Source: Lama guanicoe
Taxonomy: Eukaryota
DNA: 64,000 nucleotides
Direction: 5' to 3'
Assembly (NCBI GenBank): GCA_013239625.1
Contig: MU053557.1
Location: 3,874,123-3,938,122 of the forward strand
The translations under genes were made by a program, and so were the position numbers. Numbering within the stretch: the first letter of the stretch is position 1; the number at the start of each line of letters is the position of its first letter. A model generated the notes under the pieces. The model saw only the letters and a list, made by a program, of their open reading frames with translations. It did no database searches and was not told where the DNA came from. Shown piece after piece: positions 1 through 64,000 of the stretch.

Positions 1-2029
1 TTGTTCTCTAGACACATTAAGTGTCTTCAACTAAAGTGAAGGTGGCAGAGGTCATGTTTCTAATCTCAAATGTTCACATGAGCATACTAACAACAGTTAA
101 CAGCAATGGAACATTTTAGTGTGTGTGTCTTACATATGCATCAACTCAATAAATAATGATGAAACTGAGTATGTCTGAGTTTCAGTTTGCATGAAGCCAT
201 TGTGTGCTGAATAAAGAAATCGATACCCAAAGCAGAGAAGAAGACATTCAAGATTCTATCTCAAGTATCAGTCACCCTCTAGGACTAAGTGTTCTGAAAC
301 TAATGCCTCCACAGGGGTGAAGACTAGGTTAAAAGATCAAACAGAGAAATGGCAAAAGGCCTTAAGTTAGGTAGTGATTACTTAAGGACTTGACATTTGG
401 TCTCTTTCTTAATATTGTAAAGTATTTAATGAGACTTGGTAACCAATTGGCAAGGCTCCCTCTGACAATTTTGGCAATGTGACACAGAATTTAAGACACA
501 CTATGTCTTCCATGTAATATGAATTATATTTCAAAGACCAGACCAAATATTCAATTTGTCTGCTGGATTCAGTTCAACCTACTTGCTATGTAGGTTGCTA
601 TGTGGGTGATGCCTTCTATTTTTTGTGCTTAAACTTTATACACCTCCTGGGGTTCAGAGAACAAAACTTGACATGTTTCCCCGCTGAGAGAGAATTAGCA
701 GGAAACAGTGTTTAAAATATTTAGAAGAAAGCAAACAGAGAGTTCAAAGTCCCTTTCCCTGTAGCTGCATGACAAATGGCTTGTTGAGATTAAATCAGGT
801 AACTGGACACAATGCTGTAAGACAGCCCACAGCCAGAAACCAGGATCACTAAAGTGCAGACTTAGCAGAATTTGACTCCTTCAGTTGGGAATTACTATCA
901 TGATTTTAGAAATAAGAAAGAAACACAGGAATATGGAGAAACTGAGTTTAACTTGCATAAGATCATAGAGCTAAAAAAGAGGAGAGACCAGCACCTCAGG
1001 TCATCTGACTTCACTGCTATTGAAGTCAAAATTGTTACTATTTCCATAGAAATGTGATGACTGCTGAAAGAAGAGCCTTGATGGAGAATCTCACTCTGAA
1101 ATATGCTAGACATCCTCTCCCCTTCTCTAACAAGTGGCTGTGGTGAGCATTTTCTGAGCCTGCGCCAAGATAGAATTTTGACCTTACTCTCAAGTGTAAA
1201 GGAAGACAGTAATGCAAGACAATTCTAAAGACGGGAGAATTCCCACCACAAAGGAGAAATTAACCACCCCATTTCAGAAAATTGGAGGACTAAAAACAAT
1301 TATTCAAAAAGCCCTTTGGAATGGTTCAGAGAAGAGGTCCATAGAGCGCACTGTCTTACTCATCACAACCAACAGTACCTTCAGCCAATCCACCCAGGCA
1401 GTCTCTATACCTTCACCACATCGACTGTCTTCTGACTGCGCTATCCTCGCATACAAGGCACTCATCATGTGTGTTATTTATATGTGCTATTTTAAAGTAT
1501 AATAGCACGGAAGTTAGATAAAAAGGGTTGGTGGGACAGCTGAGGGCCCTAAGTACATAAGAAGCAATTGTTGAGGCAAACTGCAGATGCAGCTACTGTG
1601 GTCCATTTGTTGCTGTTTGAGAATTGACTGCATTGAGTTCTATACGTGAGTGTGTGGATGTGAAAATAACTTGTATCAAATCTGCCCATTTTGAGCAATA
1701 TATATGGTAGCACAAATCTAACAAAATATGATTGAAGAATCTTGATGTATTTTCTTGCATTTTCACTGCTCATTCTTTCAACTTGTCTGTATTCTAAAAC
1801 TCATCACAATAGAATTTTGGTAAAAATTGTCTGATCTTTAAAAAGACAAAAAATTCACATATTATATGGAGTATATTATATATGTGTGTGTGCATAAAAT
1901 CCAAGGCATTTAGGTTCAATTAGCCTCTTCTGACATTCATACAAATTCCAATCAGGACAGAGAAAAATTATGTTTTGGGGAAAAGTTGCCTTCTTACTGT
2001 TGAAAAATTTTAAACTTATCCTTTTCTTT

Positions 2030-2120
2030 TTTATTTTTAATGTTAAGTACTGGGGACTGAACCCAGGACCTCATGCACACTAAGCACCTGCTCTACCACT
2101 GAGCTATCCCTCCCCCCTAA
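2030..2120 (-). mobile_element. tRNA-derived SINE (Vic-1-like, camelid type)
   Basis: gtactggggactgaacccaggacctcatgcacactaagcacctgctctaccactgagctat core; flanked by near-direct repeats aaacttatcctttt / aaacttaccctttc. Confidence 0.8.
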
Positions 2121-3201
2121 ACTTACCCTTTCTGACGCCTTAAAATTGCTGGCTTCATTCAAAGAAATAACTTACTAGTTTCAAAACTGCCCTTCTAAAT
2201 AAACTAAAAATCAAATACAATCCAGAATCACTCAATCTGAGGCTCTTAGAATTAGATGGGAGGGGTTGTAAGAATCATCTAGTTCACTGCCCTTCCAGAA
2301 GCTGAAATTTTCTTCAGAATTCCAGTTTACCCTGTACTTCCTCATATGAGAACTAGTTCTGCCATCTGGAACAATGCAGATCAAATAATATCATTTTTCT
2401 CCATACAAATGTCTTTCAGAAGATGACTCCAATGGTAATGTCACTCCAAAGTCAGTCTTTACTCAAGGCTGTTTCCTACAGCCATCAACCAACCTTATGC
2501 TGTACCATCTCTAGACCTCAGATTATCAGAGTCATCTTCTTTTGGACATGCTTCAATTAATTCAAGTTTCTCTTAATATAGGGCAACCAATCTTGAATAC
2601 AATACCGCAGTGTTCCATAATGTTGGGTCTATGACTGACTAAAAATTCCAAGGTGATATTCACATCAGCTTCTGTTTAGCATAATCCCTTGAGGTGAGAA
2701 GGCCAACAGCGTAATGTTTGCTCGAACATGAGATCCATTGTCCCTTGTTACTTCATAAAAGTACATTGTTCATTATTATTCCCCACTGGATGCACTCGTC
2801 ACTTACTAGTGACCAATACTCCATGCATTTCTACTTGCTTTTAAAATATATTTTGAGGTAAATAATTGGCACATAACCCTGGGACTCTCTATTGGAGACG
2901 CATAAACTTGGAAAGTCACTAACGGCACCTACTGAAGATAAGTCATCTTTTCCCAATAAAAAAGTGGACACCAAATTTACCACTTTCTCAGACAGGTTTC
3001 GCCTTTCTTATTTTTTTCTATGAGAAAGATATCTGATAGAAGCGTTTTAAAGTTGGATGTTTATGGGAGTTGGGGCGTGAAGCTAATTTTTTAAATGACA
3101 ATCTACTCAAGAAGCAACACCTTCCAGTTTGCAAAAGTTACTCTGTAATTTTTTTGAACACAATGACAATGTTTAGCAATAAGGGTGGAGGATTTTTCAA
3201 A

Positions 3202-3208
3202 TATATAA
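3202..3208 (+). promoter_or_regulatory. Candidate TATA box of MARCOL-like gene
   Basis: TATATAA about 100 bp upstream of the ATG at 3305. Confidence 0.4.
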
Positions 3209-3304
3209 CATGGTGGCGATCAGCATGGTTTATTCAGAAAGCATCCGCTGAGGAGTTACCCTTAACTCCATTCAACGGCCAGCTCTGAAACAACAGGCTC
3301 CAAC

Positions 3305-3353
3305 ATGGAGGCTTTCATTTTCCTTCCCTTCCTATTCTTAGCCATATTCTCAG
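3305..3353 (+). CDS. MARCOL: MARCO-like protein with C-terminal Kazal domain, coding exon 1 (signal peptide). CDS join(3305..3353,5188..5828,7518..7639,8610..8655), 285 aa
   Basis: caacATGG start; MEAFIFLPFLFLAIFS hydrophobic leader; phase-1 donor CAG|GTAAGA. Resembles the recalled N-terminus of human MARCOL. Confidence 0.85.
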
Positions 3354-5187
3354 GTAAGAAAATTTATTCAATGACTTTCCTTCCAACTCTCAAAGAATTA
3401 GAAATGTTGAGTGGTTTAGTAATATTCTGTCAGAAATGTTAAAACAGGAAGTCTCTATCAAAGAAATGAAAGAACGTCATTTGAGACAATGTAAATACAG
3501 ACGGAGGTATAATGATCGTGATCAGGTGGTACAACAGGGAATAGTTTGGTGTGGCTGAAGAGCAGCAGAGACAAAGGAATGGGGAAAGCAGGACATTAGA
3601 CAGGAAAGAAAATGCAGTCTAAAAGGATGATGAGAACAGACCCGGAATAAAGACAGTATGAGATTTGTGCCATACCCGAGTTTGTGTTCCTTAAAGGCTG
3701 CGGTTTTGTGTGATGATCCAGGGTCGTGTGGTCAAACAGAAATAGGTTCAAATCCTGGCTTTTCAATTTTCTACTTATGTGCTTTTGGGCAGCTTACTTA
3801 TTTTAACCTTAGTTTTCTCATATGCAAAATGAAAATAACTATACATTTCCACAGGTTATTATAGGAACTGTGTGTATGCTAACTCTATGACCATTACCTG
3901 AGTTCTTTGTAGGTGCCTCTGATTCAACTTAGTTCTATTTCTTACCTCAACACAGTTAGGTTTTCTATTTTCAGAGATGTGAATTTCCAGCTAATGATAC
4001 AAATTTCTCAAGATAATAAATGATACAGATAATAGATTTCTCAAGATGGTAAACTATGATACATGAAACTAATTCCAATTTATCTCCAAATTCTGACCTC
4101 CTACTTGAACAGCTTTTTTCTTACACGTACTGAAAGGAAATAATTAAAGTAAAGTGCCCACGACCTTCAGCTGCTCATAGTTGGAACACAAGAAATAGTG
4201 GTTCTCCTCTCATTGAAATCATTGCAGTTGTTTCAGATTGTTGAGTACAGAGGTGATCAGACCCACTCTCTTAAGGAATATTAGTCTGCAGCGATACTGA
4301 AAATGAATTAGACGTAAGAAAAGTCACACAGAAATGCCACTTAGGGAGCTGCTGAAGCAGTAGCATTAAGAAATAAGAATAAGTAGGGTGGGTAGAGCTC
4401 AGGGTAAAGCAAATGCCTAGCATGCATTATAAAAGGATGGGCTTCCAAAATAAACATAAGAAGTAGATAGAGTAGACAAGTTATGGAACGTATGTTTTAA
4501 GAAACAGTCACATAATATCTATTATGTCCTTGAGTAGTTTTCTCACAAAAGAGAGAAGCAAACACTGGAGAGTACGATTGACTGATTGATGCTAGGGCCT
4601 TTATGAGAAACGGTGGACATAAAATTGATTGGAAAAAAAAAGTAGGTTCTGAAGAAGAAGGGAAACCACTGCCTTTGGGACGGGGGAAGGAAAGAAGATG
4701 GCTACAGAAAGTGTGTATGGAGATATAGAAAGAACGTGGAAGGAGGGCTCATGCCTGGCAGCTTTCGTGTGTGGAAAGTTGATGGTGGCATCTTCTGTAA
4801 GGTGAGGCTGACAATGTGGGACAGGGTTCTGTGATGTGGTGAAAGTTCACAGTGGAAATTAAGCAGAGTCAGCTTGATTAATCAGTAAATCATTAATTAT
4901 TTGGGATAATATGAAAGCCCAGTTTAAATAATTCAGGCTCTGATTTAGAAATAGGGCAAGGTGGCTTAACCCCATTATTTTTAGAAGCCATGTAGTACAG
5001 TCAAGAAAAAAAAAGAGGACTCAAAATAATCAGGTTATGAGAGGTAATGGGAAGACTCCATCCTGAGGTTTGGTTAAAAAAAAATCAAAGAGGCATTAAA
5101 CACATACTATGTCTTGGGATAAATGCTATTGATTTAAAATTCTTGAAGTTAAATAACTTTATCTTTGTGCTTATGGTATCATTGCAG

Positions 5188-5828
5188 TATCTTCAGCCCA
5201 GCCACTGAAAACAAGTGTTTATAAACTAGAAGAGAGTGGAGAACCTGCACTTATTCTAGAAAGAAAAAATGAAGCTGCCCATCAAGGAGGTCAAATAGAA
5301 TCTAATAAGCAAAGAGGTAGCAACACACATGGAAAACCAGGGACATTTAGTCTACAAGGACAGCCAGGGCATTCTAACCAGCCAAAGAAACCAGGGAATT
5401 TTAATCAGCAAGGGAGGACAGGAGTTTTCAATCGGCCTGAGAGTTTGCAAGGGAATTCAGGACAACGTAACCAAAATGAGAATCCAGAAGTTACTAACGA
5501 GCAAGGAAAACCAGGATCTTCCAACCAGCAAGGGAAGCCAGGGTCAGCTAACCAGCAAGGGGGCCCAGGGTCAGCCGGCCAGCAAGGGGGCCCAGGGTCA
5601 GCCGGCCAGCAAGGGAAGCCAGGATCTTCTGGCCAGAAAGGGAAGCCAGGATCTTCTGGCCAGCAAGGGAAGCCAGGATCTTCTGGCCAGCAAGGGAAGC
5701 CAGGGTCACATAGCCAAAAAGGAAAGCCAGGATTATCTAGCCAACAAGGGAAATCAAGGTCTTTCTACAATCAAGAAGAAAGAAAAAATGGAGGCAACCC
5801 TTTGCATGGCAATATAATGGAGATTCAG
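5188..5828 (+). CDS. MARCOL: MARCOL-like exon 2 (G/Q/K/S/P-rich 9-mer repeat region)
   Basis: Acceptor ttgcAG|TA. Open frame VSSAQPLKTSVYKLEESGEPALILERKNEAAHQGG...GKPGSSGQQ repeats...GNIMEIQ, same frame as ORF 5445..5900. Phase-0 donor CAG|GTTAGT. Confidence 0.88.
5505..5747 (+). repeat. Coding 27-bp minisatellite, 9 units (G[KG]PG[SL]xxQ[QK])
   Basis: Units begin every 27 nt from 5505. Degenerate 9-aa units also occur at 5331-5438. Confidence 0.9.
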
Positions 5829-7517
5829 GTTAGTGTTAATTTCTGTTTTTTCCCTCAGGAAGCTTACCTCAGCCATTCTATATCCCAAGATTTGAAATAG
5901 TAGACTACACTATACTAATGACAAACACATTGTGATAACACTGATATAACAAAGAAGAAATTGCAGGTGGTATTTTTGTACACATTTATAATCATTAATG
6001 AGTGTCATGCTCTTCTATTCCATCTCATTCCCTTCTCTGTTTTCCACTCAGGCCTTTCTATCTATACTGGCCTAGCTCAGTCCCTCAATAATTGGGCCCC
6101 CATTCCCACCAGGTTTACCTTTCATGCCCATTTTCATCCCCTCCATAATGTACAAACCACTCAGGTGGTAGTTCTATGTCACAAATCTAATCTGGTTTAT
6201 CACTCCCCTGCTGAAAATTTTTCAGCATTGCCATACTACCCAGGAGTTAAAACCCAAACTCCTGAGCATGGCATTTAAGATTTTTCATGATTGGACCTCA
6301 TATCCATGACTGGACATGTCTGTATCCATTTCATATCACTCTTGCTCACATGCCATCCACAACATAATCTTTTGGTTTACCATGAATGTATTCCTAATAT
6401 TAATGATATCCTCTATCATAGAATGTACCTTACTGCTTTGTTACTGTCAATTCAATTAGAGGATGAACTCCTTAAAGTGTCATTTCTTTTCAAACCTGTA
6501 ACCCCAGATCCTAGAACAAGACGGGCATATGGTAGGTTCTCTTGATCCGTTTGTTGGATGAGTGAATGAATGCCTGACATTTGAGAGTCATCCTTGCACA
6601 CCGGTGCACATCCATGACTCCTGTATTCCCTTCTGAGTCCTGCTGTGCTTGACCTTTCTTTGCCAGGCTCTCTTTCAAGTGCCAGCTTCCTAATTCTGAT
6701 CAGCAGTTCTGGACACTCCATTTAGTTGACCCAAAATAGTTTTGGAGAACACTTCCTCCATGTCACCATCTTACTGGAGACTTTGCTTTTTACCTCATAA
6801 CTTGTCACTCCTCAATACCCTTCCTAATAAAAGCTGCCCACGCCTCCCTCCTTGTCCCTTGTGTCTTAGCTGGCATGAAGTAGTGATCTCCCGGGACATT
6901 CCTGCCATCCAGACCTGAATGCCACCACCAACAGGTTTCTGAGTGTTTAGATTGTTGCTTAAACTTTTTCAGTTTTATACTCTTTTCTAAAACGGGAGAG
7001 AGAACCCTGTCCATTTCACAGAGTGTGGGTACTATTTAATTGAACTCTGCATAATCCTACCTTCAGCCTCATTTTCTTTCATGGGACCAGAAAAGAGAAA
7101 GGGCCAATTAATTATGACCATATGTGTTTTGTCTTTTCCAGTATGACTTGCCCCTAATTGTTGTTTCCTCGGGTAGGGGAAAGCTTGTCTACAAAGAATT
7201 AAAGTGGAGGCAGTCTGACATGTAAGAACAGGGGCTTTGGAGTCAGATAACTCATGGTTTGAATCCCAGCTTGGGGAGTTAATCCACATACGGTTTTGGG
7301 TTTGTCACTTAAATGCACTGTATGCCTGAGACAATGCCAGGGGACAAAATATACTCTTCTTTCATATCGCTGCACAGATTAAAAGCTAAAGAGTCACAAA
7401 ATGATGCAGTACAATGCTTTATCAGTAGTTAATGAGCAATAAGTATTTGTTTTATTACAATATCAGAATTAAATTTAGTCCCCTGTATTTACCTAATGGT
7501 CTTTCCCATCACTGCAG

Positions 7518-7639
7518 ACTGGCAGTACTGGCAATAAGAACCCGACTGGAAACACAAAATGTCAATCTGTCTACGAACCAGTCTGTGGTTCTGATGGAAA
7601 AACCTATGGTAACCGCTGCGTATTTAACGAAGCAAAAAG
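7518..7639 (+). CDS. MARCOL: MARCOL-like exon 3, Kazal core
   Basis: Acceptor ctgcAG|ACT, phase 0. TGSTGNKNPTGNTKCQSVYEPVCGSDGKTYGNRCVFNEAK(R) contains the Kazal motif C-x7-C-GSDGKTY-x-N-x-C. Phase-2 donor AAG|GTAAGA. Confidence 0.85.
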
Positions 7640-8000
7640 GTAAGAGGACTTTATGTTTCTTTGTATTAGGAAGTACTATTCTGATGCAAAGGGAATGAAA
7701 GAACATTCTTCTCTAAGTCTCCATAGTTTCCTCTCAATAGTGCCTTGGGTGTCTGTCCAAAGGAAACATAAAAGCATATTTAACCCTTGAACAGTGAAGT
7801 CAGTCATTTCCTGAGAGACTGTGATATATTCAGCTTCATAAGGAGTGGTAAATTTATTGCTGAGTCATTCACTTACCAAATATTCATTAAACATCTACTT
7901 TGCACAGGCATTCCGCTAAGCACTAAGGTGGTGAGCCAAACACAGGCTTCCCTGCTTCCTGCTCCCATGCAGCTTCCATCTTTGCAGTGGAAGGCAGCAG

Positions 8001-8029
8001 AAAAAAAAAAAAAAAAAAAAAAAAAAAAA
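8001..8029 (+). repeat. Poly(A) tract
   Basis: 29 consecutive A in the last MARCOL intron. Confidence 0.9.
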
Positions 8030-8609
8030 CAGAGTATGAGAGAATTATGAATCCCAAGGATTACCAAGTGTAGACTACTCAATGACATTTTAAACTTAAA
8101 TAACAACATTAAATGTTGGATTTGTTAAGCCATGCAAACCATCGAGAGTTACACCCTGTCTAGAAGAAATAAAATGATGATAAGGCCATTCAAAATTAGA
8201 CATGTGGCTGAGAAAGAGCTGGATAGCTCAGCTTTCAAAATGAATAAATGTTTACCTACGAAAGAAGGAATAAGGTAAAAACTATACCCCTCTTGTTTTT
8301 GATAGTTTCAGAATTTATTAAGTGTTTGGTAAATCATTATTGCAGACTTAAGAAAATGTTAAAGGTAAGTGTCCTCTGTGGCCATAAAAGTTAAAGTCAG
8401 AAGGCACATCGGACACCCATTCTCTCATTTTATAGATAAGGCACCCTGCCCAGGGACAGGAAAGGACTGCCACAAAGTGCTCACGTGGAAACAGGCCAGC
8501 CAGGGCCCAGGCCTGCTCTTTCCCTTGTGATTTTTAAATAATCACATTTTCTCTCTGAGTGGTGCCACAATTCTTAGGTCCTTGATTTCTCTCATTATCT
8601 TGTTTTCAG

Positions 8610-8655
8610 GTTGAGTAAAGGAAAACTGAGTCTGAACCATGAGGGGAAATGCTAA
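8610..8655 (+). CDS. MARCOL: MARCOL-like exon 4, Kazal C-terminus
   Basis: Acceptor tgttttcAG|G; (R)LSKGKLSLNHEGKC*. The 46-nt coding length equals that of the other Kazal terminal exons here. Confidence 0.85.
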
Positions 8656-8812
8656 GCATTTTATAGCAACCAAATCACCTGGAGCCTCAGAATCCACTTT
8701 CAGTTCTTTTCAAACGGTGGCTTTCCCTGGGAGTTCTACTGAGTGAGGCCAGCATGAGTCTGACAGATATCATGGATGGATCCTACATTATTTTCTAGCT
8801 TTTCTCACTGCA

Positions 8813-8818
8813 AATAAA
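8813..8818 (+). terminator. Polyadenylation signal of MARCOL-like gene
   Basis: AATAAA about 160 nt after the stop, followed by T-rich sequence. Confidence 0.65.
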
Positions 8819-9476
8819 GTCAGTTCCAGAGTTGCTTCCAATTTCTGAGACTGTTTATTTTCTATACTTTCTCAAACCTTGTGTCTATGATCCATCTGTT
8901 CCCAAAGCCCCAAAATGGCTAATACTTCAGACCAACAACTACAGCAGCAATTTGTAAATCCTAAGAAGTATAAAAATCTCAGGATTGCATGTAAAAAATA
9001 AAGATTCCTGACTCTACAAATATCAATGATGTAGGCCTCTAACAGAGCTAAAGAAACTGCAAGTTTAAACCACATTCCAGGTGTTTCTAATGAAGGTGGT
9101 CTCTGGCTACTTGATATAAAACTGATTAAAGATTTTTTAAGGATGCATTTATTGGCTTTAGAAGATCTATGGAAACACATGCAAAATAAATTCTCTGTGT
9201 ATTTTTTCCTTAAAAGAACGTTCAAAGCTTTCATTAGATTCTTAAAGGGATATATGAACAGAGATAGAGTTTAAAACTATTGATCCATAGGTACTGAAAT
9301 GTAGAAATTTATTTTATTTATCTGAAGTGGTATTTTAAGTCTGGCAGAGTCGAAAGCCAAAATGATTAGAAGGAATCTCACCAGGAGAGGAATCATTGGT
9401 AAGCAACACAGGGCTCAAGAATATGAACAAGACCCAAGATAATGTTGGGAGCAGAGCTGGTAAAATGGTTTTTATG

Positions 9477-10633
9477 TTCCTAGGGCAGTAAATAGAAATA
9501 AAAACAAAATAAAAAATAGGACTTAATTAAAATTATAAGCTTTTACACAGCAAAGGAAATCATAAGCAAAACAGAAAGACAACTTACAGAGTGGGAGAAA
9601 ATACTTGCAAATGATGCAACTGACAAGGGCTTAATTTCCAGAATATATAAACAGCTCACACAACTTAATAAGAAAAAAAAAACCTAATCCAAAAATGGGC
9701 AGAATACCTAAACAAGCAATTCTCCAATGAAGACATGCAAATGGCCAATAGGCACATTTTAAAAAATGCTCAATATTGTTAACTATCAGAGAAACGCAAA
9801 TCAAAACTACAATAAGGTATACCCCAGGCCAGTCAGAATGGTCATCACTGAAAAGTCCACAAATGATAAATGCTGGAGAGGGTGTGGAGAAAAGGGAATC
9901 CTTTTATACTGTTGGTGGGAATGTAGTTGGGTGCAGCCATTATGGAAAATAGTATGGAGATTCCTCAAAAGAATAAAAATAGACTTAACCATATAATCCA
10001 GCAATCCCAATCCTAGGCATATTCCAGAGAGAACCTTAATTCAAAAAGATACATGCACCCCAATGTTCATAGCAACACTATTTACAATAGCTAAGACACG
10101 GAAACAACCTAAATGGCCATCGACAGATGACTGGATAAAGATGTGATATATTTATACAATGGAATACTACTCAGCCATAAAAAGAACAATGCCATTTGCA
10201 GCAACATGGATGAATCTGGCGATTGTCATTCTAAATGAAGTAAGCCAGAAAGAGAAAGAAAAATACCATATGATATGACTTACATGTGGAATCTAAAAAA
10301 AGAGACAAACGAACTTATTTACAAAACAGAAACAGACTCACAGACATAGAAACTAACTTATGGTTACCAGGGGAGAGAAGTGGGTGGGAAGGGATAAATT
10401 GGGAGTTCGAGATTTGCAGATACTAACATATATAAAATAGATGAACAACAAGTTCATACTGTATAGCCCAGGGAACTCTATTCAGTATCTTACAGTAACT
10501 TATGGTGAAAAAGAATATGAAAACAAGTATGTGTATGTTCATGTATGACTGAAGCATTATACTGTACACCAGAAATTGACAACATTGTAAACTGACTACA
10601 CTTCGATAAAAAAATATATATAGAACCCCCCAA
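9477..10633 (+). mobile_element. 5'-truncated L1 (ORF2 3' end and 3' UTR)
   Basis: [10 protein letters not shown]...QPLWK ORF2 C-terminal motif; probable TSD aaaatggtttttatg / aaaatagttttatg. Confidence 0.9.
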
Positions 10634-12074
10634 AAAATAGTTTTATGAAAATGACATCAGAGTGGTTGCACAAAAGCTATAGGCTAGTGATGAATACAAG
10701 TCCTTTTATATTCAAAGGATCTTTATTGAGCAGTAGGGAATTCAGACAGCAGTTTATACTTGGAATATAGAGATCCGCCCCAACAAACATAGCAGGAGAG
10801 CAGACAATGGAATAGGGCACAAGGTCCAGATCCAAGTGTAGAAAGAGGTTGTGGTATCAGACAGGGTAAGTGGTTGAATTCAAGGAGAGGGAAACATAAT
10901 GTGTTATGTTTTGGAAAAATGAGAAAGGAAAGATGCAGAAGCTACAGTTGTGGGATATGCAGGTCATTACTGGACACATTATTAAAAGCATTCAATCCTA
11001 CATCTAATCGGCAACAAACAAAACTCAGAGGTCAACTGTGGAAGCCCTTCATATATTTGGGTCATGGAATGTAAGAATTCAGCTGGAAACTCAATCCCAA
11101 ATTCAAATGGATAGAATCTAAGTAAAGTTTGCTCTACACTGGTCTTTTCCTAGTATCCAAGGCTTCTGCCTTATGATTCAATTTAACGGATGATTAAACA
11201 GAGTAGAATGACTGAGCTCTCAGCAAAATGCCTCATATAGAAGCAAATAAATATTTTGAAATTAATATATACTTATAGAAAGAATAGAACTTAATGCTGG
11301 AAAATACCTCAGGACTTAATCAATTACTACTGATGTTTAATAAGTTAGTTTAGTTTTGTTCAATTTAATTGCAAGTGCCTACCAAACAATTTAGACTGAA
11401 CACAGACCTCAGCCTTCAGACACAGATTCCACAGCAAAGACAGAATTTGTAACTTCCTCTTAAATACTTAAGGATAAAAGATGTAATGACGCTCCATATT
11501 TACCCAGATTTTTTTGCACGCGCACACACACACACACACACACACCAAAAATAGCTATTTCTGTATGTTTTAGTATCAGAATTATCTCAGGAAAGTGTTC
11601 TGTGATGGAAGCCACTAATGAGTTTGTTCAAAACAATTAGGCTGTTATATCAAACAAGCATTTGATAATTACTTGAAAAGACATTAATGGAGTCTTTCAA
11701 ATATACAGTGAGCACCTTGAAGGGGAAAACTTTAGATTATTTTTGTACACAAAAGGGACTTAGGAAAATTGTTTTACTGAATGAATCAATGACTGATCAA
11801 TGCAGGAGAGGACCAGTGAAGCAGGTGTTCAGCTCTCTCCTTCTTAAGCACCTCTATCTTAGTGCAAGCTACTATTTACTGTCTCTTCCTGAAGCACTGC
11901 AAGATCTCCCTAAATGGTCTGGGTGTCTTTACTTTCGATCTTTCTAATTCATTCCTCATAGAGCAGCAAGAGTGATCTGTTTGAAATACAAATTTTATAA
12001 TGTACTACTGCTATCCCACCTTATGACACTCGGGCCCCTAATATTTGGGACAACCTTCACATTCTATATCTGAC

Positions 12075-13680
12075 CTACAAGATATTCAGTATCCCAGGAG
12101 GTAGCCTGGCAATAGCCACTTTTGAAAGCCCCGAAGAGTTTGTGTTGAAAACCTGCACCTTTGCTAAAAACACTGCCCATTTTTTCCTTAAGATCCACAC
12201 CCGTAATCCTTAACAGCCCAGGAGACCAGCATGTCCCTGGCTCCTTCCTGTCTCTTCAGAGTTATCACCAGCCTGTATCTCTCCAACTCTCTATGCTCTA
12301 GGCAGAGAGATCTTTTCATTACTGGAATCCACTAAGCCCTCTCACAAATCAGGACCTGTGAATTTTCTTTCTGCACCTCTGTAGATATGAACTTCCCCCT
12401 TGAAATCTATCCTCCCATCATATACAGCCTTTGTCGTTACTTGAAATTGTTTTATAGAAAACAAAAAGACTACTCTGTAACACACCCTGATACTCATTGC
12501 CTAATATCTCAATCCTCACATTTATTCATATTCATATACCTGGCAATTTAATTTTACAGAGAATTCCTGCCTCTTCCTACCTTTATCACACTTTTTTTTT
12601 TCCTGACCTGTCTTCTTTTACAGCTTTGCAAGGGCTAGTCTGGTCAACATTTGTATTCCCTTTTTCACTATGATACTTTGTCCCTTGTCCCTTACTTGTC
12701 TAAGAGCCTCCTCTCCCTTCTCCAAACACCCAGATCTCACCAACTCCTGCCACCACTCCTAAATCGGGCACTGTGCTGCAGGAGACAATCGCTTATATAA
12801 CCAGGTATTTGATGCCATGACAAATACAAAGTTTTGATTCTTTAAGAGTCAAAAGACAGTTTACCCAAACTACTGCCTTTCTTTCACAAACTCCAGAGAC
12901 AATATCTGCAAACAAAGCAGATAAGTTTTAAAAAATTGAATGGTTATTTCTTTGATTAGATAAATCTGCTGATAAAATAAAGACACTTGTTCTCTGTAAA
13001 TAAATGTATGATCATTTATCTGTGTACCCAAACTAGATCTCAATGACCAAGAAAAACCCCAAATTTTAATCTAAATCAATGAGTATTTATCTATGTCCAC
13101 TGTGAATATGGCTACATTTGAAACACTTGCTATGGTAGCTTCTAAAACTAGCAACAACTCTGTCAAAAAATAGGTAATTTCCCCACTTTGTAGCTAGGAA
13201 CACTTGAGTGTGGTAAGAACAATGGCTTACATGAAGCCATTAGAATATGGAATCAAATTCAGCATCAGATTTATCTAGTGCTTTTTAGCAGCACCTCTTA
13301 ACATCATCTATTGGTGACCAGGGGCTTCAAGAAAAATGATCATCCTGATCATGAGATATTTTTGCCAACTAGTGAATGATCAAAAATGTCCCATTGGCTA
13401 TGAGAAAAACTACTCAGGAGACAAAATGTAAAATTCATATAAAGAATGAAATAGTCTCAGTCATTTGGAAGAATGCTTTTCAATCCCTTCAGTGAACTTG
13501 TCATAAGGTTCTGAGAAAATAAATGGATCTAGCCAGAACAAAGACCAGTTTTGAGATTCAACAAGCAGTGAAAAAAACAAATCCAGAGACTTCTCTCATG
13601 GTGACATTTATCTCAAAGGAGCATTTGTACCCTTCTACCCATCCACCCCTACACTCTCAGTGAGAAGTTTCAGCTCAAGA
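12075..13680 (-). pseudogene. Partial SPINK paralog relic (signal exon about 13418-13479, micro-exon 12865-12905; no Kazal exons found)
   Basis: Collinear with about 33240-34480 (shared ttgctaaaaacactgcccattttttcct and caacaactctgtcaaaa). Signal exon has ATG->AAA, an in-frame TGA at 13435-13437 and a destroyed donor. The 41-nt micro-exon (DIVSGVCERKAVVW) keeps CAG and GT. Confidence 0.8.
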
Positions 13681-14895
13681 AGGACAAAGCTGGAGGTACC
13701 ACACACCCTGATTCTAACTACACTACAAAGTTACAGTGATCAAAATAATGAGGTACTGGCATAAAAACAGACACACAGATCAATGCATACAGAGTCCAAA
13801 ATAAACCCACACTTATATGGTTAATTAATTTACAACAAAGAAGTCAAGGTATACAATGGGGAAGGATAGTCTCTTCAATAAATGGTGTTGGGAAAACTGG
13901 ACAGCCAGTCTTGGAGATGGTCTTTTTGGATTTGACATCACAAGCAAAGGCAACAAAAGAAAAAATAAACAAGTAGGAGTACATCAAACTACAAAGCTTC
14001 TGCACAGCAAAGGAAACCATCAACAAATAAAAAAACAACTTACTGAATGGGAGAAAATAATCACAAATCATATATCTGAGAAGAGATTATCCAAACTATA
14101 CAAAGAACTCATACCACTCAAAAGCAAAAAGCCCCAACCAATCCAATTAAAAAATAAGCAGAGGATCTGAATATACATTTTTCCAAACAAGACATATAAC
14201 AGATGGCCAACAGGTACACGGAAAGGTGTTCAACATCACTAGTCATCAGGGAAATGCAAATCAAAAGCACAATGAGGTATCACCTCACATCTGTCAAATG
14301 GTTATTATCAAAAAGACAACAAGTAATAGTTGTTGGCAAGGATGTGTAGATAAGGGAACACTTGCACACTGTTGGTAGGAATGTAAATTGGAATAGCCAT
14401 TATGGAAAACAGTGTGGAGGTTCCTCAAAAAATTAAAAATAGGACTAGCATATCATCTAATTATTTTACTTTTGGGTATTTATCTGAAGAAAATGAAAAT
14501 GCTACTCTAAAAAGATATATACACCACCATGTTTCTGCAACATTATTTACAATAGCCAAAATGTGGAAACAACCTAAATATCCCTCAATGAATGGATAAA
14601 CAAAATGTGATGTGTGTAGATACACACACACACACACACACACACACATAATGGAATATTATTCAGCCATAAAAAGAATGAAATCTTGCCATTTCCAACA
14701 ACATGGATGGACCTTGAGGGCATTATGCCAAGGGAAATAAGACAGAAAAAATAAATACTGCATGATCTCACTTATACGTAAAGTATAAAACAAAACAAAA
14801 AAAACGAGCTCATGGATATGAAGAGAACATATTGGTGGCTGTCTGAGGAGAGGGGTGGGAGGTGAGTGAGATAGGTGAAAAAAGATTTTTTTTAA
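13678..14895 (+). mobile_element. L1 3' fragment with TSD
   Basis: ORF2-like GKDSLFNKWCWENW; TSD agaagtttcagctca (13663-13677) / agaagttcagctca (14896-14909). Confidence 0.9.
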
Positions 14896-16039
14896 AGAAG
14901 TTCAGCTCAGTGGCTATAAACATTTTAGAAAAAAATAATTGCATTGATTTTTAAGTCATAGAAATAGAGGTGTTAGCCAAAGGGTCCCCTGAGATAAGAA
15001 GTAGTCCAGGAATAGATATAGACATTTAGCTGCCTAGATCACAGGCTCCCCTGAGTTACTCCTAAATGGTGTTGTCTTCTCTACCGACACCGCTACTTAC
15101 TGATTAATTCTCCTCAGGAGAGCTGAAATTACAGACGTGCTAGAAAAATACAAAAGAGTGGAAGAGATCTCAATGTGATCCTTTGTTCTACATCATCTCT
15201 ATCACCACTGTCCTGAGGAGTCTCAGTCCCTAGACCCCCCCATGTGGAGATTGCCTCGTGCAGTATCAACCTGGTCACTTCCAACTAGCAGGAACCTTAT
15301 ATTTTTCAGAGCTGCTTAATGAGAGCTATTTGGGAGTGACCGACAGTCCAGGAGGGATAGAGTAAAGAGGCAGCCTTTGTACAAGAACTAGAGTCACGGC
15401 ACAGCTAATGAGAAATGAATGAACCCATCCCAGTAAAGATGACAAGAACAGGAAGACACAGGGGTGGGGAAAGAAAGAATAGGAAAAGCACTTTCTTGTC
15501 ATAGGCAAAAGGAAGGGAACAAAGATCCCTGGACAAGCAAAGACCACGAGCTAAGGCTTTGAACCATTAAGGAGCATGAATTATCTGAGACAGTAAATAT
15601 TTCCTGTGATCTGACAGAGCTTACAGAAGTGTCAGAAAATTTAGGCCAGGGCTGGTTGTACAGTTTTGATGATATTCAAAACATTTATTCTTTCTAGAGA
15701 CAATGGAAAAAATAAGGTCTTTCTGAGCATGAGTGAAGTGAATAAATTTTCGTTAATAAGCATGTTTAAATTAATGAACACTTACATAACACTATATGCA
15801 TGATGTATATTTCAGAAAAGTAAGTTCTTTCACATGACATTGAAAAAGCCCAGCTTATATTAAACAAATAAAGCTCGCAACAGAAAAATTTGTTTCTCAT
15901 AAATACAAACTTCTGGTTTAGGGCAGTAGAAAATAGCTGGAATGGGGTTCCAGAGATAACTGTAAGTCTCTTGTTCTGTTACCCCAACTGCAGTTGCTTA
16001 TTTATCTTGGATGCTTTTTAATTTTTTATTTTTCCTTTT

Positions 16040-16180
16040 TTTTTTTTTTGGCGGGGTGGGGGGCGGTAATTAGGTTTATTTATTTATTTATTTATTTTTA
16101 ATGGAGGTACTGGGGATTGAACCCAGGACCTCGTGCATGCTTAAGTATGCGCTCTACCACAGAGTTATACCCTCCCCCAA
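16040..16180 (-). mobile_element. tRNA-derived SINE (Vic-1-like)
   Basis: Same core as the 2030 copy, with a (TTTA)n tail. Confidence 0.8.
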
Positions 16181-16574
16181 CCTTGGCTACTTTCTAAAAT
16201 ACCAATACCCTGGGTCTAATGTAGAACAACTGAATCACAACCTCAGGAAGGGCGCCCAGGTGCAGGTACAATTGATTATAAAGCTTCCCAGGTGATTGTC
16301 ATTTCTATCAATTGCTTAAACTACCAGGGTTCCGGACTTTCCTTGCCTTGAAGGCTTTGACAGTTTTGTGTAGCGCTGGTCAGGTATTTTGTAGCACATC
16401 CCTCAGTTGAGATTTGTGTGATATTTTTCTCATGATTATATTGGGATTATGGATTATCTGCAAAAGCTTGTAAAAATTTCAGCTAGCTTTGCAATGCTGA
16501 CCAGATAATTCACTACCCTGGGCCTTAATTTCCTTACCTGTGAAGTAGAAATTGTCTCACAAATGCTTCTTGTA

Positions 16575-18605
16575 TTTAATTGAAGTACAGTTGATACACA
16601 ATACTATATAAGTTACAGGTGTCTGTTTTGTGATTCACAATTTTTAAAAGTTATACTCCATTTATACTTATGAAACATTGGCTATATTCTCTGTGTTGTA
16701 CAGTGTATCTTTGTAGCTTATTTTATACATAATAGTTGGTAAACCCTTCGTCCCCTACCCTGAAATTGCACCTTCCCCTTTCCTACTCCCCACTGGTAAC
16801 CACAAGTTTGTTCTCTATTGCTCTGAGTCTGTTTCTGTTCTGTTATATTCACTAGTTTGTTGCATTTTTTAAGATTCCACATATCAGTGATATCATACAG
16901 TATTTGTCTTTCTCTGACTTATTTCACTTAGCATAATGCCCTTAGAGTCTAAGTCCGTCCATGTTGCTATAAATGGCAAAATTTCATTCTTTCTATGGCT
17001 GAATAATATTCCATTATATATATAAACAGAACTGGGGGAAACAGACACTTCACACTTAAAGGAAGCACATAAAACTTCCCATGCTCCTGGACCTAGGGCA
17101 AAAGCAATAATTTGATAGGAGTCTGGGCCAGACCTACCTGCTGGTCTTGGAGCGTCTCTGGGCGAGGCAAGGGGCAGCTGGGGCTCACCCTGGGGACGTC
17201 GACACCGGCAGCAGCCATTCCTGGGAGGTCCAGTGCTGGTGGGCGCCACTGTGGAACTCTCCATTAGCTCATTAGCGCCAGAACCTGGCCCACCCAACAG
17301 CCTGGAGGCACCAGTACTGACTGGGACGCCTCAGGCCAAGCAACTATCTGGATGAGGCTACGTCCCCACCCACCAGCACACAGGAAGCCTAAAGACCTCC
17401 TGAGTCCGCCCACCGGAAGGGCCAAGACCCAGCTCCACCCACCCGTGGGCAGGCAGCAGCCCCAGAATCCCTCTGGGCCGGAAGCTGGGGAGAGCCTACA
17501 CAGTCTCACAAGCTGCAGTCCCACAGCCTGCTCACAGCAGGTCAGGCTCTGCCCTGGGACCAGCTGGGCCCCAGCCCTGCCCGTTAGCAGGTCCATACGA
17601 ACTTCTGGATGCCCAGGGCTCTATAAAGACCGGTAGTCTGACACCAGCTCTCGGATCCTGGCCCTGTGACCAGATTCCAGGACCCGGCTCTGCCTGCCAG
17701 TAGCCCAGTGCTAACCTGGGGACTTGGCTTTGAGGTGGAAAGCCCCATAAAAAGACTGGCAGGGCCACTACTCTCCTGCCAGTACTATTCCGTTCCCTGG
17801 CCCAGAGGCTCTATCTCACTTTTTGCCTCTGAAATGGCTTACTTCTAGGAAAGTGGAACATACCCTTAAAATTAAGTTGGTTCCCTGAGCTCAATCCTGA
17901 TTGGTTATTTCTCTCCCTCCTGATTGGTCCATTTCTACAAAGCTTGTTTTTAGTCAACTTTTGTTATACCCTATTTGCATATGATGTTACAAAGTGTAAA
18001 CTGGCAGCCTATAAAAGGCTGTGTAAACCTACAGACGGGGTCCAGAGCTTGGAGTGTTAACTTTCCTGAGCCTGCTGTATGTAATAAACCTGAGTTCTCA
18101 AACTCTCAGAGTGCTGCTTGGTCTCTTGCCCAGATCCAGGTTGCTATCACAACTGAGCTGTAACACTAAGCTATAACACGTTTTTCTGCAACAGCTTCAC
18201 CCACCAGTAGGTGGGCAACAGCCCCCAGAGTCCTCAGGACCCTAACTCTGCCCACCAGTGAGCCAGCACTAGCCCCCGGCCTCCTGAGGCCAATTACCTC
18301 AATTACCTCGTGACCCAGCCTGAAGAAGCAGCACCTGGCAGCCTCCGAGCAAGGCGGAGCGTAGGGCCAACCCAGCCTACCAGACAGACCGCCCACAGAA
18401 TCCTCCGCCACAGAAGGACCCTGGCAGCCTTCATGGAGAAACCCCTAGAGCATATAACATAGGTGAGGAGAGGGGAGTGCACTGCTGGAAGACACAGAAC
18501 ATCTCTCCTACAGATGGCCACTTTTCCAAAGTTGGGAAAGCTACCAGATACATAAAAATACAAACAGCAACTTAGGCAAAATGAGGAGACAGAGGAATGT
18601 TTCAT
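16575..18605. mobile_element. L1 3' end (minus, about 16575-17020) abutting an L1 5'UTR/ORF1-start-like fragment (plus, about 17020-18605)
   Basis: L1 3'UTR motifs (agattccacatatcagtgatatcatacagtatttgtct). GC-rich repetitive 5'UTR-like sequence ends in caaaatgaggagacagaggaat. Confidence 0.65.
17731..18193 (+). mobile_element. Solo ERV LTR (ERV1-like)
   Basis: TG...CA ends; 4-bp TSD GCTT (17727-17730 / 18194-18197); two ATTGG boxes; ATTTGCAT at 17973; TATAAAA at 18010; AATAAA at 18083. Confidence 0.85.
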
Positions 18606-19629
18606 AAGTGCTTTTTAGAACTGTTGTGGTTTTGTGGTCCTTCAAATAAAAAGAATGAGAAACATGTTTTCAGCCCCAAAGTGCGTTTTTTTTTTTTTCA
18701 ATCACTCCTACCCTGGCCCAAAACAAAATACAACTTTTCTGAACTTTTTCAGTCCAGTGGCTATTTCCTTTTTTTTTTTAAAATAAAATCAAAAATTTAT
18801 TTTTATTTGGGGTTATCTCTCTGCTATTGACATGTGTATTTTTTCCTTCTAAACTGTTTTTAACCCTTTTTTTAGCCTTAGTTTCCTCTACCAGTCAATC
18901 ATTCTGAATGTCTATACATCTGTCTTACATGCTTTTTCTGTCACTCTGTACTCTAAAGATCTCATCCATGATAGATGTTTCAATTACCACCTATACCAAG
19001 AATACTCATACTTTTTTTTAACTTTTTTTTTTAACTCATACATTGTTATCTGTACTCAGTGTCTTTAAACACGTATTCACTGACCTACGATGTCTGCGCT
19101 TGGCTGTCTCAAATTCAAAATGTCATTTTGAATCTTTAAATTCAGAAAGTCAAAGCTTAGATCTCCTCCTGCCCCGCTGCAGTTTGCTTCACTGACAAGG
19201 GCTATAATTCAGTGGGTGGTGCATCCACACTGCTGATTACACAAGTCAGAAACTGAATCTCCTTGATGCACTCTCTTGTCCAACTCAGCAACACTGTGCT
19301 TCTACATAGCTTTCAAATTCATGCATTTTCTCAATATTTACTATCAACCAAATGGTGTAAGATACTATGCTCTCTTACTTGGACTACTACCATGATCTCC
19401 TAAGTATTTTACCTACATCCATCCAGTCATTTTTTATCCCACTATGTAGCTCTGTGCTATAACCAGAGAAATAGATCTTATCATATCCTATCTTTCCATA
19501 AAATACTTCTAATGCATCTAAGGCTCATGGCAAATGACCTCAGTCCTTATCACAGCCTTCAAATTCTGCATGCTTTGCCTTTACTGTTTCTCCTGCACCT
19601 TGCTTCATGCAGCCCTTTTGTGCGTGTGG

Positions 19630-19750
19630 TGGGGGGTGCGGTGGTGATTAGATTTATTTGTTTGTTTTCTGAGGAGGGACTGCGGATTGAACCCAGGACC
19701 CTGTGCATGCTGAGCATGCACTCTACCACTTGAGCTATATCCTTCCCCCT
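19630..19750 (-). mobile_element. tRNA-derived SINE (Vic-1-like)
   Basis: gattgaacccaggaccctgtgcatgctgagcatgcactctaccacttgagctata core. Confidence 0.8.
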
Positions 19751-19829
19751 ATGCCTCCCTTTATTTTCTGTTCTTGGCCTCGGCATTTCTTTATTTACAT
19801 GGCATACTACTTACTAATCCTGGGCAAGG

Positions 19830-20350
19830 AAACTTACTGACTGCTGAATTCTGAAATCCATCCCAGTGGGCCCATTCATGCTAGAAGAGGACTCCTCTGA
19901 TGGTCAACTTGTCTCATGAGTTCCATGACAACTTTTCAGATCTTCCTGACACTTCAGGGTGGTCTAAGGCTCTTCCATCTCACCTCTTGTCTTTCATTCC
20001 TTCACTCTGAAGGAGTTTGTGACCTAAGACTCTGACAGCCTTCCTGTCTGTCTCCCCATTCCACCCACCCACTCCACCCCACAGGCATTCTTCTTACAAA
20101 ATCTTTGCAGTTTTCATCTATAAATTGCTTTTGTTTCTTGGAGAACTTAAAATAACACAGTATTTAATGTCTTTCTTTCTTAGGTCTGGTCTGAAGACTG
20201 AGTCAGGATGGAGCAGATAAGAAGTGTCAAGAGGTCCCCCAGCATGGAGAGGACTTGTGCAAGGACAGTGAGCAGGCGGGGACCAGTGGTTCGAGCAAAT
20301 GGAGCACAACCTCTTCCTCATGTGTAAGTTCAAATCCTTCTTATTGAGAA
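19830..20350 (+). repeat. Paralogous last-intron segment (old LTR-like), also at about 25520-26040 (+) and 62010-62420 (-)
   Basis: Shared ccattcatgcta...ggactcctct(g/a)atggtca, caaaatctttgca and ggagcaca(a/g)cctct motifs. Confidence 0.7.
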
Positions 20351-20425
20351 GCATGTTGTACATGTCCTAGGGAGTTTGTGTTCTTTTGATCATTTCTTTC
20401 TCTCTGACTCATTCTTTCTCTACAG

Positions 20426-20471
20426 GAAAAGTATAGAGAGCTTTGTTCATTATGAAGATGGCCATTCTTGA
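20426..20471 (+). pseudogene. Orphan SPINK terminal exon
   Basis: ctttctctacAG|G then KSIESFVHYEDGHS*. 46 nt, with TCT at the C6 position. Follows the shared intron segment; no upstream Kazal exon found. Confidence 0.7.
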
Positions 20472-22089
20472 TGGAGCTACGTAGTATTATGCCTTTTATC
20501 TTGACCCCATTTTGCAGTAGATTTGACTTGTGGGTTAAATTCAATAGCTCCTTCCTGTTATTGCCTACAAGTGGTGGGTTACTTTGCCGCAACTCAGGGG
20601 GCAGTGACATGGGGAACACTAGAGATTGCTCTTATTTCCCATTTGTTCTTTTTTTCTCTTTTAGTATCTCTATTGTGTTAAATACACAGCTTTCTTATCT
20701 CTGGTACAAGTTGAATCACATTATCTTTTTCTTTATGAAACTTCTAATTCATGCATCTAACATTCTCTTTACTGGCTAGTTAAGAAAAAATGAAAATCTT
20801 GTAGCCTGCTGTGTTCATAGGCAGTCTCTCCTGCTTTTAATCTCTGCTGATGAATATATGTAAGAAGAGACGGCTAATGTGTGAGACACAAAGAGCTTCA
20901 CAATAGTTTCAGTTCTAAGCTTCAGTTTACTTTTTCCTCACATGTCCTGCTCCAGAAGGAATGATCTGCCACAGGCACTTCTGATGGCATCAGTGTAAAT
21001 AATTTAAAGAGCTACTGCAAGAGTAATACTCACTCAACAATAATAATGGAGCACTTTCTGCATGCATCAGATTCTGTGTTTCTCCACTGAACTGGAATCA
21101 TATCTATGCTCAGAGTTTCCTTTCTGAATCCTACCTTTTTCACTGCTCTAAAAAGTAAGTAAGATTAGGGTGGCAAATGTAAGTCTAAACTGAATGTAAG
21201 TCTGAACGTGAATGCAGACTGTCTTAAGATTTTATCCCTAACATCTAGGAGGTGGGAGTTGCTATTCTCATGTTTAAAATAAAGAATTTTTATATTAAAA
21301 AGTCAAGGTTACTCAGTGGTAAATGAGATTTGAACTCAGGTTTTTCAACTGCCAAAACTCCTTCCAGAAGTCAGACTGTGAATATGAATTAACTGGAGAG
21401 ACAATGACTAGTTAAATCTTACCCCACTTCAAAGTCTCCAATGTCACCCACTTATCTTATTTAATGTAGAATTTAAGGCATTGACCCATGTGGTCTCAGC
21501 CTCGCTCCCATGAGTCTTCTTTTCTTTATATTTATTTTTTTCCCAGGTTTACTGAGATATAACTGACACATTGTTTAAGTTTAAGGTATGCACTTATGTA
21601 TGATTGGCTACTCATACATACTGAGAAACGATCACCACTGTAAGTTGGTCTCTCCTCTTCCTACTATTTATGTCGTGTCCTCCAGGCTGGGTTCCACAGC
21701 CAACTGACCCAATACTCATCTCGGAGCTTGTCAAACATACCGTTGCCCAGACATCATATATCAACAATTGATTCACAGTCTTGGTGTTGAGAATCAACAT
21801 TGATAGAAGGTCTTCAGCTGATGTCAATACCTGGTGGGGGATTTGTACTATAGTTTTATAAGATGTTCCCATTGGGAGAAGCTGGTTAAAATATACAGGT
21901 GAACTCTCGAGTATTTCTGACAACTGTATGTAAATCTACAATTATCTCAACATAAAAAAATTTTATATTTAAACTGTAAGGACAGTCCAAATTTACAGCA
22001 AATCTAATTGAGTATACTGTGTTCTAATGTTGTGAAATACTGAGAGGCTAGGCATGTGTTTAATTAGAGTTCACAAAACTCTGTGGGCT

Positions 22090-22448
22090 TTGATTCTCTT
22101 TTCCTTTCTAACTCAATAGCTTGGAAACTTTCCGCATCTCTTCTCTATCTTAAGATCTGTAATTTTTTGCATTACTTTCTCCCCTCCTCAAAGCTCTGGG
22201 TTCATCAGAAAAATGGTTCCAAACCTCCCACTGAGAGATGATCTATGTGAGATCTTTGTGACGCAGAACACAGAAAACCTCAGGGTCGTATCTGCTGTGG
22301 GCCATCTGGTTTACCCTGTAGGGCTCCTCACCGACAGTCCCATAAGGGAGCCGCCTCAGCTGGGGGAGGTCGCCGAGGAGGAGAGAGCAGCAAAGAAGGC
22401 AGAGCCACTGGAGCCGGAGACCTCACTCTCCAGTCTTCTCCATCTCAG
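22090..22448 (+). promoter_or_regulatory. Putative promoter and non-coding first exon of the 84-aa SPINK gene
   Basis: Donor CTCAG|GTAGGT at 22448 precedes acceptor tacAG at 22873. The region is conserved in three inverted copies near 50, 53.7 and 60 kb. Confidence 0.6.
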
Positions 22449-22883
22449 GTAGGTCAGCTGGGGACTATGGCATTAGCCCAGGTGTGTCGCACTGCTGTGA
22501 GGACTGCTCCAGATCAGTCCTTCCTGAATTAACTTACTATTTTCTGAGGAAAATCTGAAATTCCAAAGTGTGTATTTCTTTAAATGCAGCCAGGTTCCTT
22601 GTGGGCTGAGCCAGGGGCTGGGAGAGTAAACAGCTCCTTAAATGGGCAGAGGACTTACCTGGTGTTTCCTTCGAGTCTCTGTGAGGCCTTCGGTTCACAT
22701 GTATGTCTTGTTGATCCTCTGGGTCGGAAAAAAGGAAAAAGGGAACAGTCCACTGTAATTAGGAACTTAGGGGAGTGGAGCAGTTCATTTATCTGTAAGG
22801 AACTTACACTTGGAAATCAGCAGTTTGTCCTTGTGCTGTGTGTTATAAACATTCCTGTGTGTTTCTCCTACAGACTTGATAAA

Positions 22884-22947
22884 ATGTCCCTCTTATCATG
22901 GATCAAAGTTATTTTCATCATTGCCTTGGCATTTCCTCTTTATTCTG
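22884..22947 (+). CDS. Kazal-type inhibitor, sperm-associated acrosin inhibitor-like paralog, coding exon 1. CDS join(22884..22947,23980..24017,25078..25184,26519..26564), 84 aa
   Basis: MSLLSWIKVIFIIALAFPLYS signal peptide; phase-1 donor CTG|GTAAGT. Confidence 0.85.
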
Positions 22948-23979
22948 GTAAGTCAGTTTTCTAGTCTGCGTGAAATGTTTCCCATATCTTAGAAAACGCA
23001 GGAAACAACTTCTGTAATCTAGGAATGAAGGAGCTTGTTTTTTATTGGGTTTGTAGACCATAAACTGATTAAGTGAAAAAAGGGCATGTTACAAATGCCT
23101 TTTTAACATTGCATCAGAGGATGCCTTTTCCTCGTTTCCCATTTTAGACAAGTGGAGATAGAGTAGTGGGTTAGAACTTTGCTCTTTGTTCATCAATGAC
23201 TAAAGAATATTACCTGATTATTTTTTTCTTTTTGATGGTCAGATTGTTAAATGCAAACTACGAAGAGGAATGATTTTTTTCTAGGTTTGGAATTGCTTCA
23301 TATTCTGATTTTTTGATCACCCATTCTGAGTCCCCTAAGACAAGGTTTTGTCTAAGGAGAGAACACATTGACACATCTGGCAAAGTGATCTCTCTCGAAG
23401 CTCAAGGTAGACCATGAATTTCAGAATAAGGCATCTGTGGGCTATAAGACAGACGCACACATTTAGATCACAGTTCTAACTCACCAAGTACTAATTGATT
23501 CCTTCATATTTAAGTGATATGCTCTAAAGCATTGTCTTATCTGTCTAGGATGTCTCATCTATAAAAATGGGAAGAAAAACAGTGACATCTTCAAAGAAGG
23601 ATGTTAGGGGTTTTAAAAACACATACAATTCATTTTCACAGAGTTAGAATAATTGGGAATTTAAAAATATTTCCAAATTTGATATTGTTTTGTGAATGTT
23701 TTGTTTTGCTAATGACATGAAGGGCTTGCCTCATTACTGGGGGGGGGTCTTGAGTAAGCAATTTGCATAGGTTTCTGCTACTAAGAAATAGCCGTATTTC
23801 CTAAAGATGATTCTTCTACCCCCTTTCCTCCTCTTCTCCCTCCTTTCTCCCCTTCCCCTCCTCCTCCTTCCGTGTCCTCCTCCTCTCTTTCTTCTTCTTC
23901 CTCTTCTTCTCCTCCCCCTGCCCCTCCCCCATCTTCTCTGCCTTCCTTTTTAACTTTTCCATCTATGTGTTGGTTGCAG

Positions 23980-24017
23980 AAACCTCTTTTGCATCTGTAT
24001 CAGAATTCAAACTTCCG
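23980..24017 (+). CDS. 84-aa SPINK gene micro-exon
   Basis: ttgcAG|AA; (E)TSFASVSEFKLP; 38 nt, phase 1 to 0; donor CCG|GTAAGT. Confidence 0.8.
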
Positions 24018-24079
24018 GTAAGTTAATCCTGATGGACGCTGAAAAAGCTAAACCACTTTTCTATATTATATATTTTGTT

Positions 24080-24205
24080 TTGAGGGGGGAGGTAATTAGG
24101 ATTATTTATTTACTTATTTATTTTAATGGATGTACAGGGGATTGAACCCAGGACCTCATGCATGCTAAGCATGTGCTCTACCACTGAGCTATACCCTTCC
24201 CCTCT
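24080..24205 (-). mobile_element. tRNA-derived SINE (Vic-1-like)
   Basis: Same core sequence as the other copies. Confidence 0.8.
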
Positions 24206-25077
24206 ATAGTATACATTTTAATAGCAAAATTCATAAAAAATGTACAACAGAGAGGTCTTTCAAAAAACAAAAAGTGTTAGTATTACATTAAAGTCAAAAA
24301 AATAGAAACTTAGTCATGTAAAGCCATTTGTCATTATCTAGACAACATAAAAATGTGCATATCCCATTACACAAAAATTTAATGAATGGGCATAAGTGTT
24401 GTGTCATACAAGCATCTGAGACACAGTGGAGGGTGTTTACAGTAGAAGTGTTCATCTCAGCAAAACAAAAGAAAACAGAATCTATCTAAATCTACATGTA
24501 AGGGTGGATAATATAATAATTTCTATATACCCACATAGTATAATATTACATAAAGGTGAAAAGTTAAACTACAGTTCTAAATTCCTGAATAAACATAGTC
24601 ACAAAGAATTTTCAAAAGCAGATGAGGTAAACGTACACAAAGTATTGTTTATGTCAATTACCAGTACTGTCAACATTAAACAAATTGCACTTATAGCTGC
24701 ATATATGTATGCACACACACAGACTTAGTGAAATTATCAAGACAGGGAATGAGAAATAGAAAAATTCCATTTCATGATTTCTTCTTGAGTTTGGAAGGAG
24801 AAAAATCTAAACGGAAGTGAAGATGGTGGTCACTAAATTACAATAACATGTTCTGTGATCTCTTTAAAAAATTACAGCAGGTTTATAAAAACATTGGTAA
24901 AATTTTATTTTTTAAGTGGGATTTCTGTTTTATAAATTTTAGTGTTAGTGTTTAAAACTACTTATAGACTGTATTTTTCTAATCTTGATGTCTGGCCCTT
25001 CATATTAAGATTAAGCAAAATTTTACTGAAACTTTCATTCCCTGAGAAAGTTTATATTGTCTCTCTGTGTTTAACAG

Positions 25078-25184
25078 CCAGACTGTAAACTATATACAGG
25101 AGTTTGCACCAGCGAATATGTTCCACTCTGTGCAACCAACGCAAAAACTTATGACAATGACTGTCTGTTTTGTCATGAAAAGAT
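25078..25184 (+). CDS. 84-aa SPINK gene Kazal core exon
   Basis: ttaacAG| PDCKLYTGVCTSEYVPLCATNAKTYDNDCLFCHEK carrying C1-C5; phase-2 donor AT|GTAATA (weak). Confidence 0.85.
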
Positions 25185-26518
25185 GTAATAAGCACACAGT
25201 ATAAGTATTTGGTCCTCCAAGGTATGAAGAAATCATCACAAAGTGATAGGAAAATCCTTGTTGCTGATAACCAAGGCTCAACATACATAGAAAATTACTA
25301 AGACCTCTGTAAAAAATTAGAGGCCACTCTTGTTCCTTTCCCTGAAGTTCTTGTTTCTGAAAGTAATTTTGTATTTGAGCTCTCATTATAACTTTGTTTG
25401 ATATTGTACAAACGTGTACATCAATTAATTTCACCTAATTATGTGTCACTAATGGCAGGCTAGCAACCAACACAATGTAATTCTGTAGCCCAGATGCAGA
25501 ATCACAGCTCTCTATGGTGGCCGTGTAATTGACCCATGCAGACTTCTAGCTGAAGGAAACTAAAACCAAGGCCATTCATGCTAAAAAGGGACTCCTCTAA
25601 TGGTCAGCTTTGTCTCACAAAATCCATGACAGCCTCCAAATCTACATTGGACAGCAGGACATTGTGGAGTACCTCCATCTAATCTCATTTCCTGTCTCTT
25701 TCATCCTGAAGGAATGTGCAGTTTAAAGCTTCAGCCAGTCTTCCTACCTCCCTCCTTATTCTCTCTCATATGTGTTTCATCTCACAAAATCTTTGCACAT
25801 TTAATCCCTTAAATTGGCATCTGTTTCTGGAGAACTGCTGAGACCATCTCCAATCTCTCCACTCTCAGATCTGGGTGGGTCCTAAGACTGAGACAGGACT
25901 GAGCATGTAGGAAGAGTCAAGTGACCCCACAAGGGGACAGGACATGTGTCAGACCCTAGGAACAAGCAGAGTCCAGCTGCTTCTGGAAGTGGAGCACAGC
26001 CTCTCCATGCTATTCCACGTTCACATTCTCCTTTTTGAAAAGGTTTCCAGTGTCTCTGTGTTTAGACACTGAAAAATCCCAACTATATTCTGCATGCATG
26101 TTATCTACATTTTTGCATCATAGAAATGAGTTCAGTCTGTGCAATGGATGGTCAGACTTAAGGCAATGAATGTAGTTTCCTCTGTGATAGAATCCTGGGA
26201 GTTTAAAATTCTCCTTTTTAAAAATAGTATTTTTATTTCAGAATAATTTAAGATTTACAGAAAAATTTCAAAGATAGTAGCAAGTTTTTGTGTCTTTTAT
26301 CCAGTTTCTTCTAAGGTTAACACCATGTACAACCCTGGCACACTTGTCAAAACTAAAAAATTAACATTGGTATGTCACTATTAATGAACCAACAGAATTG
26401 TTTGGAGTTGACCAGTTTTTCCATGAATGTCCTTTGTAATATTTCTTTAAATGTAATGTACTTTATTTCTTCCTTAAAACTCTTTAATTTTTTTCTCTGT
26501 CTCTTTCTTTCTTTATAG

Positions 26519-26564
26519 AGAAAACAATGCCAACATTGATTTTCACCATTTTGGTGTATGTTGA
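26519..26564 (+). CDS. 84-aa SPINK gene terminal exon
   Basis: Long pyrimidine tract then tAG|A; (I)ENNANIDFHHFGVC*; C5-x17-C6 spacing. Confidence 0.85.
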
Positions 26565-26853
26565 CTATTGATGAAGCTGCACACCAATATGGCTTTTTTT
26601 GTAATCACGTTTTGTGGCGCCTTCTACAGGCAATTAGAGTCTTCTCAATCAGAGCCTTAAATTCATAGCTGATCAGGTAAATCCTATGGAACAGAAGCTA
26701 GATTATAAAGCATTCAAAGTTTTTCTAACTTCCCGTGATTTTCAGGATTTTGATTCTCTGTGTTCAATTATTCAATGATAGTTTAAAAAATGAATGTCTT
26801 AACTGAAAGTTTGATAACATAAAAGCTAATTTAAGATAAAAAATATTTCACTC

Positions 26854-26859
26854 ATTAAA
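26854..26859 (+). terminator. Probable polyadenylation signal (ATTAAA)
   Basis: Aligns with the AATAAA of the paralog at 61592-61597 (atatttca..ca[at]taaaatgtta context). Confidence 0.55.
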
Positions 26860-27709
26860 ATGTTAGAAATGATGTTATCTTTATTAAAATGTCCTTTCTT
26901 TGACTGGATAGTGAGCTAAGACATGTGCATACTTTTGATAATTATAATCAAAACAGTATTTTCAAAAGCAAACAAGTAATACATTACTCAGTGTTTAACA
27001 GAAATAGATTCTTGGGCTTCTTTCTGTCCTAAAGAATCAAATTCTCCAAGAAAGGGGGTCTAGGAAATTGAATTCTAATAAGCACCTAAGGTTAATGTTA
27101 TGATCACAAATGTTAGGCAATAAGAACTTCAGCTAATAAATTAATTAGGACTTACATCTTGTAATTCAATTGATTGGAGAACCTATTCAAAGAGACTGTA
27201 GGATTTCCGAGGCTTGGGGAGAATGTATCGTATCGTTTCCCTTCTCTCTCATAAATAAGCCAAAAGGTAGTTGAGTGATGTTCAAATGCTAGATGGCACT
27301 GCTTTCTTCAGCCGAGACTGTCCGTTTGTGGGGTAAGATGATGATGTGATGAAGGGTTTCTGTTTCTTTTCATCTCCCAACTAACAGGAAGCAACCATTA
27401 GCTGCGTGGCCTAGAGCTCATTTAAGCTTTATTTTAATGACAGAAATGTAGATTGATGCCTGGAAGACAAGTACAGTCTGCCATATATTACCGGGCATGA
27501 TCTCTTTTGGTAAAATTTTTCATATTTTTATCGAAATGTATGATTTACATAGGGCCTTCTTGTTTAAATTCTCCAGTATTAATTCTTAATGAACATATAT
27601 CCATTGGAGCGTACATTTTTGGAGTCATGTTGTAAAATAAAGCATTCAGCTGGTTTCATGACCTTTTTCCTTGTGGAGGTCTTGTAGGAAAAATACTCCA
27701 AAAAGCAAA

Positions 27710-28940
27710 TCAAAATCAAAATGAGACAGCACCTTCCACCCATTGGAATGACTACTATCAAAAAGGCAGAAAATAACAAGCGTTGGCAAAGATGTGGAGA
27801 AACTGGAACCCTTGTGCACTGCTGGTAAAATGTAAAACGGCGCAGCCGCTATAGAAAATAGTACGGCAATTCCTTAAAAATTGAAAAATAGAAACAGAAT
27901 CGGATTACCATATGACCCAGTAATTCCACCTCAGGACATACACTTAAAAGAATTGAAACCAAGACCTTAAAAAGACATTCGTATACCAGTGTTCATAATG
28001 GCACAGTAGCCAAAAGGTGGAAGGAACACAAGTGTCCATCAACAAATGAACAGATAAATAAAATGTAGTATATATATACAATGGGATATTATTCAGCCTT
28101 AAAAGGGAAGGAAATCCTGACACATAATACAACATGTACAGAATTGAAGACAGTATACTAAATGAAATAAGCCAGTCATCAAAAGACAAATAATGTATGA
28201 TTCCACTTGTAGTCAAAGCCGTAGAGACATAAAGTAGGATGTGGTTTCTTGGGGCTTGGGGAGAGGGAGATGGGTAGTTGTTTAATGTGTACAGAATTTC
28301 AGTTTTGCAAGATGAAAAGAGTTCTGGAGATTGGTTGTTCAACAGTCTCAATGTAGTTAACACTAATGTGCACAATGAATTCTGCACTTAAAAACAATTA
28401 AGATGGTAAATTTTATATGTATTTTACCACAATTAAAAATTTTAAAACTCTGCAGTGAACACTGGTACATTCATACATAGATTCTTTTATTTTTATTACA
28501 AATTATATAAAAATATTATATAAAAATAATGCCATTTGCGGCAATATGGATGGGCCTGGAGATTATCACACTAAGTGAATTAAGTTAGACAAGGACAAAT
28601 ACCATATGGTATCACTTATATGTGGAATCTAAAATAGGATAAAAATGAACTTATTTACAATACAAACAGACTCACAGACACAGAAAGCAAATTTACGGTT
28701 ACCAAAGGAGAAAGGAAGGTGACAAAGTAGGAGTTAGGGATTATACAGACTACAAACTACTATACATAAAATAGGTATATAACAAGGTCCTACTGTATAG
28801 TACAAGGAACTATATTCAATCTTGGAATAAACTATGATGAAAAAGAATACATATTTGTATAACTGAATCACTTTGCCGTACACCAGAAACTAACACAACA
28901 TTGTAAATACACTATACTTCAATTAAAACTGAAAAAAAGA
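27710..28940 (+). mobile_element. Two adjacent L1 3' fragments
   Basis: L1 3'-end motifs at about 27710-28445 and 28525-28940, with A-rich tails. Confidence 0.8.
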
Positions 28941-31337
28941 AAATCATTTGTACATATTTGCCAAAAGCACATTAGCAATGGAAGAAATGCCACATTTAAA
29001 AAGTAAAAGCTGATAAAGCAACAACAAACTATTTGATTGAAGTACTTTTTAAAAACTGTATAATCATTGTCATTCCAAGGAATCTCAAATGGCCTAATAA
29101 AGTTCTCAGATGTTAAAAAAAATACATATAAAAACCTGTTATGTATCAAGTCTCAGGTAAGATGCTAGGGAAAAGCTGTTGAGCAAAAGTAGATACAATT
29201 CTGTTTTCTAGGAACGTCCAGTGTACTGGTTAAAATTATCTATTGTCAACAAAAGCTCTATAAAGCAGCTTCCCACGTGTTATCTTAGTTCTTACAAAAA
29301 TCTTATTAGGTACACGTTGGGTTTAACTTTTAGCCAATAATGAAAATAAGAAACTGGGAATTTAATAATAGTTAGAACTTGACATTTCGGTAATAAAAAG
29401 TAGTTTTAATATGAAACTTGTTATTTTACTGCTTTTTAAACATCTTTATTTTGGTATTTACATGCCCAAAACAACCATTTTTCAGTGTAATACAATGATT
29501 TTTGTAAACATACAGAGATCTACAACCATCACAATTCAGTTTTAGAACATTTACATCATCCAGTAAAGGTCTCATATTTTAGACCATTTAGACTATTGAT
29601 GGTCTAGCCAAATGCAGAACAGTTACTGAGATGTAAGAGTCAGTATGTGTGACATCTAAAGGCAGGTTTGGTGATTATGCCTCTGGTATGTACAGAGATG
29701 TCAGAGTTCTGAAGAATAAATCTCTTTTTAGAGAGGGCAGAAATAAATGAACCATGCCATGGTACAGGTACAAAGAGGAAGAGATCACTGGTGCATTTCT
29801 CTGAATAATTAAAATATAATTAAAATTCAAAATGACTTCAATTGAAATACTTCTTTATGAGGCTCTATAGGGCTATTTCTTATTCTTCTATCCAATCAGA
29901 TGATGAGGTAGTATGTACACCTGTTCACAGTTCCCTGTTTAGGCAAAGGCATTCAGCTCATCACCACAGAAACTCATTTGGGGCAGCCTGTCAGCTCTTT
30001 AACCTCATAAAAGAGTAATATTGTTTAGTAAAATTTACTTTTATTACCATAATAGTGTATTTTAGTATATTTACAATCCTAAGTCCTAGTTCCTTATTAT
30101 CAAAAAAAAAGGACTTAATTACACGTCACTCACATTTCCATGAAGACTAACAAATGCGCAGAACTTTAACATAGTTTTTGAAATACAAAATAACATCTTA
30201 TTTCTCTTCACTGCTTAAAAAAAAAACCTTTAATAAAATGTCAAGCAAGCTTTTTTTGTACCACCCCTACTTAAAAGCAAAAAATAAAGCATAAAGCAAG
30301 AAAGGCAATGTTCAAATACACTGAGATAAGATGGTTCATGGGTTTTGCTTTCATGATTTAAGATAGAACTTCAATAATCTACAATTTTAGGTAAGTATTA
30401 CTTAATTACACCTAACTACATATCTATGAGGACTGGAGAAAATAACACGTCTGTAAACCGTTACCATAATTTTGATGATAAAAGATACTTTATTAGTAAG
30501 AAATTCCGTTCCCTGGTTAACACACACACACACACACGCACTTTAAGAACATTTCAAACCACCTTTTTTTTGGCATCAACCTTTCTTATAAGCAAAGCAC
30601 CCAACATACCACAGCAAGGGCAAAGCTTTAAAAGGTACTCATCAGATACGATGAGTCATGGGATTTACTTTGATGATTTGGAATAAGATGGAACTCAAAT
30701 AATCTACAGGAGAAGACACTTACTATAGAACTCAATACTATCACTTTTGGAACAACAATTTTATATTCCTGGAAATAGAAGTAATTTTCTAACATCGGTT
30801 TTCCCTCAAGAGTTTGTACAGGACTGTTTCTCATTTAACTATAAATAAATCTTTGAAGTATTCATTGTGTTCTTTCAGCTGCTTACAGGTCTGACAGTGA
30901 CAGAGAACAAGAACTCACAGGCAACATTACATTTTTGCATGGTTAATGTTTTTTATATAGGAGATCATCGTTTTCATAGAAAATGATTTATGCCCTATGT
31001 TTTCTAAAGCAGGAAATTCATTCAAATCACACAGAGTCAGAAATACTGAATTCAAGAATCCTGAACTTTAATATCAAAAGGAGTGTACAGGTCACATGTC
31101 ATGCGTGCTGAGTTTCCTTACCCTATGCAAAAACCGTGGAAATACCCTTCAGTGAAACAGGAAGAGTAAGAGGAATCATTTCACAGAGAAAGCTTTATCA
31201 AGGAATCAGTAGGGGAAAAAATGACTAAATTTAATTTGGCCACCACATTTTCTAAAAAGAAAAAAGAGAAAGAAAACAGGTACATTAGAAATCCTGTATG
31301 AGGCACACGTGTTTTCCCCAAATGAAAATTTTTGTTG

Positions 31338-31455
31338 AGGAGGGTATAGCTCAAGTGGTAGAGCACATGCTTAGCATGTGTGAGGTCCTTGGTTCAATCC
31401 CCAGTACCTCCACTGAAAAACCAAGTAAATAAATAAACCTAATTACCTCCCCTCT
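31338..31455 (+). mobile_element. tRNA-derived SINE (Vic-1-like)
   Basis: gggtatagctcaagtggtagagcacatgcttagcatgtgtgaggtccttggttcaatccccagtacc with A/B-box-like motifs. Confidence 0.85.
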
Positions 31456-31499
31456 GCAAAAGCAAATTTACTTAAAAAAAAAAACCGATTTTTGACTGA

Positions 31500-31760
31500 A
31501 GTACTCAGCTTGGCAGAATCTATTTTCTGAAGGGCCAGGCCCCACCCAGGTCCCATGCCCAAGTAGCTGTCCTTTGTCTTTCCTAAGCCAATGAAACCAT
31601 GCTTGCTTACTCTATAAAAGCTCACCTTTTGACCTGAAAAGTGTTTGTAAGAACAAGAAGCAGCCTTCTCTGCCTCAAAATAAATTGACACTGTTGCATA
31701 TTTAATTTCTGCCGAGTTCGGGAGTTTTCTGTCTTGGAGCCCACTGTCTTGATTCCGACA
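31500..31760 (+). mobile_element. LTR-like element in the last intron of the pseudogene
   Basis: CCAAT 31588, TATAAAA 31613, AATAAA 31679; ends ...gattccgaCA. Left boundary uncertain. Confidence 0.55.
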
Positions 31761-34589
31761 TGGCTCTCAGTGCAGACTCCGAGGGCTTTACTCATCCCTA
31801 TGTGCACTGGGGAACTCTGCTCTGGGGAAGATGCTCTTGAAGCTTATCTCACAGGCTGGCTGATCCTCTAACCAGGCTTTGAGTCTTTTCTGACCCTCAG
31901 TTCCCTCTGCAGGCGTCCCTCTTGCCTCCTATCCCACCTGTGGAACAGGAGGACTGACACTCCGCGGCCTGCTTGCTGGGCCTACAGTGTCTCTACCGGT
32001 GCTTCTCCAGCTGTGACAGTCCTCCTGCTGAATTTCATTTCCCTGAGGTTTCTTTCTCTAGTATTGTCTTCCTTCTTATCTCGCTCCCTGTTCTGGAGCA
32101 CCCAGAGCTCACTGATCCAATCTCTGAAAGCCATGATATTTTGAACCAATCTCCACAGGAAGGAAAACTGTGTTTTTTTCTATTGCTAGATTCACACTGG
32201 AGTGTCTAGGAGATTCTATCTTTAAATAAGACATAATTGAATACTTTATTGTGATCAAGAGAGGGCATGAAACTCCAGCCTAATTCAAAGTTAAGAGAAT
32301 AACAGAATTTCTGAAATTTAGTTCCAAGTACGATGTTTACAGTACAGATCTGCTTTATACTGTTTCATTCTACCTGTAGTCACTTTGTCTTTCCTGGGTG
32401 GTTTGTGATTATGCATGAATAAAAAAAAAGTGTGAAGAAAAGCTAAAAGACATATGCCATGCAGATAGAAATGAAAAAATATTTTTGTAATGAATATATT
32501 ATCTTAACGTAATTAAAGAAAAGCCAAACATTGTCTTGAGGTGAAATAATTCATCCATGACTACTGTTGTTAACAGCTTAATTAAATTTCATTCATTTAA
32601 CTAATTTGGATGTTGTGTTGATAAATGAGAATAATTATAAAGATAGCCCCACAACAAAATTCTTCAGAAATGGTGATTCCTTTACACTGATACAGATTTT
32701 GTGCCAAGTTCTTTAAGTGGGTTTGAGTTAATGGCAGCACTGGCTATCCTAGAATGGTTAAATGAGGCATTAATATTGAAGAGAAGCATTAGTATAAAGA
32801 CAAAGATACAAACTTTGTTTCTTACCCAACTTCACTGCAAAAAGCACATGCATTGTCGTATGTGTTGCCATCTGGTCCACAGACAGGAAAGTATTCATTC
32901 ACGCAAGTCATCACTGTATCTTCAAACTTGTCACAGACAGGCTGTAAAGTCAGAGACATTTGAAGATAGATGACAGTAACCACAACATGAATAGCATCTG
33001 CCACACACGGTGAACATACTGATGTACAAAACTTAGTCCTTTCCTGATTTAATATTTGAATTTTCAATTTGAGTTCTAATTTGAATAGTGTAATTTTAAT
33101 ATCAGAATACCTCTTGGCACATATAAAGGGCTCTGGGAATACTCTGAGTAAATAAATGAAAGTAGCTAGACCACAAGTTCTATTCATGTCTCTTTATTTT
33201 CTTTTCCACTAATCTATCCTGAGCTACTATTGCCTCTTGCAGGACAATTACAGTATCTAAGTGGTCTGAATACAGCCACTTTTAATTGCTCCCACAAGTT
33301 TGTACTGAATCCCTGCATCTTTGCTAAAAACACTGCCCATTTTTTCCTAGGATCAACATGCAAAGCCTTGACTGCCTATGAAACTAAATATCCATGGCTC
33401 TCATCTTGCCCCGTACTTTCCCAGCACATATGTAACACATCACTTCCCATTACACACTTCCTCCAACAACCCAGCTCTAGCCCAATCTTGCTATGTCCTG
33501 CTTCTGATCAAAAATATGGCATCGTGCTGTTGGAGAAAATAGCATATACAATCATATATTCTGATGCTATAAAAATTCCAAGTTTTCATTGTTAACCATC
33601 TGAATGAGAGTTTACAGGATGTATTTCCAAACTTGTTGACATTCCAAAGAATACCTGTGCAGCCAGAGCATAGATTAATAACAACTACAACAATAATAAT
33701 GATTCATTTTTTGACAAGTAATCATCTAAAATAGGATAAAGAATATTATTCTTTGTAAGAAAAATATGATATATATATTTGTGGTAATGTCTGTCACCTG
33801 AACTAGATATTAATATGCAAGAAAAATTCAAAAATTACATCTCAATCAATATACATTCATTTATGTCTGCTGTGAATCTGACTACATTTCACACACTCTT
33901 ATGTAGTAGTTTAACTCTAACAACAACTCTGTCAAAAGCAGGTAATCTCCTCACTTTGTAGATGAGAACATAGAAATATAGTAAGAGCATGAACTTACAC
34001 GAAGGCATTCAGTATATTCAAGGAGTAGAACCTGTAATCAAATTCCTTATATATAAGCCCAATATGCTTTAAAAGCGCTCCCTGCATCATCCATTGATGA
34101 GCATGAGCAGCAGCAAGAAAAATTATCATCAGGATCATCAGTAAGGTCCCTATTCATAGTTGGCCCAATAGTTGACAACTGCTGAATGATTCAAAGTTTT
34201 CCACTGACTAAGAAAAATTACTCACCAGGAAAAACGGAAAATGACAAAATGAAGAAAGAAACAGATCTTATCATTTGAAAGAAAGCCATTTTGTCTTCTA
34301 GTGAACTGGCAATGAGGCTCTGGGAAAGGAAATGAGTAGAGAGTAGTTTGAAAAGACACAAATCCTTGTGTTGGTTGATCAGTGGACAGTGAAGGAGAGG
34401 CGTCGAGGCTACTTTCATGAAGGAGCCTTACCTCAAAGGAGTATCTCTGCTAATTTAACCATCTCTACACTCCCAGTTAGAAGAGTCCCTCCCTTTGGTT
34501 CAGTCTCCATGAACACTTCAGGAAGAATAAAAATACTCTATTTTTATTACTATTCTATTACTATTTCTATTATTATTATTATTAAATAT

Positions 34590-36075
34590 AAAGCTGTAGA
34601 TTTTTTTGTAGATGCTGTTTATCAGGTTGAGAAAATTCTCTTTTATTTCTAGTTTGCTGGGTTTTTTTTAAAATCAAGAATAGATTTTGGATTTTGTCAA
34701 GTTTCTTTATTTTCTGAGATGATCATACTGTTTTTTTGTTTGATGTTTGTTACTATGTCAAATTACTTTGATTGATTTTAAAATGTTAAATACAATTTGC
34801 ATTTGGTAATAAATTTCACCGTGTTGTTTTATATATTGTCAGTTTCATTTTTTTTTATTTTGTTTGAATTTCTGTAATCAATGATCATGAAGAATATTGG
34901 TATGTAGTTTTCTTTTCTTATAATGTCTGTATGGTTAGATGTCAGTTTAACTGACTTCAGAGAAAGACGTGGAAAGCGTTTCTTCCACTTCAGTATTCTG
35001 CAGGATTTTGTTTTGAATTGATAGTATTTCTTTATTATCAGTTAGGAACATTTTTCTAATAACATTTTCTAGGTAACTCTAAGTATTTTCCTTAGAAGTT
35101 CCTTACCTGAAATTTCAATTTATTTAATAGGTATAGGACTCTTCAGTTTGTGTATTTCTTGGGAGTGACCTTTGGTATTGCATGTTGTTCAAGAAATTTG
35201 TGCATTTCTTGTTCATTTTTTTACCTTTTCTTTACCAAGTTTATTGAAATACAGTTGACATATGACATTTTGTAAGTTTAAGGTGTACAGTTTGATGACT
35301 TGATACATTTATATATTGTAAAACTATCACAATAGGGTTAGACAACACCTTCATCACTTCATATAATTACCATCTCATTTTTGTGCTAAGAACATTTAAG
35401 ATCTAGTCTCTTAACAACTTTCAAGTATATAATACAGTATTGTTAACTACAGTCACCATGCTATACATTAGATCTTCAGAACTGATTCATCTTGTAACTC
35501 GAAGTGTGTATCCTTTGACTGACATTTCTTTATTTGCTAACCCTCCCAGCCCCTGGTAACCACCATTCTACTCTCTTGTTTCTGTGAGTCCAACTTTTTT
35601 TAGAATCTACACATGATTGATGTCAAACAGTATTTATTTTTCTGTGTCTGACTTATTTCACTTAGCATAATGCCCTCAAGGTTCATCCACACTGTATTAA
35701 ATAGCAAAGAACAGGATTTCCTTTTTTATAGCTGAATAATATTTGTAGATAGATAAACTACATCTTCTCTAGCCATTCATCCACTGATGAACACTTAGGT
35801 TGTTTCCAAATATTGGATATTGTGATATCTCATTGTAGTGTTGATTTATATTTCTCTGACGATTACTTACGTTGAGCACCTTTTCATGTACCTGTTGGTC
35901 ATTTGTATGTCTTTGGAAAGATGCCTATTCAGTTAATCAGGTTGTTTGGGTTTTTGTTTTTGTTATTGAGTTGTATGGATTCTTATATATATTTGGATAT
36001 TAATCCCTCATCAAATATATGGTTTGCAAATATTTTCTCCCATTACATAGGCTGCATTTTCATATTGTGGATTTT
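34590..36075 (-). mobile_element. L1 fragments (old L1 plus a younger L1 3' end)
   Basis: Antisense L1 motifs tttctagtttgctg, cttatttcacttagcataatgccctcaaggttcatcca and atggtttgcaaatattttctcccatt. Confidence 0.8.
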
Positions 36076-36399
36076 CATTTTGTGTTCACACGGTCCCCCC
36101 AGAACCTGGGTTCTCTGGTGGTGTTTGGGAGCCTGAATTCATACAGGTCCCCCAGAACCACGGGGACTGGCTTGGATGTGCCAGCAGCTTGGGTTTGCTG
36201 GAACCCACGGGGAGCTGCCCGGTGTCACGGGAGCTAGATAGTGCTGAGGTGAGGCAGGCAGTGGTTCACAGAAATCCTGTAGCGGTCTGGTGCCATGGGA
36301 CATGCACAGGGTGGGCCCGAAGCCTAAGGGTCACTGAAGCTGCCTGTGGCTTCGGGCCTGAGTTCACGGGAGCCCACTAGGAGCCTGAAGTCACAGAAG

Positions 36400-37300
36400 T
36401 TACAGGGAGCCCCGGAGGGCACTGGTGGCCGCTGGCGCCAGAGCGGGCCAGGAGCCTCAGTTCACACCGGTCCTCTGTGAGCCGATGAAGCGGCCTGGCC
36501 GCGGGAGCTGCCTGGGGCCATTGGAGATGGCGGGAGGCGGGGTGAACCAGGGACCTGAACCAGGGGGAGCTTACCAGAGGCCTGGACGCCACTCTGCGGC
36601 CTCGGGAGCCAGTGGTCACCAGGAGGAGTCGCGGGTCTTGGGTTCATGGGCCCTGACCAGCTCCGGGCGCTAGAGCTGCCAGGCGCCTGGAGCAACCGGG
36701 CCGCGTTCCCTGTAGCCTTTGGGAGGCGCAGCCGCAAACGCCGCCTGCAGCCGTGGGCGGGGCCCGGGGCGGTTGGAGGAGGCTGGCGTCCAGGTGAGCC
36801 TGTTTATGTATTCAGCACAGCCCGCTGGGAGCTTGGCGCCGAGGGGCCCGTGGAGAAGGCAGGTAAGAGGGTAAAGGGCCAAGCGGGGGTGGGGGGGCGG
36901 CCGCTGGAGTAGGGAGACGCTAGGTGAGCCGGTTTCTTGATTTGTGGGAACCCGCTGGGAGCTTGACGCCGAGGAGGACTTCGGGGACCCCTGAAGGGGG
37001 GCAGGTAAGAGTATAAAGGGCCAAGGGTGGGGGCCTGGAGTAGGGAGACATTGGGTGAGCCGGTTTCTTGATTAACGGAATCCCACCGGGAAGTGGGTAC
37101 CCAGGATGCTCCTTCGGGGTGGTGGAGCTGCCTGCGGTCCTGGAGCAGACCGGCGCTGGGGTGAGGAGTGGAGCAGGGGGACACCTAGGGCTGCAGGAGT
37201 CGGCCAGGTGCTGGGGCGGGCCAGCCCTGGAGTCCGCAGTGAAGTCGGGTACAAACTTTACTCGGCTTCTCCCGTGGACTGCCTATATTGGGAGAGGAGT
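36400..37300. promoter_or_regulatory. CpG-rich island with a 130-bp tandem duplication carrying 5' splice sites
   Basis: High GC and CpG density against an AT-rich background; GGGCGGG boxes; cccgctgggagcttg at 36821 and 36951. Confidence 0.55.
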
Positions 37301-38344
37301 AATGGGTCTAGTATGAATCTAACTTTCCTACACTGCTCAGCGTGCGTCGTTTCTTCTCACTGTGCTTCACCCAGCTGTTGGCAATCCCTCACCTGGAATG
37401 CTAAACTCCTGTGAAGGTATTGTTCGTGCGCAGTTCGTTATTCAAATTGATGTTTCTTGGCTGGAGGTGTTGGATGGGTGGAGGGAAGCAGAAGTTTCTA
37501 CGCTGTCATTTTGATGAAATACTGTGCGCCGAATCCTCTATCCGGGCTATGCCTCGCTGTTACTGGGAAAATGTCAGTTAAAGTCTCTATTCCCAGCATT
37601 TCTGCGTTGATTCCTTGCAGTTCTTGAGGGATTAATGAGGTCAAGAATAATAGGCCTTCCAAATGTGTCAGATAAGGATGCAGAATCGGAGATGGGGGGG
37701 CGGAAGTTAATCTGCTGAAGGTGGGACTCTTTAAAGACAATTCTTGGATCTCCCGTCATTTGTCCACTAGGGGATGGCCGAGTGTTGGTGATAGAGTTGG
37801 CTGTCCTCAAGTATTTCTATTTTATTGCCTCATTCTAATTAGCAGTCAGTGGACATGAAATGGCATCTCTATCATTAATGAACAAATTTACTTTTTCCTT
37901 TTTTGTTATTTTTCAATTTCTCTGGTGAACAGTTTTACTGGACCATGTGTTGTTAATCCTTTGAGTTACCAGAAGATGTCGAAATAGTGAAATTAATCAC
38001 TGGAATGGATTTTTTGTCGACTTTGTGATCCCTGAATTTGTAATTTTTTTATAATTCCTGACTCTAATGACCTTTTTCATCCCAGGATGTTTCTGTCTTC
38101 CTCATTACTTAGATTATTAGCCTTTTTTAAGTTGAAAAGACTACTGCATTTAGAGGGTAGAGATGAGGCTACTCTTTCAATTTCTGTAATGAAGCAATTT
38201 GCCTGACTCATCTTGCATTTCAAGACTTTATTTTCTTAGTTTGTAAACCAGAATAACTATACTGAATGATCTTTCTCAGCTCAGTTAAACCCTGATGATT
38301 TGATCTGTTGGTTACAAACTGCGTCATACAGTATCAGGAGTAAA

Positions 38345-39890
38345 TTCTTTTTTTTTTTTTTGCTACTGAGTTGTAGGAGTCCCTATACATATAGTGGATA
38401 TTAACCCCTTATCAGATATATGATTTGCAAATATTTTCTCCCATTCCATAGGCTGCCTTTTTATTTTTTGATGGTTTCCTTTGCTGTGCAGAAACTTTGT
38501 AGTTTGATGTAGTCCCACTTATTTCTGCTTTTGTTGCCTTTGCTTTTGAGGTCAGATCCAAAAATGACTGTAAGACCAACATCAAGGATCTTAAATCTGT
38601 GTTTTCTTCTAGAATTTTTATGGCTTCAGATCTTTTATGTTAATCCATTTTGAGTTCATTCTTGGGTAAAGTATAAGATAGGTGTTCAATTCCATTCTTT
38701 TATATAAAGCTGTCCACTTTTCCTGACCCTATTTTTTAAAGGGAGACTGTTTGTTCCTCATTGTATATTCTTAGCTCCTTTGTCTAAATTAATTGACCAT
38801 ATATGCATGGGTTTATTTCTGGCCTCTCTATTCTTTTTCATTAGTCTATGTGTCTGTTTTATTCCCGTATCATACTGTTTTGATTACTATAGCTTTGCAA
38901 TACATTTTGAAATCCAAAAGTGTGATGCTTCCAGTTTTGTTCTTCCTCAAGATTGCTTTGGCTATTTGGGGTTTTTTTGTGGTAGCATATTAATTTTAGG
39001 ATATTTGTTCTATTTCTGTGAAAGATGCCATTGGAATTTTGATAGGAATTGGATTGAATATGTGGAATATTTATTGCTTTGGGAGTATGGACATTTTAAC
39101 AATATTAATCTTTCCAGTCCATAAACACAAAATATCTTTCCATTTCTTTGTGTCTTCAACTTTTTCATCAATGTCTTACTGACTTTTGTTTGTTTTTTGG
39201 TGGGGGAGGCAATTTGTTTATTTGTTTGTTTATTTAATGGAGGTACTGGGGATTGAACTCAGGACCTTGTGCATGCTAAGCATGCACTCTACCACTGAGC
39301 TGCAACCTTCCCCAATGTCTTATTGTTTTTAATGTAGAAATGTTTCACCTCCTTGGGTAAATTTATTCCTAGATATTACTTTTGATGTAATTGTAAATGG
39401 GATTGTTTTCTTAATTTCTCTTTCTGATAGTTTGTTGTTAGTATATAGAAATGCAACTGATTTTTGCATATTCATAGTGTATCCTGTAACTTTACTGAAT
39501 TCATTTATTAGATCTAACAGTTTTGGTGGAGTCGTTAAGTCTTTCTATATACAAAAACATGCCATCTGCAAATAGAAATAGTTTTACTTCTTTCTAATTT
39601 GGATGATTTTTATTTCTTTTTCTTGCCTAATTGCTCTGCCTAGAACTTCCAGTACTATATTGAGTTCAAGTAGTGAAAATGGGCAACTTTGTCTACTTAT
39701 GAACCTTAGAGAAAAAAACTTACGGCTTTCAATATTGAGTATGATGTTAGCTGTGGGCTTGTCATATATGGCCTTTGTTATGTTGACATAAGTAATAAAG
39801 TACTTCAGTACTCAGTTTGTTGTGAGTTTTAATCATGAACGGATGTTGAATTTTGTCATATGCTTTTTCTGTGTCTATTGAGATGGCTGT
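38345..39890 (-). mobile_element. L1 ORF2 fragment with a nested SINE at about 39200-39315
   Basis: Continuous antisense L1 ORF2 sequence interrupted by a Vic-1-like core. Confidence 0.85.
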
Positions 39891-40729
39891 CTAATTTTTC
39901 ATCTCCTCAGTTTGGATTTGTCTGGAGTTTTCCCCATTACATAGGGTTTTAAGTTTTTGTGAGGCTAGAACACTATCTTTCTGTCTCTCTGTTAATATAT
40001 ATATAAACTTGAATGTCTGTTGATATCTCAGTCTCTTATCCACTACCATAGGATGGTGGATTTTTCTAACTTTCTCTCCTTGCAATATACGCAACTTTCC
40101 AGTTTATCTGGGAAGAGACATAAGCCAGAAACCTGGCTCCCATCAGCTGTTATTCATTTCCTTATTTGTTAAATCCCAGTATTTATACATTGGTTTTAGA
40201 ATTGTTAAAATCAAAATTAATACTGTATTGTAGTTCTTATAACATCTACAAGTAAAATTTATGATGTGAGTACAAAGAATGGCGAGGGTAGGGGGAATAA
40301 AAATACACTATTTAAAGTTCTCACTTTATACTTAAGTCCTTTAAATTTCTGTATAAATTTTAGAATCCATTATAAACACTCAAGAAAAGAAATGACTGAG
40401 ATTTTTGATTGGGATTGAATACAGTCTGTATATCCATTTGGAGAGAATTGATATCTTCACAATATTGTCTTCCAGTGATGAATCTGGAATATCCCTCACC
40501 TTGTTTAGGTTTCCTTTAGTTTTGTTTAAAACCATTTTATGGTTTTTGCTAGGGAAGTATTTCCTATATTTTGAGGAACTTATTCCTAAATATTTTTGTT
40601 TATTGTGTTGTTGAATATGGTTTCATATTAGATTTTTATATTTATATATTAGTTTTATCTATAGAGATAAACTGAATTTTCTCTATATATTGACCTTACA
40701 TACACTAACTTGATAAGTTTATACATCGG

Positions 40730-43060
40730 TTGAATACTTACAGAAGCAGGCATCAAGACAGAGATTAAAAGTGCCAAGAGATTAATTGATAGACAGCCTT
40801 AAAATGTAAGTGGAGAAGGAGTATAAGTAGTTCGGGAAAGCAATTATTCTATGATGCACATCTGACATTTGTGAAAGGAGACAGCAAAGGCAGAAATAAA
40901 GTAAGAGACCCTCAGACTTTAGTGAATCTCTGAGAAAGCCTCAGTGACCCATGGAAGAGCACTGTTTCAACTTAAGCTATGTGGCAGATCTGGAAGTCAT
41001 TGAATCTGGTGACCACCAATATGTGCACTGCTCATAGCTGATCTCCCTTGAAGGGAGATCCAAATGATGTACCACTTGGGCTGCCATGATTCCCTGTTTC
41101 TGCTACTCTGTCTACGTCTTCATATATTTGGGGAGCAACTGCTCCAGTGTCCAGTGGGCCTGTTTTCCTGAGGGTAAACTGAGAAGAGGGAAGTCAGTAA
41201 GATAAACTCTGGTCACTGTTACTGCAGTTAGTCTTGGAACCACAACTGGTAATCAGTATCACTCTTTTGCACAGTCCATATCAATTCCACTTATCTCAGC
41301 TATGCTGGTCTCAGTGGCTTATTTGCTGGTGTTAAGTCAAGCCATCATTCCTGAGATATTTGAGCCCCTGGTAACCATAACTTTTCCAGGCTGGGTTTAC
41401 TGCATGTACCATTTATAGTCACAATTGGGAAAGGTAGTAGCAAGTGACATCCATATGAATTAATTGTTATACACATATTTCTTCTTGTAAATGTACATCT
41501 CTTCCTGTTGATTAGGGTCAATCACTCCTACCAAGATAAATGACTCTTCTTATCAATTACTATCCCTGGAAGTCTGTTGTTTCAAGTGGTAGTTTTAGTT
41601 TGTTTTTCAATGGGACTCCTGCAAGAACGTGCTTTATTTGGAGACCAGTACCTCTAGCCAGCACAGTGCCCGAAGTTACACAGACAGGAAGTACAAAGTT
41701 CCCAGTGGCATATTAGGAGAGATGATTTGTGGGACCACTCCTATCGGAAGATTGATGTGATCTTATTGGGGATGCAATAATATATAGTTGTCTCTAATTC
41801 AGTATATACTGTATTCTGAAGGATCCATACCTGATCCTTGCAGAGAATTGTCTCTGATCTGGTGCTTAGGCTATGCCTTCAACAGGTCATTCCGATACTC
41901 TAGAAGGCCAGTAGCTTCTGGTTGGTGTTCTATGTGTTACAACAATTGTATCCCATAGTCATGAGCCCATTCCTGTGACATATTTGCTGTGAATGTGGGT
42001 GGATGACATGTTATGTAGGATCCCATGCTTCTGAATCTGGTACCCTGTAAGCTCCTTGATAGTGTGTTGGATGAGACTTTGCAAGCTGGAATTACAAACG
42101 CAAACCTGAAATAAGTGTGTGTTCCTATGAGAATGAACTATTAGCCTCCCAAGAGTGGGAGAATGGAAGGAACTTAATGTGGTCAGGTTGTCACCACGTT
42201 GATAATTGGTTGATAACTGGACCTGAATATACCTATTCAGGACACATTATTGATCTTTGTTGCTGGCCAATTGAATGTTCAGAGATAGGAATCACTAGAT
42301 AGTCCTAGATAAATGAGGTTCATATGCTGGCCCCATGCGTAGCCTCCATCTCTGCTACAGTAGCCACTTTATTCATGATCCCATTGTATTTGTACTGCTG
42401 TGTCTGAAGGCAAAGCAAACATCAAATGTATAAGTCATTCTGCCATCGTGGTTATTCAGTGCCCTTTTCATGATAGATGCTTTCTGTTTATAGTGTTAAT
42501 ATGTGATATAAAGATCTTCTTACTCATGTATGTGCCAATATGTCCATCCACATGTCTCTACTACAGCCTTTCCTTTCTTTTCCTATATATATATATAAAA
42601 TTTATATATATATAATATATATATACATATATATATAATTTATTTATATATTTTCCCCTCACCACAGGCTTCTACACAAGGTTATAAAATTTATATATAT
42701 ATATAATATATATATACATATATATATATATAATTTATCTATTTTCCCCTCACCACAGGCTTCTACACAAGGTTGATGGTAGACTCTGTCCATTGTGTGG
42801 TTATAACGCAGCTGTCTCTTACTTCCAGCTTGCGCTGACATACCAACCCACCTGTTTAATAAACCAAGGTCAAGTTTTTCATACTTTCTTCAGGTAATTT
42901 ATAGGACCCACCCCTGTGGTGATGTGTATGAGCTGACTCATACAGAATCTAAGGGAAATTAATAAAATTGTAAGATCTGTCTTCCCCTTTGTTTCTAATC
43001 CTGCCACCAAACTGATCTTAGATAGCACCCTTACACAGAAATGAAACTCTAATCCGTATT
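40730..43060 (-). mobile_element. Decayed ERVL-type element (LTR plus pol/integrase remnant)
   Basis: Minus strand about 41860-41976 reads QEWAHDYGIQLL*HIEHQPEATGLLEYRNDLLK, similar to the ERVL integrase motif WAH.HGI.W.YH.P.HPEAAGLIE.WNGLLK. Confidence 0.7.
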
Positions 43061-43709
43061 TTTTGATGACTGGTGTAGCCAAGTAGTCAATATTTTTTAA
43101 TTAGTTTTTAACTGGAAGAGGCAATATACATCTGGATTGATTTGTCCTAGGGGTCAAACACTCTTTTATTTTTCTAAGTGTTACAAAACAATTTACAGGT
43201 TTTTGTTTCCCCAAGTGGATCCCCTCTAAATTCAGTATCAAGAATGTTTGTTTTTGTTTGTTTGTTTGTTTTTAACTCCTGCAAATAGAATATTATACTG
43301 ACACAAAGATTCTTTTGGATGTACTTGTTTAAAAGAGTCAAAAGTGTATAGAGAAAAAAATCAATTATGCAGAAAATGATCATTATTTGGACCATGATAT
43401 GTTTTATAAAACATGGTTATTTTTATCACACATGGTAAAATAATTCAAAATTTCCCCAATCACTCACTCATATCAGGAACTGTAAGATAATGCAGAGTTT
43501 TAAACATTCCTGTTGTATAAAATTTAAAGTATTTGCAGAAGAAAGAATCAGATGCTGTAACTTTAGTTGAGAAAACTAATGGGGCATATACTGATTTAAA
43601 ATTAATCATAGTTCAAGCTACCTCAATAGGAGTTTCGAATTATTAAAACAATTTTAGATAGAAAGTATGGTATGGGTTTGGAAGTGGACAAATAAAAACA
43701 CAGGATATA

Positions 43710-45020
43710 ATTCAATTAACTCTAAATGGATTAAAGATTTGCACATAAGACCTGAAACCATAAAACTCCTAGAAGTAAATATAGGCAGTAAGTCTTGGTG
43801 GTGATTTTTTGGATTTGACCTCAAGAGCAAAGGCAACAAAAGCAAAAATAAGTAAGTGGAATTACATCAAACTAAACAGTTTCTGCAAGCAAAGGAAACC
43901 ATCAACAAATGCAAAGGCAGCCTATGGAATGGGAGAGAATATTTGCAAATTATGTATCTGATAAGCAGTTAATATCTAATATTTATAAGTACAAGGACTC
44001 ATACAACTCAGTAACAAAAAAAAATCCAATTAAAACATGGGAAGAGGATCTGAATAGGCATTTTTCCGAAGAAGACATGAAAATGGCCAGTGGGTACCTA
44101 CAAAGGTATTCAACATCAGTAATCATCAGGGAAATGCAAATCAAAACCGCAATGAGATATTACCTCAGACTTATTAGAATGGCTATCAATAACAAGGCAA
44201 AAAATAACAAGTATTGGTGAGGATGTAGAGAAAAGGGAACCCTTGTGCACAGTTGGTGGGAATGTAAATAGGCACAGCCACCATGGAAAACGGTATAGAA
44301 GTTCTTAAAAAAGGTAAAAATGGAACCAGCATATGATCCAGTAATCCCACTTCTGGATCTATATCCAAAGGAAATGGTATCAATATCTTGAAGAGATACC
44401 TGCACTGCTTTGTGCATTGCAGCATTATTTACAATATGCAAGATCTGGAAACAACTGAAATGTCCATCTATTGACGAATGGATAAAGAAGATGTGATATA
44501 TATAAGTGGAATATTATTTAGCTTCAAAAAGAATGGAATCCCTGGTATGATACAATGTGGATGGACTATGATGGTATTATGCTAAGCAAAATAAATCAGA
44601 CACAGAATGACAAATACCTTATGAGCTCACTTAAATGTGGAATCTAAAAACAGGAGCAAAAACACAAAACTGAGCTCATAAATAAACAGAACAGATTGGT
44701 GGTTGCCAGAGGCAGGGGTTGGGGGAGAAAATGGTTGAAGGGGGTCAAAAGATACAAACTTTGAGTTAAAAATAAATAAATGGGATGTAAGGTATAGCAT
44801 GGTAACTGTAGTTAATAATGCCAAATGGCATATTTGAAAGCTACTCAAAGAGTAGATCTTAAACTTTCTCATCATGAGAAAATAAAATTTGTGACTATGT
44901 ATGATGACTGATGTTAACTAGACTCATTGTGATCATTTTGCAATATTTACATATATTGAATCGTTGTGCTGTACATCTGGAACTAAAACAATATGTTAAT
45001 CATTCCTTAATTAAAAAATA
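43710..45020 (+). mobile_element. L1 3' fragment
   Basis: ORF2-like QPMEWERIFANYVSDKQLIS and an L1 3'UTR. Confidence 0.85.
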
Positions 45021-48000
45021 GGACATAATATTACCCTGTTGACAATTAGCAGGGTACTCAATGAAGCAGCTTTAGAACTCCTAATTTGTTGCATAGTTTT
45101 TCTGTCAGCAGATAAGTAAACCCACTGATTTTATTCTGTAATCTCTGATTTTATATGTCCCACTTTCTATTGGAACGCTGGTTGTAAAATAGAATATTTA
45201 TCAACTGAAATATTAACTCATTATGAAATCATTCTTCTGATGAAAGCTCACAGATCTATGTATTTATATAGTTGTAAAGCATCTTCAAGCCTGCCAACTT
45301 CTCCCTTCTCCCTAACAAAGGGATTTGTGTGAGAGAAAATAAACACTTTTCTGTGCTCTAATGCACTTGACTAATATAAACTTAAAGAATCTCAACCTCT
45401 TTGTTTTACTAGTGGTTCTTGTGCCAAAAAATCTAAGGGAGGTTTGCCCTCTGAATATGCACTGATTCTCATTCCATATTCCTTTTTAAAAATCTTTTTC
45501 CTCTCCTGTTAGTTCTACTCGAGTGGTATACTAATAAATGCCATCTGTGAGAGGGTATCAGTGCTCAAATAGTGCGAGATATGTAATTGTACCTTGCAGT
45601 TTTAGTACTCCCTCCAAATATCTTCAGGAACACCATAAACCTTCTAAATGCTATGTTGCCCTATCAGGACACTATGCAAAAATGGGCATATATCCTAAGG
45701 CTCCCAGAAACACCCTGGCAGATCACTGTGTGTCCTTCGTATGATCTTCCCCCTTTTAATGTTCTGCCCACTGTCTTCTTTCTTGGATGAAATGCTCCTT
45801 ATCTCTGCCCTCTGGGACTTTGCTTTCCCTTTCCTCTGCCGCCTCCTGGTGTGGAATTTGCTTTGATGGAGTCAATGTGTTTCATCTTCCAGGATCACAC
45901 TGTGCCAACCCTTCTCACAAAAGGCACTTAATTAGTGCCTCCACTTGGAGGTGCCTTATCTCTCTATGTTCACCTTCTTCTGAGGTGGTCCTTGATGACT
46001 TATCACTTTCCAGTCTTTCAAAAGTTGTGCTTTGCTGATAAGACAGAGCAGAGGACATGTGGTTTATGAGGCAGTAAGTCAACCCACAGTCCATAAGGAA
46101 TGATTCTGTGTACTTAGGAAGATCACACCTTAAAAAGTGAACACAAATTCCTTGTTCCAGTTTGTCTTCCAGAAAGTAGGGGAGAAACTTTTGTTGACAT
46201 CTTAATTTCTATCAATTCTAAATCAGTGCTTTATTTTTCTTGAGCATTTGTGGGGGTGGAGCAAGAGAAGAATAAAGGAGCTAAATTGACAGCTTCATTG
46301 AAGGCTTCTCAAAGAAGCTGGCCAAAAAATAAAATAAAATCCAGGCTTCTCTCTGTAGGGAATATGTCTGTGAAATGCATGAAAAGGATCCATGTATTTT
46401 ATCCAAACAGCAGGTGCCTCTGTTTCTTTCCAGAAATGGTTTCATGTTGTAAAGCTGAGCTCTTTGATCTCCTCCGTTCTGTTTATCCTTCACTCTGACT
46501 TATGGCAAACCAACTTCAGTTCTGGTGTGTACAAGAAGGGCTCTATGTCAGAAAAAACCTCCACGAGAACTCTAGTGACCCTAGGGACAAACAACCTGTT
46601 CTAAACACCATAGTTTTCCGTGGTTGTTAGAAGAAATTGAATGTGTGATAGCGTAAAGGGAAAGCGACTTGAAGGGGAGAAGTTATGAATTTTTTTCCTG
46701 TTTCATATGTTCAGAATGTTTATGTCTTGAATAAGTAATTTCTCCAACCTGCACATGAATTGAAATAAATGCGTTAATTTAACAATACTTTGAAAGACTA
46801 TTATGCATTTAACCCTATTCAAGGTGCGTTTAATCTATATTTAAACAATGATCCCTGTCTTCGTAAAACTAACCTGTTAGTAGAAGAAACACACGGTAGC
46901 TAAAGACCTAATAAAGAAGTAAATTTTATAGGATACTAGAAATTAACGATTGGTTTTTTAAAAACATAGGTTGGCTAAATGGGAATTGGGAGTGTTGGGA
47001 TAGGCATATGGGTATGTAGTAAAAAATAAAGTAGTCAGGACAACCTTATGAGGAACTGGCATTTGAGCAAAGACCTTATGGAGGTAGATTTAGCCAAATG
47101 TTTATCTGCTAGAAGAGTATTCTAAGCAAAGGGAAGAGCTAGAGTACAAGCCCTTAGGCTGGGATGGGTCGCTTGGCATGACTGAGGTACAGCAAAGCAG
47201 CTGGCATCCCTAGCATGGATGAAGCGGAATGAATAGGGGTGAGAATAGTAATAGAAGTTAAATGGCAGGGAGGGTCACATCATGTAGATGACTGTAGGCT
47301 GTTTCAGAACATCAGCTCTTACTACTTCTGAAATAGAAAATTATGGCCGGTAGTCTCCACTTATAAACTGGTAAAAGTGAGTCATATCTTTCAGTGTCCC
47401 TTGGTAGATTCGTATGCTTTTTGTTGTGGTTTATGTCCTTACTCTCATGCAATTACCAAATGCCTCCTCATCTCGGTTTCTTGACCCCATGCTCATTACA
47501 TGCAGGCTAATACCTTAAAGAGAAAAGTCACATAGGATACTGGACTTATTTCAGTGTATTCCTCCTTTATCTGAGATCTTGGTCTCCCAAGTCCTGGCTT
47601 CGCTGATAATTCTTTGGTGCTTTCAGAAATTACATATGTATATAAATACATAATATACATGTATGTATATATAGTGTGTGTTGTATATATATCATTTTAT
47701 ATAATATATAAAGTATAAATATTTATATAATAAATTATATATTTTTAATCTAGTCATTCTAGTTATTTTCAAAGAAAGAATTGTTTTGATACAAGGTGAT
47801 GTGTTACAGCTGAAGGCAAAGGTTTCTCTAAAGAAAGTGGAGGGTCTACTTAGATTTGCTCATTATGCTGACTGCTGATGCTTTGTTATGAACGTGCAAT
47901 CACATGATTCGTCCGGCCATCCCATGTGTCTGACATATTTTATAGTTAAACATGAAGTTCTCAACTAAATCTTAAAAATACCTAATGGTTAGAAAATTCC

Positions 48001-49309
48001 TTATCTCTAGGAAAAGTGGGACTCAAGCACCTTTCATGTTTCATCTAATTGTAAGATTTAGTGGTTTCAAGGTTCTAAAATACTAATTGTACCAAGTTTT
48101 CTATTGAACTTCTGAAATTTATCCTTATTTGTTTAAGATATAAAATATTTGTCATTAAACGTTCTTTTGAATAAAAATGTTACATGATGTATATTTACTA
48201 TATTAGTTTCCATTCTTTAATGGAAACCAGGAAGATGTTTAACACATAATGGAATTTCATATGTGGAAGTGTATTCCAAATATACACCATCATAAGAATA
48301 ATCTGAATGCCTTTACATAATAGATTCCTGAGGTCACACCATTAAAATGGATTAAAATTTCCAGGACAGAGTTATTGGGTTACAATGGATTAACAAACCT
48401 ACTGCATAAATCTTATGATCAGGGAACTTCAGAACGTAGAATATGTGTATGATTGAATGAAATGCTGTATCCATATAGAAGCCCTGTGTGAGACAGCTGG
48501 TGTTTGGGAGATATTTACCAGGCAAGACTAATTGAAGTTGCTCTATGAATGTACACATAAATGAAAGAAAGTCATATATAGTAACTTTCTATTCATCCAT
48601 CCTATCCTTAAGTTACTGTAGGCAGTTCAAAAACAGTGTGACCAAATTATTTCAAGCACTTGTAGAAATTCTATCAATAAGCTATGCAGTATTTTTTGCT
48701 TTAGGTAGTAGATGCACAAGAACTAGTATTTGTCAATGTCTGCATTAAATCTCTTTTTTAAATTCACCATATATAATTAAATGCCTACTATATACCTGCC
48801 TTGGTGACAGACAGTAAGGATAGAATGATAAGCAAAATAGATAAGGTTATTTGCCTCAAGCAACTTGCACTCAATCAGTTAACACTATTCCAAAAAGTCA
48901 ATTTGAACTCATATTGTTTATTTGAACACTGTCTCTACCATAAAATAAATGTTTTCCTCATAAGCATACTTTTTGCCAGCTTGCGCCATTGGGATCTCTT
49001 TCATTTGGCCAGTGTCTCTTTGACATGCCACCATTCTTTTGTTATTTGAGGACTTCCTTGTTTTCTGGCAGTACAGCATGCCCTAGTCTCAACTTGTTTA
49101 TTCCTTGCCCCTCTTCTAAAATCAGCCATTTCTCTAGGACTTCTACTTCACTTAATTGGAGAATAGGATTAGAAACCAGGATCTAAGTGTTAGGTAGGCT
49201 CTCTGCTATGCGAATGTCATTGTTTCTAGGGTCTCTCAGCTAACAGAGCAGGGAAATATATGTACACATACTGTCTCCAATGGACAGACAAACAGAATCT
49301 GAGTCCACT

Positions 49310-50060
49310 TTTCTAAAGTTTACTACTTTCAAAGGATCCGCTCCAACCACCTGGAATCCTAATTAAGGTCACCAAGTCCCTTTTTGTTACCCCAACCCAA
49401 AGACATAACACGTGAACAGAAGACCTAAACATGTGAGAGAAAGTGCAGGTGTGAAGTCCTCTTTACACACAGAGGAAGGAGCTACGTACTCTCCCAATCC
49501 TCTGATAAGCCTGCAAGAATGTGTACTGCATTAATAGAAAACATACACTTTTGAATCTCAGTGTTTTCTTCAGGAGAAAAGGAACTATTATTTCTGGAAA
49601 GAATGCTATGCACCAGGGGCTACCTCCCTAGATTCCCCACATGACCTACCTCACACAGAGAAGGTGGAGAAGACAAAGGTGAACAGCTCAGGAGATTGAT
49701 TATCTTGTTTGATCTTTCTCCTGGTTCACATAGGTTCAACTGAGGAATTCTTTCATCTGTTGAGTGAGGCGCTTGATGGGGGTAAGACAGATGGCCCAGG
49801 GCAAAGTAGACACAGGACATTCAGTATTCTGCCTAAAGGCTCTAAAGTAGTTCAAGCAAAGTTGGAGACAATTTGAGAACAATTTGATCTAATAAACCCA
49901 GAAATATGGGGAGGGAGAAAGGTCATCAGAGTGCTTACAGATTCTAAGATGAGGAAGTTTTCCAAGGAAGTGGCCTAGAAAGGGGTGAGAGAATCAAAGC
50001 AAGAAAAAGAAGAGTCTGGGGAACTATAATTAGACACAGACATTACCCCTTGGGAATTTT
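49310..50060 (-). pseudogene. SPINK paralog relic: promoter and first non-coding exon only
   Basis: Similar to 53230-53960 and 59530-60190, and inverted relative to about 22090-22520. Donor GAG|GTAGGT intact at 49650; no signal exon found. Confidence 0.65.
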
Positions 50061-51289
50061 CTCTCCTAGGAGCACATCTGACTCAATTGAGTTATTCATT
50101 TTTTAAAAATTTTAACCTTTTATTATCAGATAATTATAGTTTTAAATGAGGTTTTAAATGTTTATAAATTTACCCTCTATAATAATACATTATAATTCCT
50201 ACATACAATCATGCTATTTCTAGTATCCAAACTATCTAGGAAATTGTTTTATTTTTATGTCATCTTAGAGCTATTTTCTTCAATTAGAATGTGTATACAT
50301 TAAGAGTCAAAATAAAATTGTTAGAACAAGTTAATAGATGCACAATTTCTGCCTTTTATACTTTCAAGTATTTGCACCTAAAAAAAATCTTCCTATTTTT
50401 TCCCAAGTCTTCTGTGTGAAGAAGTTATTACTGTCTGATTAAATTAATTCATAGGTATTTTGTCTTCTGCAAAATGATAACTCTGGAGTAAAAGGTAATT
50501 TACAAAATGTCATAACATAAAATCTACCTTATGAAATTTAGTATCACATGGAATATAGAGATGGAAAGAGAGAGGGAGGGAGGAAGAAGATGAAAGAGCT
50601 TGTTTCAAGTGGTAATGGATGAGCCCTTCACACCAAGCCTGCTACTTCAATTTAGAAATCCCCAAAATAAAGCTGGCTTGAAAATGGTGAACTGAATAAT
50701 CATTAAGTTCTCCTATCTAATACTCTGAAATCAATGATGTTTAGGAGAGTGTTTTAGAAATCGAAGACAGAGTCAAGTTTATGGAGGACAATAAAAGCAG
50801 AAAAATGGATCATGGAATTCCATGCAGGCAGGTAATGTTAATGATCTGGAAAATCAAAGAAGCCATAACCCTTAAAATTGAAGGCAGCCTTGTAATCATA
50901 TCTTCTAGCTGTATATAGGTGGAAGAATATGGCCACCAAATGGATCCTATCCATAGAGAAGTCAAAGACAGACATGCTTAGATCATCTCATGTGGGGAGA
51001 TATATACCAATATCTAAATTACAAAGTTGAATATTGTGCTTATTGGAAAATCAGATTCATTTATACTCTAGGTAATAGTTTGCCTTACTCTTCAAGTGGT
51101 CACAAGGCTATACTTGCCTTAAAGCAAATCACCTTATCAGATGAAAGATAAATTATCAAGTGCCATAAAGAAAATTCCTTAGGTTCTTCTGGCAAAAAGT
51201 TCAAATAATTAACAAGACAGGAGAACTAGTCTGGTTCAAATAGCTCAATAGGAACATGTAAAGCAAAATACATTTAGAAAGCCTTTATA

Positions 51290-52785
51290 AAAACTCTCAG
51301 GAGGGAAGAACTCCCAAACTCAGTCTATGAAGCCACTATTATACTCTGATACCAAAACCAGACAAAGACACTACCAAAAAAATAAAATTACAGGCCAGTA
51401 TCTTTGATGAACACAGACACAAAAATTCTCAACAAAGTATTAGCAGACTCCAGTAACACATAAAAAAGACCATACACTGTGATCAAGTTGGATTCATCCC
51501 AGGACACAAGGATGGTTCAACATATGCAAATCAATCAATGTGATACACCACATCAACAAAAGAAAACACAAAAACCACTTGATCATCTCAACAGATGCAG
51601 AAAAAGCATTTGATAAAATTCAACACCCATTTATGGTAAAAACTCTTACCAGAGAGGGTATAGAGGGAATGTATCTCAACATAATAAAAGCTATTTATGA
51701 CAAACCCACAGCCAACATAATAACAGTGAAAAGTTGAAAGCCTTCCCACTAAAATCTGGAACAAGACAAGGATGCCCACTCTTACCACTTCACTTCAACA
51801 TAGTATTGAAAGTCCTAGCCATAGGAATCACAAAATAAAAAGAAATAATTCGTGATATTGAGCATTTTTTCATGTGTCTATTGGCCAATTGTATGTCTCC
51901 ATTGGAGAATTGCTTGTTTAGGTCTTCTGCCCATTTTTGGATTGGGTTGTTTGTTTTTTTATTAAGCTTTATGAGCTGTTTATATATTTTGGAAATTAAA
52001 TCTTTGTCAGTCACTAATTATCAGAGAAATGCAAATCAAAACTACAATGAGGTATTGCCTCACACCAGTCAGAATGGGCATCATTCAAAAGTCCACAAAC
52101 AATAAATGCTGGAGAGGGTGTGGAGAAAAGGGAACCCTCCAACACTGTTGTTTGTAGGATGTAGTTTGGTGCAGCCACTGTGGAAACCAGTATGGACATT
52201 CCTCAAAAGACTAAAAATAGACTCACCGTATGATCCAGTAATCCCACTCCTGGGCATATATCTAGAAGGAACTCTAATTCGAAAAGATATATGCACCCCA
52301 GTGTTCATAGCAGCACTATGTATAATAGCCAAAACATGGAAACAACCTAAATATCCATTGACAGATGACTGGATAAAGAAGTTGTGGTATATTTATACAA
52401 TGGAATACTACTCAGTCATAAAAAGAATAAAATAATGCCATTTGCAGCAACATGGATGGACCTAGAGATCGTCATTCTAAGTGAAGTAAGCCAGAAAGAG
52501 AAATACCATATGATATCACTCATATGTGGGATCTAAAAAGAAAAAAAAAAGGACGCTATGAACTCATCTATAAAATAGACTTGCAGACATAGTAACAATC
52601 TTTTGGTTACCGGGGAAAGGGGGTGGGAAGGGATAAATTTGGGAGTTTGAGATTTGCAAATGTTAACCACTGTATGTAAAAATAGGTTGAAAAACCCCCA
52701 CAGGTTTCTTCTGTATAGCACAGGGAACTGTATTCAATGTCTTGTAATAAACTTTAATGAAAAATGAACATGAAAAAAAATGCAA
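51290..52785 (+). mobile_element. L1 with an internal inverted segment (about 51850-52012)
   Basis: RT-region [31 protein letters not shown], then an antisense piece, then the sense 3' end. Confidence 0.85.
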
Positions 52786-53041
52786 TTCTTGAGTTACAGA
52801 AGAAAAAAAACATAAAACCTACTGCGCATTCTGATACACCAGTCTGTCTCCACTTGTCTAATGGGAAATGAAAAGAAGCAATCCACTGATGCAAGTTTAA
52901 AATCAGACATCTGTCACATGCTCAGTTTCACTTTATCAGTTTAAGTATGAGAAACCCAGTAAAATTACTTGATAGCAGTTGTTTCCTACATTTTCTGGGA
53001 TCTGTGAAGTGGTTTAACTCAGGACGGGAAATTTTACTCAC

Positions 53042-53108
53042 CAGAACAAAAAAGAAATGCAAAGAAAATGTTGCAAATAGCTTTGATCCATGATGAGAAG
53101 AAAGGCAT
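53042..53108 (-). pseudogene. Intact-looking SPINK signal-peptide exon of a truncated paralog (unit about 52810-54800)
   Basis: ccacAG|atttgataaaATG; MPFFSSWIKAICNIFFAFLFCS; donor CTG|GTGAGT. No downstream micro-exon or Kazal exon found. Confidence 0.7.
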
Positions 53109-54004
53109 TTTATCAAATCTGTGGATGAAAACTTCAGAATGGTTTATAACTCACGAACAGGGAAAAATCCTGATTTTTCTATAAAGAGAAAAACAATCCA
53201 CACTCCACACATGATGAATTTCTTATTGGTAAAGGGACGGTTCCAGCCCCCTGGATTCCTAATTTAGGTGAACCTTTTCTTTTTCTTCTCTAAACCCTCA
53301 GATTCAATAAGATGTAACAGGTGACCTGAAAGTTCCAAGATAGGTGAGAGAAAGCCTTGGATCAAGTCCTGTTTGTACAGGCAAGAAGGGGCTGCCTACT
53401 TCCCCAGCCCTTTCCATCAGCTCATAAGGAACCTGGTACATTTAAGGAAAATGAGCATTTGGGGCAGCCCTCACAGCACTGCTGCACCCTCACTGGGGCT
53501 CACTCCCTAGTCCTCACCTGAACTCCCTGACACAGGGAGACCATGGAGAGTGAGGCCACCGCCTCTGGAAACTGGAACTATGTGCTTCACCTTCCTCCTC
53601 AATCTTCCTTCTAACTAAGTTGCTCTTATTGGTAGTGGGGAAAGAGAAGGGCCAGGACAGACAAAACAGAGCCATATTCTGTGTCGTTGCAGGGGGCTGT
53701 CAAGTAGATCAGAGGGATGCTTCACAAATACTTCTCAACAGATCTTCCCTCAGGTGGAGGCTTGGGGACAACTTGATCTGATGAATCCAAAATTAGGGAA
53801 GAGAGCTGGTAAAAAAATTTTTCTAAGATAGAGAAGATAGAGATTCTAAGATAGAGAAGATAGTTGAAAGCTTTCCAAGCAACTGAGTTGGAAAGGAACA
53901 AGAGAATTAAAGCAAGAAAAGAAGAGTTTGGTGAACTGTCATTAGATATGTACTAGACCCTTGGTAGCTTTCAATACCAGAAAGGAATGGTCTTCAATTG
54001 AAAC

Positions 54005-54160
54005 TTTCTTTTCTTTTTCAATTTTTTTCTTTTTTTTCTTTCTTTGTTTCCTTTCCTTTCTTTTCTTTTCTTTCTTTCCCTTTTCTTTCTTTCTTTCCCT
54101 TTTCTTTCTTTATTTCCTTCTTTCTTTCTTTCCTTTCTTTCTTTCCTCTCTTTCTTTTAC
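54005..54160. repeat. (CTTT)n-like pyrimidine low-complexity tract
   Basis: Imperfect TTTC/TTCC repeats. Confidence 0.85.
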
Positions 54161-54904
54161 TTTGAGACAATTGTAGATCTACAATTGTAAGAAGTAAGAC
54201 AGAGCAGTCCATTTTAACCGCTTTCCCCTAATAGTTTACATACATCGCGAAAGACTGTTATTGTACAATTTGACAACCAGTACTTGACATTAGCTAAGAC
54301 CTCTTTAGGAGTCTCACCACTAAGACTGTGGAACAAGTGTTTGTCGTTGAGGCCTGGGCAGTGGTATGTTTTGAAATTTCCAGACCAGTCAGGACCAGTC
54401 AGCTTTGGGCAAGCCTGGGCCAGAGCTCAGGCTGTGAATTTTCTGGGGTAGAAGAAAAATAGAAGCTGGGGAGTTAAGTTGAGAGCAGATGAAGCGATGC
54501 CCTAAATTTGATGTTCAATAATTTTATCTTTAACTTAGGTAATTGAAGACACTGGAGGCTTTTCAAGTAAGCGAGATATTTGATCAGAGTTACCTTCTTC
54601 CTTATTAACTAATCTGCTTCACAGTCTGAGTCATTGGAAAGAGCTTTGGCAGTTGAGAGATAGAGTCCAAACTCTATCTGCCCTTTACTAATTTTGACTC
54701 AATATTTAGACTTGCTAATATATACTTTCTTATTTTAAATATGAGAGTAAGAATTCCTAACTCCTTTGCTTGTCTTAAATGTTACAGGTAAAATCCTTAA
54801 ACTGTCTTCATTTAAACTGTGTAGTTGGCAAACATTTGTCACTCTGATCCTACCTGCTCCTTTTTCACAGTGAAGAAACCCAGTATTTAGAAAGAAACAT
54901 TTAA

Positions 54905-54985
54905 GTTATAGCCCAGTGGTAGAGCGCATGCTTAGCATGCATCAGGTCCTGGGTTCAATCTCCAGTACTCCATTAAAAAAAAAAT
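54905..54985 (+). mobile_element. tRNA-derived SINE (Vic-1-like)
   Basis: tatagcccagtggtagagcgcatgcttagcatgcatcaggtcctgggttcaatctccagtactcc plus A tail. Confidence 0.8.
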
Positions 54986-55899
54986 TTAAGATGAATACTT
55001 TTCCAGGCCAATTTAACCAAAGGACCCACAAGTAGTAAAGTGACTGTTATGCTCTTTGAATTATTGATTTAGACACCATCAGAGATGCTTGTAATAGACC
55101 ATTTCTTTTGGGGCAGGATATTTTAGGGAAAAACAAACTGAAGCCTAGAGGTGAAGTTATGTGAAAGCTCTTTATATATTCCATACACTTATATATATTT
55201 ATTGACAGAGATTAAGAGCAGGAGAGATAATCTCTGACTCACAATTGGTTTCTAAATTTAACAGAAAAGGAAATGTTAGGTGTGTAGATTTTTTTAATAC
55301 AACTTCACGAAGAAAAAAAATGTATATCTTATTCAAATTATGTCAGAGATGGTGGTAAGAAGGAACACACTATGAATTTGAGAAGCAGACATTTTAAAAG
55401 ACAAAGTCTAGGAACTTAGAGCAGTCTTGATCTTTCCTAAGTCATTATTACCATTAAGTGGGGGGCAAAGAAACTCACCACTCTGGGCAATAATAGAGAT
55501 GAGCTACTTAACTTAAGCATGTAAAGACACCAGCTAAGATTAATACTGGACCCTCCCCTAGGTGAGTGACTAGTACAGTTTTTTTTTTTTAAGAGGCCAC
55601 ATACGTTTAAAAACTGAATTATTTAAGTCCAAATTTCCTAAATGTTCAAAAGTGATTGGATTCTTCTAATAAGTGTCATACCACAGGAGAGACCAAAGGG
55701 GTTTGATAACAAAACCAGGAGATAAAAGTACTGGGCTAGAAACAAGGACAATTCTTTGTAAACCATGTTTCTAGAGGTTGGAGTGTCATGCTTGAATTCT
55801 TTCTCATGGGAAGGGAAGTGCGTGTTGAATAGAGAATGTGCATACTTGCAGACAGAACATGATTATAAAGTTGAGTAACCACTAACTGCCAGGAAATTT

Positions 55900-57980
55900 C
55901 TTTTTTATTAATTTACTTTTCATAATAAAATGCATATATTTAAAGTGTACAATATGATGATTTCTATACATATTTACATAGTAAAATGATTATTACAGTC
56001 AGGCTAATTAATGTATCATCTCCTCACCTAGTTATCATTTTTTGTATGTGATGAGTACACCTGAAATCTACTTTTAGAAAATTTCTAGTATTCAGTATTA
56101 TTAAATATAATCATAATGCCATACATTAACTCTCTAAACTTATTCATCCAACATAGCTTTAACTTTGTGCCCTTTGATCATGTGCCCTCCCATTTTCCTC
56201 ACTTCCCCACCCCTAGTAACAACCATTCTACTCGCTGCTTCTATGTATTCAACTTTTTTAGATTCCACATATTAGTGAGATCATGCAGGGTTTTTTCTTT
56301 CTGTGTCTGGCTTATTTCACTTAGCATAATGTACTCCAAGTTTACCCATGTTGTTTCAAATGGCAGGCTCTCCTTCTATTTAAGGCTGAATTATGTATGT
56401 ATATAATATATATAAATGTATGTATTTCACAATTTATTTACCCATTCACCCATCAACTGACACTTAGGTTGTTTCCATATCTTGGCTATTGTGAATGCTG
56501 CAGTGGCTGTGGGAACACAGATATCTCTTGAAGGTACTGATTTTATTTCCTTTGGGTATATACTCAGAAATGGGATTGCTGGGTCATTTGGTGGTTCTCT
56601 TTTTAGTTTTTTGAAGAACCTCCATACTGTTTTCCATAGTGGTTGTGCCAACTTAGATTCCCACCAACAGAGAGCAAGGTTCCCTTTTCTTCACATCCTC
56701 TCTAACACTTCATAACTTTTGTGTTTTTGAAAATAGCCAACTAAACAGGAGAAAGGTGATACCTCATTATGGCTTTGATTTGTATTTCCCTAATGATTAG
56801 TGATGCTGGGCACTTTTTCATATACTTATCGGCTATTTGTATGTATTCCTTGGAAAAACGTCTAGTATTCAGTTAGTTCTTTTGCTTTTTTTTTTTAAAT
56901 TGAGGTGTTTGACTTTTTGGCTATTGAATTGTATGTGTTCCTTATACATTTTGGATACACATAACCCCCTTATCAGATATGTGGTTTGCAAATATCTTCT
57001 TCCATTCTGTAAGTTATCTTTTTTCTTTTGCTGTGCAGAGCCTTTTTAGTTTGACGTAGTTCAGCTTTTGGTTTTTGCTTTTGTTGCCTGTGCATTTAGT
57101 GTCGTACACAAGAAGTCATTGCCAAGAGTGGTGTTAAGGAGCTTATTCCCTATATTCTCTTCTACGAGTTTCATGCTTTCAGATCTTACATTTATGTCTT
57201 TAACCTATTTGCGTTATTGTGTGCATGGTGTAAGATAAGGGCCCAATTTCATTTTTTTGCATTGTGATTATCCAGTTTTGCCAACATCATTTATTGAACA
57301 GACTATCCTTTACCTTTTGTTGAAGATCAGTTGACTGTATATATGATTGTATATGTGAGTTTATTTCTAGGCTCTCTGTTCTGTTCCATTAGGGTATGGT
57401 TCTGTTTTCATAGTAGTTCCATACCATTTTGATCACTATAGCTTTGTAATATAGTTTGAAACCAGGAAGTATGAGATCTTCAGTTTTGATATTTTCTGAA
57501 ATTGCTTTGGCTTTGTGAGGTCTTTTGTGGTTCCATACAAATTTTAGGATTTTTTTTCTATTTCTGTGCAAAGTGCCATAGGAATTTTAGTAGGGATTGC
57601 ACTGAACCTATAGATGACTTTGGGTAGTGTGGGTGGTTTAACAATATAAATTCTTCTGATCAGTGAACACAGGATATCTTTCCATTTATTTGTGTCTTCT
57701 TCAGTTTCTTTCATCAGACTTTTATGGCCTTCATTGTATATATCTTTTGCCTTCTTGGTTAAATTTATATTTAAATATTTTATTGCCTTGATGCTATTGT
57801 AAGTGGGACTGCTTTCTTAATTTCTCTTTCAAATAGTTCATATTGTATATAAATGCTACTAACTTTCTATGTTGATTTTGTATTCTGCAAATTTACTGAA
57901 TTTGTTCTAAAACATTTTTGGTGGAATATTTAGAGTTTTATACATAAAAGGTCATGTCATCTGCCAACTGAAGCAATTTT
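55900..57980 (-). mobile_element. L1 3' fragment
   Basis: Minus-strand ORF2 pieces [15 protein letters not shown] and LPGFKLYYKAIVIK. Confidence 0.88.
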
Positions 57981-59374
57981 ATGCAATGTATTGTAATGGT
58001 GCATTTATGAAATCTACATTTGTCTAAATCGAAAAATTTTACAGCACAAAAAGTAAATCCTGATGTATGTAAACTAAAACATTATTTGGGAGGTTGGAGG
58101 ATACCTAGGTAGAATGCAGATGGTAACAAATTAATCTAAAATGATCTAACTGTGCTACATGTATATGAAATAACCTAAAGGAAGGGGGTAGGGAAGTGAG
58201 GTGCTGACCTAAGTAACTTTAGTCATAAGTGGAGTCCAAGAGAAAAGGCAGAAAGTACTCCACATAAGCATTGTACGCTAGTGATAAAGTTATTTTTTTT
58301 CCCCAAAAGTGTGCAGGTTAACAATTCTGATACTACCATACCTGAAGACTCATTCTGTTGTACATTTTCTTTGGTGAGTTTTGTGTCAAATTTTTCAATT
58401 TAATGAGTTTAAAATTTTACCATTTTCTACTTCCAAATCAATTAGTATTAACTTACTGGATATTTGTAAATCGATGATTTTATAAAGATATTTTCTACAA
58501 TCAAAGCAGAGATTAAAAAGTTAAAAAATAAGAAAATAACATAGTTTATGGAAAAAGTACTCACATCTGTTTGCAGTAGAAATTCTTGTAAATTGCCTAT
58601 TTATTGCAATTAATAAGAGGATTTTTGTGGCATTAGTAAAAAAAAATCAACCTAAAATGAGCCAACTATTTAAAATGTTTTATTTGAAAAAAAACTGTAA
58701 TATGCTATTTTTAATAACCTCATACTCTGCTTGACAATATAATTTTTTGTGTGTAAATTTTTAAATGAGCCGTCCTGCTACTGGGGAAGAGAATGTCTTG
58801 CACGTATTTACTAAAATAAGAAAAATATATTAGCATTCTGTCCTACTTTTGGGGTTCTAGCTAACACCTCACAGCTTACCTTAGTCTGAAATTGAGGGAC
58901 AGCTTTGAGCTTCAAAGGCAGATAAGTTGTCAGCAGAGGGATTCATGAGTCCACTTCTTAGGTAAAGCCTTGACTTTAGTAGATTCAGGGCTGGCAAACA
59001 ACAAATTAGATGGTCAAGCATTGCCAGAATTAGAACACATCACCCCTCCTTACATTTTGCATTTCACAATTGTGGAATCTGGGCCTCTAAGGGAAAAAGA
59101 ATTTAGTTAAAATTCTTGAGTTAGAGATGAACAAAGACCTAACACCTACTGCCCATTCTGCCCACCAGTCTGTTTTAGCTTCTCGAATGTGGGAAATGAG
59201 GAAAAGCAATCCACTGATGTAATTATTAAAAAAGGCATTTGGAACTGTTTCAGTTTACTAGCTTAAGGATTACAAACTTCATAAAACAGCCTTCTCTTTT
59301 TTCAAAATAACAGGAGTTACTTCCTTCATTCTCTAGGATATGTGGTATTTTGCCCAAGACTGAAATTGACTGGC

Positions 59375-59443
59375 CAGAGTAAAAAAAGGAAATGCCAAGC
59401 CAATGATGAAAATAGCTTTGATCCATGGTGAGAAGAGGGACAT
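59375..59443 (-). pseudogene. Disabled SPINK signal exon of a truncated paralog (unit about 59130-61450)
   Basis: MSLFSPWIKAIFIIGLAFP, then a +2 T-run frameshift (69 vs 67 nt); donor GTAAGTCA changed to GCCAGTCA. Confidence 0.75.
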
Positions 59444-60389
59444 TTTTTCCAGGCTGTGGAAGATACCTGTAGGAGTGTTTGTAACAATGGTACACACCAC
59501 ATTAGATGGAAAGAAACCAGAGCCAGGTTCTCGAAATTTCCTCCCTTCTAAAGGAATTGCTCCAACCTCCTAGAGGACTATACCTTTTTTCCTTCCCCTA
59601 ACCCTACAATTCAATAGAACCTAAGTCATTATTGGAAGGCTTCCCCAGAGATGTTTAAGAAGGTCCAGGAAAATAACTGTCAACAAACTGGAAAGCAGCC
59701 CTCCTGGCCACGGTACACACCAGGACTGCCACCCTAGAACCCCAACAAGTGACCTGACCTGCCTGACAGGGAGAAACTGGGGAGTGGTGGTGGTGGCTCT
59801 GAGACAGTGGCTGTCTTGTTCACCTTCCCTCCTCAGCCATCTCCTTCCTGCTCAGTCTGTTTCATTGGTTGGCTGGTGAGGAGTTTGACTGGGGTGAGCA
59901 TGATGGGCAGGGCAGATAAGACTCAGAGGTATGCTGTGTCCTCCCTAGGAGCTGTAAAGGAGGTCATGAGAGATGCTTCACAAGTAATTGTCAATTAATC
60001 TTCCCTCAGCAGGAGGCCTGGGGGACAACTTGATCTGATGTACCCAGAAGTATGGAGAAGGGTCAGAGATCCTAAAATGGAAAAGGCAGGTGAAAGCTTT
60101 CCAAGCAAGTGAGTTCAAAACGGTAGAGAGAATCAAGCAGGAAAAAGAAGAGTCTGGGAATGATAATCAGATAATTCAGGGCCTGCACCCTAAAGATTAA
60201 AAAAAAACTACAGGCATATTAGAATTCCGTGGGAAATTTTCTAGAGTATGAACGCAGTATCCTGCAATCAATAGTGTGAACTGGTAGGTAGAGGAGGCCT
60301 GGGCAGTGGGACTTTGTAAAAGCTCCCGGAGAAGTCCCCTGTGCAGCCAGGTTTTGGAGAAGCTTGTCTTGGGGATGGGATGCGAGTAT

Positions 60390-61050
60390 ATATATTTCTA
60401 ATTGAGATACACTGACATGCAACATAGAGTAAATTTAAGGTGTACAACATGATGATTTGATAGTTTATATATTGCAGTGATACCATTGTATTTTTTATTA
60501 TTTTTTAAAGCTATTTATGTATTTATTTTATAATATCATTTTTAAGTTGAAGTATAGTTGATATACAATACTACATGTTATGGATATACAATATAGTGAT
60601 TCACAATTTTTAAAGATTATACTCTATTTATAGTTATTATAAAATACTGGCTGTATTCCCCATTAGGTACAATACATCCTTGTAGCTCATTTTACCCCTG
60701 ATCCTTTGTACCTCCTAATCCTCCGCCTCCATCTTGCCCCTCCCCCTTCCCTCTCCCCACTGGTAACCAGCAGTTCCTTTTCTACATCTGTGAGTCTGTT
60801 TCTTTTCTGTTATATTCACTAGTTTGTTGCATTTTTTTTAGATTCCACAGGTAAGTGATGTCTTATAGTATTTATCGTTCTCTCTCTGACCTATTTCACT
60901 TAGCATAATGCTAAGACCATCCATGCTGTACTTACCTAAAACCTTGGTCATGTCACTTAATTCTTTTTTTCTGTTAGTAAGAACACTGAAGTTCATAATA
61001 CAGAATTGTTGACTATAATCACTACCCTGTGCATTAGCTCTCCAGATCTG
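60390..61050 (-). mobile_element. Nested L1 3'-end fragments
   Basis: Two L1 3'UTR pieces interrupt the homology with the 53-54.8 kb unit. Confidence 0.7.
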
Positions 61051-61591
61051 ATTTTTTTGGAACAGGAGAGAGTGAAAGCTGGGGAGTAAATCTGGCAGTG
61101 AATGGGACATTGCCTTAAGTTACATGGTTCCAACTACATTACGTGGGACATGGTAAAAATTTGTGCTTTACATCAGAGATGCTTGAGGGACACTTTGGAG
61201 ATATTTGAGGCTCTTTTTCAAAGGCAGAGATTCATTCATTGTTAGCTTCTCCCTAATTAAATCATCTCCTCAGTCAGACTCAGTGGAAAGATCACTGGCA
61301 GGTGAAGGATGGAGTACAAATCCCATCTGTCACTGAGTAACCTGGACTCAGGTTCAACCTTCATAATCCACAGTCTTCTTATCATAAATATACCCATCTT
61401 ACATAATTACGATAAATAGGGATAAAACAAGAGAAGTCCAAGTGTCTATGCTTTGAGCAAACACCCAAGTAATATATTGTTTGTTCACCTTTGGGAATTT
61501 AATTATAGTCACCAGAAGTATTCATGTGTTTCAGCCCACTAACCAACCAAAGAAAGAAAAGGTATTTAATAAAGATGATATTATTTAACAT

Positions 61592-61597
61592 TTTATT
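61592..61597 (-). terminator. Polyadenylation signal of the acrosin inhibitor-like gene
   Basis: AATAAA on the minus strand about 275 nt after the stop. Confidence 0.65.
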
Positions 61598-61872
61598 GAC
61601 TGAAATATCTGATTATAAATTGCATTACATTTTCTGTTACCAATGGTTTTTCAACTGTCATGGAATAATTGAACATAGAAAATAAGTCGCTTATCTGCAG
61701 GTTCTTAGAGTTGGAAAAATTCTTCAATATTCTGTTCTCCATCTTGTGTACCTTAGGGGACTTTGTCTGGTCATCTAGGAATTCAAGGCCTGACTGAGAG
61801 GACTCATCCGTTGTAGAATCCACAGCAGCACAGGACTGCAATAAAAGCCACAGAAGTGTGCGCCTGAGGCAG

Positions 61873-61918
61873 TCAGCACTCACCATAATGACTAAAATCG
61901 AATTTTCCACTATTTTCG
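61873..61918 (-). CDS. Sperm-associated acrosin inhibitor-like Kazal protein, terminal exon
   Basis: tttcttcctttacAG|C; (L)ENSGKFDFSHYGEC*. Confidence 0.88.
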
Positions 61919-62800
61919 CTGTAAAGGAAGAAAAATAAATTATATTGTAAAAATAGGAAAATCACCTGATCTTGCACTGAGTGCTTCTCGGGGAGGAGCA
62001 CCTGCACGTGAGGCAGTGAGGAGAGGCTGTGCTCCATTCCAGGAGCAGCAGGGCCCCTCGGAGCCCCCCACCCTGCCCAGGTCCTCCTGACCAGGGGCTC
62101 CTCGACTCCTCCTGACTCAGCCTTGGAGCCCACCCAGGCCAGAGAGAAGATGGATTTCCCATTGTTTGAGTTGCTCTCTGTTAGAGAAGCCACTTTGGGG
62201 ATTAACTGAGAGGAAACACCTATGTGAGAAAATGAGGTAGGAAGTAGCCAGGCTGGCTGAGCCTGGGACTTGCAGGCTCCCTCCTGGGGAGGGGACAGGA
62301 AGGGAGGTGGGGTGATGTGTCCTGAATGCCATGGAGTTCAGGAGACCAAGTGGACCATCAGAGGAGTTTCTTCCTGGCAGGAAGTGCTCAATCTGAGGGA
62401 TTTAAATTTCTGTAGTCAGGCTGGTTTCTTGCTCAGTCCTGCTCCCTGTAGCTCGGCGCTACACTGTGGAGATTATCATTCAGTGTCTGGACTTCTGAAT
62501 TACATTCTATTGGTCACCAGACTGCCGTTAGTAAGTCATAATAATTAAATTAAGTTAAATTGATTCCTGCTTTTGCAGAATATCCTGGAGGGATATGTTG
62601 AGAGGTGAAATCAAAAGTACTTTTAGAAACGAGAACTTCAGGGAAAGGTACAGGTGTGTTTTCTGTGGCTTTTACAGAGAGAGCACAGTTATTTCCCATT
62701 TACACTGTGTCTAGACTATCGGAAGCATGGGTGTTCCTCTCATTTTGTGGTGGTTTCTTCATTATTTTGGAAGAGTCAGTATTTAGTCTTGTGTTCTTAC

Positions 62801-62916
62801 AGCTTTTCACTGCAGAAAACGCATCTGTTGGAATAAGTTTGGCCATTGGTTGCACAGACTGGATCCATTTCTCTGGTGCAATAATGTAATTGATCCACAT
62901 ACACATCACAGTTTGG
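62801..62916 (-). CDS. Sperm-associated acrosin inhibitor-like Kazal core exon
   Basis: ttaatAG| PNCDVYVDQLHYCTREMDPVCATNGQTYSNRCVFCSEK, donor CT|GTAAGA. Closely resembles the recalled pig sperm-associated acrosin inhibitor (CTREMDP.C.TNG..Y.N.C.FCSEKL). Confidence 0.9.
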
Positions 62917-63853
62917 CTATTAAAGAGACAACAAAATTTTTCAGATAATGAATTTTTGGAATAAAATGTTCTTTGTTCTTAATACAGTATGCTATGCATC
63001 AAAATGGAATGTATCCCTACATTGAGGTTTAAAAATAAACATCAAGGTACTTACATAATGCTTAGGAAAAAATTATTGATATATTTTTACAACTCCAATG
63101 TTATTTTTTTATAGAAATGGCTGAATGCTCTTTTATAATTTAGCCTCTCTGCCCCTACTTCTCCTCATATCTGGGTCAGATTTTCCCCATTATCTCAGAA
63201 GAAATCATAACCCTGAATTGGTTATAATTCCCCTGTCTCATTAGTTCCACTAGTAGATAAACTGATAGTTTCCGATTATCACCACATATGTATGTATTCA
63301 TATATGTGAGTATGTGTGTTTATAACCATGGACATATATATGGAATTTGTTTAGTGATGGCAGTAATTGCACACATAATTGTGTGTATTCTTATGTGGCC
63401 TGCTCTTTAAATGTCTTTTGATACCACTATCTATTTAGATGTTTATAACTGAAGGTGGTACTCTTCACCTCCATATTTCAGTCTGTGAGTATATGAAAAC
63501 TATTATATTTTATTCGTGTATGAAGAAATTAGCTTTTTTAAACCCTCTTGTTTTGCTAGGATAAGCAAATCTACTTTAAACCCCCTTTAACAAATCTTTT
63601 CGGATGCTTGTCTAAAACAAAGTTTATGCCCAATAATAAACTTTTGAATAATGGGATTTTTTACCTTGTCTGAAATGACAAATGGTTGTATATGGCTGCA
63701 AGATTCCATTTCTAGAACTTAGTATAATAATACTTTTTTTCTTACTTTTTGAAGGATTATTCTGTTGTATATTTGATAAAATTTGCTGTTAAAACTTAAA
63801 AAAAATTTAAAGTTTACCTTTTTCAATTTCCAAATTAATCAGTATAAACTTAC

Positions 63854-63891
63854 CTTTTCACGTGTGTCTGCTGAAGGTGCAAAACCAGTTT
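63854..63891 (-). CDS. Sperm-associated acrosin inhibitor-like micro-exon (signal exon lies beyond the window)
   Basis: ggctgcAG|AA; (E)TGFAPSADTREK; 38 nt; donor AAG|GTAAGT. Confidence 0.85.
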
Positions 63892-64000
63892 CTGCAGCCA
63901 AGACACAAAAGGAAAATTTAAAAGAGGAAGAAGAGGGGAAAACAATCAGTCTTTGGTGGGAAGTACCTGTATCTTTCAGCAGCAAAGTACTATGTAAATT

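What the first reader, a model, noticed from the sequence alone, without database searches (positions are those of the whole stretch)
3305..8655. MARCOL here is a SPINK-architecture gene: secreted Q/K-rich repeat anchor fused to a Kazal domain (trappin-like design)
Seen: four exons with canonical splice sites join in frame (phases 1, 0, 2) into 285 aa comprising signal peptide, about 215 aa of G/Q/K/S/P-rich sequence and a Kazal domain. Phases and the 46-nt terminal exon match the neighbouring SPINK genes, so exon 2 occupies the place of their 38-41-nt micro-exon but is 641 nt long. Established: trappins (elafin) pair a Gln/Lys transglutaminase-substrate repeat with a WAP inhibitor domain to tether it to matrix. 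Inference: this may be a convergent Kazal-based tethered inhibitor or matrix protein. As I recall it, human MARCOL is described only as a repeat protein without a Kazal domain; this needs checking.
Basis: partly seen in the sequence, partly recalled or inferred. Interest (0 to 1): 0.85.

Follow-up and report, generated by a model that had tools for sequence, protein, structure and literature searches.

The report
Ancient mammalian repeat-tailed Kazal inhibitor gene
This mammalian gene (MARCOL) has an open four-exon frame predicted to make a secreted protein in which a long Gln/Lys/Gly-rich repeat precedes a protease-inhibitor (Kazal) domain missing one of its three disulfides; databases already list this build in many mammals, a likely platypus counterpart suggests it is very old, and the repeat likely tethers the inhibitor in tissue, which was not tested here.

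Summary
Four GT-AG exons (phases 1, 0, 2; last exon 46 nt) give an open 285-aa frame: signal peptide, 27-nt repeats, Kazal domain. A neighbouring SPINK-type gene has the same layout with a 38-nt exon 2. The fusion is not new to databases: 21 of 37 homologues found carry repeat plus Kazal core, most named MARCO-like, and this scan noted it before in another genome. I found no paper describing it.

The Kazal domain lacks cysteines 1 and 5, whereas published two-disulfide Kazals lack 3 and 6; an orthologue's domain still models as a Kazal fold. P1 is small (Ser in 24 of 27 sequences). A 127-aa platypus protein has the same four-cysteine domain (62% identical; paralogues 25-45%), P1 Ala and a short Q/P/G/K spacer.

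Best reading: a secreted inhibitor of elastase-like proteases, likely tethered by its repeat. Inhibition and cross-linking are untested, no RNA run showed the splice joints, and the human gene could not be checked. Transglutaminase cross-linking of a Kazal inhibitor is already reported for SPINK6. A collagen helix is unlikely.

The parts
3305..3353 (+). Coding exon 1: hydrophobic signal-peptide-like sequence, phase-1 donor
   Evidence: 75-88% identical to exon 1 of beaver and reindeer orthologues. Signal peptide judged by eye, no predictor run
5188..5828 (+). Exon 2 (641 nt): cationic G/Q/S/P/K/N spacer in the place of the SPINK micro-exon; phase-0 donor CAG|gttagt
   Evidence: single copy in G000; predicted disordered in the reindeer orthologue (pLDDT mostly below 50)
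5500..5752 (+). Tandem array of 27-nt units (nonamer G-K-P-G-S-S-[S/G/N]-Q-Q), 9.4 copies; weaker 27-nt period in the 5' part of the exon
5559..5711 (+). Run of 17 uninterrupted Gly-X-Y triplets (source of the Pfam Collagen hit); not conserved in most orthologues
7518..7639 (+). Exon 3: Kazal core with C2 (7560), C3 (7584) and C4 (7617); no C1 and Asn at the C5 site; reactive loop C-Q-S-V-Y with P1 Ser247 at 7566-7568
8610..8655 (+). Exon 4 coding part (46 nt): last Kazal strand, C6 and stop
8813..8818 (+). AATAAA, candidate polyadenylation signal

Best explanation
The locus is an open, single-copy SPINK-architecture gene (MARCOL) whose exon 2 is swollen by 27-nt repeats; it is predicted to make a secreted protein whose two-disulfide Kazal head likely inhibits an elastase-like protease and whose Gln/Lys-rich tail likely fixes it to matrix or cornified surfaces by transglutaminase cross-links. 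Shown: frame, splice signals, SPINK exon layout, repeat, four cysteines, conservation. Modelled: Kazal fold with a disordered tail. Inferred: splicing, secretion, target class (from small P1, Ser or Ala), tethering. The build likely arose once in early mammals by loss of the C1-C5 pair and growth of exon 2, with further repeat gain and loss in placentals.
For: Gene layout equals that of a neighbouring SPINK-type gene. 21 of 37 homologues have repeat plus Kazal core; 11 of 37 end in the terminal-exon Cys, one of them a mis-joined model without the repeat. Both partners of one disulfide (C1, C5) are missing in 27 of 27 Kazal sequences, while C2 and C3 are kept in 27 and C4 in 26. The marmot orthologue models at pLDDT above 90 over about residues 71-108 and matches ovomucoid third domains (Foldseek prob 1.0, target TM 0.74-0.83). 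Loop-supporting residues P2' aromatic (27 of 27), P14' Gly (26 of 27) and P15' Asn (27 of 27) are kept. The best-scoring turkey ovomucoid P1 variants were Ser18 for the window and Ala18 for platypus, fixing the P1 register. The platypus loop CPAIF nearly equals CPAIY of ShSPI, a measured elastase-selective two-disulfide Kazal (PMC6950245). The tail offers repeated QQ and K in a flexible chain, copy number varies freely, and net charge is positive in 24 of 24 spacers; this parallels trappin TGS repeats (PMC2831891).
Against: No activity data. Loss of C1-C5 differs from the tested atypical Kazals, which lose C3-C6 (PMC1236909), so their retained activity does not carry over. P1 is Pro in sheep and serow, and one deer model has Tyr for C4. 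P18' is hydrophobic, whereas Glu there is essential in ShSPI (PMC6950245). P1 is conserved, although Kazal contact residues are described as hypervariable (PMC6950245). The repeat lacks the trappin hexamer; Q-x-K is only modestly enriched (7 against a shuffle mean of 2.6, p 0.007), which the repeat itself explains. The tissue of expression is unknown. Orthologue models are predictions whose RNA support I could not see.
Confidence: 0.35

Rival explanations
1. The Kazal domain is a conserved binding module, not an inhibitor, and the protein is a structural or gel-forming secretory protein cross-linked through its repeat.
For: Very high conservation of the helix face F-x-E-A-K (F and A 27 of 27, E and K 26 of 27) and of K-N-P upstream of C2, which are not reactive-loop positions; P1 Pro in two caprines; loss of a disulfide. 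Non-inhibitor Kazal domains (agrin, follistatin) are among the sequence hits.
Against: Loop-supporting residues and the C2-C3 spacing are canonical, small P1 is kept from platypus to placentals, and the nearest solved folds are true inhibitors.
Confidence: 0.25
2. The head is an inhibitor but the tail works without cross-links, as a cationic, disordered segment that binds polyanions or microbes, or simply spaces the head (crustin-like design).
For: Net positive charge in 24 of 24 spacers (+1 to +19), predicted pI 9.9 for the window protein; vole orthologues have K/P-rich, Q-poorer tails. Trappin's cementoin domain is itself reported antimicrobial (PMC2958999, abstract start).
Against: Charge density is low (about +12 over 212 aa), and the QQ pair persists in most units across orders (that profile was partly selected for Q by my pattern).
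Confidence: 0.2
3. The repeat forms a collagen triple helix, giving a trimeric stalk with three Kazal heads, like a defence collagen; this is what the name MARCO-like implies.
For: Pfam Collagen hit at 37.9 bits; 17 uninterrupted Gly-X-Y triplets here, with Pro in the Y position of GKP and GGP; runs of 14 in serow and 11 in polar bear.
Against: 23 of 26 sequences have runs of only 2-5 triplets because every third Gly position is usually Ser or Asn. Imino content of the run is 18%. One contig end from a close relative fits loss of three units of this run.
Confidence: 0.07
4. The Kazal exons are seldom or never spliced to exon 2; the real product is a repeat-only protein ending in intron 2.
For: The exon-2 donor has T at +3 (gttagt) and the frame reads on for 24 codons to a stop at 5898-5900. 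Rabbit and hamster models end this way.
Against: Exons 3 and 4 are the most conserved part of the gene (62% to platypus), phases fit, and no separate signal exon was seen in intron 2 (by eye). Models of 11 of 37 homologues reach the last Cys.
Confidence: 0.08

Closest known systems
MARCOL / MARCO-like protein gene models (RefSeq, UniRef)
   Same: This is the orthologue: exon 2 is 52-79% identical over its first 110 aa to the 15 hits, and most named models also carry Pfam Kazal.
   Different: Nothing structural beyond repeat number. I found no paper on its protein, domain build or function; two papers list human MARCOL only as a table row.
Classical single-domain SPINK inhibitors (SPINK1, SPINK6, SPINK7; ovomucoid third domain)
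   Same: Four coding exons with phases 1, 0, 2 and a 46-nt last exon; Kazal fold; same cluster.
   Different: Exon 2 is 641 nt, not about 38; C1-C5 disulfide absent; P1 is Ser. SPINK6 is reported to be cross-linked by transglutaminase without a long repeat (PMC8873584).
Trappin-2 / elafin (TGS repeat plus WAP domain)
   Same: Signal peptide, Gln/Lys repeat of variable copy number, C-terminal disulfide-rich inhibitor domain; small P1 (elafin Ala, recalled).
   Different: Unrelated fold; hexamer KGQDPV against nonamer GKPGSSSQQ; TGS and WAP share one exon (PMC2831891), here repeat and inhibitor lie on separate exons; trappin is called eutherian-specific, while MARCOL has a likely monotreme member; cross-linking is proven only for trappin.
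Atypical two-disulfide Kazal domains (LEKTI domains, EPI1a, ShSPI)
   Same: Four cysteines; ShSPI has a near-identical loop to the platypus protein and inhibits elastase.
   Different: They lack C3 and C6 (PMC1236909, PMC6950245); MARCOL lacks C1 and C5.

Membership tests
SPINK / Kazal (classical) | Kazal sequence motif and fold | tested here: met
   Pfam Kazal_1 39.4 bits; marmot orthologue model matches ovomucoid third domains
SPINK / Kazal (classical) | Four-exon layout, phases 1, 0, 2, 46-nt last exon, location in the SPINK cluster | tested here: met
SPINK / Kazal (classical) | Six cysteines paired 1-5, 2-4, 3-6 | tested here: not met
   Four Cys; C1 and C5 absent in 27 of 27 sequences
SPINK / Kazal (classical) | Serine-protease inhibition through the P1 loop | not testable with these tools
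   P1 Ser 24, Pro 2, Ala 1 of 27; needs an assay
Atypical Kazal (LEKTI type) | Loss of C3 and C6 | tested here: not met
   C3 and C6 are kept; C1 and C5 are lost (definition in PMC1236909)
Trappin | C-terminal WAP domain | tested here: not met
   Pfam scan of exons 2 and 3 gave only Collagen and Kazal
Trappin | KGQDPV-type TGS repeats | tested here: not met
   No KGQ, GQD or DPV in 26 of 27 sequences
Trappin | Transglutaminase cross-linking to matrix | not testable with these tools
   Composition is compatible only
Collagen-domain proteins (MARCO, collectins) | Long conserved uninterrupted Gly-X-Y run | tested here: not met
   17 triplets here but 2-5 in 23 of 26 sequences
Collagen-domain proteins (MARCO, collectins) | Trimer formation | not tested
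MARCOL orthology of platypus LOC100076155 | Groups with MARCOL against paralogues | tested here: met
   Support 99/98, 99/99, 93/94 without long branches, 80/89 with C1 and C5 columns left out; outgroups were almost all from the window's own genome
MARCOL orthology of platypus LOC100076155 | Synteny and exon phases | not tested
   No platypus DNA was on hand

The most novel reading that the evidence does not exclude
MARCOL is a pan-mammalian, so far uncharacterised elastase-type inhibitor with a third kind of Kazal domain (C1-C5 lost) that evolved a transglutaminase anchor independently of, and earlier than, the trappins; if the human gene truly lacks the Kazal exons (recalled, untested), humans have lost the inhibitor head of an ancient barrier protein.
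Probability: 0.25. Interest if true: 0.65.

Novelty: new variant of a known kind. Interest (0 to 1): 0.42.

Why it matters
If it works as proposed, mammals have a second, convergent tethered protease inhibitor beside trappin-2/elafin, mis-named as a collagen-like protein in a cluster central to skin and mucosal protease control. It would also show that a Kazal domain can stay active without the C1-C5 disulfide. The domain is 55 residues long, so both claims are cheap to test. As it stands the architecture is already in automatic annotations; the advance is interpretation, the disulfide pattern and the likely monotreme member.

Tried and rejected
RNA: 8 of the 24 listed runs were laid. None showed a joint at a splice site. 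X1 and X3 contigs ran through introns and exons at flat depth (DNA or unspliced RNA of a relative about 97% alike); X9 and X13 covered mostly intron pieces; X10-X12 were patchy; X19 laid no read (about 1 in 100 of the run was read). This is no test of splicing either way. Full-length fold of the reindeer orthologue with 15 sequences failed (mean pLDDT 41); the shorter marmot query worked. The trimer prediction could not be run (tool not available), nor could the deep representative search, so marsupials, afrotherians, primates and reptiles remain unsearched beyond three word-index searches, which returned none by name. The Atlas feature search with exon 2 gave no usable hit. No second copy of exon 2 or exon 3 in G000 and no paralogous DNA for the gene in 244 kb, so the donor paralogue is unresolved; the tree does not pick one. 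Paper searches found nothing on the MARCOL protein; most hits were a mineral oil or a surname. Collagen helix rejected as a family-wide feature. Trappin homology rejected.
Full report
Observation. Exon 3 scores 39.4 bits on Pfam Kazal_1 and exon 2 scores 37.9 bits on Collagen. Exon 2 holds 9.4 copies of a 27-nt unit, and its 5' part keeps a weaker 27-nt period (0.44 identity at lag 27, 0.39 at lag 54, 0.33 or less at other lags), so much of the exon likely grew by repeat duplication. Exons 2 and 3 are single-copy in G000.

Surroundings. I read 120 kb upstream and 60 kb downstream. The region is a Kazal-gene cluster with a multi-domain gene far upstream and at least nine other single Kazal exons; names such as SPINK5, SPINK6 or SPINK7 for them are my recall. 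The neighbour at 22884-26564 has exons of 64, 38, 107 and 46 nt with phases 1, 0, 2, and five neighbours have an AG 46 nt before the stop.

Conservation. A search with the start of exon 2 gave 15 hits, 7 with Pfam Kazal. A profile search gave 37 hits: 22 have the Kazal core, 21 of them behind the repeat, in ruminants, horse, carnivores, bats, hedgehog and four rodents; 11 end in the last-exon Cys. Of the 15 without Kazal, 7 were flagged by pattern as reading through the exon-2 donor into the intron, and at least 3 more do so by eye, including the rabbit model. The ESM Atlas holds a MARCO-like cluster of 94 members, 98% with Kazal_1. The fusion is thus already in automatic annotation. In contigs of a close relative, the 14 exon-2 substitutions shown fall in 13 codons, 7 silent and 6 not, none a stop; the 12 indels shown are all intronic; 92 substitution rows and 6 indel rows were not shown. 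One contig end fits an in-frame loss of 81 nt, three units.

The Kazal domain. It has four cysteines. Against paralogues, C1 and C5 are missing, the two partners of one disulfide (pattern in PMC8873584). This holds in 27 of 27 sequences, some of them near-copies; C4 is Tyr in one deer model. Published atypical Kazals lack C3 and C6 instead (PMC1236909, PMC6950245); my one search on two-disulfide Kazals showed no 1-5-less vertebrate case in its listing, which is weak evidence of absence. The marmot orthologue modelled with 37 residues at pLDDT 90 or more and matched ovomucoid third domains; the window's own spliced protein was not folded. P1 is Ser in 24, Pro in 2 (sheep, serow) and Ala in 1 of 27; P2' is aromatic and P15' is Asn in all 27, P14' is Gly in 26.

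Platypus. A search for short relatives of the Kazal domain gave 9 hits, among them platypus LOC100076155 (XP_028905646.1): 127 aa, with a signal-like start, a spacer of about 52 aa rich in Q, P, G and K, and the same four-cysteine domain. It is 62% identical to the window's domain over 55 positions; paralogues reach 25-45%. It groups with placental MARCOL at 99/98, 99/99 without two rows, 93/94 without five long branches, and only 80/89 when the columns before C2 and the C5 column are dropped. In that last core it is 65-72% identical to MARCOL orthologues and 36-63% to paralogues. No platypus paralogues were in the tree and synteny was not checked, so orthology is likely, not shown. Its spacer does not align to placental exon 2 beyond the last stretch. 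If orthologous, cysteine loss and a lengthened spacer predate the monotreme-therian split (about 180 million years, recalled).

Mechanism. A small P1 points to proteases with a shallow S1 pocket (established knowledge, recalled). The platypus loop CPAIF nearly equals CPAIY of ShSPI, which inhibits neutrophil and pancreatic elastase but not trypsin, chymotrypsin, thrombin or kallikrein (PMC6950245, sections 2.3, 2.7, 2.8). Against this, ShSPI needs Glu at P18', where MARCOL is hydrophobic, and caprines have P1 Pro. The tail is predicted disordered, is net positive in 24 of 24 spacers and spans 139-289 aa in placentals. Its unit, G-K-P-G-S-S-[S/G/N]-Q-Q, offers both Gln and Lys, as trappin's KGQDPV does (PMC2831891), but shares no motif with it, and no strict consensus marks transglutaminase substrates (PMC13073648). 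I put inhibitor activity near 0.55, cross-linking near 0.45 and both together at 0.35. The collagen reading fails as a family trait: 17 triplets here, 14 and 11 in two species, 2-5 in 23 of 26.

RNA. Eight runs were laid and none showed a splice joint, but none looked like spliced mRNA of this gene either. Splicing and tissue remain open.

Known work. Six searches on MARCOL or the SPINK cluster found no paper on the protein; 'MARCO-like' with 'Kazal' gave 0. Two papers list human MARCOL as a table row (PMC11667162, PMC6557731; passages seen); in a third the word was a surname. A review says SPINK6 is cross-linked by transglutaminase, also to fibronectin, and stays inhibitory (PMC8873584, passages; the primary paper was seen only as a reference). 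I saw passages of PMC2831891, PMC1236909 and PMC11476513, passages and two sections of PMC6950245, passages and one section of PMC13073648, and only the listing and abstract start of PMC2958999. No supplements were read, and subscription journals are mostly outside the library, so a description of this gene may exist there.

Verdict. The gene is real and conserved, a variant of the SPINK kind and not a trappin. Its build is already in databases. What this work adds is the C1-C5 loss, the conserved small P1 and the likely platypus member. Interest 0.42.

Noticed in passing
window 26114-26197 (+): A degenerate Kazal-like exon with an in-frame stop lies in intron 3 of the SPINK-type gene at 22884-26564.
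   Followed up: partly
window 22884-26564 (+), 32825-32944 (-), 61873-63891 (-): Three further SPINK-type genes or exons; the first translates to an intact 85-aa six-cysteine Kazal protein. No clear last exon was found for the 32.8-kb one.
   Followed up: partly
proteins P0025 and P0035: Kangaroo-rat and an unnamed carnivore-like model join a six-cysteine Kazal exon in front of MARCOL exons; no close match to that exon was found in the 244 kb read here, so that gene may be lost in this lineage.
   Followed up: partly
proteins P0018, P0019, P0042: Sheep and serow MARCOL have Pro at P1; a Cervus hanglu model has Tyr in place of the fourth Kazal cysteine. Possible relaxed constraint in some ruminants.
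   Followed up: no
window 8814: Contigs of a relative (X10, X12) read G here, changing the first AATAAA; a second AATAAA lies at 8997.
   Followed up: no
window 7024-7028: Three runs of the relative carry 233 extra letters here, likely a retroposon insertion absent from the window.
   Followed up: no
proteins P0009, P0016-P0020, P0022-P0025, P0030: Many public MARCO-like models miss the 46-nt last exon and run into unrelated sequence; P0026 is joined to a serine-protease gene, likely a model error.
   Followed up: no

Follow-up and report, generated by a model that had tools for sequence, protein, structure and literature searches.

Does the guanaco DNA adjoining MARCOL hold a rapidly turning-over array of acrosin-inhibitor-like SPINK paralogs, as the initial annotation had it, or an older cluster in which most copies have since died? 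In the window, by which we mean the whole 64-kb stretch that was analyzed, we found two intact-looking genes (A and B), one full pseudogene (C) and eight relic pieces (Table 1). The locus is a SPINK (Kazal) cluster adjoining MARCOL in a South American camelid, and it is ordinary and old. The reading we consider likely is that of an ancient tandem array adjoining MARCOL, its genes each having four exons and encoding a secreted Kazal inhibitor with a single domain; the fates of A, B and C are set out below. Unequal crossing-over would have produced the A/B-type copies, and a more ancient duplication the C-type pair, the duplications mostly preceding the split of camelids from ruminants and horses; inversions would have set the two orientations, and most copies would then have been lost by deletion, often at L1-like insertions, or by small lesions. 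Unit homology, shared spacers, the exon plan, the lesions and the closest database relatives are what we observed, and from these we infer the remainder of this history.

Table 1. Features of the SPINK cluster and its neighbor in the 64-kb window (window positions; E, expectation value)
Feature	Positions	Strand	Content	E
MARCOL	3305..8655	+	exons 3305-3353, 5188-5828, 7518-7639, 8610-8655; neighbor, outside the eight units	
Unit D	11128..13667	-	paralog of C, a relic; exon 1 lacks ATG; 41-nt exon 2 (12865-12905); decayed exon 3 (~11553-11654); 0/1000 shuffles	7e-78
Unit G	19820..20514	+	exon 4 relic (starting at 20426), preceded by the 3' portion of intron 3	2e-40
G-to-A spacer	20535..21526	+	homologous to E-to-F and B-to-E spacers	
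Leader exon U	22322..22448	+	127 nt, AG/GT; upstream of A	
Gene A	22874..26564	+	exons 22874-22947 (ATG 22884), 23980-24017, 25078-25184, 26519-26564	
Decayed second exon 3	26073..26194	+	within A's third intron; first cysteine gone, stop codon present	1e-8
Gene C (pseudogene)	31206..34319	-	exons 34319-34226 (ATG 34289), 33654-33616, 32941-32826, 31251-31206	
Unit I	37821..38319	+	exon 1 relic 37860-37924 (65 nt) and intron 1 start; 0/1000 shuffles	3e-5
Piece J	47823..47924	+	weaker exon 4-like relic; outside training set	7e-4
Unit H	49286..50101	-	upstream-region homology only, without coding exon	9e-39
Unit F	52786..54012	-	open exon 1 of 67 nt (53108-53042) with its upstream region; truncated at L1-like repeat	
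E-to-F spacer	54452..55516	-	masked self-blastn homology	
Unit E	58438..60173	-	upstream region, 69-nt exon 1 (59443-59375), 38-nt exon 2 (58494-58457)	
Gene B	61873..63891	-	exons 2-4: 63891-63854, 62916-62801, 61918-61873; exon 1 beyond base 64000	

Gene B matched the camelid sperm-associated acrosin inhibitor (XP_014416241.2, XP_072811251.1, LOC105097008): its exons 2-4 (38/116/46 nt, frame open) were identical over 65 of 65 residues to the Camelus model P0035 of that protein. Because exon 1 lies outside the window, the intactness of its 5' end rests on the database models. Gene B has six cysteines at the classical Kazal positions and carries at P1 the basic residue of acrosin inhibitors, Arg (codon AGA), as do 11 of 11 camelid rows of its type. 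P1 is described as the main specificity determinant in the accessible part of PMC8131977. Gene B is most likely still a canonical semen trypsin/acrosin inhibitor, predicted to act via its P1 Arg loop.

Gene A has four coding exons of 64/38/107/46 nt (phases 1/0/2) that make up an open frame of 84 residues, with every splice site GT-AG, six cysteines at the classical Kazal positions and an exon 1 that aligns with the signal peptides of its homologs; two poly(A)-type signals follow at 26854 and 26883. A further exon 3-like stretch within A (25406-25507) was weak (iE 0.03) and was left uncounted. Bovid acrosin inhibitor 1 (XP_070649895.1 and its cluster), also called BUSI-I, is 65-70% identical to A and shares its six-residue spacing between cysteines 1 and 2, with a similar signal peptide and a similar C-terminus; a rhino protein is 67% identical. 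In our tree the rhino and bovid proteins were the rows nearest A, but the placement lacked starred support and only 88 columns were kept, so that the case for A as an ortholog of acrosin inhibitor 1 comes from percent identity plus a single shared deletion. At P1, whereas bovid acrosin inhibitor 1 has Arg in 12 of 12 rows and the rhino protein Lys in 4 of 4, gene A has the non-basic Ser (codon AGC), a single-base change from Arg; across 68 A/B-type database rows, which are non-independent (isoforms, close species), P1 was Arg or Lys in 65 and Ser in none. Gene A is by sequence closest to bovid acrosin inhibitor 1 and appears to have lost the acrosin-blocking residue of its cattle counterpart. 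Ser at P1 would probably make it a poor block of trypsin-like enzymes, so that gene A is predicted to encode a well-formed Kazal protein whose trypsin-type inhibition is probably lost, and which may be retargeted, may be a sperm-coating protein without inhibitory action, or may come from a gene in decay. Between A and B the mature coding sequences differ by a dN of 0.46 and a dS of 0.86, in keeping with the history we prefer; that their exon identity (66-70%) is not above their intron identity (69-71%) counts against it.

The arrangement around gene A leaves two alternatives that deserve weight. The translation of leader exon U was identical at 43 of 43 residues to a V. pacos model and at 40 of 43 to Camelus models, and in the RefSeq models for alpaca, dromedary, Bactrian and wild camel U runs into exon 1 of B, whereas in the window U sits ahead of A on the strand opposite B. 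Since the camelid sperm-associated acrosin inhibitor models thus carry U, there must be a second copy, or else the locus has been rearranged or differently assembled; one recent duplication or move may explain the discrepancy, which points to a genuine recent rearrangement or to a fault in assembly. It is possible, though we would put it short of probable, that the G-U-A block (~19.8-27 kb, +) was recently copied, by inverted duplication or by transposition, from a home past base 64000, on the minus strand and upstream of B; an ancestral head-to-tail array G-A-B-E-F-H would have stood at that home site, and the block would be one real recent birth. Besides the RefSeq models, this is favored by the wild-camel prediction EPY79632, which chains another exon 1, U, exon 1 of A and exons 2-3 of B; by the exons upstream of U in the camelid models, which we did not find in the window; by unit G, which has no 5' half within the window, its homology ending near 19.8 kb; and by the plus-strand G-to-A spacer, which matches minus-strand spacers. 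However, EPY79632 was predicted from an old draft, the window contains no second copy, the block edges show no target-site duplication (no exact match of at least 11 bases, one of 10), and an inversion or assembly difference fits the same data. In that tentative alternative A would be single-copy, an inversion or a misplaced contig would set the window apart from the reference camelid assemblies, and the two orientations reported earlier would be partly artefact or polymorphism. The same U-to-B discrepancy speaks for it, as do the lack of a camelid A-type protein and of a second A among what we saw, but N gaps are absent from the window, one inversion would not suffice unless the upstream exons had also been lost from 1-22 kb, and MARCOL, I and J (+) versus C and D (-) give two orientations wherever the A block is placed.

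We find it somewhat unlikely that gene A is a silent pseudogene in waiting, unexpressed and with its frame open by chance. No A-type camelid protein record appeared among 13 and 107 candidates, its P1 codon is that one base away from Arg, and three of three supplementary files of an alpaca sperm proteome held no Kazal, SPINK or acrosin-inhibitor term. The accessible portion of PMC13552269 describes camelids as having viscous semen and no seminal vesicles, which limits assisted breeding, and that of PMC12209203 gives the seminal vesicles as the usual source of acrosin inhibitor, which would also fit a silent A. Against silence, A keeps all four exons undamaged along with its splice sites, poly(A)-type signals and full set of six cysteines, and no proteome search can recover A from an annotation that omits it; that proteome lacks B as well. 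RNA runs, three of them labeled reproductive system, contained 0.06-0.25 of the words from 22-27 kb, shares too small to serve as expression evidence. The suggestion that the locus is under-annotated holds for A, with no A-type camelid record found, and fails for B and the MARCOL-type genes, both of which are in RefSeq. Should A be expressed with Ser at P1, it would offer a simple test of changed semen protease control in camelids. We regard as distinctly unlikely the fuller combination in which A would be an expressed, unannotated counterpart of acrosin inhibitor 1, changed from Arg to Ser with a new target or a non-inhibitory place in the sperm coat, and the block would in addition have been recently duplicated or flipped in South American camelids, with U also feeding B. 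A reproductive role for the cluster is suggested by the names of its homologs. Accessible parts of PMC6613004 and PMC13639018 describe the mouse SPINKL / Spink10-12 group as male-tract Kazal paralogs with little or no demonstrated protease inhibition and SPINKL as a decapacitation factor; the window genes may resemble these by analogy only.

Gene C retains all four exons (64/39/116/46 nt), is frameshifted, and has Tyr in place of its last cysteine, leaving it short of six; its P1 is Asn, as in 7 of 10 rows. Horse and bovid proteins named 'ovomucoid-like' or 'SPINK10(-like)' (XP_070089185.1, XP_025148255.1, XP_024851017.1) are 64-66% identical to it, and relative to these orthologs C has lost two bases in exon 2. 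A mutated splice acceptor was ruled out as the lesion: the canonical acceptor is the one used in the orthologs, and the exon itself falls short by two bases. We read gene C as a broken ortholog of the horse/bovid 'ovomucoid-like/SPINK10' protein, apparently dead in this sequence, with D as a second dead copy; no exon 4 was found for D. The tree placed C with the horse and buffalo proteins (clade 100/100) and B with the camelid models, and put A in no starred clade.

Copy number in this family is mixed, with intact genes and pseudogenes side by side in the window and differing sets in cattle, cats and whales, and a birth-and-death multigene family over mammalian time is supported. The added claim that turnover was rapid, as is typical of reproductive inhibitors, did not survive for the copies in the window. 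Non-coding sequence gave K2P distances of 0.28-0.46 in 14 of 14 unit or spacer pairs, whereas two local SINE pairs stood at 0.10-0.12 and an L1 pair at 0.17. For each of A, B and C, moreover, counterparts exist in ruminants, perissodactyls or carnivores, and rapid turnover is for these reasons unsupported here. Going by these distances, the unit copies are older than the local L1 and SINE copies, births would be old, and camelids would have seen mostly deaths. Rapid, ongoing, camelid-specific turnover of all units is very improbable: the many dead copies speak for it, as do the varying intact types (four in cattle, two in cats, and one cluster type retrieved for rabbit, lemur and elephant) and the first exons of A, E and F with the adjoining intron sequence, which are closer to each other than the remainder (K2P 0.28-0.33), but no pair in the window falls below 0.28 and the A, B and C lineages are older than camelids. 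A pig protein was absent from the database matches.

All eight units claimed from the sequence proved to have SPINK-unit homology, by self-blastn after hand-masking of repeats: 25 matches joined units and spacers, colinear over exons, introns and flanks, and locally shuffled windows gave 0 matches in five of five. That the similarity reflects independent transposon copies can be dismissed, since although 108 unmasked self-matches were mostly multi-copy repeats, these 25 colinear matches survive masking and the exon 3 sequences of A, B and C score 43.0, 48.5 and 40.6 bits against Kazal_1 (Pfam; cut-off 21). The spacers G-to-A, B-to-E and E-to-F are mutually homologous, head-to-tail, and the unit ends of F, E, D and I adjoin multi-copy repeats. 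Each of the five partial relics is homologous, with few exons left (three in D, two in E, one each in F and G, none in H); in E, exon 1 is out of phase with a GC donor and exons 3-4 are absent. The relic placed at 12-13.7 kb (D) is real and stretches down to ~11.1 kb, with an exon 3 relic, and three further pieces had gone unlisted (37.8-38.3 kb, 26073-26194 and 47.8-47.9 kb). The last of these, J, was equaled against exon 4 of A, C and B by 0, 1 and 32 of 1000 shuffles and is possibly the 3' end of unit I, for which no exon 2 or 3 was found between 38 and 47.8 kb. Extension of G leftward to 19.5 kb was rejected (equaled by shuffles in 62 and 10 of 300), and a resemblance of 19.15-19.8 kb to other L2-like pieces was unsupported (105 and 148 of 300). 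The earlier reading had most exons invisible or misframed in its own ORF track; in our separate list of stop-to-stop frames of at least 100 residues, A exon 1 and C exon 3 alone among the A, B and C exons are in frame and B exon 4 is misframed.

Wider searches added general relatives: the best 150 of 6304 hits to a profile among 1.84 billion representatives were multi-domain Kazal proteins only, a PDB search gave general Kazal relatives only, and of 80 metagenome loci at 42-76% identity none matched the window DNA at E < 1e-10. We found no literature on the evolution of this SPINK sub-cluster in a search whose scope mostly excluded subscription journals (older bull/boar inhibitor work). The gain is mostly one of annotation, namely the missing gene A, pseudogene C and a relic map for a stretch of the mammalian SPINK cluster that has been little described.

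MARCOL itself has an open spliced frame with GT-AG sites, Gly/Gln repeats in exon 5188-5828, and the same four-exon phase plan as the SPINK units. Its C-terminal end, from exons 7518-7639 and 8610-8655, is a four-cysteine Kazal domain (Kazal_1, 39.4 bits) in which the first and fifth cysteines are absent. It is 70-88% identical to database MARCO-like proteins, and those of Laurasiatheria (cats, dogs, deer, bats, hedgehog) share with it the signal peptide, the Gly/Gln repeats and a Kazal end with four cysteines; against these models only repeat length varies, with nothing notable otherwise. In muntjac, the accessions of MARCOL (XP_065776275) and an inhibitor (XP_065776284) lie near each other, a hint of adjacency drawn from accession numbers only.

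The window is gap-free mammalian DNA (38% GC), and when we compared it with itself by blast without masking we obtained 108 matches, mainly multi-copy repeats; L1-like ORF2 translations were present among its frames. Repeats were masked by hand, using the families from this comparison and our own recognition of repeats, the labels L1, SINE and L2 being our presumed assignments rather than library ones. After masking, 25 matches were left, every one joining claimed units or their spacers, compared with none in 5/5 shuffled windows, which bears out the eight places at which the initial annotation had put SPINK units. Three pieces lie beyond these eight: relics I and J and an exon 3 relic within gene A. 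As exon-profile matches to their own training pieces are expected by construction, only new matches were informative; these were D exon 3 (E 0.005), the exon 4-like piece at 47.8 kb (J; E 0.0007), and matches across the A/B-type and C-type versions of exon 1 (E 1e-4 to 5e-3), the best E-value on shuffled sequence being 0.82 or worse. Pairwise shuffle tests of eight pairs gave 0/1000 for six and 1/1000 and 32/1000 for the remaining two, figures that are optimistic as the targets were picked post hoc. The G-to-A, B-to-E and E-to-F spacers are mutually homologous, a signature of head-to-tail tandem duplication. The locus is of a known kind and the observation is real; SPINK genes cluster at human 5q32, the single-domain ones having four exons (PMC8873584), and PMC13639018 describes the paralogs SPINK10-14 as poorly characterised.

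Features of the window (coordinates window-relative)
Feature	Coordinates	Strand	Content
MARCOL	3305-8655	+	four exons, SPINK phase plan
D	11128-13667	-	dead copy of C, three exons
G	19820-20514	+	exon 4 only
U	22322-22448	+	leader exon
A	22874-26564	+	coding exons 64, 38, 107, 46 nt; canonical splice sites; open 84-aa frame; six cysteines
A signal-peptide exon	22884-22947
A intron 3 stretch	25406-25507	+	exon 3-like
C	31206-34319	-	exons 64, 39, 116, 46 nt
Island	36100-37400		GC-rich
I	37821-38319	+	exon 1 only
Tandem duplication	42594-42774		91-base unit
J	47823-47924	+	exon 4-like
H	49286-50101	-	no exon
L1-like copy	51855-52779
F	52786-54012	-	exon 1 only
F signal-peptide exon	53042-53108
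E	58438-60173	-	exons 1-2 remain
E intron stretch	58884-58991	-
E signal-peptide exon	59375-59443
B	61873-63891	-	exons 38, 116, 46 nt within window; exon 1 beyond it

Non-coding unit and spacer pairs had K2P distances of 0.28-0.46 in 14/14 cases (at least 0.36 in 12 of these); the window's repeats gave 0.17 for one L1 pair and 0.10 and 0.12 for two SINE pairs. Counterparts were found to C in horse and ruminants, to A in ruminants, and to B in carnivores, pangolins and whales, and the mammal splits at issue date back roughly 60-80 million years. Given these counterparts, the births of the units appear to predate the camelid lineage. Copy sets, from incomplete retrieval, vary from one mammal to another: retrieval gave one A, two B and one C type for cattle, two types for cats, and one type for rabbit, lemur and elephant. 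Birth-and-death, as initially proposed, therefore holds mammal-wide, without the rapid turnover that had been attached to it, the window having old births and later deaths. The signal-peptide exons of A, E and F with nearby intron are closer (K2P 0.28-0.33) than the rest of the units (about 0.4), and the A-F exon dS is 0.08 (13 sites); old gene conversion or constraint is possible.

Gene A has poly(A)-type signals ~300 bases downstream, and its intron 3 holds a weak second exon 3-like stretch (iE 0.03) that may reflect chance or an earlier duplication of the exon. Exon 2 of C is two bases shorter than 10/10 horse and ruminant rows imply, and a tyrosine replaces the last cysteine; because these are two separate lesions C is likely a pseudogene, and the T-run loss taken alone could be a sequencing error. 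Several relics end near repeats: the end of F (52786) is seven bases from that of a repeat (52779), the end of I (38319) adjoins a repeat that starts near 38352, and D and E end at most about 500 bases from multi-copy repeats. In either order, these may be gene-killing insertions or later arrivals.

In each of genes A, B and C, exon 3 passes Pfam Kazal_1, and in database comparison B equates to the camelid 'sperm-associated acrosin inhibitor' models. Our tree (50 rows, 88 columns; the window fragment of B omitted, camelid B models included) grouped C with horse and buffalo 'ovomucoid-like' proteins with support 100/100, the cattle members of this cluster carrying the name SPINK10, and placed A inside no starred clade. 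A shows 70% identity to acrosin inhibitor 1 of buffalo, 65% to that of zebu and 67% to one from rhino, and it shares the six-residue cysteine 1-2 spacing of bovid acrosin inhibitor 1, whereas B has nine. The protein searches with alignments returned 10/13 and 47/107 candidates; since no camelid A-type protein was among them, and a word search (at most 100 words) found the Kazal words of A or C in none of the retrieved proteins, A would seem to be unannotated in camelids. We found no paper on this SPINK sub-cluster; subscription papers and supplements may contain one. New here are gene A, which is intact, apparently unannotated and unusual in its P1; C, as the likely camelid pseudogene of a gene that horse and cattle keep intact; and the disagreement over strand between the window and public camelid models. 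PMC6715765 gives the boar sperm-associated acrosin inhibitor the name 'SPINK2'. Database proteins labelled sperm-associated acrosin inhibitor map next to MARCOL in this window, whereas human SPINK2 is located on a different chromosome, and the alias could be incorrect.

Canonical Kazal inhibitors contact serine proteases through an exposed loop, and it is mainly the P1 residue that sets their specificity: Arg or Lys directs them to trypsin-like targets, and in one Kazal protein an Arg-to-Ala change abolished trypsin inhibition (PMC8131977). Acrosin itself is a trypsin-like enzyme, and its inhibitors in mammals are Kazal proteins, chiefly of the seminal vesicles (PMC12209203), which camelids lack (PMC13552269); in the boar, both the sperm-associated and the seminal-plasma forms are shed as capacitation proceeds (PMC6715765). 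B retains P1 Arg and most likely acts as an acrosin inhibitor. A has P1 Ser by one base change; as P1 is Arg or Lys in 65/68 A/B-type rows and Ser in 0/68 (rows not independent), A is probably a poor inhibitor of acrosin. It may have another target or be decaying, or may serve as a decapacitation coat in the manner of mouse SPINKL (PMC6613004). A-B identity is no higher in exons than in introns and dN/dS is about 0.5 (62 codons), which counts against strong constraint. None of five search terms, covering Kazal, SPINK and acrosin inhibitor, turned up in 3/3 supplementary files to a sperm proteome of the alpaca (PMC12631973).

The splice sites of leader exon U, upstream of A, are clean, and U forms an open frame with exon 1 of A. 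The translation of U agrees at 43/43 residues with a RefSeq model from Vicugna pacos and at 40/43 with Camelus models, so the window derives from a South American camelid. In RefSeq models of four camelid species U is spliced to B exon 1 as an N-terminal extension of B, and in a wild-camel prediction the chain runs from another exon 1 through U and exon 1 of A to exons 2-3 of B; in the window B lies on the strand opposite U, 40 kb off. Two explanations are considered: the U-A block has a near-identical second copy past the window end, upstream of B, or the window departs from the reference camelid sequences by a move, inversion or misassembly. The missing 5' half of G, whose homology ends near 19.8 kb, fits a block edge. 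The exons 5' of U in camelid models were not found in the window. A deer model has a further upstream leader piece in common with long camelid isoforms; because of this and of U extending B models, we suggest that distal leaders are common to tandem paralogs and feed them. The E intron stretch corresponds to the terminal exon of dromedary and Bactrian B isoforms (35/36 aa), and because it serves as such, these predicted isoforms confirm the order B then E on the same strand in camels.

The neighbouring gene MARCOL, none of the eight units, ends in a C-terminal Kazal domain without cysteines 1 and 5, an end also present in database MARCOL models; its P1-equivalent is Ser, likewise in 14/17 database rows. 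A platypus protein is built alike, its linker being short.

The GC-rich island (64% GC; CpG observed/expected 0.53 vs 0.20 in the window), 500 bases upstream of relic I, holds a roughly 130-base internal duplication and may represent a promoter or the 5' end of a repeat. The two copies of the tandemly duplicated 91-base unit are 93% alike and include a TA-rich run. The L1-like copy next to F has its 5' piece inverted relative to a copy at 9.6-10.5 kb, the pattern of twin-primed insertions.
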